IMG/VR virus record: IMGVR_UViG_3300042010_000106
Coordinates: 248,326-312,325 of that record
Direction: 5' to 3' (one strand)
DNA: 64,000 bases
Shown here: in pieces, positions 1-64,000 of the stretch
Layout of the letters: each line of letters begins with the position of its first letter
Position numbering within the stretch: position 1 is the stretch's first letter
Notes under the pieces: model-generated
What the model was told of the DNA's origin: nothing
The model's input: only the letters and a program-made list of their open reading frames with translations
Databases searched by the model: none
Position numbers and translations under genes: made by a program

Positions 1-448
1 CAGACATACCAATGCCGTGCGTGCCAGCCGACGTTTTATACGCCTTGTCATTGAATTTTGCGCCTGCGTGAGTGCGGGTATACGCCGCTGTCATGATCGA
101 AATCTTTTCGCCAGACTTCAGCGTTTTCATTTCGAGCGGAATACCACCAGCGCAGTCAGCCACAATGAAAATGTCGGTGTCGTAGTTCAGAATCACTTCG
201 ATGATTTTGTTACGACCGGCAATGTGTTCATCGTATGCGTTATCTACAGCCTCTTTCACACAGCGATAAGCCATGAATGGGCCGAGGTCGCCGAGATACA
301 TTGACGGGTTTAAACGCAGACCGTCCAAGCCTTCCGCAATTTGGAATCCGTCTTGCGTTGCGCTGTCTTTCTTGTTGGCCTTTTTAACACCCTCGGCAAT
401 CTTTGTTTTCTTCGTTGCCTTTTCGACCGGGGCCGATTTCTTAGCCAT
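1..448 (-). CDS. gyrB: Type II topoisomerase / gyrase B-like ATPase subunit, N-terminal part (runs off the left edge)
   Basis: Manual translation from ATG at 448 gives LRLNPSMYLG, KEAVDNAYDE, VADCAGGIP, THAGAKF and SAGTHGIG, the GHKL motifs of GyrB/ParE. Absent from the ORF track because it is truncated. Confidence 0.9.
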   Translation of the reverse strand, partial: MAKKSAPVEKATKKTKIAEGVKKANKKDSATQDGFQIAEGLDGLRLNPSMYLGDLGPFMAYRCVKEAVDNAYDEHIAGRNKIIEVILNYDTDIFIVADCAGGIPLEMKTLKSGEKISIMTAAYTRTHAGAKFNDKAYKTSAGTHGIGMS

Positions 449-645
449 CAGTAAAATTCCTCTTCTGCAATGCGACTGCGCAGAATGTCGTAGTAGACGT
501 GCATGGCCTCAAGCTGTTTCAGGATTCGCCGTTGTCCACCGCTATGAATGGTTTTGTATTCGGGGCCGTCGAATACTGCTTGCAAACGTTTCATTTCTTT
601 TTCGAGGTTTGCTTTTTCAGCAAGCATCAATTCTTGTGTGGTCAT
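448..645 (-). CDS. Small coiled-coil phage protein (crAss001_48-like)
   Basis: 65 aa; C-terminal LKQLEAMHVYYDILRSRI pattern; stop/start overlaps with both neighbours. Confidence 0.6.
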   Translation of the reverse strand: MTTQELMLAEKANLEKEMKRLQAVFDGPEYKTIHSGGQRRILKQLEAMHVYYDILRSRIAEEEFY

Positions 646-1073
646 TGCTTGGTCGCCTTTGGTTTGCGTGCACGGGGCTTGCTCGGTTTCTTTGCAGCCA
701 TACCGCCGACATCCAAAGACGCGGCCACTTCAGCCTTCGCTGCTGCTTTTACTTTGGGAGACTTGCGTTTCTTTTTGACCTTAACCGCAGGCATTTCGCT
801 TTCGAGTTGGGTCAAACCAATCTTGAACATTTCCGAATGGTTAGCACCTGCGTCCGAAGCCACACGGATAATTCCGCTTTCTGTTTTCTCAATGATCAGG
901 AACGTTCCCGATTGCGGATGTTTGACGACCGTTGTGTATGTGGTGCCGTCTTTGTGTGTATTGCTGCGATGAAAAGTATCATCGTGGCGGGTGTGTGGGT
1001 GTGAATAGAAGCTGCCAACAATGGCGTGCATCACTTCGCGAGTGTTCAACTTGCCAATCAATTGCGTAAGCAT
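642..1073 (-). CDS. Hypothetical protein with Lys/Ala-rich C-terminal tail
   Basis: 143 aa; AGGAGG RBS upstream; lies downstream of an ACTGTAAA motif. Confidence 0.7.
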   Translation of the reverse strand: MLTQLIGKLNTREVMHAIVGSFYSHPHTRHDDTFHRSNTHKDGTTYTTVVKHPQSGTFLIIEKTESGIIRVASDAGANHSEMFKIGLTQLESEMPAVKVKKKRKSPKVKAAAKAEVAASLDVGGMAAKKPSKPRARKPKATKQ

Positions 1074-1102
1074 AAAGAATTCCTCCTTTCGTATAGGAGT
1101 TA

Positions 1103-1110
1103 TTTACAGT
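1103..1110 (-). promoter_or_regulatory. ACTGTAAA phage promoter motif
   Basis: Same 8-mer recurs upstream of many replication genes. Confidence 0.65.
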
Positions 1111-1126
1111 TTTTCGGCCCTATATG

Positions 1127-1160
1127 AAAAAGCCCCCGAATCCATTAAGGAAACGAGGGC
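1127..1160 (-). terminator. Intrinsic terminator; near-identical copy at 42345-42376
   Basis: Minus strand GCCCTCG...CGGGGGC-TTTTT directly after the stop at 1165. Confidence 0.7.
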
Positions 1161-1164
1161 CATT

Positions 1165-1635
1165 TTATTTCAGGTATTCCATCCAATTCTCGAAATACTT
1201 CGTCAACTGGTCACTGCGTTTGTGTGTACGCTTGTGGGCGTGCAGGAAATCCCTTTGGTTTTGTTTCTTGTCTGCAATGAGCATGAACCGCAAATCCTCA
1301 AGAAGAGGGCCAACGGCTTCACTGATTTCGTCCTGCGTCCAACTGTCTGTGTGTGGTTTGCACAGATAAGCATTTGCCGCACGGCGGTAATCCAAAGCCA
1401 ACACCAATGCAGCAGAGTTAACCTTTGGATCGTTCCCGATTTTGTCGATGAACATTGTGTATTCTGCGTCACCCTGCAAAAGCGGATGCAAACAGAATGC
1501 AGCTTTCACATAATCTTTTGCACCGAGTTCCGTAAGGATTTCAATGCCTTCGTCAATGTGATTCATCAACGGGATTCCGCTGCGTCTTGCACAGCGGTCG
1601 CCGTAGTATTCTGAAATCAGTTGATGCTCATACAT
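1165..1635 (-). CDS. Degenerate HD-domain (SpoT/MESH1 hydrolase-like) protein
   Basis: RRSGIPLMNH, AAFCLHP and IADK resemble SGxPYxxH / AALLHD / LADK; the HD Asp is replaced by Pro; start chosen at MYEHQ. Confidence 0.45.
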   Translation of the reverse strand: MYEHQLISEYYGDRCARRSGIPLMNHIDEGIEILTELGAKDYVKAAFCLHPLLQGDAEYTMFIDKIGNDPKVNSAALVLALDYRRAANAYLCKPHTDSWTQDEISEAVGPLLEDLRFMLIADKKQNQRDFLHAHKRTHKRSDQLTKYFENWMEYLK

Positions 1636-1645
1636 GACAGTGCCC

Positions 1646-1885
1646 TTAGTTGCAGCGTTCCGGCAGCAACGTTTCTTTGTTGATTTTTGCAGTGTATTCC
1701 TTCGGGCCGATACGTAAGTACACAATACCGTCAGCACACCGCAAGTCACTGTTTTTGATTTCGTAAATCTTGATGTACTCAGTTTTGCTTTCCATCGTGG
1801 CGCGGGTGACAATTTCGTCAGACCCACCACAACCGGCCAGCGCCATGAACGCGATCAACAATACAAAACCGATTGCGCATTTCAT
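1646..1885 (-). CDS. Small lipoprotein
   Basis: MK, hydrophobic stretch, then lipobox LAGC. Confidence 0.7.
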   Translation of the reverse strand: MKCAIGFVLLIAFMALAGCGGSDEIVTRATMESKTEYIKIYEIKNSDLRCADGIVYLRIGPKEYTAKINKETLLPERCN

Positions 1886-3054
1886 CAGTCAGCCGCCTGT
1901 GCTTTCTTGACGGTTTTTTCCAGAAGCTTTTTGATCGTCTTCGGCAATTCTTTACCCGTGAAGTGGTATGCGAATGCTTCGGCGAAAAGTTCCTGTACGC
2001 TGGTCTTGGCGTATTCCGAAATCAGCGAATCGGAATGCGAGATTGCCGCGCTGGTCGGCCAGATGGCGCTGAGTGCCTTGCTGTTTTGGTTCAGCAGGAT
2101 ATTCAAATCTTCCGGCGACATTTTGTGGATCTTTTTCAGATACGCGAGCGCATCTTTGAACATTGCCAGTTCGTCTTCTTCGATGTCGCTTTGGAATTCG
2201 CGAACCGATTGCTGCGAAGAAACCAGTGCAGTGCAAAGGTCTTCCATTTCGGATTTCTTTGCCTTGGTCACTTTGGTTTGTTCGTTGTAGATTTCCAGCC
2301 ACTCGGAACGAGTCTTTTCATCAACGAAACGATACCACACAGCGTGGCCGAGTTCGTGCATGAAAATGTATTGGTTGTACAGTTGATCGTTCAGAACTTT
2401 CGGGTGCAGTTTGATGATGTCCTCTGCGCTACCCGATTTGAAACTGACTTGATACGAACCGGCCCACTTGCCTTTTGGATTGTGGACTTCGATGCGCTGA
2501 ATCGGCAGAACTTTCGACAGGCCCATGTCGCCCATCTTGGCTACGACTTTCTTGATCGCTACTTTGATAGCTTTCTTTTCGTCGTCGTCAGTTTTGCGGA
2601 AATAGTGCATAGGGCCGAGGTCGGTTTTGACTTCGCCGTAATGCAGAGTGATTTGCACACCGAATGCTGCGCCCGGTGCAGGATCTTTACCGATGTTTGC
2701 AATCAGTGTGTGTTCGTCGTATTCGAACGTTTGTGGCTCTTCACTGTGCAGCGTGTCTTCGATGTAGCAAGTGTTACGCTTCGGCGAATGGGCCAGTGCC
2801 AATTTGTTTTTCTTGCCTACGCGGACGATGATGTAATCGTCTTTTGCAACTTCGATCAGAACGCGGTCGCTCTTCACTTTGGCAACAGCAGTTTTGCCTT
2901 CGGTGTCGCCGCCGCTAACGTCCACAACTACGTCGCTGCTTTTCTTTTTCTTTTTGGTCGGCACGTCAAGGTCGAGTTTCTTTTTCTTCACCAGCACTTT
3001 ACCGCTCGATTCCTTGTTCTTTTTCTTCTTCTTTTTCTTGATGTCATCAGACAT
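1885..3054 (-). CDS. Zincin-like metallopeptidase with poly-Lys N-terminus
   Basis: HELGH (HExxH) plus distal ELFAEAFA third-ligand motif; GGAG RBS before MSDDIKK. Confidence 0.75.
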   Translation of the reverse strand: MSDDIKKKKKKKNKESSGKVLVKKKKLDLDVPTKKKKKSSDVVVDVSGGDTEGKTAVAKVKSDRVLIEVAKDDYIIVRVGKKNKLALAHSPKRNTCYIEDTLHSEEPQTFEYDEHTLIANIGKDPAPGAAFGVQITLHYGEVKTDLGPMHYFRKTDDDEKKAIKVAIKKVVAKMGDMGLSKVLPIQRIEVHNPKGKWAGSYQVSFKSGSAEDIIKLHPKVLNDQLYNQYIFMHELGHAVWYRFVDEKTRSEWLEIYNEQTKVTKAKKSEMEDLCTALVSSQQSVREFQSDIEEDELAMFKDALAYLKKIHKMSPEDLNILLNQNSKALSAIWPTSAAISHSDSLISEYAKTSVQELFAEAFAYHFTGKELPKTIKKLLEKTVKKAQAAD

Positions 3055-3334
3055 TGGTATTCTCCAAAGGTTTTGTGTAGGGTATGCCTGTTTTGGCATG
3101 AAAGAATTTTGCGTTTGGATCAGGCTTGGTTAGCAATTCGTGGGAGTAGAATGAATCCCCATCACTAATGGGTCGCGATAATATACCGCCTTCAAGTTCT
3201 ATATCCCGCACCTCGATAACAGCGTGTGGATTGTTTTTCCAGTCTGTATTTTTCCAACGAGAGCCTACGATCCAACCGCCTGCAAATTGTACAGGTTCGT
3301 TTTTTGCGTTGTAGGAATTTCGCCACACCTGCAT
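3047..3334 (-). CDS. Hypothetical protein
   Basis: 95 aa ORF; GGAG RBS; in operon. Confidence 0.6.
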   Translation of the reverse strand: MQVWRNSYNAKNEPVQFAGGWIVGSRWKNTDWKNNPHAVIEVRDIELEGGILSRPISDGDSFYSHELLTKPDPNAKFFHAKTGIPYTKPLENTNV

Positions 3335-3354
3335 TAGCTACTCTCCAGAGTTTT

Positions 3355-3858
3355 TCAGTCGCAAATATCTTTGAGGCCGTCGCCAATCGCGCTGACACAT
3401 TCACCGGCTGTTTCGACTGTGCTGTTAATACCGTTGCCGATAGAACGCACAATGCCTTCTGCCAAATTAAGCAGGCCGTAACCATCAACAACTGGCGCAC
3501 TGGACTGCGAAGACGACATAGACAGAGCCGAGTTATTTTGTGGCGCGTTACGCTCACGGTATTCCTTGCGGGATTGCTCAATCGAAATCTTTTCTTGAGC
3601 AACGTACGCGACCGGATCAAAACTTTCGTGACCGACAACAGTTACCAGAAGCTTTTCGGCTTGGTAATGGCACGGACGATCCCACGCAATGTAGCCGCAA
3701 ATTTCGTTGTATTTTTGTTCGTCGATGAATTCCCAATCACCCCAACCCGCTGCCAATTCTTCGGCAGTGAATTCTTCGCGACGACTGCTGTACCAAATAT
3801 TTCTGTCCCACGAACGATAGCGGTACAGGTATTCAACGTCGCTTTGTTTTTCAACCAT
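3355..3858 (-). CDS. Hypothetical protein
   Basis: GAGG RBS before MVEKQ; overlaps the upstream stop. Confidence 0.6.
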   Translation of the reverse strand: MVEKQSDVEYLYRYRSWDRNIWYSSRREEFTAEELAAGWGDWEFIDEQKYNEICGYIAWDRPCHYQAEKLLVTVVGHESFDPVAYVAQEKISIEQSRKEYRERNAPQNNSALSMSSSQSSAPVVDGYGLLNLAEGIVRSIGNGINSTVETAGECVSAIGDGLKDICD

Positions 3859-4483
3859 TTGCCACCTCTTTGGCGGCAAGGGCCGCGATTTCTTTTGTCA
3901 GGAAACCATTCAACAGAATTTCGTTTTCGGTGATGCCCATGTAATCGAACTGGATTCCGTTGTTGAACTGGAACAGACCACCCGGCGTCATTTTCGAATT
4001 GAAATTCTCTACGTCTTTATCCCACGTGTAACCGTTGGTGCCGATGTAGTGAATCATGATCGGGTATTTGCTGCGGTTTTCGGTGTTGGCATTCAGGTTG
4101 CCATAACCGTAGACCAGATAAACGTTTCCGTTTTCATGGGTGTATGTGCTGCCGATGGTTGGCAAGTCATCCATGTAAACGGTTTGATCGCCGACAGTGG
4201 CATAACGCGGGATGAACACCACGTAGTTTTCCAAGTCGTGCGCATAAATGATTTCTGTTTTGTTGGTGCCTTGCGCTTTGATCGCGATTACAGCTTCGTC
4301 GGCTGCTACGCATTCGAACAGAGCGTTGTCGGTTTTGCGTTTCAACCAATGCACGTTCGGACGGCACAGCGCGTATTGCAAAACCCCGTTAGAAACAACC
4401 GGGTTGTAAATATTGTGGATTGCATTGAGAGCCAATGCTTCTTGGATCAAACTGTTTACTTGCTCTTCGGTGTACTTGATCAT
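3851..4483 (-). CDS. Hypothetical protein with DUF1653-like domain
   Basis: YTHENGNVYLV...IHY...GYTW...F pattern; start MIKYT downstream of ACTGTAAA at 4529-4536. Confidence 0.5.
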   Translation of the reverse strand: MIKYTEEQVNSLIQEALALNAIHNIYNPVVSNGVLQYALCRPNVHWLKRKTDNALFECVAADEAVIAIKAQGTNKTEIIYAHDLENYVVFIPRYATVGDQTVYMDDLPTIGSTYTHENGNVYLVYGYGNLNANTENRSKYPIMIHYIGTNGYTWDKDVENFNSKMTPGGLFQFNNGIQFDYMGITENEILLNGFLTKEIAALAAKEVANG

Positions 4484-4529
4484 ACGTTGCCTTTTTATGT
4501 GGATTGGGCACTCGCCCTTTGTCCTCAAT

Positions 4530-5462
4530 TTACAGTTTTTTCGCTTTGGAATAGCCGTCGAGAATATCCGCCAATCCTTTTGCAATTGCGTTATGGCCTT
4601 TATCGCTGTCGTCGTACAGAGTACGCAGCAAACGTGCATCACAATTCAACATTTCAACAGGCTGCTTTTCATAACGCGTCTGGAAAGCCATCAGTTCTAA
4701 GCGTTCGTGTATTTCGTTGAGGCCGTTTCTCTCATAGTAGCGGGCGTCCGGGGTTGTGACGGGGCCGCAAAACAAAAGCATGCGCGCCTCTTTGACGATT
4801 TCTTTTACGGCTTCATTCACTTTTAAGCCACGGTCACGGATAAGCTGATCTTCGATTATGTTGAAGTGTTCACCACGTTTGTCAGCGGTCGCAATGTCGG
4901 GCGTTTTATCCGCACGTACATTCTTCAGGTGCATATTTGCTGCGTGGATAATCTGCTTTGTCTGTTTCTCTACAGCCATGCCGTACGTAAGTGTACGTAA
5001 GTTCTTTTTATCTGTGAGAATTGTCAGGCCAGCGGTAGGATGCTTGCTTGTCCAATCTTTCAGGAAAATAAGCCCCTGCTTTTTCAGAGGTGCCTTTATC
5101 ACAGATTTTTTCCACGTGCGTTCGTACCATTTTGCAGACAGGAAAACGTACTCACGGCCATTCAAAAAAACCGCGTCACCAAACCATGACATGATATAAC
5201 GGCGTTTTTCAATGTAGTCGAGGTTTCGCAGGTCGAAAATGTCCACGATCTTTTTCGCGTGGTCTATCGCACTATTTCGGATGTCTTCGGGCACGCCGAA
5301 CAGCCGATCTTTCGCATTTTTAAATTGCGGGCCACCGTCTGTATATGTGTGCAGTAGCAAAGCTTTGTGAAGCGCTTGCTGGTGGTCTACAAACTTCTCT
5401 TCTAAATCACCGAGCGTAGCGCCGCTAACGACGGTGTTAAAAATGGGCAAATAAACTTTCAT
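4530..5462 (-). CDS. Orphan 310-aa protein directly downstream of the structured non-coding element
   Basis: Long ORF with AGGA RBS; no motif recognised. Confidence 0.75.
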   Translation of the reverse strand: MKVYLPIFNTVVSGATLGDLEEKFVDHQQALHKALLLHTYTDGGPQFKNAKDRLFGVPEDIRNSAIDHAKKIVDIFDLRNLDYIEKRRYIMSWFGDAVFLNGREYVFLSAKWYERTWKKSVIKAPLKKQGLIFLKDWTSKHPTAGLTILTDKKNLRTLTYGMAVEKQTKQIIHAANMHLKNVRADKTPDIATADKRGEHFNIIEDQLIRDRGLKVNEAVKEIVKEARMLLFCGPVTTPDARYYERNGLNEIHERLELMAFQTRYEKQPVEMLNCDARLLRTLYDDSDKGHNAIAKGLADILDGYSKAKKL

Positions 5463-5972
5463 GAATTTCCTAAGTCTTTATCAATGGTTGGTGCGCAGGC
5501 CGGTGGGTCGGCTTTGGGAAAGGGGGCGGGCGGCAGGTGGGGATAGGGCGCCTTTCGGCGCTGTTATCGTTAGGAACGTAGTGACTAGATAACGAGCTGC
5601 CTTTGATCCAGAAAAGACTTATGGTTCGTTTTATGGAACATAAAATTCGGACACAATATGCCATTGAAAAATCACAGAAGGCATGCAAAGCACACGCTCT
5701 TTCAAAGCTTTTCTTGTGGGGCTGCTGGGGGCTGCTCTTGCACTCGCATCTGCTGTCCCTTCGGGACGACAGGCTTGTTCGCTTCGCTCCCTCGCCTGTC
5801 TTTCTTTCGCTTCGCTCCAGCCTTTCTCGCAAGCTCGAAAGAGCAAACGCAATTCGTTCGAAGCTGGTTGAACCGCAAAGGAAGCAATGGCTCACTACGT
5901 TCGGGGTCGTTTCAAAACGCATACGTTCTGAACCTCCATTCCGCGCCGAGTACACATCCCCCAATTTACAGT
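5463..5972. other. Structured non-coding element (candidate replication origin or structured leader/ncRNA)
   Basis: Multiple hairpins, direct repeat TTCGCTTCGCTCC (5778, 5806), inverted repeat GAACGTAGTGA (5574/5892), G-tracts, no convincing CDS. Confidence 0.6.
5965..5972 (-). promoter_or_regulatory. ACTGTAAA motif pointing into the structured element
   Basis: Exact match to the recurrent motif, AT-rich flank. Confidence 0.6.
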
Positions 5973-6167
5973 ATTAAAAAGGTCGATATTTTTGAGCCAA
6001 AAAGAAACGGTTTTACCTAATGAAAGCTTGTGTATTAACGCATTAATAAAAAACATGGGGTCACGGGAGAGCGAAAAACACGTGTATTTTTGCAGCGTAG
6101 ACGCTCAGGATTACAGGTTCGCAAATCATTTGTGTATTTTCCTAATAAAAACCAAATAAAAGGCAAT

Positions 6168-6194
6168 AAAAAAGGGAACCGTTTGGCTCCCTTT
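6168..6194 (-). terminator. Intrinsic terminator
   Basis: GGGAGCC-AAAC-GGTTCCC-TTTTTT on the minus strand after the stop at 6213. Confidence 0.7.
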
Positions 6195-6212
6195 AGGTAA
6201 GGCAATGAAAGA

Positions 6213-6998
6213 TTAGGACTTGCTGGCTGTGAAATACGCACTCAATTCCTGAAGGTTGCTTTCAGGTTTGCGTTTCCATTCACCATGCGAAACCACTTGC
6301 GGTGCCAATGGGCAGGGGTCTTCTTTGTACAAAAGGCGTTTGCAAACCTCATGCAAAAGATTAACCAATTGCCCATCGGTTATATCAAAACTCCAACCGG
6401 TTTGGCCGAAGTCGAATTGCAAAGCCAAGCGCGGTTCCTGATTAACCACTTCAGGTTCAGCAATTGCCTCTGTGACAGCCGGTGCCGGATTGAAGAAATC
6501 ATAAACTGCTTTGTTGATGGATTCACCAACAGGCAGACCATCGTGCGTTTCGAAAACTTCTTTGCCGGGATTCAATTCGGCCACACGTGATTCAATGGTC
6601 TGTTCCGTGTCGTACGTGGCGTCAACCATTTCACGATAACCCGGTGCCTGACCTTTCCACACGTCCACGCCTTCAATGGTCACGCGCAGCTTTTCAGAGC
6701 CGTACATGTCCACGTTGATAACGGTTTCGTCATCGTTCCAATTGAATGTGCGGATAGCTGCCGCTGTAGACTTCAGCTTGTGTTTATTTTTCAAACGCTT
6801 CAGGATTTCGTGTTTCACACCATCCCAAATTTTACCGAACGCAGCAGAATCGCTGTCGTGAATAACCTTCGCCAGCTTTTCGCCAGTCTGGTTACTCATG
6901 AACGGCATAATCATACGCAGCATTGCACTACGTTTTGCATCGCCTTTACGGCCCCGTGCAATTGCGATCATGTTTGACGCAATCAGTTTTTCGTTCAT
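6213..6998 (-). CDS. Hypothetical protein
   Basis: 261 aa; ATGA overlap with the upstream gene. Confidence 0.75.
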   Translation of the reverse strand: MNEKLIASNMIAIARGRKGDAKRSAMLRMIMPFMSNQTGEKLAKVIHDSDSAAFGKIWDGVKHEILKRLKNKHKLKSTAAAIRTFNWNDDETVINVDMYGSEKLRVTIEGVDVWKGQAPGYREMVDATYDTEQTIESRVAELNPGKEVFETHDGLPVGESINKAVYDFFNPAPAVTEAIAEPEVVNQEPRLALQFDFGQTGWSFDITDGQLVNLLHEVCKRLLYKEDPCPLAPQVVSHGEWKRKPESNLQELSAYFTASKS

Positions 6999-7498
6999 GG
7001 TTGGTACTCAAAATCAACAGGTTTTATTTGGTGGCCGTGCGTAACCACAGAGCATTCCAAAGCCGCACGAACATCCGGCACTAGGTCTGCTTTAGACAGG
7101 CTATGCAAAACAATGCGATTGACCGCACGCCCACGAATCAGTCTGGCCGCTCCCTGCACGTTATTCAAAAACAAATGATGCTTGTAGTTTTTAACCATCA
7201 CGACTTTATCCGCCGGGAAAATCTCGACAGTGTACCAGTCGAAAATAGGTACAACCTTTTCAGGCACTTCAGCTACTTTTGAATAACCGTCCTCAAACGC
7301 GGCTGCGGGACTGAACGACTGATAGCCATCCAGATACTGCACGAAATAACCGCCCACAAAAGGCTTATGTTTTTCCATGTAGTCAGCAGTAACGATCACG
7401 TACACGTTGGCATCAGCACTGATCAAGGAATTACCCACGATGCGGTCGATTTGAAAACCGTCCACTTCTTTGTGGCATTTCCAATGTGGCAGTTTCAT
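6995..7498 (-). CDS. Phage protein with GGY..Y.DGY.SFSP...FE.GY domain
   Basis: KPFVGGYFVQYLDGYQSFSPAAAFEDGY; AGGAGG RBS before MKLPH. Confidence 0.7.
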   Translation of the reverse strand: MKLPHWKCHKEVDGFQIDRIVGNSLISADANVYVIVTADYMEKHKPFVGGYFVQYLDGYQSFSPAAAFEDGYSKVAEVPEKVVPIFDWYTVEIFPADKVVMVKNYKHHLFLNNVQGAARLIRGRAVNRIVLHSLSKADLVPDVRAALECSVVTHGHQIKPVDFEYQP

Positions 7499-7499
7499 T

Positions 7500-7979
7500 T
7501 TATTCCTCCTTGAGTTTGTACATGAATTGCAGCGTGCCACCTTCTGGCGAACCGTGCATGATAGAACCGTCGCGGATTTCGAACAGAGACTGCGCGGCGT
7601 TGATACGATCACACATCGACGGGAAATCACCCGGACGCAAATCAATTTTCTGACCTTCTGGCTTGGTCACGAAAATATAAATGCAGCGGTCGGCCATGCC
7701 AATTTTTACACGGTCTTCGTGGCCTACCCACATTGCGAATTCATCGAGGCGCAGAAATTCTTCGCAAATCAGGAAACGCATGGTGGCGCTGCCGACAGAC
7801 AAAGCCACTTCCAAATCCTTTGCCATCCAGCCTTTGAAATCCACGTTGATTTCGCCGATGGTTTGCCCGCGCAGGAAATTCAGATTGTCGTCGTAGCGCA
7901 TGCTGAAAACATTGCCATCGCGTGTAGCAGGTTCGTCACGTTCATGCAAAACAACTTTGATTGGATTGAGGTCGGTCAT
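7500..7979 (-). CDS. Hypothetical protein
   Basis: 159 aa; tightly coupled in operon. Confidence 0.7.
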   Translation of the reverse strand: MTDLNPIKVVLHERDEPATRDGNVFSMRYDDNLNFLRGQTIGEINVDFKGWMAKDLEVALSVGSATMRFLICEEFLRLDEFAMWVGHEDRVKIGMADRCIYIFVTKPEGQKIDLRPGDFPSMCDRINAAQSLFEIRDGSIMHGSPEGGTLQFMYKLKEE

Positions 7980-9058
7980 CGCAGTTTATATCCTTTGGAA
8001 ATGTTGCGGAGAGGTTCGGTTGGTTGCAGAACACGTGTCGAGCAAACCCATTCAAGGCGGCGCTGGTCAGCAGTGATTTTCCGTTCAACGTCACGTACTT
8101 TCATGTACAGGCCGCGATCTGGAATGCAGATGATATCCCCTTCGTTAACGGCGCTCACTTCTGGCCCCAAAACAATTGGAATATCACTCATTGTCATAAG
8201 CCGATCGTAATCGAGTGTGGTGTTTTCCCCACCGATATTGCACAGCAGTTTTTGGATACCCATATCGAATTCAACAGAGACGTGGGTGAACCGCGAACTG
8301 ATTACTTTGACACGAATTGTTTTACCAGCATGACGGCGCAGGTCGGCAATCAGAATTGGCACGCCATCCATACGCAGCAGGCGCTCTTTCAACAATTGCA
8401 AATCGTTGCGAATGCTGTACGTGGCCGATGCAAAGAATTTCGGCACCAGAATATCGAACGCAACAAAACCTTGCGGATGTTCTTTATCCATTGAGTGCGG
8501 CGCACTGGTCGAATCAATGTGATAGCCATCAATTTGCGCAATGTTCAAATGCGTGAACAACCGGCGCTGCTGACCGTACATTGTGTAACCCGGTTGGCGC
8601 AGAGTGCGATAGCAGATACCACAATTCACAGAACCAGTTGCAACGCTGTCTTCGAATTCTTCCGCTTCCAGCACACCGAGAACGCCAGTGTTATCGCGTC
8701 CACCAGAAACGTCGAGGATTACATCGTCGTTCATGATTTTTTCGGCCATATCCAGACCAAAAATATCGTCGTCCTGCATATCCATTTCAATATCGTCAAT
8801 GAAACGATCTTTCTGCGGAATGACCGGCGCCATGTTTGAGTTTTCACCGCGTGGGATATTCGTTTGGAAACACGAACACGGACGGCCAACCAAACGGTTA
8901 ACCTGATACAGCGTTACTTCGACGGCATCAACCGCCAAACTATTTTGAACCTGATTGTTAAAAGCCTCAACCGTTTCCGTTAGGCGCGCTTGAGCTTGCT
9001 TGGGGATTACGTTGCGGGCGTGACGACGTGCATGTTTAGCTAGGCCCTTCTTGATCAT
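7976..9058 (-). CDS. Putative virion (head completion-like) protein with CxC...CxxC motif
   Basis: 360 aa; PCSC...NCGIC; preceded by TAATTT motif and GGAGG; function is inference. Confidence 0.45.
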   Translation of the reverse strand: MIKKGLAKHARRHARNVIPKQAQARLTETVEAFNNQVQNSLAVDAVEVTLYQVNRLVGRPCSCFQTNIPRGENSNMAPVIPQKDRFIDDIEMDMQDDDIFGLDMAEKIMNDDVILDVSGGRDNTGVLGVLEAEEFEDSVATGSVNCGICYRTLRQPGYTMYGQQRRLFTHLNIAQIDGYHIDSTSAPHSMDKEHPQGFVAFDILVPKFFASATYSIRNDLQLLKERLLRMDGVPILIADLRRHAGKTIRVKVISSRFTHVSVEFDMGIQKLLCNIGGENTTLDYDRLMTMSDIPIVLGPEVSAVNEGDIICIPDRGLYMKVRDVERKITADQRRLEWVCSTRVLQPTEPLRNISKGYKLR

Positions 9059-9079
9059 TGGTTGGCCCTCCTTTACGTT

Positions 9080-9118
9080 AAATTACGCCGCGAAAAACGA
9101 AAGTGTGGATAGTAATTC
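9080..9118. promoter_or_regulatory. Divergent TAATT(T/C) promoter motifs
   Basis: TAATTT on minus (9080-9085) and TAATTC on plus (9113-9118) between divergent genes. Confidence 0.45.
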
Positions 9119-9143
9119 AGTGGTATGACAAGGAGATTCGCCA

Positions 9144-9791
9144 ATGGCCCGCAAGAAGAGCAAGAAGAAAGAAAAGCCCCAAGCGCCTATACTGGAATTC
9201 AAACGCAAGACGTTGAAACGCACGCATAAAGATTCGATCTATGTTACCGGCCAAGACATGGGCACAGCGAACTATGCTGTAACCCAAATCGAAGCATGGT
9301 TACGCGACGGCAAACTGCGTTTCCGAATCGTTGGCACCAAAATGATGGTGAACATGATTCACGACGTAAAGGTCGCGCAGAATGAATGCGCATTGTTTGT
9401 AAAAGAATACAGCGCTTTGCCTCCTGCTGACCATATCGCAGCCGAGCGCTACCAATCGCGGCCCGGTGGCAGCACTGGTTCCACCGTTGAAGCCATTTCC
9501 ATGATGCTTGGCGTTATGTGTATGGTTTGCCCTGATACACCAATCGAATTCTACACAGCGGCCACGTGGAAGAACGCATTCAACCGTACCGCCGCTGATT
9601 TGAAAGAAATGTATGAGGACTTAAAGGTCAAATACAAAGGCACCGGAATCGTCATTCACCAATTGGATAGTTTCTTTATCGCGTTGTATCACGCCGCTAA
9701 AATATTGGGCGTGCAACCATTTGATTTCATTCAATCAATGGCCGATGAAGAGCGTTTGTTTTTGGTTCTGCAAGATGCACCGTCCCTATAA
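9144..9791 (+). CDS. RuvC-like Holliday junction resolvase
   Basis: GQDMGTANYA, AERYQ and HQLDSFFIA: RNase H-fold D/E/D pattern. Confidence 0.7.
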   Translation: MARKKSKKKEKPQAPILEFKRKTLKRTHKDSIYVTGQDMGTANYAVTQIEAWLRDGKLRFRIVGTKMMVNMIHDVKVAQNECALFVKEYSALPPADHIAAERYQSRPGGSTGSTVEAISMMLGVMCMVCPDTPIEFYTAATWKNAFNRTAADLKEMYEDLKVKYKGTGIVIHQLDSFFIALYHAAKILGVQPFDFIQSMADEERLFLVLQDAPSL

Positions 9792-9843
9792 AAAATGTAA
9801 ATAAACCGGGTATTTGACAGTTTCGAAAACCCGGAGAATCACC

Positions 9844-10287
9844 ATGGACAAGCATAGCAACGACGGTATCATTTCCGCCTCTGTTGGGCCACGAAATCAC
9901 CCGCATCGTTTGAGCCGCGCAGCCGTTTCGCTGAACGGATCTTTCTCGCAATACATCGCAAATGAAATCCTTTACGCTGCATTCGATTTGGATGCACGCG
10001 CAATGGATGAAAAGCAGAACCCATATCTGCTGACGATTGGTTTCCTTGAAACGGCGGTGAACATTGCCGAAGTAAATGCAATGGCCCAGCGCGATTACGT
10101 GCCGGAACACATTACGTTCACCACGCGCAATCAGGAAAACCGAATCGTTTCTATTCGGACGTTCACCAATCTGAAGTTCCGGTCGTCTGCTGTCGGTTAT
10201 GCCGTGCATGCAAAAGACGAACGCCCGGTTCACAAGATTGTTTACACCGCCACGCTGTCTGATGCTCAATACTTTACATCGGAATGA
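9844..10287 (+). CDS. Hypothetical protein
   Basis: GGAG RBS; variant AATGTAAA motif at 9794. Confidence 0.65.
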   Translation: MDKHSNDGIISASVGPRNHPHRLSRAAVSLNGSFSQYIANEILYAAFDLDARAMDEKQNPYLLTIGFLETAVNIAEVNAMAQRDYVPEHITFTTRNQENRIVSIRTFTNLKFRSSAVGYAVHAKDERPVHKIVYTATLSDAQYFTSE

Positions 10288-10766
10288 ATTGCAAACAGTG
10301 TCCGTTGTACGACGGGTATAAATTCAAGACAAAATGTCGAATAGATACCTGCAAGTATTACACAGAGAGAACCAAGAACCATTGCATGGGACTTGATACG
10401 GTTTTCTCTGCGACGGAAAAAGGTGTTACTGACGCTGAGTTACGGTTTTTGAAAATACCGGAACAAACCAAGCGAGAAGCATTTGTCCTGCGCCGCGATG
10501 CACAGGAAAAAGTTCAGGCAATTTTGGCGTTGCACCAAGCCGCCTTGATTTGCCGGGAAGAAATGGACTCTGATGTTTTCCCTTTGGAGACGCCAGTGAC
10601 CACAAAGATTATGAAACATCCACTCTTTCACGATCCAGATATTGGATTAGAAGTTTGGATGCTCACGTATCTGCTAGACGCGAAATTCATGAAACGTGTC
10701 GGCAACCCGAAGATCCACATCCTGTTCAATGTTTCTGAAAAAGAGCTAGAACAACATCACTCGTAA
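10284..10766 (+). CDS. Hypothetical protein with Cys-rich N-terminus
   Basis: CKQCP...C...C...HC. Confidence 0.65.
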   Translation: MNCKQCPLYDGYKFKTKCRIDTCKYYTERTKNHCMGLDTVFSATEKGVTDAELRFLKIPEQTKREAFVLRRDAQEKVQAILALHQAALICREEMDSDVFPLETPVTTKIMKHPLFHDPDIGLEVWMLTYLLDAKFMKRVGNPKIHILFNVSEKELEQHHS

Positions 10767-10784
10767 ACACCCCGGAGAAACACA

Positions 10785-11462
10785 ATGCAAACCAACGCTC
10801 GCACCGCAAAACCAGTTCCAGCCCGTACCGCAGGCCGTAGCAGCGCAGAAATGCGCAAGCTGACCGTTGCCCAAGCACTGGCCGACAAAGACGATATCCA
10901 TTTGTTCGTAATGAACATTCAAAAGCCTGATGGCAACATCAACCTGACCGTGAAAGGCGACGACGGCACCAACCAATCGGTTGTGATTCCGAAAACTTTC
11001 ATTCCGTTGGACATGGGCCTGTTCATCAACCGCGATAACATGCTGAATAACCAGATTTTCCGTCGTCTGGTTGCTCGCGGTGATGCTGTTGTAATCGTGA
11101 ACACCGAAGACGCAATCAACGCCATCGAAAACAACCCTTCGGCGAAAAAAGAACTGAAGCGTATTCTGTCGGAAAACAACACTTACCAAGTGGCCGAAGA
11201 AGACGACGGTTTCATCACCATGAAAGCTTCCGGTAGCGCCCCGGTTTCCCCGGACAAGCAAGAAGTAATCCCGGATCTTTCCCCGTTCGCAATGGGCATC
11301 GTGCAACAAGCTGGCGAACCGAACGCCGACATGGCTGACCTGATGCTGGACATCGAAGGCCGTCTGCCGGATCTTTCCATGAATGATCTGGAATTCATCT
11401 GCGCCAGCGTAGAAGACGCCAGCCTGAAGCAGTGGATCGTTGATCAAATCACCAAGCGTTAA
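10785..11462 (+). CDS. Hypothetical protein, likely highly expressed
   Basis: 225 aa; GGAG RBS; strongly biased codons; followed by a terminator. Confidence 0.8.
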   Translation: MQTNARTAKPVPARTAGRSSAEMRKLTVAQALADKDDIHLFVMNIQKPDGNINLTVKGDDGTNQSVVIPKTFIPLDMGLFINRDNMLNNQIFRRLVARGDAVVIVNTEDAINAIENNPSAKKELKRILSENNTYQVAEEDDGFITMKASGSAPVSPDKQEVIPDLSPFAMGIVQQAGEPNADMADLMLDIEGRLPDLSMNDLEFICASVEDASLKQWIVDQITKR

Positions 11463-11469
11463 TTGAAGC

Positions 11470-11514
11470 AAAAAAAAAAGGCCGCAATCCCGAAAAGGAA
11501 AGCGGCCTTTTTTT
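11470..11514. terminator. Bidirectional intrinsic terminator
   Basis: A10-GGCCGC...GCGGCC-T7 between convergent genes. Confidence 0.85.
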
Positions 11515-11524
11515 CGTCTGTACT

Positions 11525-11815
11525 TTACATTGCTTCGATCAATGCAAGCATTTTTTCCATTGCTTCCTCGATACTTTCTTCTTCCTTGAGTAGAGTCAGC
11601 ATTTCTTTTTTGCGTTTGTATTCTTCGCCGAGCGACAGCATTAGACTGAACGCCATCGACTGTGAGCATTTGTCCGGGATACCGTAGTGCAGATATTCAG
11701 GACGAATACCAATCTCCCCAAACGCCCACAAAGCAGCGTCAACATCTTTCATTTTATCGAAAACTTTATTGAGCGATGCGATCATCGGGCCTGTTGCAAG
11801 TTCGGTGCTACTCAT
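11525..11815 (-). CDS. Hypothetical protein
   Basis: 96 aa; coupled to the primase stop. Confidence 0.65.
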   Translation of the reverse strand: MSSTELATGPMIASLNKVFDKMKDVDAALWAFGEIGIRPEYLHYGIPDKCSQSMAFSLMLSLGEEYKRKKEMLTLLKEEESIEEAMEKMLALIEAM

Positions 11816-12822
11816 GCTGATTTCTTCCTTTTGACAAATTTCTTTTCAGGGGTTTTTTCATAGACAATGGCTTTCACCTTGTCGATGATTTTCTGACTGG
11901 CGCTGTCCGGGTCAAGCTTGATCAGTTCGCCGTCTTCGTCTTTCTTACGCGGTAATTCCAATTCTTCAAATTCAATCTTGCCGTCACACACGCTGTGAAT
12001 AAGCTTCACCATTTCGCGGCCAGCTTTATCGTTATCCGCTAGTGTATAAATCTTTCGTATGCCCAACGAAATCAGCAACATCAATTTCGTTTCTGCAAAC
12101 ATTTTCGAACCGAGGATTGCGCAGCACGGGATTTCATTCTGTGCCATGCGTAACCAGTCACGCGGGCCTTCCACCAGAACGATACTATCGCAACCCCACA
12201 GGTTGTTATCCCGCATGTAATCGTAACCAAGCAGGCCGTAATTCATTACCCAATCGCCGCTGATGTTCAAATACGATGGGCCTTCTTTTGGTTTTTCCCA
12301 AAAGGCTTTCACTCCACCACGGAACCGCCCATTAATGTAAATAGGTAGTACCAACATCAATTCATCGCGCTTGTCTTCGTTGAACATGTAGCCTTGCACA
12401 GCGGAAAGCAAACTGCCTTTGTAACCGCGCCATGCTTTTTTCTTCGGCCACGGCAGAACAGCACCGCCCACCTCTTCGAACAAACGATCCAACGAATAGT
12501 TATTTGTGTTTTCGAAATCCTTACGGTACTTGCTGACACGCTGATAGGCGCCCGCCGTTGTACCGTTGAAAAACTGCCAATCTTTTACTTGGCGCAATCC
12601 CAATTTTGCAGCGAGTTTGTTCCAGCCGCCCCGCGCTTCACATGCCCAGCAGGAAAACGTACCGATACGAACTTTTGCTTCGTGTGACATGTTAATCGAA
12701 CACGATGGTTTCGAATCTTCGTGGAACGGGCAAACGATTTCAATGTTCGTTGCGGTTCGCTTTTTGTAGCCTTCAATCTTGTCTATTTCTTCGTTAATAA
12801 TAGTGAACGCATCTTCCATCAT
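11812..12822 (-). CDS. DNA primase (DnaG-type, CHC2 zinc finger + TOPRIM)
   Basis: CPFHED..PSC...CWAC; VEGPRD; ADND. Confidence 0.9.
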   Translation of the reverse strand: MMEDAFTIINEEIDKIEGYKKRTATNIEIVCPFHEDSKPSCSINMSHEAKVRIGTFSCWACEARGGWNKLAAKLGLRQVKDWQFFNGTTAGAYQRVSKYRKDFENTNNYSLDRLFEEVGGAVLPWPKKKAWRGYKGSLLSAVQGYMFNEDKRDELMLVLPIYINGRFRGGVKAFWEKPKEGPSYLNISGDWVMNYGLLGYDYMRDNNLWGCDSIVLVEGPRDWLRMAQNEIPCCAILGSKMFAETKLMLLISLGIRKIYTLADNDKAGREMVKLIHSVCDGKIEFEELELPRKKDEDGELIKLDPDSASQKIIDKVKAIVYEKTPEKKFVKRKKSA

Positions 12823-12862
12823 AACAAATGCCTCAAAAATACCAATTTACCTATAAGACGTA

Positions 12863-12870
12863 TTTACAGT
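12863..12870 (-). promoter_or_regulatory. ACTGTAAA motif upstream of primase
   Basis: Exact motif in the divergent intergenic gap. Confidence 0.65.
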
Positions 12871-12885
12871 TAAGGGAAGACCCAC

Positions 12886-14010
12886 ATGTTTAAGGATTTA
12901 GCGCGGGGTATTAAAGCTAACCGCCGCTTCACACACGTGGAATCCCACATGGGCCGCGTATACGCAGATGTAATGGAGAAACGAATTCTAACACCGAACG
13001 GTCGCGGCCCTGAATACCGCCCTTCGTCGTTTCCCATTTGCCCTGTTCAAGTTCACATGCAATTCATTCAAGCTGCTGAGTTAGGTTTCTATCAAAGCAA
13101 TATGCACGCGGGCGGTGGCTACTTCACAACCGTAGGAACAGCAGCGCACGAAAACATTCAATACTACATGGGCGAAACTGGAAAGGTTTACGGCCATTGG
13201 AAATGTCGCAATCCGAAATGCCAGAAGCATCACGACGCCCGCGACCTGTACGATGAAAAGGGTAAGCTGTATCGCCCCGGTAAAAACACTCGCGAAAACA
13301 CAACGAAGAACACGTGCCCGAAATGCAAGGTTGCTTGCGAGTACGTAGAAATCTGCATCAACTACAACGGTTTGAAAGGTCACGTCGATTGCATTTATGA
13401 AATGCCCGATGGAACCTATTGGGTACTCGACTACAAAACGAGTACGAAAGGCGCAATCAAAATGTCGCCTTCCAAGCTGCCAAAGCGCGAACACTTAATG
13501 CAGGTTCCAACATACTGCTACGTTCTGGAAAAGAAAAACGGTTTGAAAATTTCTGGTTTCTCTCTGCTGTACCTGAGCCGGGACAACCCGTTTGAATATC
13601 GTGAGATTGCACGTGACTGGAACAAACGCTGGCGCGCAGAAATCAAAGAGCTGATTTCCGACCAGAAAAAGAAATACCGTGCTGCTGTGAATTCGTTCAT
13701 TCAGAACAAGCCTGAAATTTCGATGAAGTGTAAGCCTTGCCAACGCAAAGGCGATTACGAAAAAATGATGCCCGCTTATGAACCGTGCCCGATGGAAGAG
13801 GTATGCTTCAGCAAGAATGATTTGCGGGACAACATGTTGCACGCGCTGAAGCCAGAACAATTGCTGCATCTGGTAGACATCACGAACAACATGGAAAACT
13901 ACATCGAAGACGAACACATGCCTGTTGTCAAAAAGGCAAAGCGCATTGAGAAACCTAAGTCGAAAGTGAAAAAGAAATCCACCAAAATTCTGAGGCTGAC
14001 AAAGCAATGA
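12886..14010 (+). CDS. Cas4/RecB-like PD-(D/E)XK exonuclease
   Basis: PSS...CP, GTAAH, GHVD, LDYKT, Q...Y, C-terminal Cys cluster (CKPC...CP...C). Confidence 0.8.
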   Translation: MFKDLARGIKANRRFTHVESHMGRVYADVMEKRILTPNGRGPEYRPSSFPICPVQVHMQFIQAAELGFYQSNMHAGGGYFTTVGTAAHENIQYYMGETGKVYGHWKCRNPKCQKHHDARDLYDEKGKLYRPGKNTRENTTKNTCPKCKVACEYVEICINYNGLKGHVDCIYEMPDGTYWVLDYKTSTKGAIKMSPSKLPKREHLMQVPTYCYVLEKKNGLKISGFSLLYLSRDNPFEYREIARDWNKRWRAEIKELISDQKKKYRAAVNSFIQNKPEISMKCKPCQRKGDYEKMMPAYEPCPMEEVCFSKNDLRDNMLHALKPEQLLHLVDITNNMENYIEDEHMPVVKKAKRIEKPKSKVKKKSTKILRLTKQ

Positions 14011-14729
14011 AAATTCGAATCAATCTAAAGGAAACGTCCACTGCCGGTAGCGTGTACAGCGCGCCGTCTATGGAAGCCCAAGAACAGCAATTGCCTAGCG
14101 ACGACGAACTGGCAATCCGCGACAAGGAAGAAGCCGACCGCCAAGAACAGCAAGCGGAAAAGGAACGCAAAGACGCTGCCAAGAAAGCAGAAGAAAAAGC
14201 GAAGAAACTTCCGCCTGCTGATAAAGCACCCGGTGAAAAACCTGCTGCTGAAAAAGATAAAGCAGACGACGAAGAAGAAGACGAAGAGTCGGACGACGAA
14301 GACGATTTGGATGAAGACTTGGACGATTCCGAAGACGATGAATCCGAGGATGACGAAGAAGAATCAGACGATGATGAATCCGAAGACGAAGAGGACGAAG
14401 AGGCAACCGCATCTAACGCAATCGCTCGCGTCCGTCCGTATCCAGATTCTTATGTCGAATCCATTCCCGATGCAATCTTGCCGGAAACACCACGTGAATT
14501 AACGCCTGAAGAAATCGCCGAGAAAGCAGAAAAGGAAAACGAAAAACCACAAGGCGATAACCCTGACGTAATCCTCCCCGACAAGCCGAAAGGCAATGAT
14601 GTCGGTGCACCGAAAGGCGAAAACGTTGCTGGTGATACGTCTGGAAAAGATGGCGACAAAACCGCAACGCAAGAAATTGCAACCGGCTCCGCACGCCAAC
14701 GCCCTTATCCTGATTGTTGGGATAACTAA
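14007..14729 (+). CDS. Acidic low-complexity protein (scaffold/internal head protein candidate)
   Basis: ~45-residue D/E tract; duplicated RPYPD motif. Confidence 0.7.
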   Translation: MKIRINLKETSTAGSVYSAPSMEAQEQQLPSDDELAIRDKEEADRQEQQAEKERKDAAKKAEEKAKKLPPADKAPGEKPAAEKDKADDEEEDEESDDEDDLDEDLDDSEDDESEDDEEESDDDESEDEEDEEATASNAIARVRPYPDSYVESIPDAILPETPRELTPEEIAEKAEKENEKPQGDNPDVILPDKPKGNDVGAPKGENVAGDTSGKDGDKTATQEIATGSARQRPYPDCWDN

Positions 14730-14736
14730 AACAAAG

Positions 14737-14793
14737 ACCCTCGTTAGCTAACGCTACCGGGGGTTTTTTCGTATGGCGTCCTAAAACTGTAAA
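14737..14793 (+). promoter_or_regulatory. Terminator followed by ACTGTAAA promoter motif
   Basis: ACCCTCG...CGGGGG-TTTTTT, then ACTGTAAA at 14786. Confidence 0.7.
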
Positions 14794-14817
14794 CTACACA
14801 CAGACATAGGAGGGCAT

Positions 14818-15993
14818 ATGGCCGACAAATCTGGTAAGAAAAAGACGTTTAAATCGGATACCGAGGCAAACGTTAAAGCTGCAAAGAAACCAAAGAAAGC
14901 CGAAGTGAAGGCAATTGGTTCATCGGAAAACCTGACAACAACGTATCGCCCTAGAACGCTGAAAGACGTTTACGGACAAAAGCAATCCGTTGCCTCGTTG
15001 TTGGGTACGTTCAAGCGCGGCAAGATTCCAAGCACAATGCTGTTTAGCGGCCATTACGGTTGCGGCAAAACCAGCATGGCAATGATCTATGCGCGAATGG
15101 CAAACTGCGCAACGCATGACCTTTGCGGCAAATGCTTTTCGTGTAAGTTCGAACGGCACCCGGACATCATCTATCACGACTGCGGAACGGACGGAAAGAT
15201 CGACGATATACGTTCGCTGATTTCCAAATCCAAAGCAAGCCCGGTAACGCAGAAACGCTTTATCATTGTGGACGAAGTTCACCTGCTGCGCGATCAACCG
15301 GAAAAAGCTTTGCTGGTTGAATCGGAAAACCCTTCGCCAAATACGGTATGGGTATTCTGCACAACCAACGTTGAAAAACTCGCGAAGACTCTCGTTAGTC
15401 GTTGCCTGCATTTGTATGTGAAAGCAATCGAACCAGAAGTTTTGGTAGAGCGCATGATTGAAGTGGCCGAGCTGGAAGGCGTCAAGGTCAAGAAGACAAT
15501 CAAGAAAGCGTTTCTCACAATCGCGCAATCGTCGAATGGTTCCATGCGTGAAGCGTTGGCAAAGCTCGACAGTTTCCTAAACGTTGTGGCGTCCGGCGAC
15601 GAATACGATCCTGAAGTTCTCAGTTCGTTTATGAGTGACGAAGACGGTAGCGTTGACGAAGTAGCGGCGCACGTGGTCGCGGGCATTCTCGACCTGAATA
15701 TAAAATACACGATCACCGCAATTCGTAAGAGCGGCGGTAATCCTCGCGCAATCATGAGCCGTGCACGCTGGCTGCTGGATTTCCTAATCGGGAAAGAAAC
15801 CGGTACAGCGAAATGGGGCGGCGCAGCATACAAAGCATTCGAAGGTATCGGCATTAAGAAAATCAACTTCACTATGTTGGTTCTCACACAGCACATGCTG
15901 GCCGAACTTGAAATCAAACTCAATAGTGTTTCGTTGGACGAAGCGGTTGTGTTTTATTCGTCTATAGGATCATTCATCGCAGAGCATAAGTAA
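14818..15993 (+). CDS. dnaX: Clamp-loader ATPase, DNA polymerase III gamma/tau-like
   Basis: YRP..L.D.YGQ, Walker A GHYGCGKT, zinc motif C...CGKCFSC, DEVH, SRC, GSMREAL. Confidence 0.9.
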   Translation: MADKSGKKKTFKSDTEANVKAAKKPKKAEVKAIGSSENLTTTYRPRTLKDVYGQKQSVASLLGTFKRGKIPSTMLFSGHYGCGKTSMAMIYARMANCATHDLCGKCFSCKFERHPDIIYHDCGTDGKIDDIRSLISKSKASPVTQKRFIIVDEVHLLRDQPEKALLVESENPSPNTVWVFCTTNVEKLAKTLVSRCLHLYVKAIEPEVLVERMIEVAELEGVKVKKTIKKAFLTIAQSSNGSMREALAKLDSFLNVVASGDEYDPEVLSSFMSDEDGSVDEVAAHVVAGILDLNIKYTITAIRKSGGNPRAIMSRARWLLDFLIGKETGTAKWGGAAYKAFEGIGIKKINFTMLVLTQHMLAELEIKLNSVSLDEAVVFYSSIGSFIAEHK

Positions 15994-15994
15994 A

Positions 15995-18379
15995 ATGGAA
16001 AAGCTATCCGTAATCGAATCGGCGCTGATGCTGTCGCTCAAGATGCACCCGAATAATCACGCAGTGTTTCACGCTCGCGCAGTCAGTGCCACCGTGTTGG
16101 AAATTGACCGTGCAGTTGCAGCGCTCAAACGTTTGAACTACGTCATTCAGGATAACTCGGGCCGTCTGACGCTGAACGAACACACGATCAAACGTGCAAA
16201 TACCGATTTGATGCACGCAGAACAAAAACCTGTCGTGCATCGGGTAGCTGAATCCGCTCCTGTTCTGCCCGTAACAAAAGCTGAAAAAGCAGGGGAAGCG
16301 CCCGTGACCGTTTATGGAAAACCAACACCGGAAACTTTGTTGGCGCAGTTGACCGTTCAACGCAACAAAGGCATGACCGCTGGCGACATGGCGAAACACT
16401 ACGGCGGTTACGATGGTCGTTCGCTGGTGCAACTCCTGCGCAAAATGAAAACAGACGGATTGGTTACGAAATTCGGGAACATGTGGTACGCCGCCACGCA
16501 GGAAGACAAAGTGGAACACATTGAAGTTCCGTACGAAACCCGGCGCGCAGTAACCAATAGCAACGAATTGCAAAAGCTGATCAAATTGCAGAAAGGTTGG
16601 TTCACTGCGAAAGAATCATACGACGAATTGTCGAAAGCTTTCATCGTGGACTGGTCACTGTTCTACGGCGTGTTCATGGAAATGGCAGGCGAAGGCCATT
16701 TCAACGTTAAAGAAAACGGCGTGTTGGTTTCGTACGAACATTCCTACGACGCAGACAACAAACACGCGAATTGCCGTTGGGATGACACGATCCACGACGC
16801 CGAAAAATTCAACAAAGTTGTGCAGGATTACATCTACCTTGTTCAGCAAGGCGGCTCGCAACGTTGGAGCCTTGAACACTGCGTTGAAATCACAAAGATT
16901 CAATCCGGTATGCTGTTGCACTGGTTTGAACTGGCCGGTTTCGACGTTGACGACATTGATTCGATTGGCCCGAAAGTCGCACCGGGATTCACGCCGTTTG
17001 ATCGACTGGATTCTGTGAAGGTTCAAGAATTCATCGGTGCTGAAGGTTGCCGCGTCACTGCATTCATGAAAGCGTTTAATCTCGATCCAGACACAACGGA
17101 AAAAGTCTGTTCGTTGCTGGAACTGGTGAACATCGCTCGCTACGATGCTGAAAACAAATTCCTGATGCTGCCTCAAACGAAAAAGATTGTCGAAGCACCA
17201 GAAGAACCGGCCCCGCGTGTAACTAGCGATCCTGTAACCGGTGAAGAAACAATTCAAATGATTCAGGAACCGAACGAAGGTTTCGTTTTCTTTGAAGTGG
17301 TGTGTGAAGCCAACCGCCCCGTGGCTGCGCACTATCAACTCGGCAATTCTTGCTTTAACGGCATGCCGATTACACCGACTGACGATCCAGAAATTTACAT
17401 GCTGCAAGTTCCTGATGCTTTCAAATTCGAAGCGGTTGATGTTGAAGGTATGTACGAACATGTGACGCACGATGAACCACAGTTGCATAAGCCAACTGCA
17501 AGCAGTCCACACTTCGCGGCACAGCGCATAGAAGAACGCGCAGCAGAACAGAAAGAAAATCCGCCTGAGAAAATGTATTTCAATGGCGAAAAACCTGTTG
17601 TTGATCCTGCACCTTTTACCGGCAACGAATCGTTCGTAAAAGAAATGGTGGCGCGCCTGCGTGAAACCATCGAAGGGGATAGCCTCGGCAAACGTGAACC
17701 AGAAGTGGAGCATTCCAGCATGTTGCAAATTGATCGTCCGTTGGTAGGCATGCACCTGTTCCGCACAATGGATTGCGTAGTCTCGGGTAACGTGCCTTTG
17801 CCTGAAACCGTTGAAGACGAAAACAGTCCGTATTTCGGTTGCAAAATTACCCCGTGCGATGGCGAACATATCGGCTACGCAACGATCACTATTGAGCCGG
17901 GGCACCCAATGTGGCAACCGCCTCGCTACGCGTACACGTCCGACAGGGACAAAGCCGTTTTCGGTGATTCAATTGTTCCAGAAGACGAAGACATTTTCGG
18001 TGCCGATGCTGACCCGCTGAGCAACGAACCTGACGGCGATCCTGAAGCAGAAGAATACGCAGCGAATTTGGAACCGCATTTGAAACATCTGCTGAAAGCA
18101 CTGGCAGGCGTTCCAACAAAAGAAGACATTTTCAAAATGGTTCGCGAAGCCAACGATACTATCCGCCGTGATTCTGCTTCTGCCGGCGTGAAAGGTACAC
18201 CAGAAAGCGGTGTTTCAATCGGCGCGTGCAAAGCAGCAAGCGGTGGCGGTACACCACTGCCTGTGCGTACTGTAAAGCCTGAGTGGACAAGCGGCCTCGC
18301 GCTCATTGCAGACCAACACAAACGCAGCAGTTCGACTTACAAACTGCTGATGGAAATCAAAGAGTATCTGGAAAAATGA
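15995..18379 (+). CDS. Large hypothetical multidomain protein (possible winged-helix segments)
   Basis: 794 aa ORF; only weak HTH-like patterns. Confidence 0.75.
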   Translation: MEKLSVIESALMLSLKMHPNNHAVFHARAVSATVLEIDRAVAALKRLNYVIQDNSGRLTLNEHTIKRANTDLMHAEQKPVVHRVAESAPVLPVTKAEKAGEAPVTVYGKPTPETLLAQLTVQRNKGMTAGDMAKHYGGYDGRSLVQLLRKMKTDGLVTKFGNMWYAATQEDKVEHIEVPYETRRAVTNSNELQKLIKLQKGWFTAKESYDELSKAFIVDWSLFYGVFMEMAGEGHFNVKENGVLVSYEHSYDADNKHANCRWDDTIHDAEKFNKVVQDYIYLVQQGGSQRWSLEHCVEITKIQSGMLLHWFELAGFDVDDIDSIGPKVAPGFTPFDRLDSVKVQEFIGAEGCRVTAFMKAFNLDPDTTEKVCSLLELVNIARYDAENKFLMLPQTKKIVEAPEEPAPRVTSDPVTGEETIQMIQEPNEGFVFFEVVCEANRPVAAHYQLGNSCFNGMPITPTDDPEIYMLQVPDAFKFEAVDVEGMYEHVTHDEPQLHKPTASSPHFAAQRIEERAAEQKENPPEKMYFNGEKPVVDPAPFTGNESFVKEMVARLRETIEGDSLGKREPEVEHSSMLQIDRPLVGMHLFRTMDCVVSGNVPLPETVEDENSPYFGCKITPCDGEHIGYATITIEPGHPMWQPPRYAYTSDRDKAVFGDSIVPEDEDIFGADADPLSNEPDGDPEAEEYAANLEPHLKHLLKALAGVPTKEDIFKMVREANDTIRRDSASAGVKGTPESGVSIGACKAASGGGTPLPVRTVKPEWTSGLALIADQHKRSSSTYKLLMEIKEYLEK

Positions 18380-20679
18380 TTGAGATTTGCGAATCGGACT
18401 TTAAAGGTATCGTCTCGTATCGCGAAGGCAGGTATGACTTCACTGACAACTGCGGTTTCGTGGTTGTTAGTGGGATCAACAAAGACTCGCTGATTTCGCG
18501 TGAACAGAATAACGGTGCCGGTAAATCTGTATTCTTTGGCATGATTCCTAACGTGCGGTTTGAGAAAACCCCGCTCGCAGACTCTGTTAAAAAAGCACGG
18601 ATTCATACCAAGGGTTCCCACGTTACGCTCCGAGTGAAAAACCTTGGGCACACGTGGGATGTAACCCAAAAAGCAAACGGCTACGTAATCGCACGGGACA
18701 ATGAAGACCTGAAGGTACGCGGCCAAGCAACACAGAAAGCAAAAGTCGCAGAAATCATTCCGCTGACTGAGGATGAATGGTATTCCTACGTTTATCTCCA
18801 GTCGCAGAAATCTCTAGGCTTTCAGCAAAGCACACCACGCGTTCGGATGACATACATCACGGACGTTTGGCGCCTTGATCAATACGACATCATGCGCAAA
18901 CACTTCGACAAGAAAATTGACGACGTGAAGATGGCGAAAAATGAATACGACGTGCACGTGAGTACGTCGGTTCAATTGTCTAGCGCGCTGAAAAAGAACG
19001 GCTGGAACAACAAGAAGCAAGCAGAACTCGACGAAGCAACTGACATCGTTAAAGGTCTGTCGAAGAAAGTAAAAAATCTGCAAACCCGTGTGCAAGAATT
19101 GCGCAGCCTCAAGAAGCAAGTAGAGTTTTACGAAACAACTGCTGGCAAACTGCGTAAGCTCGAAAAGAAATCGAAGTACACGAAAGCAGAACTGAAGGAA
19201 ATGTACAAACTGGCTGAAAAGCATGAGCATTATGCTGAAGCCAAAGCAGAGTACGACGAAACGTTTGCGAAACTTAACAAGCGTTTGAAAGCACTCGGCA
19301 AAACCAAGGGCACCAAAGCCCTGAAGGTGCGGGCTAAAGAGCTGCGCACTGAGCTGGTGAAGTGGGAAGAAGAAGAAAAACGTTTGACGAAAGTTCGTGA
19401 TAAATACGACGACGCTAAACGTGAACTGGAAAACCTCGACGATCACAGCGAACCTGAACTGCGTCCGTTCCTGACCAAGTGCAGCAAAGCAAAAATTGAT
19501 CCGATGGAAGCGCTGAAGGAAGAGCAAAGCATGGTGAAAACCACGCTGAAACTCGCTGACCTTTTGCACGAACACGAAGACGGTAAATGCCCGACGTGTC
19601 AAAGCGCGATCAACATCAAAGACTTGGAAGTAAGTCTGAAGGTGGCGAAGAAACGCAAAGGTGTTCTGTCGTCGATGATCTACGCGCTGCAAATCCGAAA
19701 CACTCGCACAGAGAACAAGGCGATCATTGATTCCTTGAACTTTGACGAACGCGGGTTCTATGCACTGCGTAAAAAGATCAAGAAAGCCAACGAAGAACTT
19801 GATGAAATTTCCGAGCAGGTAGAAGCCGCAACGAAGTTTGATCAAATCACCGAACAACTGGCAGAGCTGAAAGAACCAAAGGCGCCGAAAGGCAAAGTGA
19901 AGTTGACCGTTGAACAAATCGAAGAGGCGGTCGAAGTCCTCAACGAAATCAAAGCGCTCAAAGCACGCCTTGCAGAGTTTGAAGACAAGCCAGAAGACAA
20001 CGGTATCAGCGCCGAGCTGAAAGAAGTTAAAGCGAAGCTGGGCAAGCTGGAATCCAAGTATGAAAAAGCATTCAGCACAACCGTGAAACTCGGCCAGTTG
20101 CATGCGGAATTCAAACTGCTGACGAAGCAACGCAAATCACTCGATGAACAAATCGACAATTTGCTGCCTCTCACAAAGAAACTGGAAATGTACAAAACGT
20201 TGTCGAAAGCCTACAGCAACAAGGGCTTGAAACTCTACGCGATGAACAACATTTTGTACCAGTTGCAGCAGCACTACAACGCATATGCAAATCTGATCTT
20301 TGCTGAGCCGTTCAAGTTCACGGTAACAGCGAAAGAAGACGGCGTGCACATCATCGTTGACCGGGGCCACGGCAACCCTAGCGACGTTCGTGAATTGTCC
20401 GGTGCAGAATCCGATAGTTTCCGACTGTTGCACTTCCTTGCGTGCTTGATCATGGCGCCGGATGATCGTCGTTTGAACATTGCGATTCTCGACGAACCAG
20501 ATTCACACATGGACTTGGCAACGGCTGGGCTTTTTGCTGATCGTTACATTCCTTTCCTGCGTACGTTGGTGCCGCATATTTTCCTGATCACACAGAAAGG
20601 GAAACACATGCACAGCAACTGCGATTACCTGACCATTGAAAAACACAAAGGTGTTTCAAAACTGAAGGTAGGTCAGTGA
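18376..20679 (+). CDS. sbcC: SbcC/Rad50-like ATPase
   Basis: NGAGKS Walker A, coiled coils, CPTC zinc hook, LSGAE signature, ILDEPD. Confidence 0.9.
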   Translation: MIEICESDFKGIVSYREGRYDFTDNCGFVVVSGINKDSLISREQNNGAGKSVFFGMIPNVRFEKTPLADSVKKARIHTKGSHVTLRVKNLGHTWDVTQKANGYVIARDNEDLKVRGQATQKAKVAEIIPLTEDEWYSYVYLQSQKSLGFQQSTPRVRMTYITDVWRLDQYDIMRKHFDKKIDDVKMAKNEYDVHVSTSVQLSSALKKNGWNNKKQAELDEATDIVKGLSKKVKNLQTRVQELRSLKKQVEFYETTAGKLRKLEKKSKYTKAELKEMYKLAEKHEHYAEAKAEYDETFAKLNKRLKALGKTKGTKALKVRAKELRTELVKWEEEEKRLTKVRDKYDDAKRELENLDDHSEPELRPFLTKCSKAKIDPMEALKEEQSMVKTTLKLADLLHEHEDGKCPTCQSAINIKDLEVSLKVAKKRKGVLSSMIYALQIRNTRTENKAIIDSLNFDERGFYALRKKIKKANEELDEISEQVEAATKFDQITEQLAELKEPKAPKGKVKLTVEQIEEAVEVLNEIKALKARLAEFEDKPEDNGISAELKEVKAKLGKLESKYEKAFSTTVKLGQLHAEFKLLTKQRKSLDEQIDNLLPLTKKLEMYKTLSKAYSNKGLKLYAMNNILYQLQQHYNAYANLIFAEPFKFTVTAKEDGVHIIVDRGHGNPSDVRELSGAESDSFRLLHFLACLIMAPDDRRLNIAILDEPDSHMDLATAGLFADRYIPFLRTLVPHIFLITQKGKHMHSNCDYLTIEKHKGVSKLKVGQ

Positions 20680-20807
20680 TGCGACTCAAGCAAAAACAAC
20701 TCAAAAAGAAAGTTCCTGATAATGAAGCTGCGCTGAAGCGAATGCGGGCGTATGCAGAAGCCACACGGGAACAATTCGTTAACGTGTTGAACAGGGCAGA
20801 CCCATGA
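20679..20807 (+). CDS. Small hypothetical protein (42 aa)
   Basis: TGATG overlap with sbcC; ATGA overlap with the next gene. Confidence 0.5.
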   Translation: MRLKQKQLKKKVPDNEAALKRMRAYAEATREQFVNVLNRADP

Positions 20808-21010
20808 TCACATGGACAGCAAAAGAAGTGAAAGCGGGATGGCGTTTCTACGCCGTCCTGTTGCTTTACGGAAGTGTGAAAATCCACACCGACGTTCTCA
20901 TTCCCCGCAATCAGATGTCACCGGAAACTGCGTGGGACTGCATCGCAAAAATGCAGGCGGCTATCAACCGTCGTCGCGCAGAGCATGAGGCGCCCAATGG
21001 GACAAGTTGA
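20804..21010 (+). CDS. Hypothetical protein
   Basis: 68 aa, in operon. Confidence 0.55.
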   Translation: MITWTAKEVKAGWRFYAVLLLYGSVKIHTDVLIPRNQMSPETAWDCIAKMQAAINRRRAEHEAPNGTS

Positions 21011-21341
21011 AAGCGACTTTACTGAATTATCGGAGGGCCAATATTTCGTAACCAGTTACGATGCGGCCATCCGCGCAGCAGAACATTTCTACGTTGAATG
21101 CGCAAACTTTGACGCTACGATGGCAACGGTAGTGAGCGAAGACGCACCGGTTAGCTTTGAGCTGGATGCCGCACTGGTCAACGCTGAATATCCACGCATA
21201 GTTTCATTCTACATTGAACACGGTTGTTACGGTGAGGCATGCCGCGATCAAAGAGAATCGTTTGTAGAAATTCTCTACAGTTTCGGACTGCCTGAAACAC
21301 TGGAAATGACTGCACAATTTACTTCGCGGGGTTATGTGTAA
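20997..21341 (+). CDS. Small YP-family paralog 1
   Basis: YFV...AA.H...EYPRIVSF. Confidence 0.6.
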   Translation: MGQVESDFTELSEGQYFVTSYDAAIRAAEHFYVECANFDATMATVVSEDAPVSFELDAALVNAEYPRIVSFYIEHGCYGEACRDQRESFVEILYSFGLPETLEMTAQFTSRGYV

Positions 21342-21631
21342 TGGACAAGTTCGATTTGCCTGATCGTACAGCACAATACAAACGCATTAACGGCGACCGC
21401 TATTTGGTGCTGAGTTTCCAAGGTGTGTTCGAAGCGGCCACAACCGCAATCGGCCACGGTGTTTCCAAAGTGCATTACGTTTGCCCTGACAACGAACACA
21501 CCAACAACGTGTCTGGCGAGTACCCACGCGTCATGACATTTTCAAAAGATCCACACAACAATTACTGCGCGCTGGTCACGTCGTGCATCAACGAAACGCA
21601 GTTGAACGAACTGCAAAAACATTTCATGTAG
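21341..21631 (+). CDS. Small YP-family paralog 2
   Basis: YLV...AA...EYPRVMTF. Confidence 0.6.
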   Translation: MDKFDLPDRTAQYKRINGDRYLVLSFQGVFEAATTAIGHGVSKVHYVCPDNEHTNNVSGEYPRVMTFSKDPHNNYCALVTSCINETQLNELQKHFM

Positions 21632-21641
21632 GGACACAGAA

Positions 21642-21893
21642 ATGCTTCACGTGATACGCAATATCTACTACGTGCAAGACAGAGCAGACGTTTCAAAAGC
21701 AGCAAAGCACCTCGCAGGAATCACACGGGGAACTGTTGGTTTGTTTTTCTTGATCGACGACGAACCGGCTTACCCTGCATTCGTAGTTCTACACCTCGAC
21801 AAAAAGCATTTGACCGTTGACGTGGTTGGATACCTGCACACGTTTGATTTATCCGACCTGCACAACGCAGAATTTTCAGGAGAAAGCACATGA
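21642..21893 (+). CDS. Small YP-family paralog 3
   Basis: YYVQDR...AAKH...AYPAFVVL. Confidence 0.6.
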   Translation: MLHVIRNIYYVQDRADVSKAAKHLAGITRGTVGLFFLIDDEPAYPAFVVLHLDKKHLTVDVVGYLHTFDLSDLHNAEFSGEST

Positions 21894-22048
21894 TCGTAGA
21901 CGTTTTGCGCAAGTTGAAATTCGATACGTCTTACAAATTCTACCGGGCCGACGGTAAGTTTGAAGCAGATGCAAACCGGCACGTAACGCAGTTCCACGCA
22001 GAAAGCGAGCTGCAAGATATCAAGGCCAAATGCCCAAAGGATGACTGA
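21890..22048 (+). CDS. Small hypothetical protein (52 aa)
   Basis: AGGAG RBS; overlaps both neighbours' start/stop. Confidence 0.5.
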   Translation: MIVDVLRKLKFDTSYKFYRADGKFEADANRHVTQFHAESELQDIKAKCPKDD

Positions 22049-22773
22049 TGAAAGTTTTTGCGTTTGCACACCACGCGCCCGATGAAATTTTGATGAAGCT
22101 TTGCGAATCCGGTATTGATCGCGATGACATCTATGTCGTGCGTGTTGACGAAGTGATTAAGCGCAAAAACAAGCGTAATCACTTGATCTTTTTGACGACA
22201 GCCAGTTTCAATGCCAACCGTGAGCAGTTAGAAGTTCGTACAGCACAATCGTACGTGTTCGATAACCCGCTGCGTTTGGCACAATTCAATTTCACGCCCG
22301 CCGATTATCGTATGGAAGAATATTTCCACGTTGACGGGTTTGCATTGATTCCGTGCGTACGTCTCGACAGATGCCCCGACCAACCAATCAATCGGAAACC
22401 GTTTGATATCGTGGCAGTCGCAACGGAATATGCGAAGCAACAAATCACGTTCCTGATGCAGTTCATGACGTTCATTTATTCGATGCCTAGCGAAACACAC
22501 CAGAAGCCAATTAAAGAGCTGGTGTGCAAGTGGATGGCGTCTAAAGAACCATTCAGCAGATACTGTAAACGATTGGAGAAGCTGCGCGAATCCATTCACC
22601 TGACAGACAAACAGGTACGGCGTTTAACCGACTTGCTTAGCAGCAGTACCGCGATTCTTTATCGTGACGCTTTGCAACAACCGGGTGAAGAAGACGAAGT
22701 GGCAAAAGCCTATAAAATCAGCGCGTATGAAATGCGCTACATCCGGTCGATTAACGGGACGCTGAAATCATGA
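22048..22773 (+). CDS. Hypothetical protein
   Basis: 241 aa, in operon. Confidence 0.75.
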   Translation: MKVFAFAHHAPDEILMKLCESGIDRDDIYVVRVDEVIKRKNKRNHLIFLTTASFNANREQLEVRTAQSYVFDNPLRLAQFNFTPADYRMEEYFHVDGFALIPCVRLDRCPDQPINRKPFDIVAVATEYAKQQITFLMQFMTFIYSMPSETHQKPIKELVCKWMASKEPFSRYCKRLEKLRESIHLTDKQVRRLTDLLSSSTAILYRDALQQPGEEDEVAKAYKISAYEMRYIRSINGTLKS

Positions 22774-23168
22774 GCCTTGAAAACTACGAATATATCGCAC
22801 CGAGTCTTTTTGTTGCGCGCACGCAAGCGGGCTTCAATCAGATTCTGAAAATGCACCAAGACGGCACCGATATGCCTGTCGATGGTTTCCCTGTTTCGTA
22901 CCCGTCGTTTGTCACAATCCATTTGGGATATCGCGGCCACCACTATCTTGACGTAACTTGCTGGCCGGTGAATCTGGTTGCAGACGCATGTAAACGGCAC
23001 ACGCCGGAACCGGTGCACGAAACACCAGAAGAGGAAGGCGCAAGAATGTATCGTGAAAACGTCAGCCTTTCAAACGTTTGGGGATCGGTTTCGCCTGTAA
23101 ACTTTCCGCATGTTGGCCGTGTGTTAGACGCGTACGTTGTAGAGGCGGAAAATGATAAAGCAAATTGA
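22770..23168 (+). CDS. YP-family paralog 4 with C-terminal extension
   Basis: LFVART...SYPSFVTI. Confidence 0.55.
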   Translation: MSLENYEYIAPSLFVARTQAGFNQILKMHQDGTDMPVDGFPVSYPSFVTIHLGYRGHHYLDVTCWPVNLVADACKRHTPEPVHETPEEEGARMYRENVSLSNVWGSVSPVNFPHVGRVLDAYVVEAENDKAN

Positions 23169-23448
23169 TGGCTTCGAAATGAAAGAAGCAGGATGGGCAC
23201 CAGTAACCAGCGTTCCGCAAGAAGTTTGGGACAACGCCATGAAAAACGGCATCCCACACATTCAAGGCTTTAACATTATCACTGACGCATTTCAGCACAG
23301 GCCGAAAGGCAAAACCGTTAACGGCGTACGCCTGTCGTACACGAAACGTGGCGTGCTACTGCAAGATCGTTGGATGGGTGGTGGTATGACTCTGCATTTC
23401 CATAGCATGCGCGAAGCATCCGTTTACGCAAAAGGTTGGACAGCATGA
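23152..23448 (+). CDS. Hypothetical protein
   Basis: 98 aa, in operon. Confidence 0.6.
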   Translation: MIKQIDGFEMKEAGWAPVTSVPQEVWDNAMKNGIPHIQGFNIITDAFQHRPKGKTVNGVRLSYTKRGVLLQDRWMGGGMTLHFHSMREASVYAKGWTA

Positions 23449-23714
23449 CTGATAAATATAAAAACATTCACAAAAATTTGTGGTTGGTTGAAGACCGTGA
23501 AGGTTTGGAGCAGGCCGCGAAAATCGTTGCGCACCAAAGCAAGCGCGACGGTCTGCCAGTAACCATTCACAGCACACGCATGCAACTGTCTGATAAATAT
23601 CCGTGTGTTGTGGTGCTGATTCAAGTTGACATTGCAGCCGTCGAAGTTGTCAGCGTTTTGACAGACACAACGTTGTCGCACTGCCTGCGTGAAATTGGAG
23701 CGCTCCCAAAATGA
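23445..23714 (+). CDS. Small YP-family paralog 5
   Basis: LWLVEDR...AAK...KYPCVVVL. Confidence 0.6.
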   Translation: MTDKYKNIHKNLWLVEDREGLEQAAKIVAHQSKRDGLPVTIHSTRMQLSDKYPCVVVLIQVDIAAVEVVSVLTDTTLSHCLREIGALPK

Positions 23715-24121
23715 GTACGGAACAAACCCTCGCTGGCGCAATTGCTAGCAAAGACGAAATCTTGCGCTGGGCAGACAGCGTAATGACTGACCTCGGAAAC
23801 ATTCGTGTAGAACCTTCGATAGATCCAGCCGTGGATTACGAAGTGAACGTTTACGAATTGAAATCAGAACCGCGCACATACGAAGAACGCCAAGCAGATC
23901 GTTTGGCAAATATGCTCAAGCGTCGGCACTTCCAACACATGATCACGCACGGTATGAGCAGCATGCCACGCCACGTGCGTTTGCGCGCAGTTCGCGGTGG
24001 TTGTTTTGTTGATGTTTTCTACACGTACGCATTTATTCAAATGCCTTTCAACAGTATCCGGCTCGCACGGAAATACGTTAAGTACATGGGTCTGCCACTG
24101 CACACCGGAGAAGAGAAATGA
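23711..24121 (+). CDS. Hypothetical protein
   Basis: 136 aa; GGAG RBS. Confidence 0.65.
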   Translation: MSTEQTLAGAIASKDEILRWADSVMTDLGNIRVEPSIDPAVDYEVNVYELKSEPRTYEERQADRLANMLKRRHFQHMITHGMSSMPRHVRLRAVRGGCFVDVFYTYAFIQMPFNSIRLARKYVKYMGLPLHTGEEK

Positions 24122-24468
24122 TTTCGCAAGTTACAAAAGCTTTGTTCCCGCCATGCCCTGAATTCAAACGCCACGTCGTCACGTTCTCTTTGCCGAATGG
24201 GCATGAGTGGAAATACAACGTCGTGCGCATTAACCGCAAGCCAATCATGCGCGGCCACACCGACACTATGCGCATGAATATCACGGGCAAAGAAAACGTT
24301 CTGCACTTCACTGACATTCAGTTGGGTCGCGGCAACAAGCTCGACGATATCAAAACCGACGTTCCTGTTAACCAAGAATTCAGCGTGCCAATTCGTGTGG
24401 GGATTGATTACCACTTGAACGCCGTTGGTAGCACAGCCGTTGTCTACACTCTCCCGGTGAACGTATGA
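24118..24468 (+). CDS. Hypothetical protein
   Basis: 116 aa; GGAG RBS. Confidence 0.65.
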   Translation: MISQVTKALFPPCPEFKRHVVTFSLPNGHEWKYNVVRINRKPIMRGHTDTMRMNITGKENVLHFTDIQLGRGNKLDDIKTDVPVNQEFSVPIRVGIDYHLNAVGSTAVVYTLPVNV

Positions 24469-24794
24469 AAACAGAAGTCGCTTCTGAAGTTGTTTGTCAT
24501 TTGATGGAACAAATCAATGCGCGCATTCACCCAAGTGACGCATGGGTTTATGTACGTCGTCGCAAATACAAGAAGCAAGACGAATTGGTACGTGAAATCA
24601 ACGAAGAACGTCGCAGCGTAGAACAGCACAACGTTTATCACGTCAAAACAAATGACACGCTGTCGGAAATTGCACAACGTTTTGAAGGCGCCAGTATCGG
24701 CGTGATGATGCGTATCAACAACATCGTAGACCCGGATGTTATCTACGCTGGTTCCACGTTGAACATCTACAACAAGGCGAAACCGAATGAGTAA
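24465..24794 (+). CDS. LysM-domain protein
   Basis: YHVKTNDTLSEIAQRF...INNIVDPDVIYAGSTLNI. Confidence 0.85.
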   Translation: MKTEVASEVVCHLMEQINARIHPSDAWVYVRRRKYKKQDELVREINEERRSVEQHNVYHVKTNDTLSEIAQRFEGASIGVMMRINNIVDPDVIYAGSTLNIYNKAKPNE

Positions 24795-25203
24795 TTCAGC
24801 GCTCGACGACATCAACGTACGCCGCACGATCAGTCACATTCAAAACAAATTGCACGAAGTGGTTTGTGCCAATACAACAATTGGCGAAATGCTGCGGCCT
24901 GAATCGGCGAAACAACGTATCAAAGAAGTCACCGACGATTTCATGCGTAGTCTCAAAGATCGCGGCGCAATTACAGACAGTGAATCGACGTGTGAGCGCA
25001 TATGCAGCGTTGTGCTGAACGACACACCACGCGGCCCGGTTGCCAACTGCCTGAACGAAAAAGGCGAATCGGTAAAGACTGTAAAATACAGTGGTCGTCG
25101 CTACGCACGAAAACGTATGCGCCGTCAAATTGGCCTGTACGTGATTGCATGGAAAATCGAACCTGCTCCCATGCAGGTTTACCAAATCAGAGTGAGTATT
25201 TAA
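24787..25203 (+). CDS. Stand-alone tail-sheath C-terminal-like domain protein
   Basis: INVRR...I...RIK......LKDRGAI aligns by eye with the C-terminus of the sheath at 54514-56154. Confidence 0.55.
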   Translation: MSNSALDDINVRRTISHIQNKLHEVVCANTTIGEMLRPESAKQRIKEVTDDFMRSLKDRGAITDSESTCERICSVVLNDTPRGPVANCLNEKGESVKTVKYSGRRYARKRMRRQIGLYVIAWKIEPAPMQVYQIRVSI

Positions 25204-26247
25204 ATGCTGGAAGGTATTGCAACATCTGACTTCCACCTTGACGGGTTGAACAAACATTTCATCAATGCAAATGATCGTATCTTTGCAGAGTGGGACAAGA
25301 TTTGCCAATACGCTTTAGCTAACGGCATCAAACACATCTTTATCCCCGGTGATATGTCGGATACACCACTGCTGGATTGGGATACGTACACGAAGCTTTT
25401 CCTGCATCTGAAAAAGTATGACGGGATTCTGAATACGTATTACATGATTGGCAACCACGACGTGGCCGACAGTGAAAACACGTCGATGAATTTCTTGAAT
25501 ACCCTCGCACAAGCAGGCGTGTTCAAGACGTTCAAAATCTACATGAAACCAAAGCGTGAAATCATTGACAACGTGCCGGTGAATTTCATTCCGTGGTATG
25601 CAGGTCAAATGAAAACCCTTTCGGATGGTAAGGAAGGTGCATTGAATTTCGCACACGTTGAATACACGGGTGCCATTGGTGATAACGGTCGCCTGCTGAA
25701 AACAAAGCATGAATTGATCACCAATAAAAACGATTACACAATCAGCGGACACATTCACCAATATCAGGTGCTGGAATCCAAACGCGCCTTGTATTGCGGC
25801 AATCCATTCCAAAAGAACTTTGGTGAGGATTTGCCAAAAGGTTTCGTGCATTTCAAAGCTGAATTGAAAGGCAATAAGATTGAATTGACGCATAAACGCG
25901 TTGATAACAAACCAAACTTTACGCTGCAAAACGTCATTATCGAAGACATTAACCATTTCAAGAAGCTGGAACATAGCGATAGCATTCGTTATAAGCTGCA
26001 CGTTAGCGCAGACGTGCCTATTCCTGCTGATTTGATGCTGCAATACCCGAACATTACGGGCGGCATTTGGGTACATGGTCAAAAGAAAAAGGATTCAAAG
26101 GAAGAAGAGGTTAAAATCACCAAAACAGAGGTGAATATGCGTACTGGTCTAAAGAAGTTCTTAGGTGCTGAAGGAATGGATAAAGACCAAATCAAACGTG
26201 CAACCGCCGAGGTTAAAGCAGCACAGAATCACCTCGGATTTAGTTAA
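25204..26247 (+). CDS. sbcD: SbcD/Mre11-like metallophosphoesterase nuclease
   Basis: SDFH, PGD, GNHD, AH and GHIH motifs. Confidence 0.9.
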   Translation: MLEGIATSDFHLDGLNKHFINANDRIFAEWDKICQYALANGIKHIFIPGDMSDTPLLDWDTYTKLFLHLKKYDGILNTYYMIGNHDVADSENTSMNFLNTLAQAGVFKTFKIYMKPKREIIDNVPVNFIPWYAGQMKTLSDGKEGALNFAHVEYTGAIGDNGRLLKTKHELITNKNDYTISGHIHQYQVLESKRALYCGNPFQKNFGEDLPKGFVHFKAELKGNKIELTHKRVDNKPNFTLQNVIIEDINHFKKLEHSDSIRYKLHVSADVPIPADLMLQYPNITGGIWVHGQKKKDSKEEEVKITKTEVNMRTGLKKFLGAEGMDKDQIKRATAEVKAAQNHLGFS

Positions 26248-26282
26248 GGAAATTCACGAGTTTTCGCCGGATTGGGGCATAC

Positions 26283-26288
26283 TAATTT
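26283..26288 (+). promoter_or_regulatory. TAATTT putative late promoter motif
   Basis: Recurs at 27853, 32151, 54445 and 9080(-) in intergenic gaps. Confidence 0.5.
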
Positions 26289-26366
26289 ATATTTAGGTTG
26301 GGTACATCGTGGCGCTACGATTGGATTCCAACTGTATACTCCAATCCCACGAAGGTAGTGATTACC

Positions 26367-27776
26367 ATGGCTAAGACTGTTGTTGTTCGTAAGGACACCA
26401 GCGCTGCTGCTAAGAAGGCTGCTAAAGTAGCCAAGCAAGCGCGCAACAAAAACAAAGGTAAGCTGAACGCAAAAGCTAAACGCGAATACAAGCACCTTTC
26501 CCCGAAACAGAAAAAAGCGCATCTGGAAAAAGTGGTTTGGCGTAAAGCCAAGGCCCACGGCGCCACTGATGCCGAAGCCGATAAGGCCGTACTGATTTAC
26601 AAAAAACGTCGTCAACATCGGAATGCTGGTAAGCACGCCGCTGAACAACGCCGTCAAGCTACCAGTCTGCAAAAGCAGGTTCGTGGCAACATCAAAATGA
26701 AAGCGAAGAAAATCTCTGACTCTCACAAGAAAGCACTGCAAAAGATTCGCACCGCCAAAGTTGCACCGGCTGTGAAATCGAAAATGCGCAATGCTGAAAA
26801 GCAACGTTACGCCGCCGAACGCACTCAACTGGCGAAAGAGCGTAACAAAGCTGTGAAGTCGCACGCATCGCGTCTGACCAAGATCAAAGCAGTTGCACAG
26901 AAGCACGGCCCAATCAAGCTTTCGAGCCTGATTTCCAACTTCAGCAAACGCACTCTCGGCCAGAAAGGCAAGCGTCTGAAAACCGTAAGCGATAAGCCGA
27001 AAGTTGCTCAGACCAAAGCCGGTGGCGCAATGAAGAAACCAACCGCCGCGAAAAAGCCACGTGCCGCGAAATCGGTTGGTAGCGAAGTTGCTGCAATTGC
27101 CGACAAAGCATTCGGTGTGAAAGGGAAGCCGGGCCGCAAGCCTAAAAACCCTACCCCAGCCGCTGATGCTCCAGTAGCCAAAACCAAACGCGCTTACGTG
27201 CGTAAGGCAAAAACTGCTGAAACCGCCGCCAAAGCTGCACCGGCTGCAAAAGCCACCAAGGGTAAGAAAAACCCTACCACCAAAGTAGCCACTCCAGCTA
27301 CCGAGGGTAAGCCAAAACGCGCTTACAACAAGAAGCCAAAAGTTGAAGCTGCCGAGGCTCCAAAAGCCAAACGTGCCTACAACAAAAAGCCGAAAGTTGA
27401 AGCTGCTCCGGCTGAAGTGAAAACCAAGCGTAAATATACGCGTAAGGCCAAGCCTGAAGCTGCCCCGGCTGCTGAAGTGAAAACCAAACGCAAATATACC
27501 CGTAAGGACAAGGCCGCTGCTCCTGCTGCCGAAGCCCCAAAGGCAAAACGCGCTTACAACAAAAAGCCAAAAGCTGATGCCGCTCCGGCTGCAAAAGCTC
27601 CGGCCAAAACCGGTAAGAAAGCTGCTGCTAAACCAGCCGCTAAAGCACCAGCCAAAACCGCTGCGAAAGCTCCGGCAAAAGGCGGCGCTAAAGCCAAATC
27701 CGGCGCGGCAATCCCGCAAAAGAAAACCGCAGCTAAACCAGCCAAGTCTGGTAACAAGCGCGCTACCCTGAACTAA
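26367..27776 (+). CDS. Histone H1-like Lys/Ala/Pro-rich DNA-binding protein
   Basis: 469 aa, extremely basic; repeats KRAYNKKPK x3, KRKYTRK x2, KPGRKPK, PAKK/AAK-type tail. Confidence 0.8.
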   Translation: MAKTVVVRKDTSAAAKKAAKVAKQARNKNKGKLNAKAKREYKHLSPKQKKAHLEKVVWRKAKAHGATDAEADKAVLIYKKRRQHRNAGKHAAEQRRQATSLQKQVRGNIKMKAKKISDSHKKALQKIRTAKVAPAVKSKMRNAEKQRYAAERTQLAKERNKAVKSHASRLTKIKAVAQKHGPIKLSSLISNFSKRTLGQKGKRLKTVSDKPKVAQTKAGGAMKKPTAAKKPRAAKSVGSEVAAIADKAFGVKGKPGRKPKNPTPAADAPVAKTKRAYVRKAKTAETAAKAAPAAKATKGKKNPTTKVATPATEGKPKRAYNKKPKVEAAEAPKAKRAYNKKPKVEAAPAEVKTKRKYTRKAKPEAAPAAEVKTKRKYTRKDKAAAPAAEAPKAKRAYNKKPKADAAPAAKAPAKTGKKAAAKPAAKAPAKTAAKAPAKGGAKAKSGAAIPQKKTAAKPAKSGNKRATLN

Positions 27777-27801
27777 TAGTTTTGGGTTAGGTTACACCAA
27801 G

Positions 27802-27839
27802 AAACCCGGTATTCCATTCATTTGGGTGCCGGGTTTTTT
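27802..27839 (+). terminator. Intrinsic terminator
   Basis: AAACCCGG...CCGGG-TTTTTT. Confidence 0.8.
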
Positions 27840-27876
27840 GCGTTCTACACGCTAATTTTACTGTATATCCACTGTC

Positions 27877-28887
27877 TTGGGTGTTCCCGCATTGCAAATA
27901 CAATCAAAATACATTGATGACAATCCAAATGTCATTGATTTAAAGAATGCCCGAAACGCTAATGAAGTGATTACAGTTCTTTCGAAGATCAACACAACAT
28001 TTAGCGTATTGGTTGCCAAATTCAATCAAAAGAAGCTTCCATATTTGAAAGTTTCTGACGCCGTAGAAGCATTGAAATTCTGTGTTGATTCAATGGTAGA
28101 GATTCGTTGCGCCCGTTCGGTTGCGCAGGAGTTCAGCGATTCAAAACGCGACCGTTGTTTCAATATGATTGCAGCACAGTTAACGAACATTCGGGACTTT
28201 CAAAAGACGCTGCTGGATTTGATCGACAGCGTATGCGCAACCCGTATGGATAAACACCTTTCGTTCTTGTCTGAAACCGTATTCAAGATCCTTTCCAAAA
28301 TCAGCAACACAACGCAGCTTCACGTACGCTTGCCAGATCAACAAATGATTTGCATTCGAACCGATAGCGGTGTGACTGACAAAGACGGATACGTAAGCGG
28401 GCCAATCACAATCAAGCTGATGCTGGTTGGCGGCAATTATCGGATATCAATTCCTGATTCCCCATTCGTTGCATCTGAGGAATCCAACGTCTTCAATTCG
28501 AAAGACGTTCAATCGTATATCATGGGGAATTTGTCAGACTTCGCGCACGTTGGAAAGCCTGTGCCAAAGGATGATCAATTGCTCGCATCGAACATGGTTC
28601 AAAGCGTTGACGTTACCGAGGAAGCATTGGTCGTTACGCTCAAACCTTCTGTGCGTCCCGATGATATCCAACGCTTGTTAACGCAGGTGCTTCCGTACCT
28701 GAAACGAGCTGTGAATTTGTCGGGCACGGATATCATTCACCGTGTCTCGCAATACGGCCCGAATCGCACAATCTCGTTTATTGTGGCAAAGCGTAAAGTG
28801 TATGATGCAAGGTCATTGACCAAGCTGACTAAATTGCTCGGCGCGTCGAAAACCGAAGTCGAAAAACTCAACTCAATTATGGAATGA
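27877..28887 (+). CDS. Hypothetical protein (late operon)
   Basis: 336 aa; TTG start uncertain; follows TAATTT motif. Confidence 0.7.
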   Translation: MGVPALQIQSKYIDDNPNVIDLKNARNANEVITVLSKINTTFSVLVAKFNQKKLPYLKVSDAVEALKFCVDSMVEIRCARSVAQEFSDSKRDRCFNMIAAQLTNIRDFQKTLLDLIDSVCATRMDKHLSFLSETVFKILSKISNTTQLHVRLPDQQMICIRTDSGVTDKDGYVSGPITIKLMLVGGNYRISIPDSPFVASEESNVFNSKDVQSYIMGNLSDFAHVGKPVPKDDQLLASNMVQSVDVTEEALVVTLKPSVRPDDIQRLLTQVLPYLKRAVNLSGTDIIHRVSQYGPNRTISFIVAKRKVYDARSLTKLTKLLGASKTEVEKLNSIME

Positions 28888-30041
28888 CCATGAAAATACC
28901 AAAGCCCTCGACATACGCCAAGATGGAGAAAATGTCGGACGCACAATTGACAGCGTATTTTGAAAAACGCCTGCCACTGTACCGCCGTGCACTTGCTCGC
29001 TTGACATCGTTTCTGCGTCAAATGGTCGGTCGTGTGTTCAAAGGTAAAAACCTTGCAACTGCGTCTGATGTAATCCTGAACATTTCCGGTGGCGAAGGTG
29101 GCAAAACTTCCCATTCGGATTCGGGCACCAGCCTGACCGTTAGCAAGTTCGATCACCCCGGCCCGCGTAAGCTCGCTGGCTACATTGATGCACTGGAACA
29201 AATCGAATACATCGGCGAACTGGATTACCAGATTACCCGGTACGCTGACACTGAAAACAAATCGCTGCAAAAGGTTCAAAAACTTCGCGTGAGCATGTAC
29301 AACAGTTTGGTTGACGCTTACGTTGAAGCAATTGAAGCAATGCGCGACATCGCCAAAAACAAACTGCCTGAACCAGTGGGCAATCTGTTCAAAGCAGCCA
29401 AGAAATACTTCGATCCAAAAGAAGTAGAATTCATTGAGAATTACAAGGCTGCAAACGACGGCGACGAACCGGAACACATGCTGGATTATTACATCAACGT
29501 CGGCGTGAAAGACAACGTTGTTGACATCGTTTTCAACGCAGACATTTCGCACTGGCCGCGTGAAACGAAAGAAGGTTTGATGGTCGCGGTAATCACCGTG
29601 CGCCTTGAACCAACTGAAGACGCGTTCACCATGAAAGCTTATGCGAACGTTCTGGATCGCGTGGGCCTGCCGGGTCGCTACAACATCGGCACCGAATTGA
29701 AAGGGAAAGACATTCCCGAAATCGCGAAGAAAATTCCGAAAGCTTTCGACATGGAATTGGCCGCGCACAACATCATTTCGTTCATGGCTCCAGTTAACCT
29801 GAAGCTGGACGAAACCGAAGTTGAAGAACGTCTGATGAAAATCGAAGGCGTTAGCGGTGTTGTTGTAAATGACGACGGCGTGATGATTGAAATGACCGAT
29901 GATCGTGGTGTGCACCGTGAAGCAATGGCCGCGCTCGACACAATCCCATCGGTTAAAAAGCTGATTCGTTCGGGTTATTCTCGCACGCTGGCAAACCCTT
30001 CGCCGGGTAGCTACCTGTACAGCGTAACTCTGAAGAGCTGA
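28884..30041 (+). CDS. Putative virion protein
   Basis: 385 aa; strong codon bias; ATAS and DVILNISGG motifs; virion role inferred. Confidence 0.55.
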   Translation: MTMKIPKPSTYAKMEKMSDAQLTAYFEKRLPLYRRALARLTSFLRQMVGRVFKGKNLATASDVILNISGGEGGKTSHSDSGTSLTVSKFDHPGPRKLAGYIDALEQIEYIGELDYQITRYADTENKSLQKVQKLRVSMYNSLVDAYVEAIEAMRDIAKNKLPEPVGNLFKAAKKYFDPKEVEFIENYKAANDGDEPEHMLDYYINVGVKDNVVDIVFNADISHWPRETKEGLMVAVITVRLEPTEDAFTMKAYANVLDRVGLPGRYNIGTELKGKDIPEIAKKIPKAFDMELAAHNIISFMAPVNLKLDETEVEERLMKIEGVSGVVVNDDGVMIEMTDDRGVHREAMAALDTIPSVKKLIRSGYSRTLANPSPGSYLYSVTLKS

Positions 30042-30937
30042 TGTATACGCATATCGGCATGCCGTTTGATTTTCGTCTTTCGGCATGGCCTTACGGCGGC
30101 GATAGGTACGTCACGACGTACAACACTGACCGTTATCAAATCGACATTCGTGCGATTTGCGATTACGTCGAAGAACAACTGCGCAAATCTCCTTTAGCAT
30201 TCGTGCTGAAAACGACGTTCACGCTTGTGAATCTTTATTCAGGATTCACCGATACAAGCGTGGGCCTCGTTATGGAGCCTGCAAAGAAAGTTCGACGCGA
30301 TCAAGTTGTGTTCACATTCACCCGGACAAACGTAGACGAATCGGGCGATCCGATGTTTATGCACTGGCTGAACAATTACACAATTCAGTGGGGAACAAAT
30401 ACGAGTCGCAGTTCTGATTACATTTCAATTGCCGTTCCAATCACTGTAGCGACACGTGCCCGCCTTCAGCAAATGACGGACAGGGAACAGAAAGCGCTAT
30501 ACGACATTGTGGGCGGCTATTCGAAAGCTGTGATTCGTTCGATCCACGAATACGACGGTTCGGTTTTATCCACGCGGAATTTCCTACGCTACACAATCCC
30601 ACGCGCCATGTTCTATATGGCGATTAGCGATTGGCAGTACGTGTTGGACTTCTGGAAACGCATGCCGGATTTGATACACGTTAACTGGACTCCGAAATTC
30701 ATCGAATATTACGTTCGATACATTGCGCCTAAGCTGCCTGACCGCAAACGCAGCAAGTATTACGCGCAGTACGAAGAGGAAGTGCAGGAACACTTACGGC
30801 AATTCGTTCTCCGGTATCTGCAAAACACCGTGCAAAAAGAAGAAGTTAATCTGGTTGCACTTTTACCCGCAGATGACGCAATGATTCACGACGTTGAAAC
30901 GTTGGTGTTTAATCTGTCGAAGGGGATAATCGCATGA
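30041..30937 (+). CDS. Hypothetical protein
   Basis: 298 aa, in operon. Confidence 0.75.
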   Translation: MYTHIGMPFDFRLSAWPYGGDRYVTTYNTDRYQIDIRAICDYVEEQLRKSPLAFVLKTTFTLVNLYSGFTDTSVGLVMEPAKKVRRDQVVFTFTRTNVDESGDPMFMHWLNNYTIQWGTNTSRSSDYISIAVPITVATRARLQQMTDREQKALYDIVGGYSKAVIRSIHEYDGSVLSTRNFLRYTIPRAMFYMAISDWQYVLDFWKRMPDLIHVNWTPKFIEYYVRYIAPKLPDRKRSKYYAQYEEEVQEHLRQFVLRYLQNTVQKEEVNLVALLPADDAMIHDVETLVFNLSKGIIA

Positions 30938-32148
30938 CGAATGTTTATGAAGGGCAGACGGCTACGATTTCCGAGGAATTTCTTGATGATTTCGATCAAG
31001 TTATTTTGCCTCGCGAATCTACGCCTGCCCCGTTGGTGCGATTATTCGACACTGACAAAACAATCATCGCTGAAGTCTACGCAAAGCCAGATCCAAAGAT
31101 TGCGGGAACGTGGGTTGCTGATATCCCAATCCCGAACATGGATTTGCGCGACACTACGAAGTTTGTAGCGAAGTGGAGTTTCGAAAGCGACGAAGGTGTA
31201 CACACTGCAAAAACAACGATAATGGTAGAGCCTGCAACAATGGGGCGCGAATCCGACATTGTGATTTTGTGTGGACACGACAGCCGTATGCAGGTGACGA
31301 TTCCAACGAAAGTAAAGTTGGGTGTTGCTGAAAGAAAAGCAGACCTTGCCCGCGCAGTTAAGGCACGGCCTGCAAAGGAAGGCGACTCGCTTTCAATGTC
31401 GCTTTACTACAACAACAAAGCCGTATTCGAAGCACTCGACAGTACAAACACTGCCGTGAAAATCGAAACGTCTGAAAACAAAACATTAATCGACATGCCT
31501 GCTGTTGTTGGTAAACCAGCAATGGCACCAATGTCGTTGATCGTTAAGCACAAACCAACACGGAAAATTGCAGAAACTTCCTACACCTACAAAGTGTGGG
31601 CGGTTACTCCGCAAATCCTGTTGGCTGCGCGACAACTTGAAGATTTCATCGACAAGGCGCGCATTGCGAATATCATTCCTGAGTTGGAATATACACAGGG
31701 TGATTTGCTGGAATTCTTGACGCGGGGCCTGATGTATTTCAACGCTTTGCAACCGGTAATGACAGCGTTTACAGGAACCAATATGCAAGGGCCTTTGATG
31801 AACTGTTGGTTGGTTTGTTCCAGCCAATACGCATTAGGGGCACAAGCACAGGCAGAAGGCGCATTAGCTTTTGATTTCGGTGGTCAAACCGTTAGCCTGA
31901 ACATCGACCGCACCCCTGCAATTGAAGCGGCATTAGGTCGCATTGATGCAGAGATTGAAGGGATGGTTAAACCATACAAAAAACTGCTTGGTAAAACAGG
32001 CGTTCTGGATGGTGACGGTTCACAAGGCGGCAAATTCATTGACGGTTCCAGTCACATGGGCGTTCTTGGTTTGTCGAATACTCCATTGACACGAATTGGC
32101 CGTGGCCGAAGTGGCATGAGTTCCAGTTTCTACCGATCTTTCTTCTAA
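30934..32148 (+). CDS. Putative neck/head-tail adaptor protein
   Basis: C-terminal helical region with FDFGGQTVSLNIDR, reminiscent of neck proteins; inference. Confidence 0.4.
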   Translation: MTNVYEGQTATISEEFLDDFDQVILPRESTPAPLVRLFDTDKTIIAEVYAKPDPKIAGTWVADIPIPNMDLRDTTKFVAKWSFESDEGVHTAKTTIMVEPATMGRESDIVILCGHDSRMQVTIPTKVKLGVAERKADLARAVKARPAKEGDSLSMSLYYNNKAVFEALDSTNTAVKIETSENKTLIDMPAVVGKPAMAPMSLIVKHKPTRKIAETSYTYKVWAVTPQILLAARQLEDFIDKARIANIIPELEYTQGDLLEFLTRGLMYFNALQPVMTAFTGTNMQGPLMNCWLVCSSQYALGAQAQAEGALAFDFGGQTVSLNIDRTPAIEAALGRIDAEIEGMVKPYKKLLGKTGVLDGDGSQGGKFIDGSSHMGVLGLSNTPLTRIGRGRSGMSSSFYRSFF

Positions 32149-32197
32149 GTTAATTTAAACTAGAGAAAACAAACTCTTTACAAAGTGGAGATACACA

Positions 32198-33046
32198 ATG
32201 AGCTTTAACCTTTCTCGCGCTGCTACCGCTTTGGTTTCGGGCGCTCACAAAGAAGTTGCAACCGTTACCATTCGTGATGCTGTGCAAATTGATGATCGTT
32301 TCGCACGCGTCATTGCCACCGCATCCGCCACCGCTACCCCGGCACAAGTTGCTGAAGGTATCAAACAACAATTCCGTGGCGCCGTAGCCATTCCGGGTTC
32401 GTTCGTTGCTCTGTCTTCCAGCAAAGCCATGACCGTATTCGAAGGCATCGTTGGCGTTGTTGCACAGCGCGTTGTTCTGACCGATGAAAATCGTGAGAAT
32501 TACAAAGCCGTTGCTGCAAACATGTTCATGGACGAAGGCGAACAACTTTGGTCGCTGCGTCAAACCGCAACCGGTCAAGTTCTGGTGAAAGCCGCTGATA
32601 GCGAAGCTGATCACGCTGTCATGAAACATCTGATGGCCTGTGCATCGACCGATTACAACCAATTCGAACACCGCGATATCGGCGTAGAAAATGCGCAAAT
32701 TCGTGCAAGCGTTCAAGGTGGTGATTTGGTTTCGTATATCAGCCAGCAAAGCGCCGACCTGCAAATGGGTATCGCCACTGCTTCGGTTGAAAACGAAGAC
32801 GGCACCGATGCTCACATGATCGCTGTTGTTCGTCCAAACGGCCAAGCCGAAACCGTTAACCGCGAAATGATCGTGGTTGCCGCTACCTTCGAAGAAGACG
32901 CCGAAGACATCAAGGAAGCCGAAACCGCTACCGCTGGTGCAATGGACGTTGAACGTTTCAATTCGTATTACGCTCGCGTGTTCGCACGTCGTCCTGCGTA
33001 CTTCGAAGAATTCATGAAACGTGTTCGTTCGTACGTGTTCATGTAA
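32198..33046 (+). CDS. Abundant putative virion/head protein
   Basis: Own TAATTT motif, GGAG RBS, strong codon bias, own terminator. Confidence 0.55.
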   Translation: MSFNLSRAATALVSGAHKEVATVTIRDAVQIDDRFARVIATASATATPAQVAEGIKQQFRGAVAIPGSFVALSSSKAMTVFEGIVGVVAQRVVLTDENRENYKAVAANMFMDEGEQLWSLRQTATGQVLVKAADSEADHAVMKHLMACASTDYNQFEHRDIGVENAQIRASVQGGDLVSYISQQSADLQMGIATASVENEDGTDAHMIAVVRPNGQAETVNREMIVVAATFEEDAEDIKEAETATAGAMDVERFNSYYARVFARRPAYFEEFMKRVRSYVFM

Positions 33047-33068
33047 GAAAAAATAGCTGCACACAATC

Positions 33069-33088
33069 GGGGGCCTTTGCCCCCTTTT
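33069..33088 (+). terminator. Intrinsic terminator
   Basis: GGGGGC-CTTT-GCCCCC-TTTT. Confidence 0.75.
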
Positions 33089-33111
33089 GTCGATTTATGG
33101 TCGGGGGAAAT

Positions 33112-33912
33112 ATGGCGAAGAAATCAAAGGACGTTGTTTTTGACGTTAGTGGGGGCAGCACAAAGATTGACGAACGTGGAAAGCTGCGCAACCGTGACGC
33201 AGACGAAGCCGACCGTGGATCAATGGGCAGTAAAGGCAAGAAGAAAAAGAAAAGCAAGATTGAAAAGCGTGAAGCAATTGTAATCGAAGATAACACGTAC
33301 AAAGCTGGACAAGAAAAGAAGAAAAAGAAACGCAAAACTTCCGACTCTACAGAAGTCATTCTACCGAAGAAAAAGAAACGTTTGCCTGTCACCATTGAAG
33401 GTGAAAAAAGCCTCGTTGTACTGAAGGCAACGAAAGGCGACCAGAAGAAACTCGCGAAGGCTCAAGCAGCCATCGAAGAATTTAACGAATTGCCACCTCC
33501 TGTTGATGAATTCGACGCGGTGATTCGTGCCAAGTTTGAAGCGCAAGTAGACCTTGCCGCTCGGCTTGAAGAACAAATGGAAGACCGTATTTATGCACGG
33601 GATGTTTACGCATTGAACACCGTGTATAACCAGATTCGGGAAATGATTGCAGACCTGCGCGCAAGCCGTGACGTGAGCGCACAAGTTGATGAAATTCAAA
33701 CGGTAGTTATTCTGCCGTATCACCGCGTTGTCGGTGAAGCACTTGGTTTGATTTTCTTCCACGTAGAAGGCTCCATTCGCAAATTCGTAAAGGATGGGGA
33801 TTTGCAGGAAGAGATTATCAAGAAGCTGAAGAACTCGATTCACGAAAGTGCTGTGCAATTGCAGGGTGAATACAACGCCGCGACTGATCGCGTACGGAAA
33901 GTATTGCTATGA
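33112..33912 (+). CDS. Protein with poly-Lys N-terminus and helical C-terminus (possible terminase small subunit)
   Basis: Helical oligomerisation-like core next to an HNH gene; function is inference. Confidence 0.35.
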   Translation: MAKKSKDVVFDVSGGSTKIDERGKLRNRDADEADRGSMGSKGKKKKKSKIEKREAIVIEDNTYKAGQEKKKKKRKTSDSTEVILPKKKKRLPVTIEGEKSLVVLKATKGDQKKLAKAQAAIEEFNELPPPVDEFDAVIRAKFEAQVDLAARLEEQMEDRIYARDVYALNTVYNQIREMIADLRASRDVSAQVDEIQTVVILPYHRVVGEALGLIFFHVEGSIRKFVKDGDLQEEIIKKLKNSIHESAVQLQGEYNAATDRVRKVLL

Positions 33913-34238
33913 CAGTTAAGCGCGTTAAGCCTGCGAAGGTGCGCAATACAGCCAGCACGCAAAAGATTGGTGGCGTTTCTAAAATACGTCGTAAATCCGC
34001 AGACGTTTACGGTTCACGTACCGCGTGGATGGAACTTCGCGAAAGAGTGATTGCACGTGACGGGCGCCAATGCCGTTTGTGCCATTGTAAAACGAATCTG
34101 CAAGTTGACCATATTCGACCGGCTGCGCGTGGTGGGCAAACGATCATGACGAACCTTTGGACGTTGTGTGCTGATTGCCATTCCAAACGCCCCGGCCACG
34201 CCGCCGCAAAACATTTGATCTTGGCGAAAAAGAAATGA
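33909..34238 (+). CDS. HNH endonuclease
   Basis: RDG..CRLC...LQVDHI...GG....NLWTLCADCH. Confidence 0.9.
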   Translation: MTVKRVKPAKVRNTASTQKIGGVSKIRRKSADVYGSRTAWMELRERVIARDGRQCRLCHCKTNLQVDHIRPAARGGQTIMTNLWTLCADCHSKRPGHAAAKHLILAKKK

Positions 34239-34912
34239 AGCTACCGACAGATATCAGCGACGACTTTCAAGAATCATGGGCAGCCTTTACAGAGATACCC
34301 GCAACAAAAGCGCTGGAACCTGCCGTTTTAGCTGAATGTTTTCGGATTTATCTGTCGCAGGCTGGCATCAAAACGCAAAGTTTAAAAACACTCAAGGATT
34401 ATTTAACTGTAAATAAACTGTATGGCAAATTTAATCGTCTCGTTACGACTAGATATATGCTCTATCAACTGCAACCCGTTCAACACAAATTCGAAATTGA
34501 TTTGCATGAGAATCGGCTGATCAATATCGTTAATGGTGTAACGATTCGCGGACAGGTAAAGCTGAAGCCCCAACGGTTTGCACTGAAATACTTGCTGGAA
34601 CGAATGGTTTCTTTGAAGGTGTTTCCAAACATGCCTGAACAGTTGCGATCCGTTACAGATTACAAGACAACGAAAGATGCGAGAGCCGCACACGCATCAA
34701 AGCTGGTCGGTTCCATTTCGCAATTGCGTGACCGGCATTTCGTATTAGTGCATCGTGATTCCGACATTGTTCTAAAGGTTGCTCGCCTGAAAAACGATTA
34801 CCTTGTGCTGGATTACGCAGTTACTTTTCCTGAAACTTTCCCCCTTTATCCAAACGTAGAAAAACAGCTCACAGCCGTATGGCGAAGGGCAACAATCGGA
34901 GACTTTCGATGA
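34235..34912 (+). CDS. Hypothetical protein
   Basis: ATGA overlap with the HNH stop. Confidence 0.7.
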   Translation: MKLPTDISDDFQESWAAFTEIPATKALEPAVLAECFRIYLSQAGIKTQSLKTLKDYLTVNKLYGKFNRLVTTRYMLYQLQPVQHKFEIDLHENRLINIVNGVTIRGQVKLKPQRFALKYLLERMVSLKVFPNMPEQLRSVTDYKTTKDARAAHASKLVGSISQLRDRHFVLVHRDSDIVLKVARLKNDYLVLDYAVTFPETFPLYPNVEKQLTAVWRRATIGDFR

Positions 34913-35325
34913 CTGTTAAATCCGCTCTGGACGGAGTGGACGCAATCCTCGGCATCATTGCCAAAGGTGACGCAGACCCGTCCGTAAAATTGGTAGCCAT
35001 TCGTAAGCTGGCTGAAACGTTGCGCAATGACATTCAGGATATTACTGATGTCGAGTACAACAACTATATCGAAGCCAGTGATGAAACTGACTTTGACATG
35101 GAAGGCGCTGTCGAAAGTTTGCACGAACGTTTGGCGAAACAAGATTTCAACAATCTGTATGCGTACTACGATATTGACGGCATTCGCTTCGCAGATGATC
35201 GTCCGCGTGTTCGTGTTGCGATTGCAAAAGCATTGCTGCAAATTGCAGTAGAACAAAAGCGTGATGCTAACCCTGCGTGGGAAGGCGTTGTAAGTACCGA
35301 AGGCTTTATCGGAGGCGACGAATAA
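34909..35325 (+). CDS. Hypothetical protein
   Basis: GGAG RBS; ATGA overlap. Confidence 0.7.
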   Translation: MTVKSALDGVDAILGIIAKGDADPSVKLVAIRKLAETLRNDIQDITDVEYNNYIEASDETDFDMEGAVESLHERLAKQDFNNLYAYYDIDGIRFADDRPRVRVAIAKALLQIAVEQKRDANPAWEGVVSTEGFIGGDE

Positions 35326-35326
35326 A

Positions 35327-38300
35327 ATGTCTGAACTTTGGGCAAAAAATCGAATCGCGGATTCGATGGCTCGTTATCGTGAATCGGAATTCATGGCAAC
35401 AGCCGCAGACGACACAACCACCGAAACCAACTTCGTCCGCTCTATGCGTCCGGTCGCCCTCGACATGGATCGTGATAAAGAATTCGAAGGTTTCTTCTTT
35501 CCAAAAGGCGAAGCAACTCCAGACGGTTACACGGCGCGTGAATTCTTGCTGCCTGTTCTGGAATCGCTGAGTGATGTAACGTCGAACATCAACCTGTTCT
35601 ACGCGTTCATGCGTCAATGTATGAACAACGCCAACCACATTTCTGGTATGAGTCAGGAAGACGCACAGACTTATATCGACATGTATTTCCACGACACGTT
35701 CCGTATGAAACGTGCCGAAAGCTCTACCAAAACAATCGTACAAAACTTCCTGATCGCAATTCGCGCATCGTCTTCTTCGTTCCACAATATCTATCGTTCT
35801 GCTCGTTATGCAGACGGTGTTGATATCGTGATGAATGGCACCGGTGACGACGTACGCGGTCGCGATGTTCCGCCTGTGTTCTTCGGTTCCATGGACGCTG
35901 ATTTGCACGGCCCATCGTTCCTGAATAACGGCGGTCGTCACGAATGGGCAGTTGATCGTGAACGTCGCGGCAAATGGCAATCCACTTTCGGTCTGAATCT
36001 GGTAGCCGCTGCAAAAGATATCAGCGTTTTCCTGTTTGGCACTTCTGCAATCAGCGACCGTACGCTTCACAAATCGCTGAGTCTTTCGACAGAATTCACA
36101 AAGATTGAAGAAATCTTTACCCGTCACACCGGGTTCAAACTGCCGAAGGAAATGATTACCGACCTGAACATTACCAACCATTTGGCAGAGCAATTTCTGC
36201 AAGTGGAAATGCTCAAGGTTCCAAGCGGCATGGCGAAAAACGTTGCAGCACGTGTACGCGCCGGTAACATCCGCAAGCCGTCTGACTTCACTGGTGAAGT
36301 TGGCCGCTCCAGCATGCACGAAGCGAACACGCTTGTTGAACATCGTATGAACAGCGACGATGAATTCATTTCGCCTGAAGCTGAAGCGCTGAACGTTTGC
36401 CTGCGTTCTACAATTCGTTTCACACTGGAAAAAGACATCGCAAATTATGTCAGCCAGTCTGAAGAACACGAACGCCCAAGCCTGAGCCGTATCAACGCGT
36501 GGTTCTCCCTGTACATCGGCCAAGTATTGCGCGCACGTGCGACCGCAAAACGTAAAGGCCAACCGAAATCGCGTAACGCTTCGACAATCAGCATGAACGA
36601 CATTCCTCGCTATGCGATGGGTGCAACAACGCTGAAGAAATTGTCGGATATTCGTGCGTCCAATGGTTTCGTTGTAGAAAAAACCAAAGGCAACAGCGAA
36701 GACATGTATGTAACGCCAAGCGGCACGTTGTCTGTGCGCCCAAGCGTTGACGCATTCAAAGCTTCCACACAAGCAGAAGACTACGAAAAGTTGTCTGATG
36801 AAATTCTGGAAATTTTGAACCGTTACGACATTCCGATGGCTGCTTTCCAAAGCAATCCTCGCGCTGATGCGTGGCCGCACATTAACGCAGTTGATATCGA
36901 AAAGCTGTGGGAATTGCTGCAAGAATTGAAATCGTATGACGGCGCTCTGATCGGTTACGATTGGGACTACGGCGTACAGATTTATGCTTCGTCCACTCCC
37001 GGCATTCTGACGACTTCGTTGGAAAACGGTGCTGTAACTCCTGACGCTTTGACCATTGCCGACCAGCTCGGTTACAACATGGCGAAAGAAGGTCAGCAGC
37101 CGATGAAACGTAGCTTTGCGTCTACTATGTACACGCTGACTTACGCGCATCCGGTTGGACAAGTTAAACGCGAATCGGAACGTATGTACGGTGCCGACGC
37201 AGATGCAGGCGCAGCAGCTTTTGCGAAGTCGAACATCGTAAAAGAAATTGTTAACCTGTACCTGAAACTCGCGTACAACGATAACAAAGCGCCGAAAATG
37301 GATGTGCTTGCGAAGAATGCAATGCGCGCCCTCGGCCTTGAGAAATTGCCGACTGAAAAAGGTCACGATTACTCTTCGCTTTACCTGCGTTATTTCACCC
37401 CTGAAGGTGACATGAAACGCGAAACAACCACGTCTATTCGTGCGTTGCCTGTCGAACTGCTGGCCGATGCAATGACGCAAGCAAGCGGCGGGCCGGGTTC
37501 GCAATTGTGGCATGACACCTACGAACAAATGGCAACCGGCGACAAATTGCCGAAGTCTTATGAGGTTGCGGAGGAACTCGAAAACCATCCGAACTTCTTC
37601 AACACTTCGACATCGACTACTGCTGAATTCACCAAGCTGTATTCGTATTTCGGTGGTCAATTCTTCAAACAAATTCTCGATGCAATCAACAGTATTCCGG
37701 CCTCGGATTATCTGAACGAACGCAAATCGAAAGTAAGTGTTGAAGTCGGTGCAAACCCGTATCGTGATGATGGCATTCCATTGGTTCTGGAACTGACTAC
37801 ACCGTCCAACACCACGATCATGAAAGACATTCTCCCGTACACTTTGATGCTCGGGAAATACGCAGTAAATCACGAAACGATTTTCGCTGAAGCTGACGAA
37901 CAAGTAGAATCGTTGCAGCCGGATACTGGTTTCACCGCTGACGATTTGAAAATTCCGGGCATGGTTGCAGATGATCGCGCCATTTTCCCGCACCAAGAAA
38001 GCGTGCAAGCTTCGTTGCGTAAACCAGTTCCTCCAGCCTTCGCAATTCTCGCACTTGATCCGGGTGGTGGTAAAACCGGCCAAGGCGTAATCGACATGAC
38101 CTGTATGGTTCGTGATATGTCGAGCGTTGGTAACGTGGTGCGTCCATTGGTGATTTGCCCTAACGGTCTGATTACTCAATGGTGTGAAGACATCAAATAT
38201 TTCCTCGGCGCAAACTGGAACGCGTTTCCACTGTCTGCCGATGTGATGAAACGTTGGGGTCAAGACAAGTTGCTGGCGTACGCTGCGAAAGCACCGGCCA

Positions 38301-41300
38301 ACACAATCTTTATCGCTTCGATGACTTTCATTCAAGGCCGTAACGTAAAACTTACCATTGGTAACGCGCAAATCGACGTTCCGATGAACCTTGAATTCGT
38401 GCGCCGCTTGGGTTGCAGCTATGTTGCAATCGACGAATCGCACAACCTGAAAAACTTCACGTCTTCCCGTCACAAAGCTGTGAAAGCTCTGACCACTGCA
38501 ACCACCGTGAAATGGATTCGTCTGTTGACCGGTACAATCATGCCCGACCGCGCACGCGATATCGAAGGCCAGATTGCATTGCATAGCCCGGCTGTTTTCC
38601 GCAGTGGCGAAATCGCGATGATTAAATCCGATGCGGACGTGGGCGAAGAAGACGTAATTATCGACGGCAAAGCTGTTGCTACTTACACACCGCTCAACGC
38701 AAAACGCGCTGTAGATAAGCTGAGTCATTACGCTGCATTCATTGTGAAAAAGCGTAAGGAATGGGCGTTCATGTTGCCCGCTCCAATCGAACGTTTCCTC
38801 GCTATCGGCATGGTCGATACCGACGAAGGAAGCATGACCAGCGAACTTGAACGTGAACAGCAAAAACTTCACGCACAACTCTATGAGACTGTGTTGAAGA
38901 AAACGCTGGAAGACGTGAAGAAACTGCAAGCGCAGAAAAACAAAGTCAGCGCAGGCGAAGACGAAGAGGAAGACAACGGCGGTGGCGAAAGCAACCCGGA
39001 TAACGACGTTGACTTTGCTGGTGAAAAGATTGACCAACTGACGTGGGAAACAAGTATTGCACGTCTGGAACGTTTGATCATTGCACCGCAATTCGACGAA
39101 GATTTCCAAAGCGTTTTCGGTGATGCTGGCGCGAATTTCAAATCGCGAAAAGCCAAGTACATTGCCAACCTCGTAGACGACCACTTCCATCCGGCAGCAT
39201 GGCGCCGGGGCCAGTCTTACAAAGAATACAATTTGGTTGCCCATGGCGATAAACTTTATGTTGCTCGCAAATGGAACGCTCAAGTTGCAGACCACGTTGC
39301 ACTTCCACCAGAAGTTCAGAACATTGCACCACCGGATGCGCCTGAATACTGGAAAGAAGAACCACGCGGCAAGTGCATTGTTATTACACGGTACAACTAC
39401 AGCGCCCGCGCAGTTTATGAAGCGCTGCCTGCTGAGTACCAACGTCAAGCGGTGATTTTCACCGGTGACGAACCGAATAAGCACGAAGGGTTTAACCGTT
39501 TCAAAACGGATAACAAAATCCAGATCCTTATCGCGAACGAACAAGGTATGTCCGAAGGTCACAACCTGCAACTTGCAAGCCGGATTATCCGTGCTGAAAG
39601 TCCGTGGGGGCCGGGTGCACTGAGCCAGACTAACGCCCGTATTTTCCGTCCTGATCCGAAAGGTGCAATGGCGGCTGCGAACGGTAGCGGCGAAATGACG
39701 CGTGACGTTGTTTTCCTTGATTGGGTATTGGCAAACAACACGATGGAAGTTCCTAAACTTGCGCGTGTTATTTCGAAGACGTTCGGTATCGTACGTTTCA
39801 CCGAAGCCGACAACCCACGTTACAAAGGCGTGCTGTCGCAATACATCGTTCCAACCGAAAAGGAAAACCCTGAGCTTTCCCTCGGCGTGGAAATGTTGGC
39901 AAACATTAAAGGTCTGCAAGACTCGCCATTTAAAGAAATGGTTGGTTCTGATACCGAAGTCGGCGCTTATCAAGCGTTGAACAAAGTTGAAAACCAAGAA
40001 TTCCGGGAAATGCGCCAGACCCAACGTGCTGTGATGCTTCCAATCCAAGCCGATGCAAACGTGCCCGGTGCAGAACGTATGGAAGTGTTGCCTTTCGTGC
40101 CGAACCAACCAATTCCAGATCCGAAAGGTTGGGAGCCGGTTGTAGTTGCACACGTATTGCGTGATGAAAAGATCGCAAGTAATTACGACGAAGAATTGTT
40201 CGGTAAACCCGTGATGACAGAATTCGGCCTCGGTCGGATTGTTAACTTCACCACGAAAAAGGGTAGCGGCGGCAAAGTGCTTTCGAGCATCAAAGTCCGT
40301 ATCAAAAACCCACCGGCTGACTTCGACGAATGGCAGACCATCGACGCGACACTGGTTCACCTTGTAACTGGTGAAATCAAACGCGAAGATTTGCCGTTGT
40401 TTGACGTGCCACTTGATCGTACTCCTACGGATGCGAAAAGGTCTGACCGCCAAGCAGAACGTGAGCAGAAACAGCGCGAAGCACAGGAAGCCGAAGAAGA
40501 GAAAGAACGTCAAATTCGTGAACGTCAAGCAGCGAAGACAATCCGCATCGTTAAGAAACAAGATGCCGATGGTCAGAAACGCCGTGAGAACGAAGCGAAA
40601 GGCCGTCCACTCAACGAAGGCGTCTACACAATTGATCAAGGTACACCGCTGCCTACAGCAATCACCAAAGCCGTCATTCCTGAAGGTGGTGATCCAACTG
40701 TCGGCGTAATCGTTGAAGGGGATAACACAGTAAATGTTTATCCTGCTTACTACCACGGCTTTGCAACACTGGAAGCTGAGTTCGACGAAACCGCAGTGAA
40801 CCTGAAAAAACTTGGTTTCAAACACACGCCGCCGTACGCGTTCGTGGTTGTTTCCAACAAGAAGAAATTCCACGCCATCTACGAATACTTGCACAATAAC
40901 TTCGATCTTCGCGACAAAACTGTTTCGATGATTGAGGAAATCAACAACGCATTCGAACCGGGCCGGAAAAACGTACACAACCTGTGGTACAAACTTGAAC
41001 TGGCGCCGGTAACGTCGCTGCCGGGTTTCTTCAACACGTCGAAACGTATTGTTGAAAACCGTCGTGAAGTCCGGGTGTTCCCGGTGTTCATGGAAGATCA
41101 AGTCATGCTCTGCATTGACCTGCGTACAAACCCTGCAATTTTGAAACATATCGGCAAAGCAATTCCGGGTGCTGGTACGAAATGGCAGAAGTCCGATGGT
41201 CATTGGTTCTACTTCGGCAAAGGCAAAACTGATTTGCGTGACATGATCGCGAAAATCAAACGCAACGGCTACGATGTTGTGAACGCCAAAGAAGCGCTGA

Positions 41301-41341
41301 AAGAGCTGACCGAACTTCGGTTCAAATTCCGCAAAGACTGA
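35327..41341 (+). CDS. Giant SNF2/SWI2-like SF2 helicase (2004 aa)
   Basis: FPHQ, LDPGGGKT, VICP...QW, IDESH, LLTGT, SEGHNLQ.A, QTNARIFR. Confidence 0.85.
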   Translation: MSELWAKNRIADSMARYRESEFMATAADDTTTETNFVRSMRPVALDMDRDKEFEGFFFPKGEATPDGYTAREFLLPVLESLSDVTSNINLFYAFMRQCMNNANHISGMSQEDAQTYIDMYFHDTFRMKRAESSTKTIVQNFLIAIRASSSSFHNIYRSARYADGVDIVMNGTGDDVRGRDVPPVFFGSMDADLHGPSFLNNGGRHEWAVDRERRGKWQSTFGLNLVAAAKDISVFLFGTSAISDRTLHKSLSLSTEFTKIEEIFTRHTGFKLPKEMITDLNITNHLAEQFLQVEMLKVPSGMAKNVAARVRAGNIRKPSDFTGEVGRSSMHEANTLVEHRMNSDDEFISPEAEALNVCLRSTIRFTLEKDIANYVSQSEEHERPSLSRINAWFSLYIGQVLRARATAKRKGQPKSRNASTISMNDIPRYAMGATTLKKLSDIRASNGFVVEKTKGNSEDMYVTPSGTLSVRPSVDAFKASTQAEDYEKLSDEILEILNRYDIPMAAFQSNPRADAWPHINAVDIEKLWELLQELKSYDGALIGYDWDYGVQIYASSTPGILTTSLENGAVTPDALTIADQLGYNMAKEGQQPMKRSFASTMYTLTYAHPVGQVKRESERMYGADADAGAAAFAKSNIVKEIVNLYLKLAYNDNKAPKMDVLAKNAMRALGLEKLPTEKGHDYSSLYLRYFTPEGDMKRETTTSIRALPVELLADAMTQASGGPGSQLWHDTYEQMATGDKLPKSYEVAEELENHPNFFNTSTSTTAEFTKLYSYFGGQFFKQILDAINSIPASDYLNERKSKVSVEVGANPYRDDGIPLVLELTTPSNTTIMKDILPYTLMLGKYAVNHETIFAEADEQVESLQPDTGFTADDLKIPGMVADDRAIFPHQESVQASLRKPVPPAFAILALDPGGGKTGQGVIDMTCMVRDMSSVGNVVRPLVICPNGLITQWCEDIKYFLGANWNAFPLSADVMKRWGQDKLLAYAAKAPANTIFIASMTFIQGRNVKLTIGNAQIDVPMNLEFVRRLGCSYVAIDESHNLKNFTSSRHKAVKALTTATTVKWIRLLTGTIMPDRARDIEGQIALHSPAVFRSGEIAMIKSDADVGEEDVIIDGKAVATYTPLNAKRAVDKLSHYAAFIVKKRKEWAFMLPAPIERFLAIGMVDTDEGSMTSELEREQQKLHAQLYETVLKKTLEDVKKLQAQKNKVSAGEDEEEDNGGGESNPDNDVDFAGEKIDQLTWETSIARLERLIIAPQFDEDFQSVFGDAGANFKSRKAKYIANLVDDHFHPAAWRRGQSYKEYNLVAHGDKLYVARKWNAQVADHVALPPEVQNIAPPDAPEYWKEEPRGKCIVITRYNYSARAVYEALPAEYQRQAVIFTGDEPNKHEGFNRFKTDNKIQILIANEQGMSEGHNLQLASRIIRAESPWGPGALSQTNARIFRPDPKGAMAAANGSGEMTRDVVFLDWVLANNTMEVPKLARVISKTFGIVRFTEADNPRYKGVLSQYIVPTEKENPELSLGVEMLANIKGLQDSPFKEMVGSDTEVGAYQALNKVENQEFREMRQTQRAVMLPIQADANVPGAERMEVLPFVPNQPIPDPKGWEPVVVAHVLRDEKIASNYDEELFGKPVMTEFGLGRIVNFTTKKGSGGKVLSSIKVRIKNPPADFDEWQTIDATLVHLVTGEIKREDLPLFDVPLDRTPTDAKRSDRQAEREQKQREAQEAEEEKERQIRERQAAKTIRIVKKQDADGQKRRENEAKGRPLNEGVYTIDQGTPLPTAITKAVIPEGGDPTVGVIVEGDNTVNVYPAYYHGFATLEAEFDETAVNLKKLGFKHTPPYAFVVVSNKKKFHAIYEYLHNNFDLRDKTVSMIEEINNAFEPGRKNVHNLWYKLELAPVTSLPGFFNTSKRIVENRREVRVFPVFMEDQVMLCIDLRTNPAILKHIGKAIPGAGTKWQKSDGHWFYFGKGKTDLRDMIAKIKRNGYDVVNAKEALKELTELRFKFRKD

Positions 41342-41383
41342 TAACGGACGGGCCAAGGACGGCCCAACCATTGGAGAGAAATA

Positions 41384-41845
41384 ATGCAATATTCTGATAT
41401 GGAACTACGCGCACAACAATTGGTGTTGGCATTCCTCGGTTTCTATAACGGGATGATCGACGGCATTTGGAGCGGCGCAACAATCAAAGCAATGCAGGCG
41501 TTTGAATGCGACGATAAATTCCTGCCTGCCGTTCCAACCACGGGCTATCCGTTCGCGGCTCGCTCGCGTCTGCCGAAGGGAATGTATTGGGATAAGAATC
41601 TCGTTGCACACGTGAAACTGACTCCTGAAATTGCTGCTGAGCTTTTGCAGAAACGTTCCCCGCGTGCTGCTGCCCCTGTCGTGGAAACGCCAGTTGAAAA
41701 GGTTGTTGAAACTGAAGTGCCTGTAGTCGAAGAACAGAAAGAACCTGTCGTGGAAACGCCGGTTGTTGAGGTTCCGAAAGTGCAGACGCAACAGCCACAA
41801 CAAAACCACCAGCACCGCGACCGCAATGATCGCCAGCGCCGTTAA
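41384..41845 (+). CDS. Peptidoglycan-binding-domain protein with low-complexity tail
   Basis: Q..L..LGFY.G.IDGIW..AT..AM.AF (PG_binding_1 pattern); PVVE repeats. Confidence 0.7.
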   Translation: MQYSDMELRAQQLVLAFLGFYNGMIDGIWSGATIKAMQAFECDDKFLPAVPTTGYPFAARSRLPKGMYWDKNLVAHVKLTPEIAAELLQKRSPRAAAPVVETPVEKVVETEVPVVEEQKEPVVETPVVEVPKVQTQQPQQNHQHRDRNDRQRR

Positions 41846-41859
41846 GACCGGGGGCGATT

Positions 41860-42339
41860 ATGCACAAGACAGAAGTTGCGCTGCATTACGCCTACCTGAA
41901 TATTTATAACCACGAATATCGGATTCTGACCACGAACTTTGAAAAGCTTGTGGCCGGTCACGAAACATCTGACTTTCTTGGTTATTTCGGTTTGGGTTCC
42001 GGCGAGTTCTGGACAACGAAAATCGAAGGACTGCCACACAACATTACGTCCGTCGAAATTCCAGACACAGAACTGAGTCTGTTAATGTGGAAGGATCATC
42101 CGCGTTTCATGGGATTCATTGACGCCCGACCGCAACACAAACCAATGGTGATTTTGAGCGGCGGTGACACGTCGATTTATTCATTGCCAATCAATTGGGA
42201 AGTGTACACACAGTTGGGTACGAAGCAGTTGGCTATGCAACACCTCGGCGCTTTCGGGCGCGCTTGGATTGCGTACGAATCACCTGAAGAAAACTTCAAA
42301 CGCGTACAAGACATCATGCGTCTTTCACAAATGTTCTAA
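41860..42339 (+). CDS. Hypothetical protein
   Basis: 159 aa. Confidence 0.7.
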   Translation: MHKTEVALHYAYLNIYNHEYRILTTNFEKLVAGHETSDFLGYFGLGSGEFWTTKIEGLPHNITSVEIPDTELSLLMWKDHPRFMGFIDARPQHKPMVILSGGDTSIYSLPINWEVYTQLGTKQLAMQHLGAFGRAWIAYESPEENFKRVQDIMRLSQMF

Positions 42340-42344
42340 CCAAA

Positions 42345-42399
42345 GCCCTCGTTTCCTCAATGGATTCGGGGGCTTTGTCGTTGGTGGCAAAACTGTAAA
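42345..42399 (+). promoter_or_regulatory. Terminator followed by ACTGTAAA promoter motif upstream of DNA polymerase
   Basis: GCCCTCG...CGGGGGCTTT, then ACTGTAAA at 42392. Confidence 0.7.
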
Positions 42400-42428
42400 T
42401 AACCTGTGTATGAGTCTCACCTTCGCGC

Positions 42429-45400
42429 ATGGATTATTTCATGAAATTTGAATACACAGAGTTTCGACACAAGTACGGAAAGGCCCTAAAAAGCTTTGAC
42501 GTTACAGGGTTCGATTACGTCGAACTCCCCAAGCACATTAACAAGAAAGCGCGTGGGAAAATCCTATTCGTTTTGGACTACATGCCGGGTGAAGCGCTCA
42601 AGCGTGGCAAGATGTTCGACGGGGCAACCGGCGACCTTCTACAAAACCTGATGTGGTGTGCTGAAGAGTACAACAAAGCACCAAACAAGCTCGACGATTA
42701 TGACTGGTTGGCAATCAGTTATCACAGTGTGAAAACGCTGGGCGGCTCTTCGTCATTCTTGGAAGCAGCACACGGCGAATTTAAAAAGCGCCTTGAGTAT
42801 GTAATTGAGAAATACAAACCCAATACCGTCGTGACGTTCGGCCCCGACCCAACCAAAGCACTGAACGACGAATTTATCTCGCAGCACAAAGGTAAAAAGG
42901 GTGTGCAGTATCAGCACTTCTACGGGGTGCCGATTCCTACAGAAATCAAAGGTCATAAATTCAAACACGTTCCGACCTTGAGTCTGCGCACACTGCAAAA
43001 AGACGACGGCACCATGGCAGCAGCCGGGTACGTTGCGCGCAACCTGACAACCGCACTCAACGATGGCAAGTTGATGTATCGCGTTCCCAAACTGGATTAC
43101 AAAATCAAGGTTGTGGACACGATTGAAAAGTTCGACAAAATGTACAAGAAATTGTGCAAAGCGAAAGTCGTTGCAATCGACACGGAAACCCGGAACCTCA
43201 AGCGCCGTAAGAACTACACGGTAACTTGGCAGTTCGCGATTGATAAAGACTGCGCGTACATCCTGCCATTCCTGCATAAAGATTCACCGTTTATGCCGGA
43301 GGAAATCACGTACATCAAGAACAAGCTGCGTGACTACTTCGAATGGGAAAACGAAAACGAATTAAACATCTATGCAAACGCGGCGTTCGACTTGATCGGT
43401 GCCCGTCGTGATGCTGGCGTGCGTTATTTCAAAGCGCCGCTGTGGTGTGTAATCGCTGGTGAATTCGCACGTGATGAAAACCACAAAGCGATTCAGGCAG
43501 TCACCGGCCAGAACTATTATTCGTTGCTCAATATCTGTATGCAGTATGGATGTCGGGCGTATTACGAATCGGACTTCGGTAAAGAAAACCGGGCGTTCAT
43601 TGCAGACGAAGATTTGGCTGGCCCCGTGCTGACGTACATGGCGCTTGACGTAATCACACTTCTGCACATTCAGGAACAGCAAGCCAAGTATGGCCGCGTA
43701 ATCGGGTATGAGAAATACTACTCGATGGTTTCTGAGCAAATGAGTGACCAGATTCACACGCTGTCCAACCTTGAATACAACGGCTCGTACCTCGACATCG
43801 ACTGGCTGTTCAAACTCAAATCGAAAGATTCACAAATCGTTAAGGAGAAAAACAAGGTCACGAAAGCCTTGTATGATTCTGACGGTGTGCGCAAAGCAAA
43901 CAAATTGCTGGCGAAGAAATCCGGTGCGCCGGGTATGGGAATGTTCGGGCGTGTGAAGCACGACATTTTCAGCATCCGTAAAGCAGAACACAAAGAGCTT
44001 TTGTTCTTTGATGTTCTCGGACTCAAACCCCTGTTCCTGAACAAAAAGGGCAAGGGCAAGATCGACAAAGATTTCCAGAAGAAGTACGAAGACGTTGCAG
44101 AGATTAAGCTGTTCACAGAGCTGACGAAAATTGACAAGCTGTACAACGCTTATGTGAAAAGCTTCGTTCTGAAATGGGGTAACGACGACGATTTCCGTTC
44201 TGATAAACACATGCGTCCGCGATTCGGTTATCTCGACGTAGTGACAGGCCGGACATCTGCAAAAGATCCAACACTTCAAACAATTCCGCAACGTTCGGCA
44301 ATGGGCAAGATGATCAAACGTCTGTTCATTACGCACGAAGGCCGAATCATTGTTAAGGTGGACTATAGCGCACACGAAGTTCGTGGTTGGTCGCTAATCT
44401 CCGAAGACATGGAAGTGGCTGACGTATTCCGCGAAGGTCTGGTACTGCGTCAAAAGTTCAAGAAAAAACCAACGGTCGAATTGGCTGAACAACTTGAGCT
44501 GAAAGGTGACGTACACAAAATCAACGCCGCTTACTTCTTCCGTAAAGACGTTTCCGAAGTTGACAAGGCGATGCGTCAATCCGTTAAGCAGGTAATTTTC
44601 GGATTGATTTACCAACAGGGCGAGAAAGGTACTGCCAAGTCGATTAACGCGACTGTGGAAATGGTACAGAATCTGACCAAGGAATTCTTTAAACGTTTCC
44701 CGGTCGGTGCGAAGTGGTTTGATAAGGCGAAACAACACGCACGTGAATTCCTGTTTGTTGAATCGCCGTTGGGCCGTCGCCGTAACCTGTGGGGTTTGAT
44801 GACGCCGAAGTCTCACGATGAAAGCGGCAACATCCTTGCACGTAACGAGCGCCAAGCTGTAAACAGTCCAGTACAGGGCATGGGTTCCGACTTTATGATG
44901 ACTGGTGCACGGCAGATTGAACGCCTGCGCTTTGAGCATTATCAGGCGACCGGGCACTATCCTGATTTCATTCAAAACAACAGCGTGCATGACTCCCTTG
45001 AATTCTCCTGTGCTTATGAGGATTTGTGGCTGGCAATCAAAATGATCGAACAAGGTTTGACGACTGAAGTTGAGCGAATTTCCATGGAACGTCATGGATT
45101 CAAATTCGGTATCAGTCTCGAAATCGACTTCGACTTTGGCGGCAACCTGCGCGACGTAGAAGGTTGGAACATGTCGTTGACCGGGAAATTCCCGATCAAA
45201 GAAAAATCCAGTCTGGATGGAATTCTGGTCGAAACTTTGAAGTGGCAGAAAGAAGAACTCGGCTACGACATCGACATCAAACGCGATATGAAACGCCTGC
45301 ATAGCAAGTTCGCTGAAGGCCCTGAGTGGGCGCACAAGCAATATGCGTTCTGGCAGAAGCAAGGCATTGACGCACTCGGCGGTTACGGCCCGAAAATGAA

Positions 45401-45527
45401 AGCGAAAGGCGCGAAGAAAATCGAAGGTGTTGCAACTATCGAGACTTCCAAAGTCAAGAAGATTGCGAAGAAAACCCTCGACGTTATTCAGTCCAAAGCG
45501 AAACGACTCACGAAGGAAAAACGATGA
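42429..45527 (+). CDS. polA: Family A DNA polymerase with N-terminal UDG-like domain and 3'-5' exonuclease
   Basis: Exo I AIDTET, NAAFD, YMALD; TGRTS..DP.LQ; motif A DYSAHEVR; motif B R...K...FGLIY; motif C VHDS. Confidence 0.92.
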   Translation: MDYFMKFEYTEFRHKYGKALKSFDVTGFDYVELPKHINKKARGKILFVLDYMPGEALKRGKMFDGATGDLLQNLMWCAEEYNKAPNKLDDYDWLAISYHSVKTLGGSSSFLEAAHGEFKKRLEYVIEKYKPNTVVTFGPDPTKALNDEFISQHKGKKGVQYQHFYGVPIPTEIKGHKFKHVPTLSLRTLQKDDGTMAAAGYVARNLTTALNDGKLMYRVPKLDYKIKVVDTIEKFDKMYKKLCKAKVVAIDTETRNLKRRKNYTVTWQFAIDKDCAYILPFLHKDSPFMPEEITYIKNKLRDYFEWENENELNIYANAAFDLIGARRDAGVRYFKAPLWCVIAGEFARDENHKAIQAVTGQNYYSLLNICMQYGCRAYYESDFGKENRAFIADEDLAGPVLTYMALDVITLLHIQEQQAKYGRVIGYEKYYSMVSEQMSDQIHTLSNLEYNGSYLDIDWLFKLKSKDSQIVKEKNKVTKALYDSDGVRKANKLLAKKSGAPGMGMFGRVKHDIFSIRKAEHKELLFFDVLGLKPLFLNKKGKGKIDKDFQKKYEDVAEIKLFTELTKIDKLYNAYVKSFVLKWGNDDDFRSDKHMRPRFGYLDVVTGRTSAKDPTLQTIPQRSAMGKMIKRLFITHEGRIIVKVDYSAHEVRGWSLISEDMEVADVFREGLVLRQKFKKKPTVELAEQLELKGDVHKINAAYFFRKDVSEVDKAMRQSVKQVIFGLIYQQGEKGTAKSINATVEMVQNLTKEFFKRFPVGAKWFDKAKQHAREFLFVESPLGRRRNLWGLMTPKSHDESGNILARNERQAVNSPVQGMGSDFMMTGARQIERLRFEHYQATGHYPDFIQNNSVHDSLEFSCAYEDLWLAIKMIEQGLTTEVERISMERHGFKFGISLEIDFDFGGNLRDVEGWNMSLTGKFPIKEKSSLDGILVETLKWQKEELGYDIDIKRDMKRLHSKFAEGPEWAHKQYAFWQKQGIDALGGYGPKMKAKGAKKIEGVATIETSKVKKIAKKTLDVIQSKAKRLTKEKR

Positions 45528-46684
45528 AAATCATTGCAGGTGGAGAGGTTGAATTTGAGGCAATTGGTAAGGACATTGCCGCAGCCTTCGCGAAAATTAC
45601 AGCGGTCACAACCTATGTGAAAGCGGACGATACAAAGTTCGTAATTGCAGCGGTTAGTTCTGAGGAAGGCAAGGAAAATGCCGGGATCTTTCTGATTGGT
45701 TTTTCCACTGACGCCATGGCTTCCATGCGCATTAGTGGTAAGGCCAAGAAGAGCGGCACAATTCGTGTTGACGCTGTAACGCTTGCCGGTCTGCTGAAAG
45801 CCCGTGGCGAATGTGAATTCAAATCGGGTACAGGCAAAATCATTTTCCGTGAAAAGAAAAGCGAGTTCAAAGCTAGCTTGGATATCATGGAATTCGACGA
45901 CGAAGATATTCGGATGCTGTCTCTGCAATTCGGTGAAATTCAAGGCGTGCCGATTGCCAAAGACGTGATGGATAAGCTTCTGGATTCGGTGCGGAAAGTT
46001 GCGTTGCTTGATGTCTACCATGGGCACATTCTGCCAGTGATTTTCGACATCGGTGAAAAGTGGCTGAAGGTCTACTGCTTCGACGATTTCCACGTGGCGT
46101 TGTTCAAGCAAAAGATCAAAAACAAAGTGCCAATGCGCATGGCGTTGCCTACGAAAGTGTTTTCGATGGTCGAGAAATTCATCGAAGACGACGACGTAAA
46201 GTTCAGCACGGGCCTCGGTCGTTTCGTTGCGTCCAGTAAAGATTTCATTGTGTCGATTCCTGAAACGCAATTGCGTGACGGCGATTACACGATGGCATTG
46301 CACTACATCAAAACGCTGCAAGAACTTGACCCGCGTGCCTCGATTACATTTGACACGAAGGCGACAGCGACAGTTGCAAACATGGCGGTGTTGACTGACC
46401 AAGATACAAAAATGGCGATCACCATCGACAAGGAAAAAACGACTCTTTCCGTGAAAGGTAAGGGTGGCGTAGTTTCCGATAGCTTCAAAGCAAAAGCCAC
46501 GGGCAAACCGTTGGACATGCGTGTAGACCCGCGAATTTTCATGGATCTTTTCAACAAGGTGAAAGCCGATGAAGTTACCATGGTGATGTACAAAATTCCG
46601 GCTGCAATGTCTACGTTTATGCTCACCAATAAACTAGATAACGGGACGTTAACGCTGGTCGGCACCTATGATGAAGCGAAGTGA
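45524..46684 (+). CDS. Divergent DNA polymerase III beta-type sliding clamp
   Basis: 386 aa, coupled to polA; three-domain beta/alpha periodicity; DnaX-like loader in the same window. Confidence 0.6.
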   Translation: MKIIAGGEVEFEAIGKDIAAAFAKITAVTTYVKADDTKFVIAAVSSEEGKENAGIFLIGFSTDAMASMRISGKAKKSGTIRVDAVTLAGLLKARGECEFKSGTGKIIFREKKSEFKASLDIMEFDDEDIRMLSLQFGEIQGVPIAKDVMDKLLDSVRKVALLDVYHGHILPVIFDIGEKWLKVYCFDDFHVALFKQKIKNKVPMRMALPTKVFSMVEKFIEDDDVKFSTGLGRFVASSKDFIVSIPETQLRDGDYTMALHYIKTLQELDPRASITFDTKATATVANMAVLTDQDTKMAITIDKEKTTLSVKGKGGVVSDSFKAKATGKPLDMRVDPRIFMDLFNKVKADEVTMVMYKIPAAMSTFMLTNKLDNGTLTLVGTYDEAK

Positions 46685-47117
46685 CAACGTAAGTCCGATT
46701 TTTTCACTGGCTGACACAATCTCACACACCACCAAAAATACAGAAACGTTCGAAGACTTTGGCAGCGCGCACGACGGCCACCATATCGGCCTGTTCTTTC
46801 GTAAGCTGGCTGATACGCCAATGAGCATTGACTATCAGAATCCTTTTGTCTTGAATCGTTTCTGTAAGATGTACAATTTTGTCAACGGCAGAGGGTCGGT
46901 TTACGGCCATCTGTTTGTTGTCAGCGATCCGTCGAAAGTTTCGCTAACAGACCATCGACTGATCATTACATGCAACAAAAAAGAAATGTTGGATTATGCG
47001 AAAGTTCCGCTGACATCCGACCGACTGAAACTTCTGATTCTAAAGACAAGCACGGGCAGCATTCTCGCAATCAGCGGGCACGCCGCCAGTAAATATCTTG
47101 TCACGGAGCCTACATGA
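46668..47117 (+). CDS. Hypothetical protein
   Basis: 149 aa, in operon. Confidence 0.65.
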   Translation: MMKRSDNVSPIFSLADTISHTTKNTETFEDFGSAHDGHHIGLFFRKLADTPMSIDYQNPFVLNRFCKMYNFVNGRGSVYGHLFVVSDPSKVSLTDHRLIITCNKKEMLDYAKVPLTSDRLKLLILKTSTGSILAISGHAASKYLVTEPT

Positions 47118-47446
47118 CGCATAAGTTCACGCCGACACATAATGCAGTGCACTTGCGGCATGCAGTAGCCGCTATGGTGGAATTTCAAGGAGGGTCACGT
47201 AAAGTAGACCTAACGAATTTTCCTGAAGAAAAACTTGCGTATTTTATGCAGGCTATCGAAGAGGTTGGTTCTGATCCTGAATTCATCAAACCGTGCTACA
47301 CCATCGACCAATGGTTTGAGCGTCATTGGCGGCTGTTCCCTTTCAGCGATTTGTGGGCCAGTCTTACACCGATTCAAAAGGAAATGGTTTCCTGTGCACG
47401 CCATAGCTGCGCGTCATTGGCGACCCACTACGGGCATGAGGTTTAA
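47114..47446 (+). CDS. Hypothetical protein, tandem paralog A
   Basis: W...HWRLFPF...LTPIQKEMV. Confidence 0.7.
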   Translation: MTHKFTPTHNAVHLRHAVAAMVEFQGGSRKVDLTNFPEEKLAYFMQAIEEVGSDPEFIKPCYTIDQWFERHWRLFPFSDLWASLTPIQKEMVSCARHSCASLATHYGHEV

Positions 47447-47764
47447 ATGAAAACTTTTACTGTGCGTTCGAACATGATGATGCTGCACGCTACTTTGAGT
47501 GGGCTGATGCTCATTCACGATATGCAACCGGCAGAATGGATTGAGCTGAATGACAAAGACGTTCTGGCCTACGGTGACGCGGTTGACGACTACCAATTGG
47601 AAGTTGAGCCGTGGTACACAAAGCATTGGAAATTGTTTCCCTTTGGCGAATCGAATTTCCGCAACCTGACTTTGATTCAGCAGGAAATGGTTGAACAAGT
47701 CAGCGGGCAAGTTAATCTCGCTGGTCATTGGTATGGCGAGAATCTGCAAGCACTGCCAGCATGA
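47447..47764 (+). CDS. Hypothetical protein, tandem paralog B
   Basis: W...HWKLFPF...LTLIQQEMV. Confidence 0.7.
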   Translation: MKTFTVRSNMMMLHATLSGLMLIHDMQPAEWIELNDKDVLAYGDAVDDYQLEVEPWYTKHWKLFPFGESNFRNLTLIQQEMVEQVSGQVNLAGHWYGENLQALPA

Positions 47765-48303
47765 CAAAAGACGAACTCGCGGCTATCAAGCGAATCATCC
47801 GTAAAGACAAAAAGTTTCAGCGGATGAAAGAGTTGTACGACACCAACCCGGCATACGCGATCAACTTCGAAGGTTTCCACGAAGAAATTTCGATGCTTCA
47901 CGTCACGCGTAATACGCGTAGCCTGCGCCGGAAGAAAAGCAATCAGTTTGTCGAGAACGTGATTGATGCAATGCTGCAAGACGCGGCCAGCCGTTCCCGT
48001 ATCGTTGAAATCCTTGGGCAGTGCGTGAAGATCGGCACGTCCATGGAAAAAACCGTGTCGAACGTTCGTGATTATTTGCTCTCGGAATACACTGTTGTTC
48101 TGCGTAAGCTGGGCACACAGACCGAACGTAAATACTTTGTCGAAAGTGTGATGCGGACGTTTTACGAATACCTCAACAAAATAGAAACTCTTGAGAAACA
48201 TGCACGCCTTGTGGTGGACGACATCGACAAAGCTGGCTACGTTTATAAAAACCTCATTGAGTCCATAAAAATCCTAACACGACCTGAGCAGACACACCTA
48301 TGA
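47761..48303 (+). CDS. Helical protein, possibly UvsY-like recombination mediator
   Basis: All-helical; C-terminal DDIDKAGYVYKNLI; weak resemblance only. Confidence 0.3.
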   Translation: MTKDELAAIKRIIRKDKKFQRMKELYDTNPAYAINFEGFHEEISMLHVTRNTRSLRRKKSNQFVENVIDAMLQDAASRSRIVEILGQCVKIGTSMEKTVSNVRDYLLSEYTVVLRKLGTQTERKYFVESVMRTFYEYLNKIETLEKHARLVVDDIDKAGYVYKNLIESIKILTRPEQTHL

Positions 48304-48590
48304 AAACCGTATTTGTTTACGCAAACAAATTGGCTCTCGCTGCATTCAATGATCCGCAGGAGGAATTACTTAAAGCCTTCGAAGGCACAGCACTTCCCCA
48401 CATTGCGGAACACGTCGTTATTTTCCCACTGGAAAGCAAAGACGAAGACCTTGCGGAGTTTCACCAACAGGTGGCCGACTACGCAAAGGAACATGGCGAA
48501 GCAGACGTGTTTTTCTACATCGTGGATGGGGCAGAATTGCGCATCGTTCAGGAATTGTTGACGCTCTCTTCTGAAATCATTTTCCATTGA
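48300..48590 (+). CDS. Hypothetical protein
   Basis: 96 aa. Confidence 0.65.
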   Translation: MKTVFVYANKLALAAFNDPQEELLKAFEGTALPHIAEHVVIFPLESKDEDLAEFHQQVADYAKEHGEADVFFYIVDGAELRIVQELLTLSSEIIFH

Positions 48591-48642
48591 TTGCATCGTG
48601 TGTGGGTTCATTCGTGCGCCCACATAACTGTAAAGGTGATGT

Positions 48643-49083
48643 ATGACTAGCCAAGCATTTGAAATGCCGAAAGAGCTGCACGGAAAGTTCAACGACGCAA
48701 TCCTGTCCTATTGGGATCGTCCATTGCTGCCAATGTTTTTGATTCGCGGCGAAGTTAAAAGCACGCTGGTTATTCAAACGGTGAACGGTCTGCGAAATGC
48801 AGAATCCAAGTTCATCGACGACCCGGCTATGCACGAAATTCTGTACAAAGGCGGCAGTCTGGTTTTGTACACGTTCACCACGATTGAAGAAGCCTGCGCC
48901 GCTATTCAGGCACACGCTGCAACAAAGTCACGGTTCCCGTTCATTTCGGTGCGCGACCTCAACCTGAGCGACACAACACCTCTTTTGAAATTCTTGGAAG
49001 AAAACAACATCGAGTTGCGCATGATGTTTGATCGTCCCGAGTGTTATGCAGAAGAGGTTCGGCACCTCTTACCCGAGCTTTGA
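48643..49083 (+). CDS. Hypothetical protein
   Basis: 146 aa; ACTGTAAA at 48627. Confidence 0.7.
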   Translation: MTSQAFEMPKELHGKFNDAILSYWDRPLLPMFLIRGEVKSTLVIQTVNGLRNAESKFIDDPAMHEILYKGGSLVLYTFTTIEEACAAIQAHAATKSRFPFISVRDLNLSDTTPLLKFLEENNIELRMMFDRPECYAEEVRHLLPEL

Positions 49084-50751
49084 ATGGATAAAATAATCAT
49101 ATCGGATAAGCTGTATGTCCCAACACACGCCATCCCTGAGAAGCGTGTGCAGAAGCATTATTTCAAGTCTTTCTTTTCCGATTATGGTTGTCGCCAGTGC
49201 GATTTTCGTCCTGAGCGTCCAGTTAAAGAATGTACAGGTTGTGAGAACTTCGGCGGGCATTACAAGCTGGCGAACACCCGCATTATTGGCAACGTGGAAT
49301 ACTACGGTTTGCCTTTGGGTGATCGCGAAAATATCGAAGATAAAATGCGCATTGATTTCGACGATTACAAGATCGTTGATAAGCGGTGCCGCGAAGAGTT
49401 CGACTACAAAATCAAAGTGAGCCTCGGCGAAGGTCGCGACTGGTTCCCTTACCAGTTGAAAACCATTGATCGAATGAAGAAAGCTAAGTACGGCCTGTTT
49501 GTTTTGCCGCCGCGTTCTGGTAAATCTTTGACAGCGATTAAACTGGCTGTAGAGCTGGGCTACAAAGTCCTGCTGATCGCTGACCAATACGACTTCTTGA
49601 ATCAGTTCATCGGTGACATTGAGGAAAGCACCAACCTCAAAGCGTTGCAGGAAAAGACTGGTAAAAAGTTGTACGGTTTCATCAAGTCCAAAAAGGATTT
49701 GAAAGATATCCAAATCGGGATCATCACGTATCAATCGTTGATTACCGACAGCGGGCGCAAGCTGTTGCGTGCCTGCAACAAAACGTTTGGCACCGTGCTA
49801 TGCGACGAAGTGCAATCGACAGGCGCACCGGAATTTTCATGGGTTATGAACAACATGAAAATGCGTTACCGTTTCGGCTGTACCGGTACTGAAGAACGCA
49901 AAGACGGTAAACACATAATCACGTTCCTTGTGATTGGTGGTGTGAAATCAAAAATCAAACGTGCGCAGATGACGGCGAAGATGCTCGCCATCGACACGGG
50001 GTTAAAATCGAAAGGGAAATTCCAAGGCAAGGCCGGGTTTGTTCACCTCGGTAAAGCACTTGCGAAAAACGAGAAACGAAATGCGTTGATTCTTGAGTGG
50101 GTTTTGAAGGATTTGGAAGCCGGTCACAGTATCGTTATTCCGCTGCACTTCAAAGATCATATCGAGGAAATGGTTCGCCGTATCAACGCAGCCGTGGGCT
50201 ACGAAGTTGCAGCCGCATTTGTTGGTGGTGGTACATCGCCAAAGAAAAACAAAGAACGTCGCGACTGGATTAAAGCGCAAGCATCTGCACGGAAAATTCG
50301 TGTTGTTGTGGGCATTCGTAAACTGCTGCAACGCGGTATCAACATTAAACCGTGGAGCTGCCTGTACTACGTCATGCCAATGAATAACGAACCGAACTGG
50401 AAACAGGAAAGCTCGCGTATTCTCACGCCAGACCCGGATAAACGACAGCCGATTATTCGGTTCTTTGTGGATAGTGGTGCGCAAGCGTCTTTGAAGTATT
50501 GTGCGAACACGTGGGAACAGGCGATTAAGTTCAACCACCAACCTACACCAACCGCACTCGACCGTATGCGCGTGATGCTGAAAAATGTAAAGCGCAACAT
50601 AAGCGAAGAAGCGGCAGACTGTGAAGTCGAAGTGAGTACAGCAGGCGTGCGGCCATCGGGCGGAATGTTCGGTAATATCGCTGCGCAAATTGCCAGTAAG
50701 CGCCAAGACAACAAAGCGGACTATTGGAAAAAGAAGAAAGGTAAAAAATGA
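49084..50751 (+). CDS. SF2 DNA helicase (UvsW/XPB-like) with N-terminal C4 zinc motif
   Basis: PYQ, PPRSGKS, DEVQ, TGT..RKDG, RGINI, Q.SSRI; CRQC...CTGC. Confidence 0.88.
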   Translation: MDKIIISDKLYVPTHAIPEKRVQKHYFKSFFSDYGCRQCDFRPERPVKECTGCENFGGHYKLANTRIIGNVEYYGLPLGDRENIEDKMRIDFDDYKIVDKRCREEFDYKIKVSLGEGRDWFPYQLKTIDRMKKAKYGLFVLPPRSGKSLTAIKLAVELGYKVLLIADQYDFLNQFIGDIEESTNLKALQEKTGKKLYGFIKSKKDLKDIQIGIITYQSLITDSGRKLLRACNKTFGTVLCDEVQSTGAPEFSWVMNNMKMRYRFGCTGTEERKDGKHIITFLVIGGVKSKIKRAQMTAKMLAIDTGLKSKGKFQGKAGFVHLGKALAKNEKRNALILEWVLKDLEAGHSIVIPLHFKDHIEEMVRRINAAVGYEVAAAFVGGGTSPKKNKERRDWIKAQASARKIRVVVGIRKLLQRGINIKPWSCLYYVMPMNNEPNWKQESSRILTPDPDKRQPIIRFFVDSGAQASLKYCANTWEQAIKFNHQPTPTALDRMRVMLKNVKRNISEEAADCEVEVSTAGVRPSGGMFGNIAAQIASKRQDNKADYWKKKKGKK

Positions 50752-50975
50752 GTGTAATCATCCTGCGTGCCCGTGCCGAACAAACAGCAGAACAGCGTAA
50801 AGAATGTGAAGTGTTTACACGGAACTACGAATCGCATACAGCGCACACGCAGGAAGAGGTTCACCGATACCTTGAATGCAACCCGTTGAAAGATGTTACC
50901 TACGTTGCGTGGGTTTCGGTGGTTCTTTTTGGGTTGCTGTTTCTTATTTATTGGGTATGGAGAAATAAGAAATGA
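50748..50975 (+). CDS. Small membrane protein
   Basis: C-terminal hydrophobic helix followed by RNKK. Confidence 0.6.
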   Translation: MSVIILRARAEQTAEQRKECEVFTRNYESHTAHTQEEVHRYLECNPLKDVTYVAWVSVVLFGLLFLIYWVWRNKK

Positions 50976-51163
50976 ATTTCGAAGCAGATACACCGGTTCA
51001 CCTTGGCAACATTGCAGAAGCGGAAGCCGCATTTCAAGCGAAGCTCAAAGCAATGTTGAATCCCGATGTCGGCACCATTGGTCACGTTGATCACGGTAAG
51101 CCAAAGACATATCAACCGAAATTGAACCGCGCACAACGTCGCGCACAGAAGCACAAAAAATGA
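50972..51163 (+). CDS. 63-aa protein containing the EF-Tu P-loop peptide VGTIGHVDHGK
   Basis: GGAG RBS; ATGA overlaps on both sides; 11-aa match to the EF-Tu G1 motif. Confidence 0.7.
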   Translation: MNFEADTPVHLGNIAEAEAAFQAKLKAMLNPDVGTIGHVDHGKPKTYQPKLNRAQRRAQKHKK

Positions 51164-51345
51164 TTACAACTGGCGGCTGGATCGCAATTGGTATAGGCGC
51201 TGTGATTGTTGTCGTTGGAGCTATCGCAATTTTCCGCGAATGGCTCGACATGCAAGACGCGCAAAATGAACTGGAACGCATGCAGTACAATAAATTCCAG
51301 TACGACAACCACACGGCTTTCGAACAATACAATAAAAAGGAATAA
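51160..51345 (+). CDS. Small membrane protein
   Basis: N-terminal TM helix. Confidence 0.6.
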   Translation: MITTGGWIAIGIGAVIVVVGAIAIFREWLDMQDAQNELERMQYNKFQYDNHTAFEQYNKKE

Positions 51346-51349
51346 TCCT

Positions 51350-51589
51350 ATGTGGGAAATCTTTCGCAAATTGCTGGGCATTCGTACACCAGAAGAATCG
51401 TTTCGTGCTGGTGCTGAATACGTGAGTGCAGAAGTAGAAAAACACGGTGCTACCAACACCGAAGAAATGAATCGTTTGTGGGCCGAATGCGACGGTGCGA
51501 TTGATAATTCCCCGTTCGACAAAGGTATGGCGCGTGAACTGATTCGCCTGAATATTCCTGATCCTCAAGATCCACGGTGGAACCACTAA
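51350..51589 (+). CDS. Hypothetical protein
   Basis: AAGGA RBS before MWEIF. Confidence 0.6.
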   Translation: MWEIFRKLLGIRTPEESFRAGAEYVSAEVEKHGATNTEEMNRLWAECDGAIDNSPFDKGMARELIRLNIPDPQDPRWNH

Positions 51590-52104
51590 TGGGCAACGTA
51601 TATTGCGTTTTAAATCACGACCGTAAAGAGGCGTACCACATCGGAAAATCTTTCACGGTCATTGAAATGCTTGGATCGTGGGAATCGGTGCCGTTTTATC
51701 CATACAGCTATTTCAGTTTCAAAACGCTTGTACTGTTCGACATGGTAAAGTATCTCGCCGAAGCGGAACCGCACTGGCGTATCGACCATATCGAAAAACT
51801 TTGCAAAGAATTGATTGCTTTCGATCCGCAATCGCTTTACGAAGAATGCGACGATGCTGTGTTGGAATACTACCGCGACTACAAATACATCGGCAGTATT
51901 TATGCGCAGCATTTCGATTATGACGATGGAATAGGTAAACCACTGCATGACCGTGAAGACGGCCACGTGTGTGACGGCGACCTTCGGCCACAAGACGCGC
52001 CACATTTGGTGCTGATTGAAAACATGAAATACCACATCGAAGAAAACGCCAAAAAGATCGACGCACAGGCCGAGCAAATCGCTAACCTTCTGCAAGGTGA
52101 ATAA
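51589..52104 (+). CDS. Hypothetical protein
   Basis: TAATG overlap; 171 aa. Confidence 0.65.
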   Translation: MGNVYCVLNHDRKEAYHIGKSFTVIEMLGSWESVPFYPYSYFSFKTLVLFDMVKYLAEAEPHWRIDHIEKLCKELIAFDPQSLYEECDDAVLEYYRDYKYIGSIYAQHFDYDDGIGKPLHDREDGHVCDGDLRPQDAPHLVLIENMKYHIEENAKKIDAQAEQIANLLQGE

Positions 52105-52107
52105 ACC

Positions 52108-52320
52108 ATGAGCATAACGAAACAAGATCGTGCGCGTGCAAAAGCTGTGATGAAACAGTTTGAAATCGACGAAGCGGCCCGTATGCAAATGCAGAAAGAT
52201 TGCACACTACAACCGAAGCTGGCTGAGTATCTGAATAGTCCTGAAGGCAAAACAGATATGAAAGCATTCATTGCGGACAAGCTGTCTACCCTGAGCAAAT
52301 TGTTTGGGGTGAAATTGTGA
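52108..52320 (+). CDS. Hypothetical protein
   Basis: 70 aa, in operon. Confidence 0.55.
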   Translation: MSITKQDRARAKAVMKQFEIDEAARMQMQKDCTLQPKLAEYLNSPEGKTDMKAFIADKLSTLSKLFGVKL

Positions 52321-52514
52321 GCCTCGATCCTGAAAGTGTGCAGTATATGAAAGACGCCAGCACCAAAGCGTTGGAAGAACTTCGCGAAAAAGAACCGTTC
52401 TTTCCGCGTTTCAATGATCGCCGGTTCTACGCAAAAAGTACATTGCCTGACGGCACTGAATTGCACATCATTGCGCGCCCGAGCGCAGTCAAGAAAGGTA
52501 CACGGGTATTATGA
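52317..52514 (+). CDS. Hypothetical protein
   Basis: GTGA overlap. Confidence 0.5.
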   Translation: MSLDPESVQYMKDASTKALEELREKEPFFPRFNDRRFYAKSTLPDGTELHIIARPSAVKKGTRVL

Positions 52515-52629
52515 TGGAATACGACGAAGATCACGAAGACGCAATGTGCGAACACGGCAACTACTTCAACCAAGTAGAATGCGAAGAGTGCATGAGCGCA
52601 AATGAAATTCCTGATTCCGGGGAAGAAGA

Positions 52630-52812
52630 ATGAAACGTCGAATCAGCCACCGTCGTGTGAAAATCATCATGGCTGCACAGCTACATTCATTGGAAAAACA
52701 ATTCCAGTTTGAGCCGGACGACTATCACACCAGAAAAGTAAAGCGTATCTATATGCAGTGCGCGCAGATACACCTGAACGAACGTATATTCCCTGTACAC
52801 GCGAAACTGTAA
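52630..52812 (+). CDS. Hypothetical protein
   Basis: 60 aa; purine-rich RBS. Confidence 0.45.
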   Translation: MKRRISHRRVKIIMAAQLHSLEKQFQFEPDDYHTRKVKRIYMQCAQIHLNERIFPVHAKL

Positions 52813-52842
52813 ATACGTTGTATAGCACTAACTGAGGTTCGT

Positions 52843-53508
52843 ATGAGCAGTCGTCCACCAGCACCACACCTGAATTTCCGCATTGATTCAGACAGGGTGA
52901 AAACTCTAAAAATGCAGGGCGTTGATGGTTCCGCGTTTCAGGTAATGCGTAGCCCGTTTCTACTCGACGATACTCTGACATCCATTACGCCGCACGTACC
53001 CGCATGGCTTCCTGAAGACTACGATTTGCCGCGCTTGAGTGTTCGCCGACAGATTGAAGCTTGCCAGCGGATGTTGACCAATCCTTTGCACGGTAGCCCG
53101 ATTATTGGTATCGGTTCCATGGCTACAGATGATCGCGCAAAGTTTCTGGCGTTGTCGTTTATGGCAGCGGCGATTGATCAACAGAAATCCACCAAATCAC
53201 ACCGGGGAAAACTTCTGCCTTTGTGGCATCGGGTGTTAGGTGGTTATCAAGACAATTTGCGTGACCTGAAAGAACGAAAGAATATTTCCATGTTGGTAAT
53301 CACCAATGTGGCGCCAGATAGTACACCGCAAAAGATTGAAAAGGTGCGCGACCTTCTGGAAATCTACGATCATATTCCGCGAATTGTCGTAATGAATGGC
53401 GCCGATCCTGTGTCGTTCTTCGTTGAGAAAATCCGAATGACAATGCAGTTTGCGATCTTTCTGAATAGCAAGCGCAGTTCGAAACAAGACCTATTGAGCA
53501 TGATCTAA
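52843..53508 (+). CDS. Degenerate P-loop fold protein (possibly DnaC/helicase-loader-like)
   Basis: beta-G...helix, MLVITNV, IEKVRDLL and PRIVV topology without an intact Walker A; ACTGTAAA at 52806. Confidence 0.35.
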   Translation: MSSRPPAPHLNFRIDSDRVKTLKMQGVDGSAFQVMRSPFLLDDTLTSITPHVPAWLPEDYDLPRLSVRRQIEACQRMLTNPLHGSPIIGIGSMATDDRAKFLALSFMAAAIDQQKSTKSHRGKLLPLWHRVLGGYQDNLRDLKERKNISMLVITNVAPDSTPQKIEKVRDLLEIYDHIPRIVVMNGADPVSFFVEKIRMTMQFAIFLNSKRSSKQDLLSMI

Positions 53509-54356
53509 TGGCCGACCTTACTGGATTGCCCGACGTTGTAGACGAAGAAGAATACGTCGAACTTCCTGAAACGGAAATGACGCTGAAAGACCTTCAGGAA
53601 ATTGCCGAAGACGAAGATAAGCTCGCGGCATTAAAGCTGAAAATCGAACGTGGTTACGCAGCTTTGTGCGCATTGTGCGCGCATCCAATGGAAGACGATG
53701 ACGAAGCTGAATCTGATGATGACGACGAAGAAATGTCCGATTCAAAAGAACTAATCAGCCTCGACAAAGCATTGAAATGCGTACACACTGGCCTTGATCT
53801 TTCAATGCCGAAAAAGAAAAAGAAAAAGCGCAGCCTTTCCCTTGACGGTAAAGGTGGTGCATCGACAGACGAAGACGCCGACGAAGATCCTGCGGAAATG
53901 TCATGTCGTTTGCTATTCAAAAAGATTAAGCAGGCATCGCATCCTGACAAGATCATGCGTTTCAGCGCAGACATAAAGAAAGAAATTCTCGAATGCTTTT
54001 TCAATGCCAAAACCTATTACGCTGAAGAGGATGTTAGTGCATTAATCCTTTGCTACATTCGCGTTTATTTGTTGCGTGGCGAAGCATTCAAGATTACGCC
54101 AAAGATGTATCAATTGGCAAAGGAACGGCACAATGCCATTCTGCACCATATGAATTATTTGGCAGCGCGCCCATACATTAACGCAATTGAAGCGTTGTAT
54201 CGCGGCGAAAAGGAATTGGCAAAGCGTTTGTTTACTGCTTATCTGAAGAAACAAAAGGCAGAGAAAGCAGAGGAATGGGATGCGTTCGTTGATGAAGACG
54301 GCGAAGTCTATTTCGAATACGATGATGAAGAAGACGAAGAAAAAGAAGACGAATAA
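53508..54356 (+). CDS. J-domain (DnaJ-like HPD) protein with acidic and poly-Lys tracts
   Basis: LFKKIKQASHPDK...F.NAK..Y. Confidence 0.65.
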   Translation: MADLTGLPDVVDEEEYVELPETEMTLKDLQEIAEDEDKLAALKLKIERGYAALCALCAHPMEDDDEAESDDDDEEMSDSKELISLDKALKCVHTGLDLSMPKKKKKKRSLSLDGKGGASTDEDADEDPAEMSCRLLFKKIKQASHPDKIMRFSADIKKEILECFFNAKTYYAEEDVSALILCYIRVYLLRGEAFKITPKMYQLAKERHNAILHHMNYLAARPYINAIEALYRGEKELAKRLFTAYLKKQKAEKAEEWDAFVDEDGEVYFEYDDEEDEEKEDE

Positions 54357-54380
54357 CACAATCAAATGCAATACCTAATC

Positions 54381-54402
54381 AGGGGCCTAGTGCCCCTTTT
54401 TT
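54381..54402 (+). terminator. Intrinsic terminator
   Basis: GGGGC-CTAGT-GCCCC-TTTTTT. Confidence 0.8.
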
Positions 54403-54513
54403 ATTGCCCAAAATACGCAAATGTTTCGTTTAAATCCCTTTAAGTAATTTAGATATAGTGGAAAGGCAGTAAATGCACATTCCCATATACCAACGATACA
54501 AGGGGTTTATTCC

Positions 54514-56154
54514 ATGGCATTTCCCAATACAAGTGCCGGGGTCTACGATCAGGATCGTGACCTTAGCCAGCGTGGCGGCACCGTAATCAGTTCCATTGCG
54601 GCACTGGTTACTGAAGCTGCAAAAGGTAAAGTCGGTGAGTGGATTGATGTTTTCGACAAAGAAAATGCCAAACAAACTTTCGGCACAAAGTCTCTGAGCA
54701 AATACGGTTTCGGCATGTATTGCACAGAGCAATATCTGCGTGAATCGCGCATGATGGTTAAACGTGTTGTTGACCCGGCCACCGCCCGCACTGCTGGCGC
54801 ATGGCTTTCGGTTGATGATGTAACCGCAACCAATCCAGTTCTGAAACTCGTTTGTTTCGACAATGGCGACAATCAGCCGCAAGGCGTGCTTGGCGATCCA
54901 ATGGAAACAGTCGATTTTCTCGCATCTAATCCGGGGGCAAAAAATGCCCTTTTGTTCGTTTGCGCGAACTCGCCGGGTGAATGGTCTGATGAACTGAGTA
55001 TCCGCGTTCGTCCATCCGCCCAAATGGGTACAGAAGTTGGCGAATTTTCTGACCCGTACCATTTCTACCTTGAAGTTTTCCTGAACTACAAGGGTGATGC
55101 TTCTGTTCCGGTCGAATCCTATTTGTGTTCGCGGACTTCGGAAATTGATGGGGAAGGCGGTCAGATGTACGTCGAGGATCGCATTAACGCGGCTTCGCAA
55201 TACATCAAAGTGAAAAACAACAAACTGTGCCCACCTGTGCAAATCCGTACAACTGCTTTCGAATACATCGACGGTGGTGAAGACGGCAAGCGCCCAACTG
55301 CCCAGCAAATTGCTGAAGCATGGGATGGTCTGGAAGACACGGACACGTACGAAGTACAAATTCTTTTGAACGCGGGTTACACGACTCCAAACGTTCAACA
55401 GAAAATGATTACCACCGCTGAAAAGCGTGGTGATGCAATCGCAATTATCGACCTGCCGAAAGAATACGCCGAAGCTGCCCGCGCAGTGAACTATCGTCGG
55501 AATATCCTGAACGTTTCCAGCTCCTACGGCGCGATGTATGCCCCGTATGTGGAAGTGACCGACGAAATCACAGGCCGTCGTTTCTTCTGCCCGCCATCTG
55601 CATTGGTAGGCGCTCAATTCGCATACACCGACCGCGTGCGTGCGTACTATTGGGCACCGGCTGGTATTTCGCGTGGTCAAATGAAAGTCACTGACTTGTT
55701 CAAGAAATACAACAAGCAGGAACGCAACGCTTTGGAACAGGCGCAAGTCAACGTGATTCGCCGTATTCCGGGCCGTGGTTTCGTGATTTTCGACCAGTCC
55801 ACACTGCAAGCTTTTGCGTCTGGTTTCCAGAACGTAAACGTACGCCGTTTGGTCAACGGTATTAAATCCATGGTTCGCAAAGCTTTCTTGCCATCGGTAT
55901 TTAATCCGAACGATGAATTCGAACGCCTCAAGCTGAAGAACCTCGTTGATGCCGAAGTGCGTACCATCAAAACCGGACGCGGTGTAAACGAATGGGAAAC
56001 CATTTGTGACGAACGTAACAACACGCGGGATGTAATCGCGAACAACGATATGGTCATTGACCTGATTCTTGATCCGACCATTCCTGCAAAACGCGCGCAT
56101 ATTGGTGCGGATATCCGCAACTTCGGCGATTCGATCAGCTTCCGGGAGTCCTAA
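54514..56154 (+). CDS. Contractile tail sheath protein
   Basis: AGVY..D.D.S, GG.DG, AIIDLP, YAPY, PPS, WAPAG..RG, VNVI, NVRRL, CDERNNT. Confidence 0.92.
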   Translation: MAFPNTSAGVYDQDRDLSQRGGTVISSIAALVTEAAKGKVGEWIDVFDKENAKQTFGTKSLSKYGFGMYCTEQYLRESRMMVKRVVDPATARTAGAWLSVDDVTATNPVLKLVCFDNGDNQPQGVLGDPMETVDFLASNPGAKNALLFVCANSPGEWSDELSIRVRPSAQMGTEVGEFSDPYHFYLEVFLNYKGDASVPVESYLCSRTSEIDGEGGQMYVEDRINAASQYIKVKNNKLCPPVQIRTTAFEYIDGGEDGKRPTAQQIAEAWDGLEDTDTYEVQILLNAGYTTPNVQQKMITTAEKRGDAIAIIDLPKEYAEAARAVNYRRNILNVSSSYGAMYAPYVEVTDEITGRRFFCPPSALVGAQFAYTDRVRAYYWAPAGISRGQMKVTDLFKKYNKQERNALEQAQVNVIRRIPGRGFVIFDQSTLQAFASGFQNVNVRRLVNGIKSMVRKAFLPSVFNPNDEFERLKLKNLVDAEVRTIKTGRGVNEWETICDERNNTRDVIANNDMVIDLILDPTIPAKRAHIGADIRNFGDSISFRES

Positions 56155-56157
56155 TAA

Positions 56158-56802
56158 ATGGCTGAGAAAAAAATCGAGGAAATTCGCGATGCACTTCGCG
56201 TTATTTCCGACATCCAGAACATGGATGAAACCAATCCAATCGTACACCGCGTGAGTAACGCGACTGTTCGAAAGGTAACAACCACCGTTGCTGCTGTTCG
56301 CGAACCTACGCAATTGATCGTTCCTTTGAACGTGATTTGGTTCGACTTCGATCCGCAAAGCAAATTCTACAAAACAGCTCGCCGTCGTGTTTCGAAAAAC
56401 GCAGACGTTGGCGCCGGTACTCTCCACACGTGGGAAGTAATCGACACTTACGCTCAATTCATCGAAGATCAATTCTACGATGCAGAAGACGCGGAAATTC
56501 TGAACACTCAAGCGCCGTTGCCTGTTGCTTCGACAACCGTTATGGGTATCGCGAAACTGAGCGTTGCTGCTGTGAACGGTGCCACGCCAACGGTTGTCGG
56601 TGAAGGCGATCCGCGTTTGACTGACGCACGTACACCAACCGAACACACGCACGCGGAACGTCCTGCATCGCAATTGAAAACGCGCACGGGCATTGTGACA
56701 ATTGAAAACAGTGCTGCTCCAGTTGTTGGCGCTACGCTGTTCGCAACCAGTCCAAATTCCGCCGTATGGCGCCAAGTAACCACCGCCGACGTGAATCGTT
56801 AA
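56158..56802 (+). CDS. Fibre/whisker-like virion protein
   Basis: AS....GIAKLS...DPRLTDARTP.EHTH; paralogous to the N-terminus of the next gene. Confidence 0.6.
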   Translation: MAEKKIEEIRDALRVISDIQNMDETNPIVHRVSNATVRKVTTTVAAVREPTQLIVPLNVIWFDFDPQSKFYKTARRRVSKNADVGAGTLHTWEVIDTYAQFIEDQFYDAEDAEILNTQAPLPVASTTVMGIAKLSVAAVNGATPTVVGEGDPRLTDARTPTEHTHAERPASQLKTRTGIVTIENSAAPVVGATLFATSPNSAVWRQVTTADVNR

Positions 56803-56811
56803 GAGGCTGTT

Positions 56812-59139
56812 ATGACATTAACCGAGTTTGTAGATTCCAAACTTGCGATTGCGTTGGATTATCGCGGTTTGAGCAAATACAACCCGGTTGAGATTGTGGT
56901 CGAGGGCAACGGGCATACGTTCGTTGTTCTCGTTTCGCATCTTGAGCCGGATACCCTCACAGTTCCTTACAACGTTTCGTGGATTATGTCCGATCCCGAA
57001 CACCCTGATTACAAAGTATTGATGCGCCGCGTCGATGCTGAAAACTACGATGGCAACGGCTATCGCGGTTCGTGGGCAGTTCTTTCGACTGTCGAAACGA
57101 TTTTCGAAGAACCTCAATTCTTCAAGAAAGATTCCGATCCAATTCTTGGTGAAGTTGAACAATTCCGACCGCCAATTGCTACCGACAAAGCATACGGCGG
57201 TTTCTTCGTTTCTCATGTTGCCGCTGGTTCTGAATTGGCACCGGTTGTTGTTGAAACCAGCGACCCGCGCATGAGCAACGCACGCCCACCGAAAACACAC
57301 AGCCACGTACAAACCCCGGCCACCATGCTTAGCGCTGGTGACAGTCTGGAAAAATACGTAAACATTTCGACGGTAAACGATCCTGTTGCCGGTCAAATGC
57401 TGTTTGTTACGGGCACCGATGGCGACGGCAATTATGTTGGTGAATGGAAATATCCAACCGCTGAATTCCCGTACATTGGCCCGGTTCCGGTAAGCCTTGA
57501 TGTAATCGGCCCACTGGTTCCAGTTCTCGGCGGAACGAATCACGTTTTGCGTGCTGACGTTCTGATGGATGACGATACAACTCTGAATAGCGTTAAAGCT
57601 GTTTGGACTCTCGGCAACAATGCCGAATGGGCGCAAATCAATGCAGCTACCGGCGTTTTCAAAGCTGGTTTGGTTGCTGTCGATACGCCTGTAACTGTTC
57701 GCGCAACATGGACTCACGTTGATAGTGGCGAAGTAGTTTTCAAAGATTACATCATCACAATTATCGGCGATCCATCGTTGGTTATTCTCGACTTTATCAG
57801 CATTGGTGGCCCTACCGAAATCCAGAAATCGGAAACCGGTACGTATCCAGTAACCGCGCATTACACTGACGGTTCTACCGCTGTCGTAACGCCGAATGTT
57901 TATGAATCGAGCAATAGCGCTGCCGGTACATTCAGCAATGGCGTACTGACTCCGCGCTCTTCGCAAATTGGCGATCTTTCTACACGCCTGACTGCGACGT
58001 ATACCGCCAACGGAATTACACGCACGGCATTCATTGACGTGACCGTGAAAGATCCTGCAATTTATCCGGCGACGATTACAATCAATGGCCCTGTACAAGT
58101 TGATCAAGATGATTCGATCACTTTGCTGGCTCACGTTGTTTTCACTGACGGTTCTGAAGCCGATGTGAACACCGCTGCATGGTCTGTTGTATCGACTGTG
58201 TTTGCGACCATCACCACTCCGGCTGGCGTTCTGACTGCTAAACCGTTGACCACTCCGGGTTCTAAATCCGTGACTGTTAACGTTTCGTTTACGCAGAATG
58301 GCGTGACCAAAACTGCGTCGAAAGCAATTGCAATTGCTGACACCAAAAACTGGCCGACAACTGCACAAGTTCTCGGTAAAACAACTGTTGCTCCTAGCGC
58401 TACAGAAACTTACACGTACGAAGTGACATACACGGACGGTTCGAAAGTTCTGAAAACGCCTGTTTGGTCTAGTTCCGACGAAACCAAAATGACGATTGAT
58501 GCTGCGACTGGTGTGGCTACATACAACACCATCGAATCGACTGTGACTGTTCGCGCAGTTTACACAGAAGACGGAATCAATCTGAATGCCAACAAAGTTG
58601 TAACCATCGCTGTTCCGCCTGTAGTTGTTCCAGAAATGCGCATTGGTTCTGCAATGTTCGCTAACCGGTTGTTCACGGGTGGCCCAATCGCTTCTGAAAT
58701 CACTCCTGAAGAAGCTGAATACGATGTAATCGCTGATCCATCGCCGTACGGTCGCCCGTATGATCATTGGGCCGGTTTCGCAGAATTTGCTGCCGACAAA
58801 ATGACTCAAACTGTGACAACCGTTGACGGCACCACACCGGTAAGCGTCACCGTTGATAACGGCGAATACGTTTACATCATGTGGCCGAAGTCGAAAGGTT
58901 CTGCAATTGTCACTCTGTTGCAGCCGGGCGATTTCAACGAAATCATGGGCGGCGTTCTGTACCGCAACGAAATCCTTGGTAACTCTGATGGCTTGCCGGG
59001 TTACGATCCGAACTTGCCTAAGTTTGTCGAAGTTATGTACGACGATGGCACTGGTGAAATTCCGTGGATTGTTGTGCGTGCTGATGACACACCAAACGCA
59101 ACACAAACGTTCACGTACAAAATCAGCTATGTTCCATAA
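56812..59139 (+). CDS. Virion protein with tandem Ig-like (Big_2-type) repeats
   Basis: Repeated I.GP..V....YTDGS....W.....A.I....G.L units. Confidence 0.8.
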   Translation: MTLTEFVDSKLAIALDYRGLSKYNPVEIVVEGNGHTFVVLVSHLEPDTLTVPYNVSWIMSDPEHPDYKVLMRRVDAENYDGNGYRGSWAVLSTVETIFEEPQFFKKDSDPILGEVEQFRPPIATDKAYGGFFVSHVAAGSELAPVVVETSDPRMSNARPPKTHSHVQTPATMLSAGDSLEKYVNISTVNDPVAGQMLFVTGTDGDGNYVGEWKYPTAEFPYIGPVPVSLDVIGPLVPVLGGTNHVLRADVLMDDDTTLNSVKAVWTLGNNAEWAQINAATGVFKAGLVAVDTPVTVRATWTHVDSGEVVFKDYIITIIGDPSLVILDFISIGGPTEIQKSETGTYPVTAHYTDGSTAVVTPNVYESSNSAAGTFSNGVLTPRSSQIGDLSTRLTATYTANGITRTAFIDVTVKDPAIYPATITINGPVQVDQDDSITLLAHVVFTDGSEADVNTAAWSVVSTVFATITTPAGVLTAKPLTTPGSKSVTVNVSFTQNGVTKTASKAIAIADTKNWPTTAQVLGKTTVAPSATETYTYEVTYTDGSKVLKTPVWSSSDETKMTIDAATGVATYNTIESTVTVRAVYTEDGINLNANKVVTIAVPPVVVPEMRIGSAMFANRLFTGGPIASEITPEEAEYDVIADPSPYGRPYDHWAGFAEFAADKMTQTVTTVDGTTPVSVTVDNGEYVYIMWPKSKGSAIVTLLQPGDFNEIMGGVLYRNEILGNSDGLPGYDPNLPKFVEVMYDDGTGEIPWIVVRADDTPNATQTFTYKISYVP

Positions 59140-59148
59140 ATAAAGGAC

Positions 59149-59180
59149 GGGTCAGTTATCGAAAGGTAGCTGGCCCTTTC
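59149..59180 (+). terminator. Hairpin with GAAA loop (terminator or processing site)
   Basis: GGGTCAGTTATC-GAAA-GGTAGCTGGCCC-TTT. Confidence 0.55.
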
Positions 59181-59202
59181 CCTGTAAAAAGGAGGATTCA
59201 AC

Positions 59203-60870
59203 ATGGCCGGTATAGACGAAGTTCCATGGCCGGTAGAGCTACAAATAATCGGGCCATCGCAAACAATTCCAGAACGCACAAGCTTTACGTTTCGTGCACG
59301 CCTTTTGTACGACGATGAATCCACAAAAATTGTTCCTGCTGAATGGTTTTTGACGTCGAATGAATTCGGCACAATCACACCGGACGGGGTTTTCACCGCT
59401 GGTAGCGTTCCAACTGGAACACGTAGCGTTGAGGCGCAATGTTCGTACCTCGACCCACAAGCTGGCTACGTCTTAGCAGCGCAACAAACGTTCACCGTGA
59501 AAGATACTGATACCCCACCGGTTCTTTTGTCTTTGCATTTGGACGGGCCTACTGAAGTTCCCAAGAATTCAGAAGCAGAATACGTTGTAACAGCGCGCTA
59601 TAGTAACGGTACAACTGTTTCTGTTGAGCCTACGTCGCTTGTATCCAGCCGACCTGCTGTTGCGACAATTGATTTAAACGGTAACGCGACTTTTGCAGCG
59701 ATTCGCGGCAATGCGACCGTAGTTTTTACAGCGCAATACGTAAACGGCGCCGATACATTCGAAGCCACGCTGAGCATTCAAGTAATTGACTCGGCGATTT
59801 ATCCAGTTCGCGGCAACGTGTTCGGCCCAGCGGTCATAACCGAAAACGGTAAGGCGCAATTTGGATTGAATGTTGTTTTCGAGAACGGAAAAAATCAGCA
59901 AGTGATTGCTAACTGGCATTCGTCAAACCCGAAAGCCGGTGAATTGGATTGTAACGGACATTTTTGTGCTGCGTCTGTTGAAGGCGTAGAAACAACCACA
60001 ATTATTGCATCGTACGAATACGAAGGGACTATTACTTCGGCTTCGCTAGAACTGAGTGTGCTGGACATCACCGTTTACCCGGAAAGCCTGACCATCGACG
60101 GCCCTGAAAAGATTCGTGAAGGTTTGGTAGTTCAGTATTACACAACACTTCGTTTTTCTAACGGCACGCGTAAATCTGTTCTGGCGAATTTGCAGGCCAG
60201 TGATAGCGCAGGCGGTTATTTGGATGCAGGCTGTCAATTCCACGCGGCGTCTCAAGTGAGTGCACCGACAGACGTAATGCTGTTTGCAGTTCATGAGACT
60301 TTGACTTCACAGCGTTTTGTTGAAGTTATTCCGTCGCCAGTTTTGCCCGTTCGTTGTTATATCGAGCTGCGTTCGCCGATGTATGTTGGTGAATATCAAT
60401 CGCTGAAATTCCATGTCGTTTATGAAGACGGAACGGACATTGTGCTTCCTGCATCGTGGTCGCTGTCGAACACACACATTGCGGAAATCAGTGAAGGCGG
60501 CGTGCTGCACGCGATTGAGGTTGTGGAAACTGCCGAACTTGTTGTGCGTGCATCTTTGAACATTAGCGGTGTTGCATTGAACGCGGAATTGCCGGTGACG
60601 TTGATCGACAATAAAACGTATCCGATGTCGATAAGCATTAGCGGCCCTGAAAGTATCCGCGTAGGCATGGCAACTTCTTACACTGCGCTTGCATTGTTTT
60701 CCGATGGTACAGAACGCCCGGTTTCGCCGTTGTGGTTCTGCGCTGACGATCATGTAAACGTGATGTTGGGACGCGTTAAAGCGACAGCCCCCGGAACCTA
60801 TCACGTGTCCGTTACGTACACGCTGCAACACGAAACAGTAACCGCAACAATTGAGATAACCGTGTCATGA
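59203..60870 (+). CDS. Virion protein made almost entirely of Ig-like repeats
   Basis: About six P..L.I.GP...Y.NG...W...G.F units; AGGAGG RBS. Confidence 0.8.
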   Translation: MAGIDEVPWPVELQIIGPSQTIPERTSFTFRARLLYDDESTKIVPAEWFLTSNEFGTITPDGVFTAGSVPTGTRSVEAQCSYLDPQAGYVLAAQQTFTVKDTDTPPVLLSLHLDGPTEVPKNSEAEYVVTARYSNGTTVSVEPTSLVSSRPAVATIDLNGNATFAAIRGNATVVFTAQYVNGADTFEATLSIQVIDSAIYPVRGNVFGPAVITENGKAQFGLNVVFENGKNQQVIANWHSSNPKAGELDCNGHFCAASVEGVETTTIIASYEYEGTITSASLELSVLDITVYPESLTIDGPEKIREGLVVQYYTTLRFSNGTRKSVLANLQASDSAGGYLDAGCQFHAASQVSAPTDVMLFAVHETLTSQRFVEVIPSPVLPVRCYIELRSPMYVGEYQSLKFHVVYEDGTDIVLPASWSLSNTHIAEISEGGVLHAIEVVETAELVVRASLNISGVALNAELPVTLIDNKTYPMSISISGPESIRVGMATSYTALALFSDGTERPVSPLWFCADDHVNVMLGRVKATAPGTYHVSVTYTLQHETVTATIEITVS

Positions 60871-62159
60871 TTATTGGACTCGCAGCCGCACAGGTAGACT
60901 TCAAAATATTCGAATGGTTTTCGAATGCAGGCGCCGACTTCCAATTGAAGCTGGCAGGCCACACGCCAATTCGCGTAGAGCCTGATGATCTTATCGGGTT
61001 GAAGAAAACCACACGTGGGCCAACCGCTGGTTCTTATCAGGTTGTGTTGGCTAAATATCCCCAACTTGTTTTCCGTTCGATTAAGCAGCACGAAATCGAC
61101 ACGTTTTTCGAACACTTGAAACCGTTCGCTGGCGTACCGGACAAGCCGGGGTTTGAAGGCGGTCGCCGCGCACCAATTCGTAGAGACGTGTTGGAGAAAT
61201 CCGATAAGCAATCGTCGCAGTATTTTGTAGCGCCAAACTCCCCACGGGAACAAGGCTCCTACGATAAAAACGATTACCAATGGCGACAGGTTGTTCGCAC
61301 AGTTCAAATCACCACGAAAACACACGGTGCCACACGCCAAAGCTTGAAAGAGCATGAAATTGTTGGTGTGCGTTACCTGCGTAAATCCCACGGCGGTTAT
61401 GTAATCATGCCGAGCGGTGAGCGCGTGATGATTTCTCACGATAAGTACGAAGAGTTAACACTCAATTCGGACATCTTGCCGCGAGCGCGACAGGAAAAAG
61501 GCATCGTGGATTTGAACGACATTGCCCGCAACTTGCCGAAAGGTACGCGTATTCGAATGCCACGTATTCCGAAAACGCCAATCGTTAAAACACCACGCAA
61601 AACGGAAAAGGGTTCGGTAACTGATCGCCCATTCCATGAGCAAAACAAACCGCTCGTTTCACAGTTCGATTACAAAGAGTTCGACGAAGCCTTTGATTTC
61701 GAACCAGAAGACGAAGAAGAACTGCTAAATCCACCAGACGAATTCGAATTTGAAGACGACGAAACTGTAAATACACAGGGTGCACCGGCCCTTGATACAG
61801 AAGTTGGCGAAGAAGAAGATGACCCTGATATGGATCATTTGCAGGATGTTGAACACGACGAAGAAACAGGCGAACCAATCGAAGACGAAGACGCAGTTTA
61901 TGCCGAAGAAGGTTTGGTACTCAAAACCAAAGCAGGCGCGGAATGGATTGTTGTTGCGGTTGAAGAAGAAGGTTTGTCAGATAACCTGTTGCTTTACGAC
62001 GTGGAAACAAAAGCGCTTCGGAACTATCGAGTGCCAGCCGGTGAAGACTTGCGGAATATGAAGACCGTTACACCTGATCGAGTTATGAGCGGGCCAAAAT
62101 TCGAGAAGATACGGGACGAAGCCGTAGAACGTGACCTCACTGCTGGAAAACGTATATGA
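60867..62159 (+). CDS. Hypothetical protein with acidic linker
   Basis: 430 aa. Confidence 0.75.
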   Translation: MIIGLAAAQVDFKIFEWFSNAGADFQLKLAGHTPIRVEPDDLIGLKKTTRGPTAGSYQVVLAKYPQLVFRSIKQHEIDTFFEHLKPFAGVPDKPGFEGGRRAPIRRDVLEKSDKQSSQYFVAPNSPREQGSYDKNDYQWRQVVRTVQITTKTHGATRQSLKEHEIVGVRYLRKSHGGYVIMPSGERVMISHDKYEELTLNSDILPRARQEKGIVDLNDIARNLPKGTRIRMPRIPKTPIVKTPRKTEKGSVTDRPFHEQNKPLVSQFDYKEFDEAFDFEPEDEEELLNPPDEFEFEDDETVNTQGAPALDTEVGEEEDDPDMDHLQDVEHDEETGEPIEDEDAVYAEEGLVLKTKAGAEWIVVAVEEEGLSDNLLLYDVETKALRNYRVPAGEDLRNMKTVTPDRVMSGPKFEKIRDEAVERDLTAGKRI

Positions 62160-64000
62160 AATTCACGGCAATAGAAAAGCGTGCGATGAAAGCAGACCCA
62201 TTGGGGTTTGCTGCCGCGACACCTCGGAAAAAGCTAGGACAAATAATCGACGAATTGGAAGCCCGTTACAGCGACCCGGAACAGGAATCGCCTTTGTCGG
62301 ATGAACAATACGATTTGATTCACGATTATTACTGGAAGGGCAGAAAGAAACCTGCGAAGAAAGTGGGCGGTGTTAAGAACGTTGACATCACCCTTGAAGT
62401 TCCGATGAATAGTCTGGACAAATTCCGAACTGTTTCTGCCAACAAACAAGCCATCTTTATGCGTGCGACAAGCTACGTTATTTCCGACAAGGAAGACGGG
62501 ATTAGTTTGGCGATTACGTATGACGGTGGCGTTCCTGTTTTGGCAACAACACGCGGTGAAACTGGTTTAGTCGGTAAGAACGTGAGCAAGGTTATTCCGC
62601 TCCTGAACATACCGAAGAAAATCGCTTACAAAAAACGCTTTATGGTTCGCGCAGAATTCACCATCGACACGAAGGTGTTTAAGAAGCATTTTCCTGACGA
62701 TAAAACTGGCCGTAACACAGCCGGTGGTTTGTTGAACCGCGACGTACCAGACAAAAATATTGCCAAGTTCCGCGTCATTTGTTACGAAATCCTCATGGGT
62801 AAAAATGCGGGGCACAAACTTAGCGACCAGCTTGAATTGCTCAAGAAATATGGTTTCGATGTTGTGCCCTACATTGTCGTTGACAAGATCAACGAAGAAT
62901 TGTTAACCGACCTGCACAACCAACGCAAGAAGGATGCAGGCCGCGACATCGACGGCATTGTCGTCGCCAAAAACCAACCGTACGTGGTTACTCCCGGCTA
63001 TCCAGATTATTCATACGCGTTCAAAATAAACAGCCTTGAAACCGCTGTGCGTATTGTGGTCGAAGATGTTGTTTGGGAAGAAACACGGTACGGAAAATGG
63101 TTCCCCCGCATCATGATTCCACCGACCATAATCGGCGGTGTGGAAGTGTCCTTTTTTACCGGTCATAACAACTTCTACATCGAACACGGTTATCTGAAAC
63201 CGAAAAAGAAAAAGGGCGAGAAAGTTGCAAAGGTTCCACACGAACCGCGCCCGATCAATAAAGGAGCTGTGATTCTTGCTGTACGTAGCGGCGACGTAAT
63301 CCCCTATGTCATGCAAGTAGTGAAGGGCGCTAAAAAAGCGTCTAAGCCTAAAGCCAACTACGCAGAAGACGGCGTGCACTTGCGCGTTGTTTATTCACAC
63401 GAAGAAGGAAAGACAAATACACGTGTGGTCAAAGAGCTAGCCCATTTCTTTTCGGAACTGGAAGTAGACGGCCTCAAACGTGGCGGTGTGCAAATCCTCG
63501 TTGATTCAGGTTATGACACTGTTAAAAAGATTCTGAAAATGTCGCGTGTCGAAGCGCAAAGCCTACCGGGTTTTGCCGATAAGAGCGGCGCACAATTACA
63601 TAAGGCATTGAAAGCCTGCAAACCACGCATGACATTCTTGAACGTTGCACGTGGGTCAGCCGCTTTCGGTGAAGGCATTGGACAATCTCGCTTAACTGCG
63701 TTGATGGAAACCGTGCCAGATTTCATGGATCACACGGATAAATCTGTTGAAGAATTGACGAAGCTGGTCAAGACCGTTAAAGGTTTGGATAAACTCGCCG
63801 AACAGATTGCCGCGAACCTGAAAACGTTTAATAAGTTTTGCAAACGAAATGGGATCACCTTAGCAGCAGCCGAAAAACAGGAAGTGGTCAGCTCCGCAAT
63901 GGAAGGACAACGTTTCCTGTTCACGTCAATTCGTGACGCTGAAGTACAAGCGTGGATTATTGCAAATGGTGGCAAGATCGCAACGACAGTCAACCAAGCA
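62156..64000 (+). CDS. ligA: NAD-dependent DNA ligase (runs off the right edge)
   Basis: Manual translation: LSDEQYD, PMNSLDK, KEDG (KxDG), TRG, RAE, RNTAGG, DIDGIV, AFK, RSGDVIP, HhH region. Confidence 0.92.
   Translation, partial: MKFTAIEKRAMKADPLGFAAATPRKKLGQIIDELEARYSDPEQESPLSDEQYDLIHDYYWKGRKKPAKKVGGVKNVDITLEVPMNSLDKFRTVSANKQAIFMRATSYVISDKEDGISLAITYDGGVPVLATTRGETGLVGKNVSKVIPLLNIPKKIAYKKRFMVRAEFTIDTKVFKKHFPDDKTGRNTAGGLLNRDVPDKNIAKFRVICYEILMGKNAGHKLSDQLELLKKYGFDVVPYIVVDKINEELLTDLHNQRKKDAGRDIDGIVVAKNQPYVVTPGYPDYSYAFKINSLETAVRIVVEDVVWEETRYGKWFPRIMIPPTIIGGVEVSFFTGHNNFYIEHGYLKPKKKKGEKVAKVPHEPRPINKGAVILAVRSGDVIPYVMQVVKGAKKASKPKANYAEDGVHLRVVYSHEEGKTNTRVVKELAHFFSELEVDGLKRGGVQILVDSGYDTVKKILKMSRVEAQSLPGFADKSGAQLHKALKACKPRMTFLNVARGSAAFGEGIGQSRLTALMETVPDFMDHTDKSVEELTKLVKTVKGLDKLAEQIAANLKTFNKFCKRNGITLAAAEKQEVVSSAMEGQRFLFTSIRDAEVQAWIIANGGKIATTVNQA

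What the first reader, a model, noticed from the sequence alone, without database searches (positions are those of the whole stretch)
2908..33156. A shared 9-residue tag D-V-[VI]-[VLF]-[DN]-[VI]-S-G-G in four unrelated proteins: candidate addressing or processing system
Seen in sequence: DVVVDVSGG in the metallopeptidase (2908-2934, -), DVILDVSGG in the 360-aa Cys protein (8699-8725, -), DVILNISGG in the 385-aa protein (29067-29093) and DVVFDVSGG near the N-terminus of the 266-aa protein (33130-33156). Five of nine positions are invariant, the codons differ so conservation is at protein level, and the proteins are otherwise dissimilar. The motif always sits in an apparently disordered, charged segment in the N-terminal third. 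Inference: a short linear motif of a hydrophobic beta strand ending in Gly-Gly. It could be a beta-augmentation docking signal (e.g. for capsid/portal loading), or a cleavage/conjugation site analogous to ubiquitin-like GG ends. One carrier is an HExxH protease, so a protease-plus-substrates set is possible. I know of no description of this tag.
Basis: partly seen in the sequence, partly recalled or inferred. Interest (0 to 1): 0.82.

Follow-up and report, generated by a model that had tools for sequence, protein, structure and literature searches.

The report
Shared address tag in jumbo-phage proteins
A nine-residue peptide ending in Val-Ser-Gly-Gly sits in floppy segments of at least five unrelated proteins of a Lu11-like jumbo phage and changes in step across those proteins from phage to phage, so it is almost certainly a common docking or addressing signal, though its receptor is not yet known.

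Summary
The four 9-mers are exactly where reported and are the only matches in six frames. The window is the last 64 kb of a 312-kb IMG/VR jumbo-phage contig related to Pseudomonas phages Lu11, HRDY3 and PaBG.

The tag is kept at the same position in orthologues of all four carriers, down to about 30-40% identity. It forms an island of conservation inside indel-rich segments that AlphaFold2 predicts as disordered. The clade-wide core is hydrophobic-[D/x]-V-[S/R]-G(-G).

A fifth family (phrog_17701) carries the tag 1-6 residues from its C-terminus. A sixth carrier, Lu11 gp189, has it in an internal linker. So the tag is position-independent.

Each phage lineage has its own flavour, shared by its non-homologous carriers (permutation p about 2e-5), while synonymous codons differ. 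That points to one co-evolving binding partner.

Best reading (inferred): an addressing peptide that loads a small set of proteins into the assembling head or portal region. This is supported only indirectly, by neighbouring genes whose PaBG orthologues are virion proteins and by weak neck-protein and minor-capsid fold resemblances.

Cleavage at Gly-Gly, docking to a non-virion hub, and tag-to-tag zippering remain open. I found no published description.

The parts
2908..2934 (-). Tag DVVVDVSGG in the N-terminal disordered, poly-Lys region of the metallopeptidase
   Evidence: a tag is identifiable by eye in about 38 of 46 homologues (36 of 46 by the regex count), always between two poly-K runs and 12-25 residues before the conserved LPV[ED]KDDYIIV start of the catalytic domain. 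AF2 pLDDT is below 50 for residues 1-77.
1885..3099 (-). Carrier 1: gluzincin-type HExxH metallopeptidase (phrog_17197); likely true start at 3054
   Evidence: weak Pfam ATLF/Peptidase_Mx matches; Atlas look-alikes ATLF, M90 and Phage_min_cap2; Foldseek weak hits to collagenase M9 and M1 aminopeptidases.
8699..8725 (-). Tag DVILDVSGG in the inter-domain linker of the 360-aa Cys protein
   Evidence: in 90 homologues D is 83%, V 87%, S 74% and G 82%, flanked by gap-rich, low-information columns. AF2 pLDDT is below 50 for nearly all of residues 80-131 (segments 80-99, 101-104 and 109-131).
7976..9058 (-). Carrier 2: 360-aa protein (phrog_21298) with an N-terminal helix plus Cys pairs and a C-terminal beta-rich domain
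   Evidence: BFVD Foldseek finds family members in other jumbo phages, then many weak hits to neck, head-tail adaptor and stopper proteins.
29067..29093 (+). Tag DVILNISGG after the conserved ATAS in the 385-aa protein
28884..30041 (+). Carrier 3: 385-aa protein of unknown function, found only in the Lu11/HRDY3/PaBG clade
33130..33156 (+). Tag DVVFDVSGG at residues 7-15 of the 266-aa reading (12-20 of the 271-aa ORF)
   Evidence: the N-terminal [IVLF]DVSG is kept in representatives down to about 30% identity.
33097..33912 (+). Carrier 4: Lys-rich protein with a helical C-terminal domain (phrog_23026)
26367..27776 (+). Context, not a carrier: histone-H1-like K/A-rich protein, syntenic with PaBG virion protein gp191
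   Evidence: the computed MW of 35,272.5 Da matches the published band.
35327..41341 (+). Context, not a carrier: 2004-aa SNF2-domain protein, orthologue of the 221-kDa PaBG virion protein
30934..32148 (+). Context: protein of phrog_17327, annotated 'head-tail connector', lying between carriers 3 and 4
   Evidence: No Pfam or PDB sequence match, so the annotation is unverified.

Best explanation
The tag is a short linear docking motif: a five-to-seven-residue beta-prone strand closed by Gly. The window's version is D-V-[VI]-hydrophobic-[DN]-[VI]-S-G-G; the clade-wide core is hydrophobic-x-V-[S/R]-G. It is displayed in disordered, often Lys-rich segments at the N-terminus, in linkers or at the C-terminus. 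It addresses a small fixed set of otherwise unrelated phage proteins (four in the window, six in Lu11) to one common receptor that co-evolves with it. That much follows from the sequence data. The next step is inferred: the receptor is most likely part of the assembling head (portal, connector, scaffold or maturation protease). The tagged proteins would then be loaded into the virion and delivered with the DNA, like T4 internal proteins or encapsulin cargo, and the tag-bearing end might be trimmed afterwards in the N-terminal cases.
For: Shown:
- The tag keeps its position in four families across four phages and in large homologue sets.
- It is an island of conservation in gap-rich columns and lies in AF2-disordered segments of two carriers.
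- It is position-independent: a fifth family has it at the C-terminal end and Lu11 gp189 has it in an internal linker.
- Non-homologous carriers of one genome share that lineage's flavour. Examples are VRVSTVRGG twice in one genome, TINISG twice in another, and a [KQR]VSGG flavour in three or four carriers of another lineage (the fourth has D at that position in one of its two genomes). Same-genome identity is 52 against 30.6 in permutations, p about 2e-5. The tags differ at synonymous sites.
- The census is small and discrete: six carriers stand clear of the next hit in 270 kb of Lu11, with about one hit at that score expected from shuffles, and four carriers in the window.

Indirect support for a virion role:
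- Two carriers lie in a gene block whose flanking members are PaBG virion proteins, gp191 and the 221-kDa gp202 (PMC7412058 Table 1).
- That block holds a 'head-tail connector' PHROG.
- Lu11 gp189 lies between the terminase and the portal.
- The 360-aa model gives many weak matches to neck, adaptor and stopper proteins.
- The peptidase resembles peptidase modules of minor capsid protein 2 families.
- Packaged SNF2 and metallopeptidase effectors are an established phage theme (PMC5512222).
Against: - No carrier is among the 14 PaBG virion bands.
- The PaBG virion proteins I checked (histone-like protein, giant SNF2 protein, MCP) lack the canonical tag, so the tag cannot be the general loading signal.
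- Carrier genes sit among replication and recombination genes.
- The fold resemblances are all below significance.
- No receptor was identified.
- AF2 monomer models cannot test binding.
Confidence: 0.45

Rival explanations
1. The tag is a protease recognition and cleavage site. In the manner of (M/I/L)-X-G-G|X sites of adenovirus, ASFV and poxvirus maturation proteases or of double-glycine leaders, it would be cut by the HK97-like head maturation protease, by an unrecognised Cys protease, or by the tagged gluzincin itself.
For: The window's tags end in hydrophobic-x-G-G with hydrophobic residues at -4 and -7. In the peptidase and the 271-aa families the tag lies in a short N-terminal segment that could be a propeptide. 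PaBG virion proteins are proteolytically processed. One carrier is a metallopeptidase. Basic clusters precede many tags, as in substrates of lethal-factor-like enzymes; that comparison is from my own knowledge, and the sequences are.
Against: The second Gly is G in only about 40% of distinct instances, and the residue before the invariant Gly swaps between Ser and Arg, which is unusual for P1/P2 positions. In the phrog_17701 family, cleavage would remove only 1-6 residues. In the 360- and 385-aa families it would separate two conserved domains. The MCP, which is known to be processed, has no tag. AF2 did not place the peptidase's tag in its cleft. No Cys protease is annotated in Lu11 or PaBG, though I did not search for one exhaustively.
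Confidence: 0.2
2. The tag docks its carriers onto a hub that is not part of the virion. Candidates are a replication or recombination factory component, a phage or host chaperone or AAA+ unfoldase, or another host factor.
For: The position-independent placement in disordered tails and linkers is typical of hub-binding motifs. Carrier genes are interleaved with SbcCD, clamp loader, resolvase, primase, helicase and polymerase genes. phrog_17701 is annotated as a DNA enzyme. Lys-rich flanks suggest DNA proximity.
Against: The DNA polymerase, the canonical clamp client, has no tag, and neither does any other gene of Lu11 or the window, ligase and other replisome genes included. The tag does not resemble QL[SD]LF-type clamp motifs. 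UvsX and TopoII tag-like sequences in PaBG are not conserved in relatives. A conserved host hub would not by itself explain the fast lineage-specific drift.
Confidence: 0.2
3. The tags bind each other. This would be a homotypic beta-zipper that co-assembles the carriers into one complex or condensate, in the manner of RHIM-type motifs, so that no separate receptor exists.
For: Concerted, lineage-specific change of all tags in a genome is what mutual recognition predicts. The motif is beta-branched, ends in Gly and lies in disordered segments.
Against: Nine residues with charged Asp or Arg inside the strand are short for a stable zipper. Two flavours coexist within Lu11 and HRDY3: xDVSG in the peptidase and 360-aa proteins, xVRGG in the others. 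The RHIM core [IV]Q[IV]G is not matched.
Confidence: 0.08
4. The motif is chance, a compositional artefact, or a nucleotide-level element read as protein.
For: The regex was defined post hoc from four sites.
Against: About 1e-5 to 1e-4 matches are expected by my own estimate from residue frequencies, and four are observed. The tag is conserved at orthologous positions in independent genomes. Synonymous differences are seen.
Confidence: 0.01

Closest known systems
T4 capsid targeting sequence (CTS) of internal proteins IPI-III and Alt, and the propeptides of phiKZ/SPN3US ejection proteins
   Same: A short peptide shared by unrelated phage proteins that would address them to the prohead. In two carriers here it lies in a short N-terminal segment followed by conserved [IV]-x-E or V-E sites.
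   Different: The CTS is strictly N-terminal and is removed at (L/I)-x-E by a gp21-type protease (my own knowledge; PMC5694885 is cited for context only, I did not read it). Here the tag also occurs at the C-terminus and in inter-domain linkers. Its sequence is unrelated, the protease looks HK97-like to me and has no Pfam match, and packaging is not shown.
Encapsulin cargo-loading peptides
   Same: A roughly 10-residue peptide with alternating hydrophobic residues plus Gly/Ser, at the end of a flexible linker. It is portable between unrelated cargo proteins and binds the inside of an HK97-fold shell.
   Different: The consensus differs: encapsulins have a G-S-L type core (my own knowledge). 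The host here is a tailed jumbo phage with an ordinary MCP, and binding to the MCP is untested.
Gly-Gly processing signals: ubiquitin/SUMO tails, adenain (M/I/L)XGG-X, ASFV pS273R GG-X, double-glycine bacteriocin leaders (C39)
   Same: Hydrophobic-x-G-G at the end of a strand, with hydrophobic residues at -4 and -7, and 1-5 residues after GG in the C-terminal family.
   Different: The second Gly is not conserved across the clade. There is no beta-grasp domain upstream. No clan-CE or C39 protease was recognised. Cleavage has not been demonstrated.
MuF/minor-capsid-protein-linked effectors and polyvalent proteins of phages (Iyer et al. 2017, PMC5512222; Jamet et al. 2017, PMC5576092)
   Same: Metallopeptidase, SNF2 helicase and DNA-binding modules that are packaged in the head and delivered with the DNA. 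The giant SNF2 protein is a PaBG virion protein.
   Different: In those systems delivery relies on fusion to a MuF or portal domain within one polypeptide. Here separate proteins share a nine-residue tag.
RHIM and other amyloid-signalling motifs
   Same: A short beta-strand plus Gly core in disordered regions of unrelated proteins.
   Different: The core sequence is different, the tag is much shorter and carries charged residues, and no assembly data exist.

Membership tests
T4-type capsid targeting sequence | Located at the extreme N-terminus of the precursor | tested here: not met
   N-terminal only in the 271-aa family. It is at residues 41-64 in the peptidase, internal in the 360- and 385-aa proteins and C-terminal in phrog_17701.
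T4-type capsid targeting sequence | Immediately followed by a prohead-protease site and removed on maturation | tested here: inconclusive
   [IV]DE follows 6-8 residues after the tag in most 271-aa proteins, but the Glu is lost in HRDY3-like genomes. LPV[ED] precedes the peptidase domain. No cleavage data exist.
T4-type capsid targeting sequence | Carriers are present inside the virion | not testable with these tools
   The PaBG gel-band proteome lists only 14 abundant proteins, none of them a carrier.
Encapsulin cargo-loading peptide | Short conserved peptide at the end of a disordered extension, shared by unrelated cargo | tested here: met
Encapsulin cargo-loading peptide | Binds the interior of an HK97-fold shell protein | not testable with these tools
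   Only monomer prediction was available.
Gly-Gly protease site (adenain, Ulp, C39 type) | Invariant G-G (or G-A/G-S) at P2-P1 | tested here: not met
   The first Gly is essentially invariant. The next residue is G in 29 of 72 distinct instances and otherwise D, E, S, N or R.
Gly-Gly protease site (adenain, Ulp, C39 type) | A cognate papain-like or clan-CE Cys protease is encoded | not tested
   None is annotated in Lu11 or PaBG. The hypothetical proteins were not scanned one by one.
Ubiquitin-like modifier | Beta-grasp domain ending in the GG tail | tested here: not met
   The residues before the tag are disordered or poly-Lys. In the 271-aa family only 6-10 residues precede the tag.
Sliding-clamp binding motif | QL[SD]LF / QLxLxL-type consensus, also present on the replicative polymerase | tested here: not met
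   The sequence is different, and no tag occurs in the 1032-aa DNA polymerase or its Lu11 and PaBG orthologues.
RHIM-type amyloid motif | [IV]-Q-[IV]-G core within a roughly 18-residue conserved segment | tested here: not met
   The core is hydrophobic-D-V-S-G and conservation spans only 5-9 residues.

The most novel reading that the evidence does not exclude
A tailed jumbo phage uses a portable, position-independent nine-residue loading peptide to pack a defined set of enzymes and DNA-binding proteins into its head for co-injection. The set includes a gluzincin protease, a Zn-ribbon protein, a Lys-rich protein and a nuclease- or topoisomerase-like protein. The peptide and its receptor would co-evolve so fast that each lineage has a private code. 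This would be functionally analogous to encapsulin cargo peptides but operate in an infectious virion.
Probability: 0.3. Interest if true: 0.8.

Novelty: new variant of a known kind. Interest (0 to 1): 0.62.

Why it matters
If the tag is a loading or docking code, it defines, from sequence alone, which proteins of this poorly studied jumbo-phage clade (Lu11, PaBG, HRDY3 and many metagenomic relatives) act together. It gives a nine-residue handle to find their common receptor. A portable peptide that works at either terminus or in a linker would be a practical tool for loading foreign proteins into phage particles, or for pulling down the assembly or delivery machinery. The concerted drift of the tag across carriers is also a clean natural example of motif-receptor co-evolution that can be tested with swap experiments between lineages.

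Tried and rejected
1. Near-identical DNA search in the phage collection found no match. Relatives were reached by protein search.
2. The exact regex does not occur in the fetched 50-kb syntenic segments of Lu11, HRDY3 and PaBG. That looked like non-conservation until alignments showed lineage-specific versions at the same positions.
3. The head maturation protease of this genome carries DGSITVSGG in its N-terminal region. In 31 relatives this segment does not follow the local tag flavour, so I do not count it as a carrier.
4. PaBG UvsX (DVEIDVSTA) and TopoII (DVQIEVSNK) have tag-like sequences in Lys-rich N-terminal tails. These are not conserved in close relatives or in Lu11, so I rejected them as carriers.
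5. The histone-like virion protein has its own different N-terminal motif.
6. The MCP, the gp081-like protein and the ATPase next to the MCP have no tag, either in L061, which by Lu11 gene order should hold them for this genome, or in Lu11 and PaBG.
7. I tested whether the peptidase binds its own tag. AF2 leaves residues 1-77 disordered.
8. Fold and profile identification of carriers gave nothing significant: PDB sequence searches were empty and Foldseek against PDB was not significant. Atlas gave leads only.
9. The 336-aa neighbour is not a detectable paralogue of the 385-aa carrier.
10. Literature searches for a description of the tag, and for virion proteomes of the clade beyond PaBG, found nothing.
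I reran it with the window protein alone.
Full report
WHAT IS THERE. The carriers are:
- a 404-aa ORF encoding an HExxH peptidase (1885-3099, minus strand; phrog_17197; probably starting at Met16);
- a 360-aa Cys-containing protein (7976-9058, minus strand; phrog_21298);
- a 385-aa protein with no family (28884-30041);
- a Lys-rich 271/266-aa protein (33097-33912; phrog_23026).

BLASTP among them finds only the tag and lysine-rich low complexity. The four 27-nt sites share 15-22 of 27 bases and differ at synonymous positions.

WHERE THE WINDOW COMES FROM. There is no near-identical phage record. Protein searches place the window in the jumbo-phage group of Pseudomonas phages Lu11, HRDY3 and PaBG, with more distant Erwinia and Dickeya relatives. 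The window is the last 64 kb (248,326-312,325) of IMG/VR contig 3300042010_000106, which is 312,325 bp long.

CONSERVATION. At first sight the regex is absent from the relatives. Alignments show that every orthologue keeps a related peptide at the same position. In the order 360-aa, 385-aa, 271-aa and peptidase families:
- Lu11 has VKPIDVSG, VSVIEVRGG, VKPISVRGG and DQSIDVSG.
- HRDY3 has VQVRDVSG, VKVREVRDG, VKVRTVRGG and DYGRDVSG.
- PaBG has DTIIDVTG, DVQISVDG, DRRIDVSG and, upstream of the annotated peptidase start, DVKIDVTV.

Among 91 database homologues of the 360-aa protein, the D-V-S-G core carries 2.9-3.5 bits per position (D 83%, V 87%, S 74%, G 82%). It lies between gap-rich columns of about 1 bit. 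A [DNESTKQR][VI][STR]G core lies in the expected region in 71 of 91 (360-aa family), 36 of 46 (peptidase), 11 of 12 (phrog_17701) and 11 of 23 (271-aa family at E<1e-10). Chance would give 1-6%.

AlphaFold2 with these alignments gives confident domains (mean pLDDT 80 and 82). It leaves nearly all of residues 80-131 of the 360-aa protein and residues 1-77 of the peptidase below pLDDT 50, and the tags lie in these segments.

MORE CARRIERS, AND POSITION INDEPENDENCE. A position-specific matrix built from 16 instances, and later from about 100, was run over the genomes.
- It picked out a fifth family, phrog_17701, annotated 'DNA topoisomerase'. Atlas gives only faint restriction-endonuclease-like leads for it. 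In PaBG gp113, Lu11 gp183 and 10 of 11 further homologues the tag ends 1-6 residues before the stop codon.
- It also picked out Lu11 gp189, a KTSC/KMPT-N protein encoded between the terminase and the portal, with VQVMDVSGA in a Pro/Lys-rich linker.
- In 270 of the 280 kb of Lu11, six carriers score 15.6-25.4 and the next hit scores 14.3; shuffled ORFs give about one hit at 15 or above.
- In the window plus 14 kb beyond it, the four carriers stand alone, apart from a weak hit in the maturation protease.

The client set is therefore small and discrete. The tag works from the N-terminus, from linkers or from the C-terminus.

CONCERTED EVOLUTION. Scans of IMG/VR gave about 20 further genomes. Within a genome, non-homologous carriers share that lineage's version of the tag.
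- In one genome both the 385-aa and the 271-aa proteins read VRVSTVRGG, the 360-aa protein reads VRVSDVSGM, and a phrog_17701 homologue with the same ending exists.
- In another genome both read TINISG.
- In one lineage the usual Asp at -3 is replaced by Lys, Gln or Arg in the peptidase, 360-aa and 271-aa carriers (DTIVKVSGG, DVVV[KQ]VSGG, DSI[RH]RVSGG). The 385-aa carrier does the same in one of its two genomes (DFIGRVSGG) but reads DVIADVSGR in the other. The phrog_17701 member reads DVIVRVRGG.
- PaBG-like genomes have DYKIDVTEG, DSKFDVSGD and DFKIDVSGE.

Over nine lineages the 385-aa and 271-aa tags of the same genome share 52 identities, against 30.6 when genomes are permuted (p about 2e-5). 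Using only the seven variable positions the figures are 37 against 17.2 (p about 4e-5). Related lineages share flavours, which makes this test conservative. Identical peptide tags in one genome still differ at 3-9 of 27 nucleotides, all synonymous, so this is selection on the peptide and not recent gene conversion alone.

I take this as strong evidence that all tags of a genome are read by one partner that drifts with them, or by each other.

WHAT THE PARTNER MIGHT BE. This part is inference.

For a virion role:
- In PaBG, the histone-like protein encoded three genes upstream of the 385-aa carrier's orthologue, and the 221-kDa SNF2 protein encoded four genes downstream of the 271-aa carrier's orthologue, are virion proteins. 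The computed masses of 35,272.5 and 221,159 Da match the published 35,272.92 and 221,161.95 Da (PMC7412058 Table 1).
- The block also holds a protein of a PHROG named 'head-tail connector'.
- Lu11 gp189 sits between the terminase and the portal.
- After its own family, the 360-aa model gives a long run of sub-threshold BFVD matches (E 3e-3 to 0.2) that includes many neck, adaptor and stopper proteins.
- The peptidase is a gluzincin whose look-alikes include peptidase modules attached to minor capsid protein 2 families.
- Packaged metallopeptidase and SNF2 effectors are an established theme (PMC5512222).

Against a virion role:
- No carrier is among the 14 abundant PaBG virion bands.
- The virion proteins I checked (histone-like, SNF2, MCP) lack the canonical tag.
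- The carriers sit among replication genes.

A clamp-type replisome hub is unlikely because the DNA polymerase has no tag.

It fits the clade poorly:
- the second Gly is G in only 29 of 72 distinct instances;
- Ser and Arg alternate before the invariant Gly;
- the C-terminal family would lose only 1-6 residues;
- the processed MCP has no tag.

The maturation protease (phrog_18299) lies 3.4 kb beyond the window end. It has no Pfam or PDB sequence match. That it is HK97-like is my own reading of its motifs.

KNOWN COUNTERPARTS AND NOVELTY. Functionally the nearest things are the T4 capsid targeting sequence and encapsulin cargo-loading peptides. The tag fails the defining positional feature of the former and the consensus of the latter. 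It also fails the defining features of ubiquitin-like tails, clamp-binding motifs and RHIMs (see the membership table). Six literature searches found no description of this tag and no deeper virion proteome for the clade. I rate it a new variant of a known kind, namely shared addressing peptides of phage proteins. The observation itself is solid.

Noticed in passing
window 8756-8773 (-): The 360-aa family has a conserved DDDIFG 10 residues upstream of the tag (F 91%, G 100% of 90 homologues). It resembles the acidic DDDIPF tip of bacterial SSB but is internal. It may be a second docking motif.
   Followed up: partly
window 2959-2976 (-): The disordered N-terminus of the peptidase holds a second conserved mini-motif, [GS]LDLxP, between two poly-Lys runs. 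A conserved LPV[ED] lies just before the catalytic domain and could be a maturation cleavage site. The likely start codon is Met16 (3052-3054).
   Followed up: partly
window 26367-27776 (+): A K/A-rich, histone-H1-like protein of 469 aa is syntenic with PaBG gp191 (O152_gp295), a virion protein seen in several gel bands. It has its own conserved N-terminal motif, K-x-V-x-[KV]-D-N-S-P-E-A type, which differs from the tag.
   Followed up: partly
window 35327-41341 (+): A 2004-aa protein with an SNF2-related helicase core (Pfam, residues 906-1441) is the orthologue of the 221-kDa protein found in PaBG virions. This is a packaged giant helicase, reminiscent of polyvalent proteins.
   Followed up: partly
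L061:3400-4188 (contig positions 3400-4188, 3.4 kb past the window end): The head maturation protease of this genome (phrog_18299, with a C-terminal Cys cluster) has DGSITVSGG in its N-terminal region. The equivalent segment in 30 relatives does not follow the local tag flavour.
   Followed up: yes
L001:17477-18340 (Lu11 gp106): Lu11 has an extra, short MCP-like paralogue inserted in the carrier gene block. It shares the DPITRYDLVL.G..GTL segment with the true MCP and is absent from the window, HRDY3 and PaBG.
   Followed up: no
L005:32799-32825 and L003:522-548 (PaBG): PaBG UvsX and TopoII carry Lys-rich N-terminal tails with the tag-like DVEIDVSTA and DVQIEVSNK. Relatives keep the Lys-rich tails but not these strings.
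   Followed up: yes
window 33909-34238 (+): An HNH endonuclease gene overlaps the stop codon of the 271-aa carrier gene. It is conserved at this place in Lu11, HRDY3 and PaBG.
   Followed up: no
window 1885-14729 versus 14818-45527: Compared with Lu11, the segment holding the peptidase, the 360-aa protein, the resolvase, the primase and the Cas4-like gene appears to be inverted or relocated relative to the clamp-loader-to-polymerase block.
   Followed up: no
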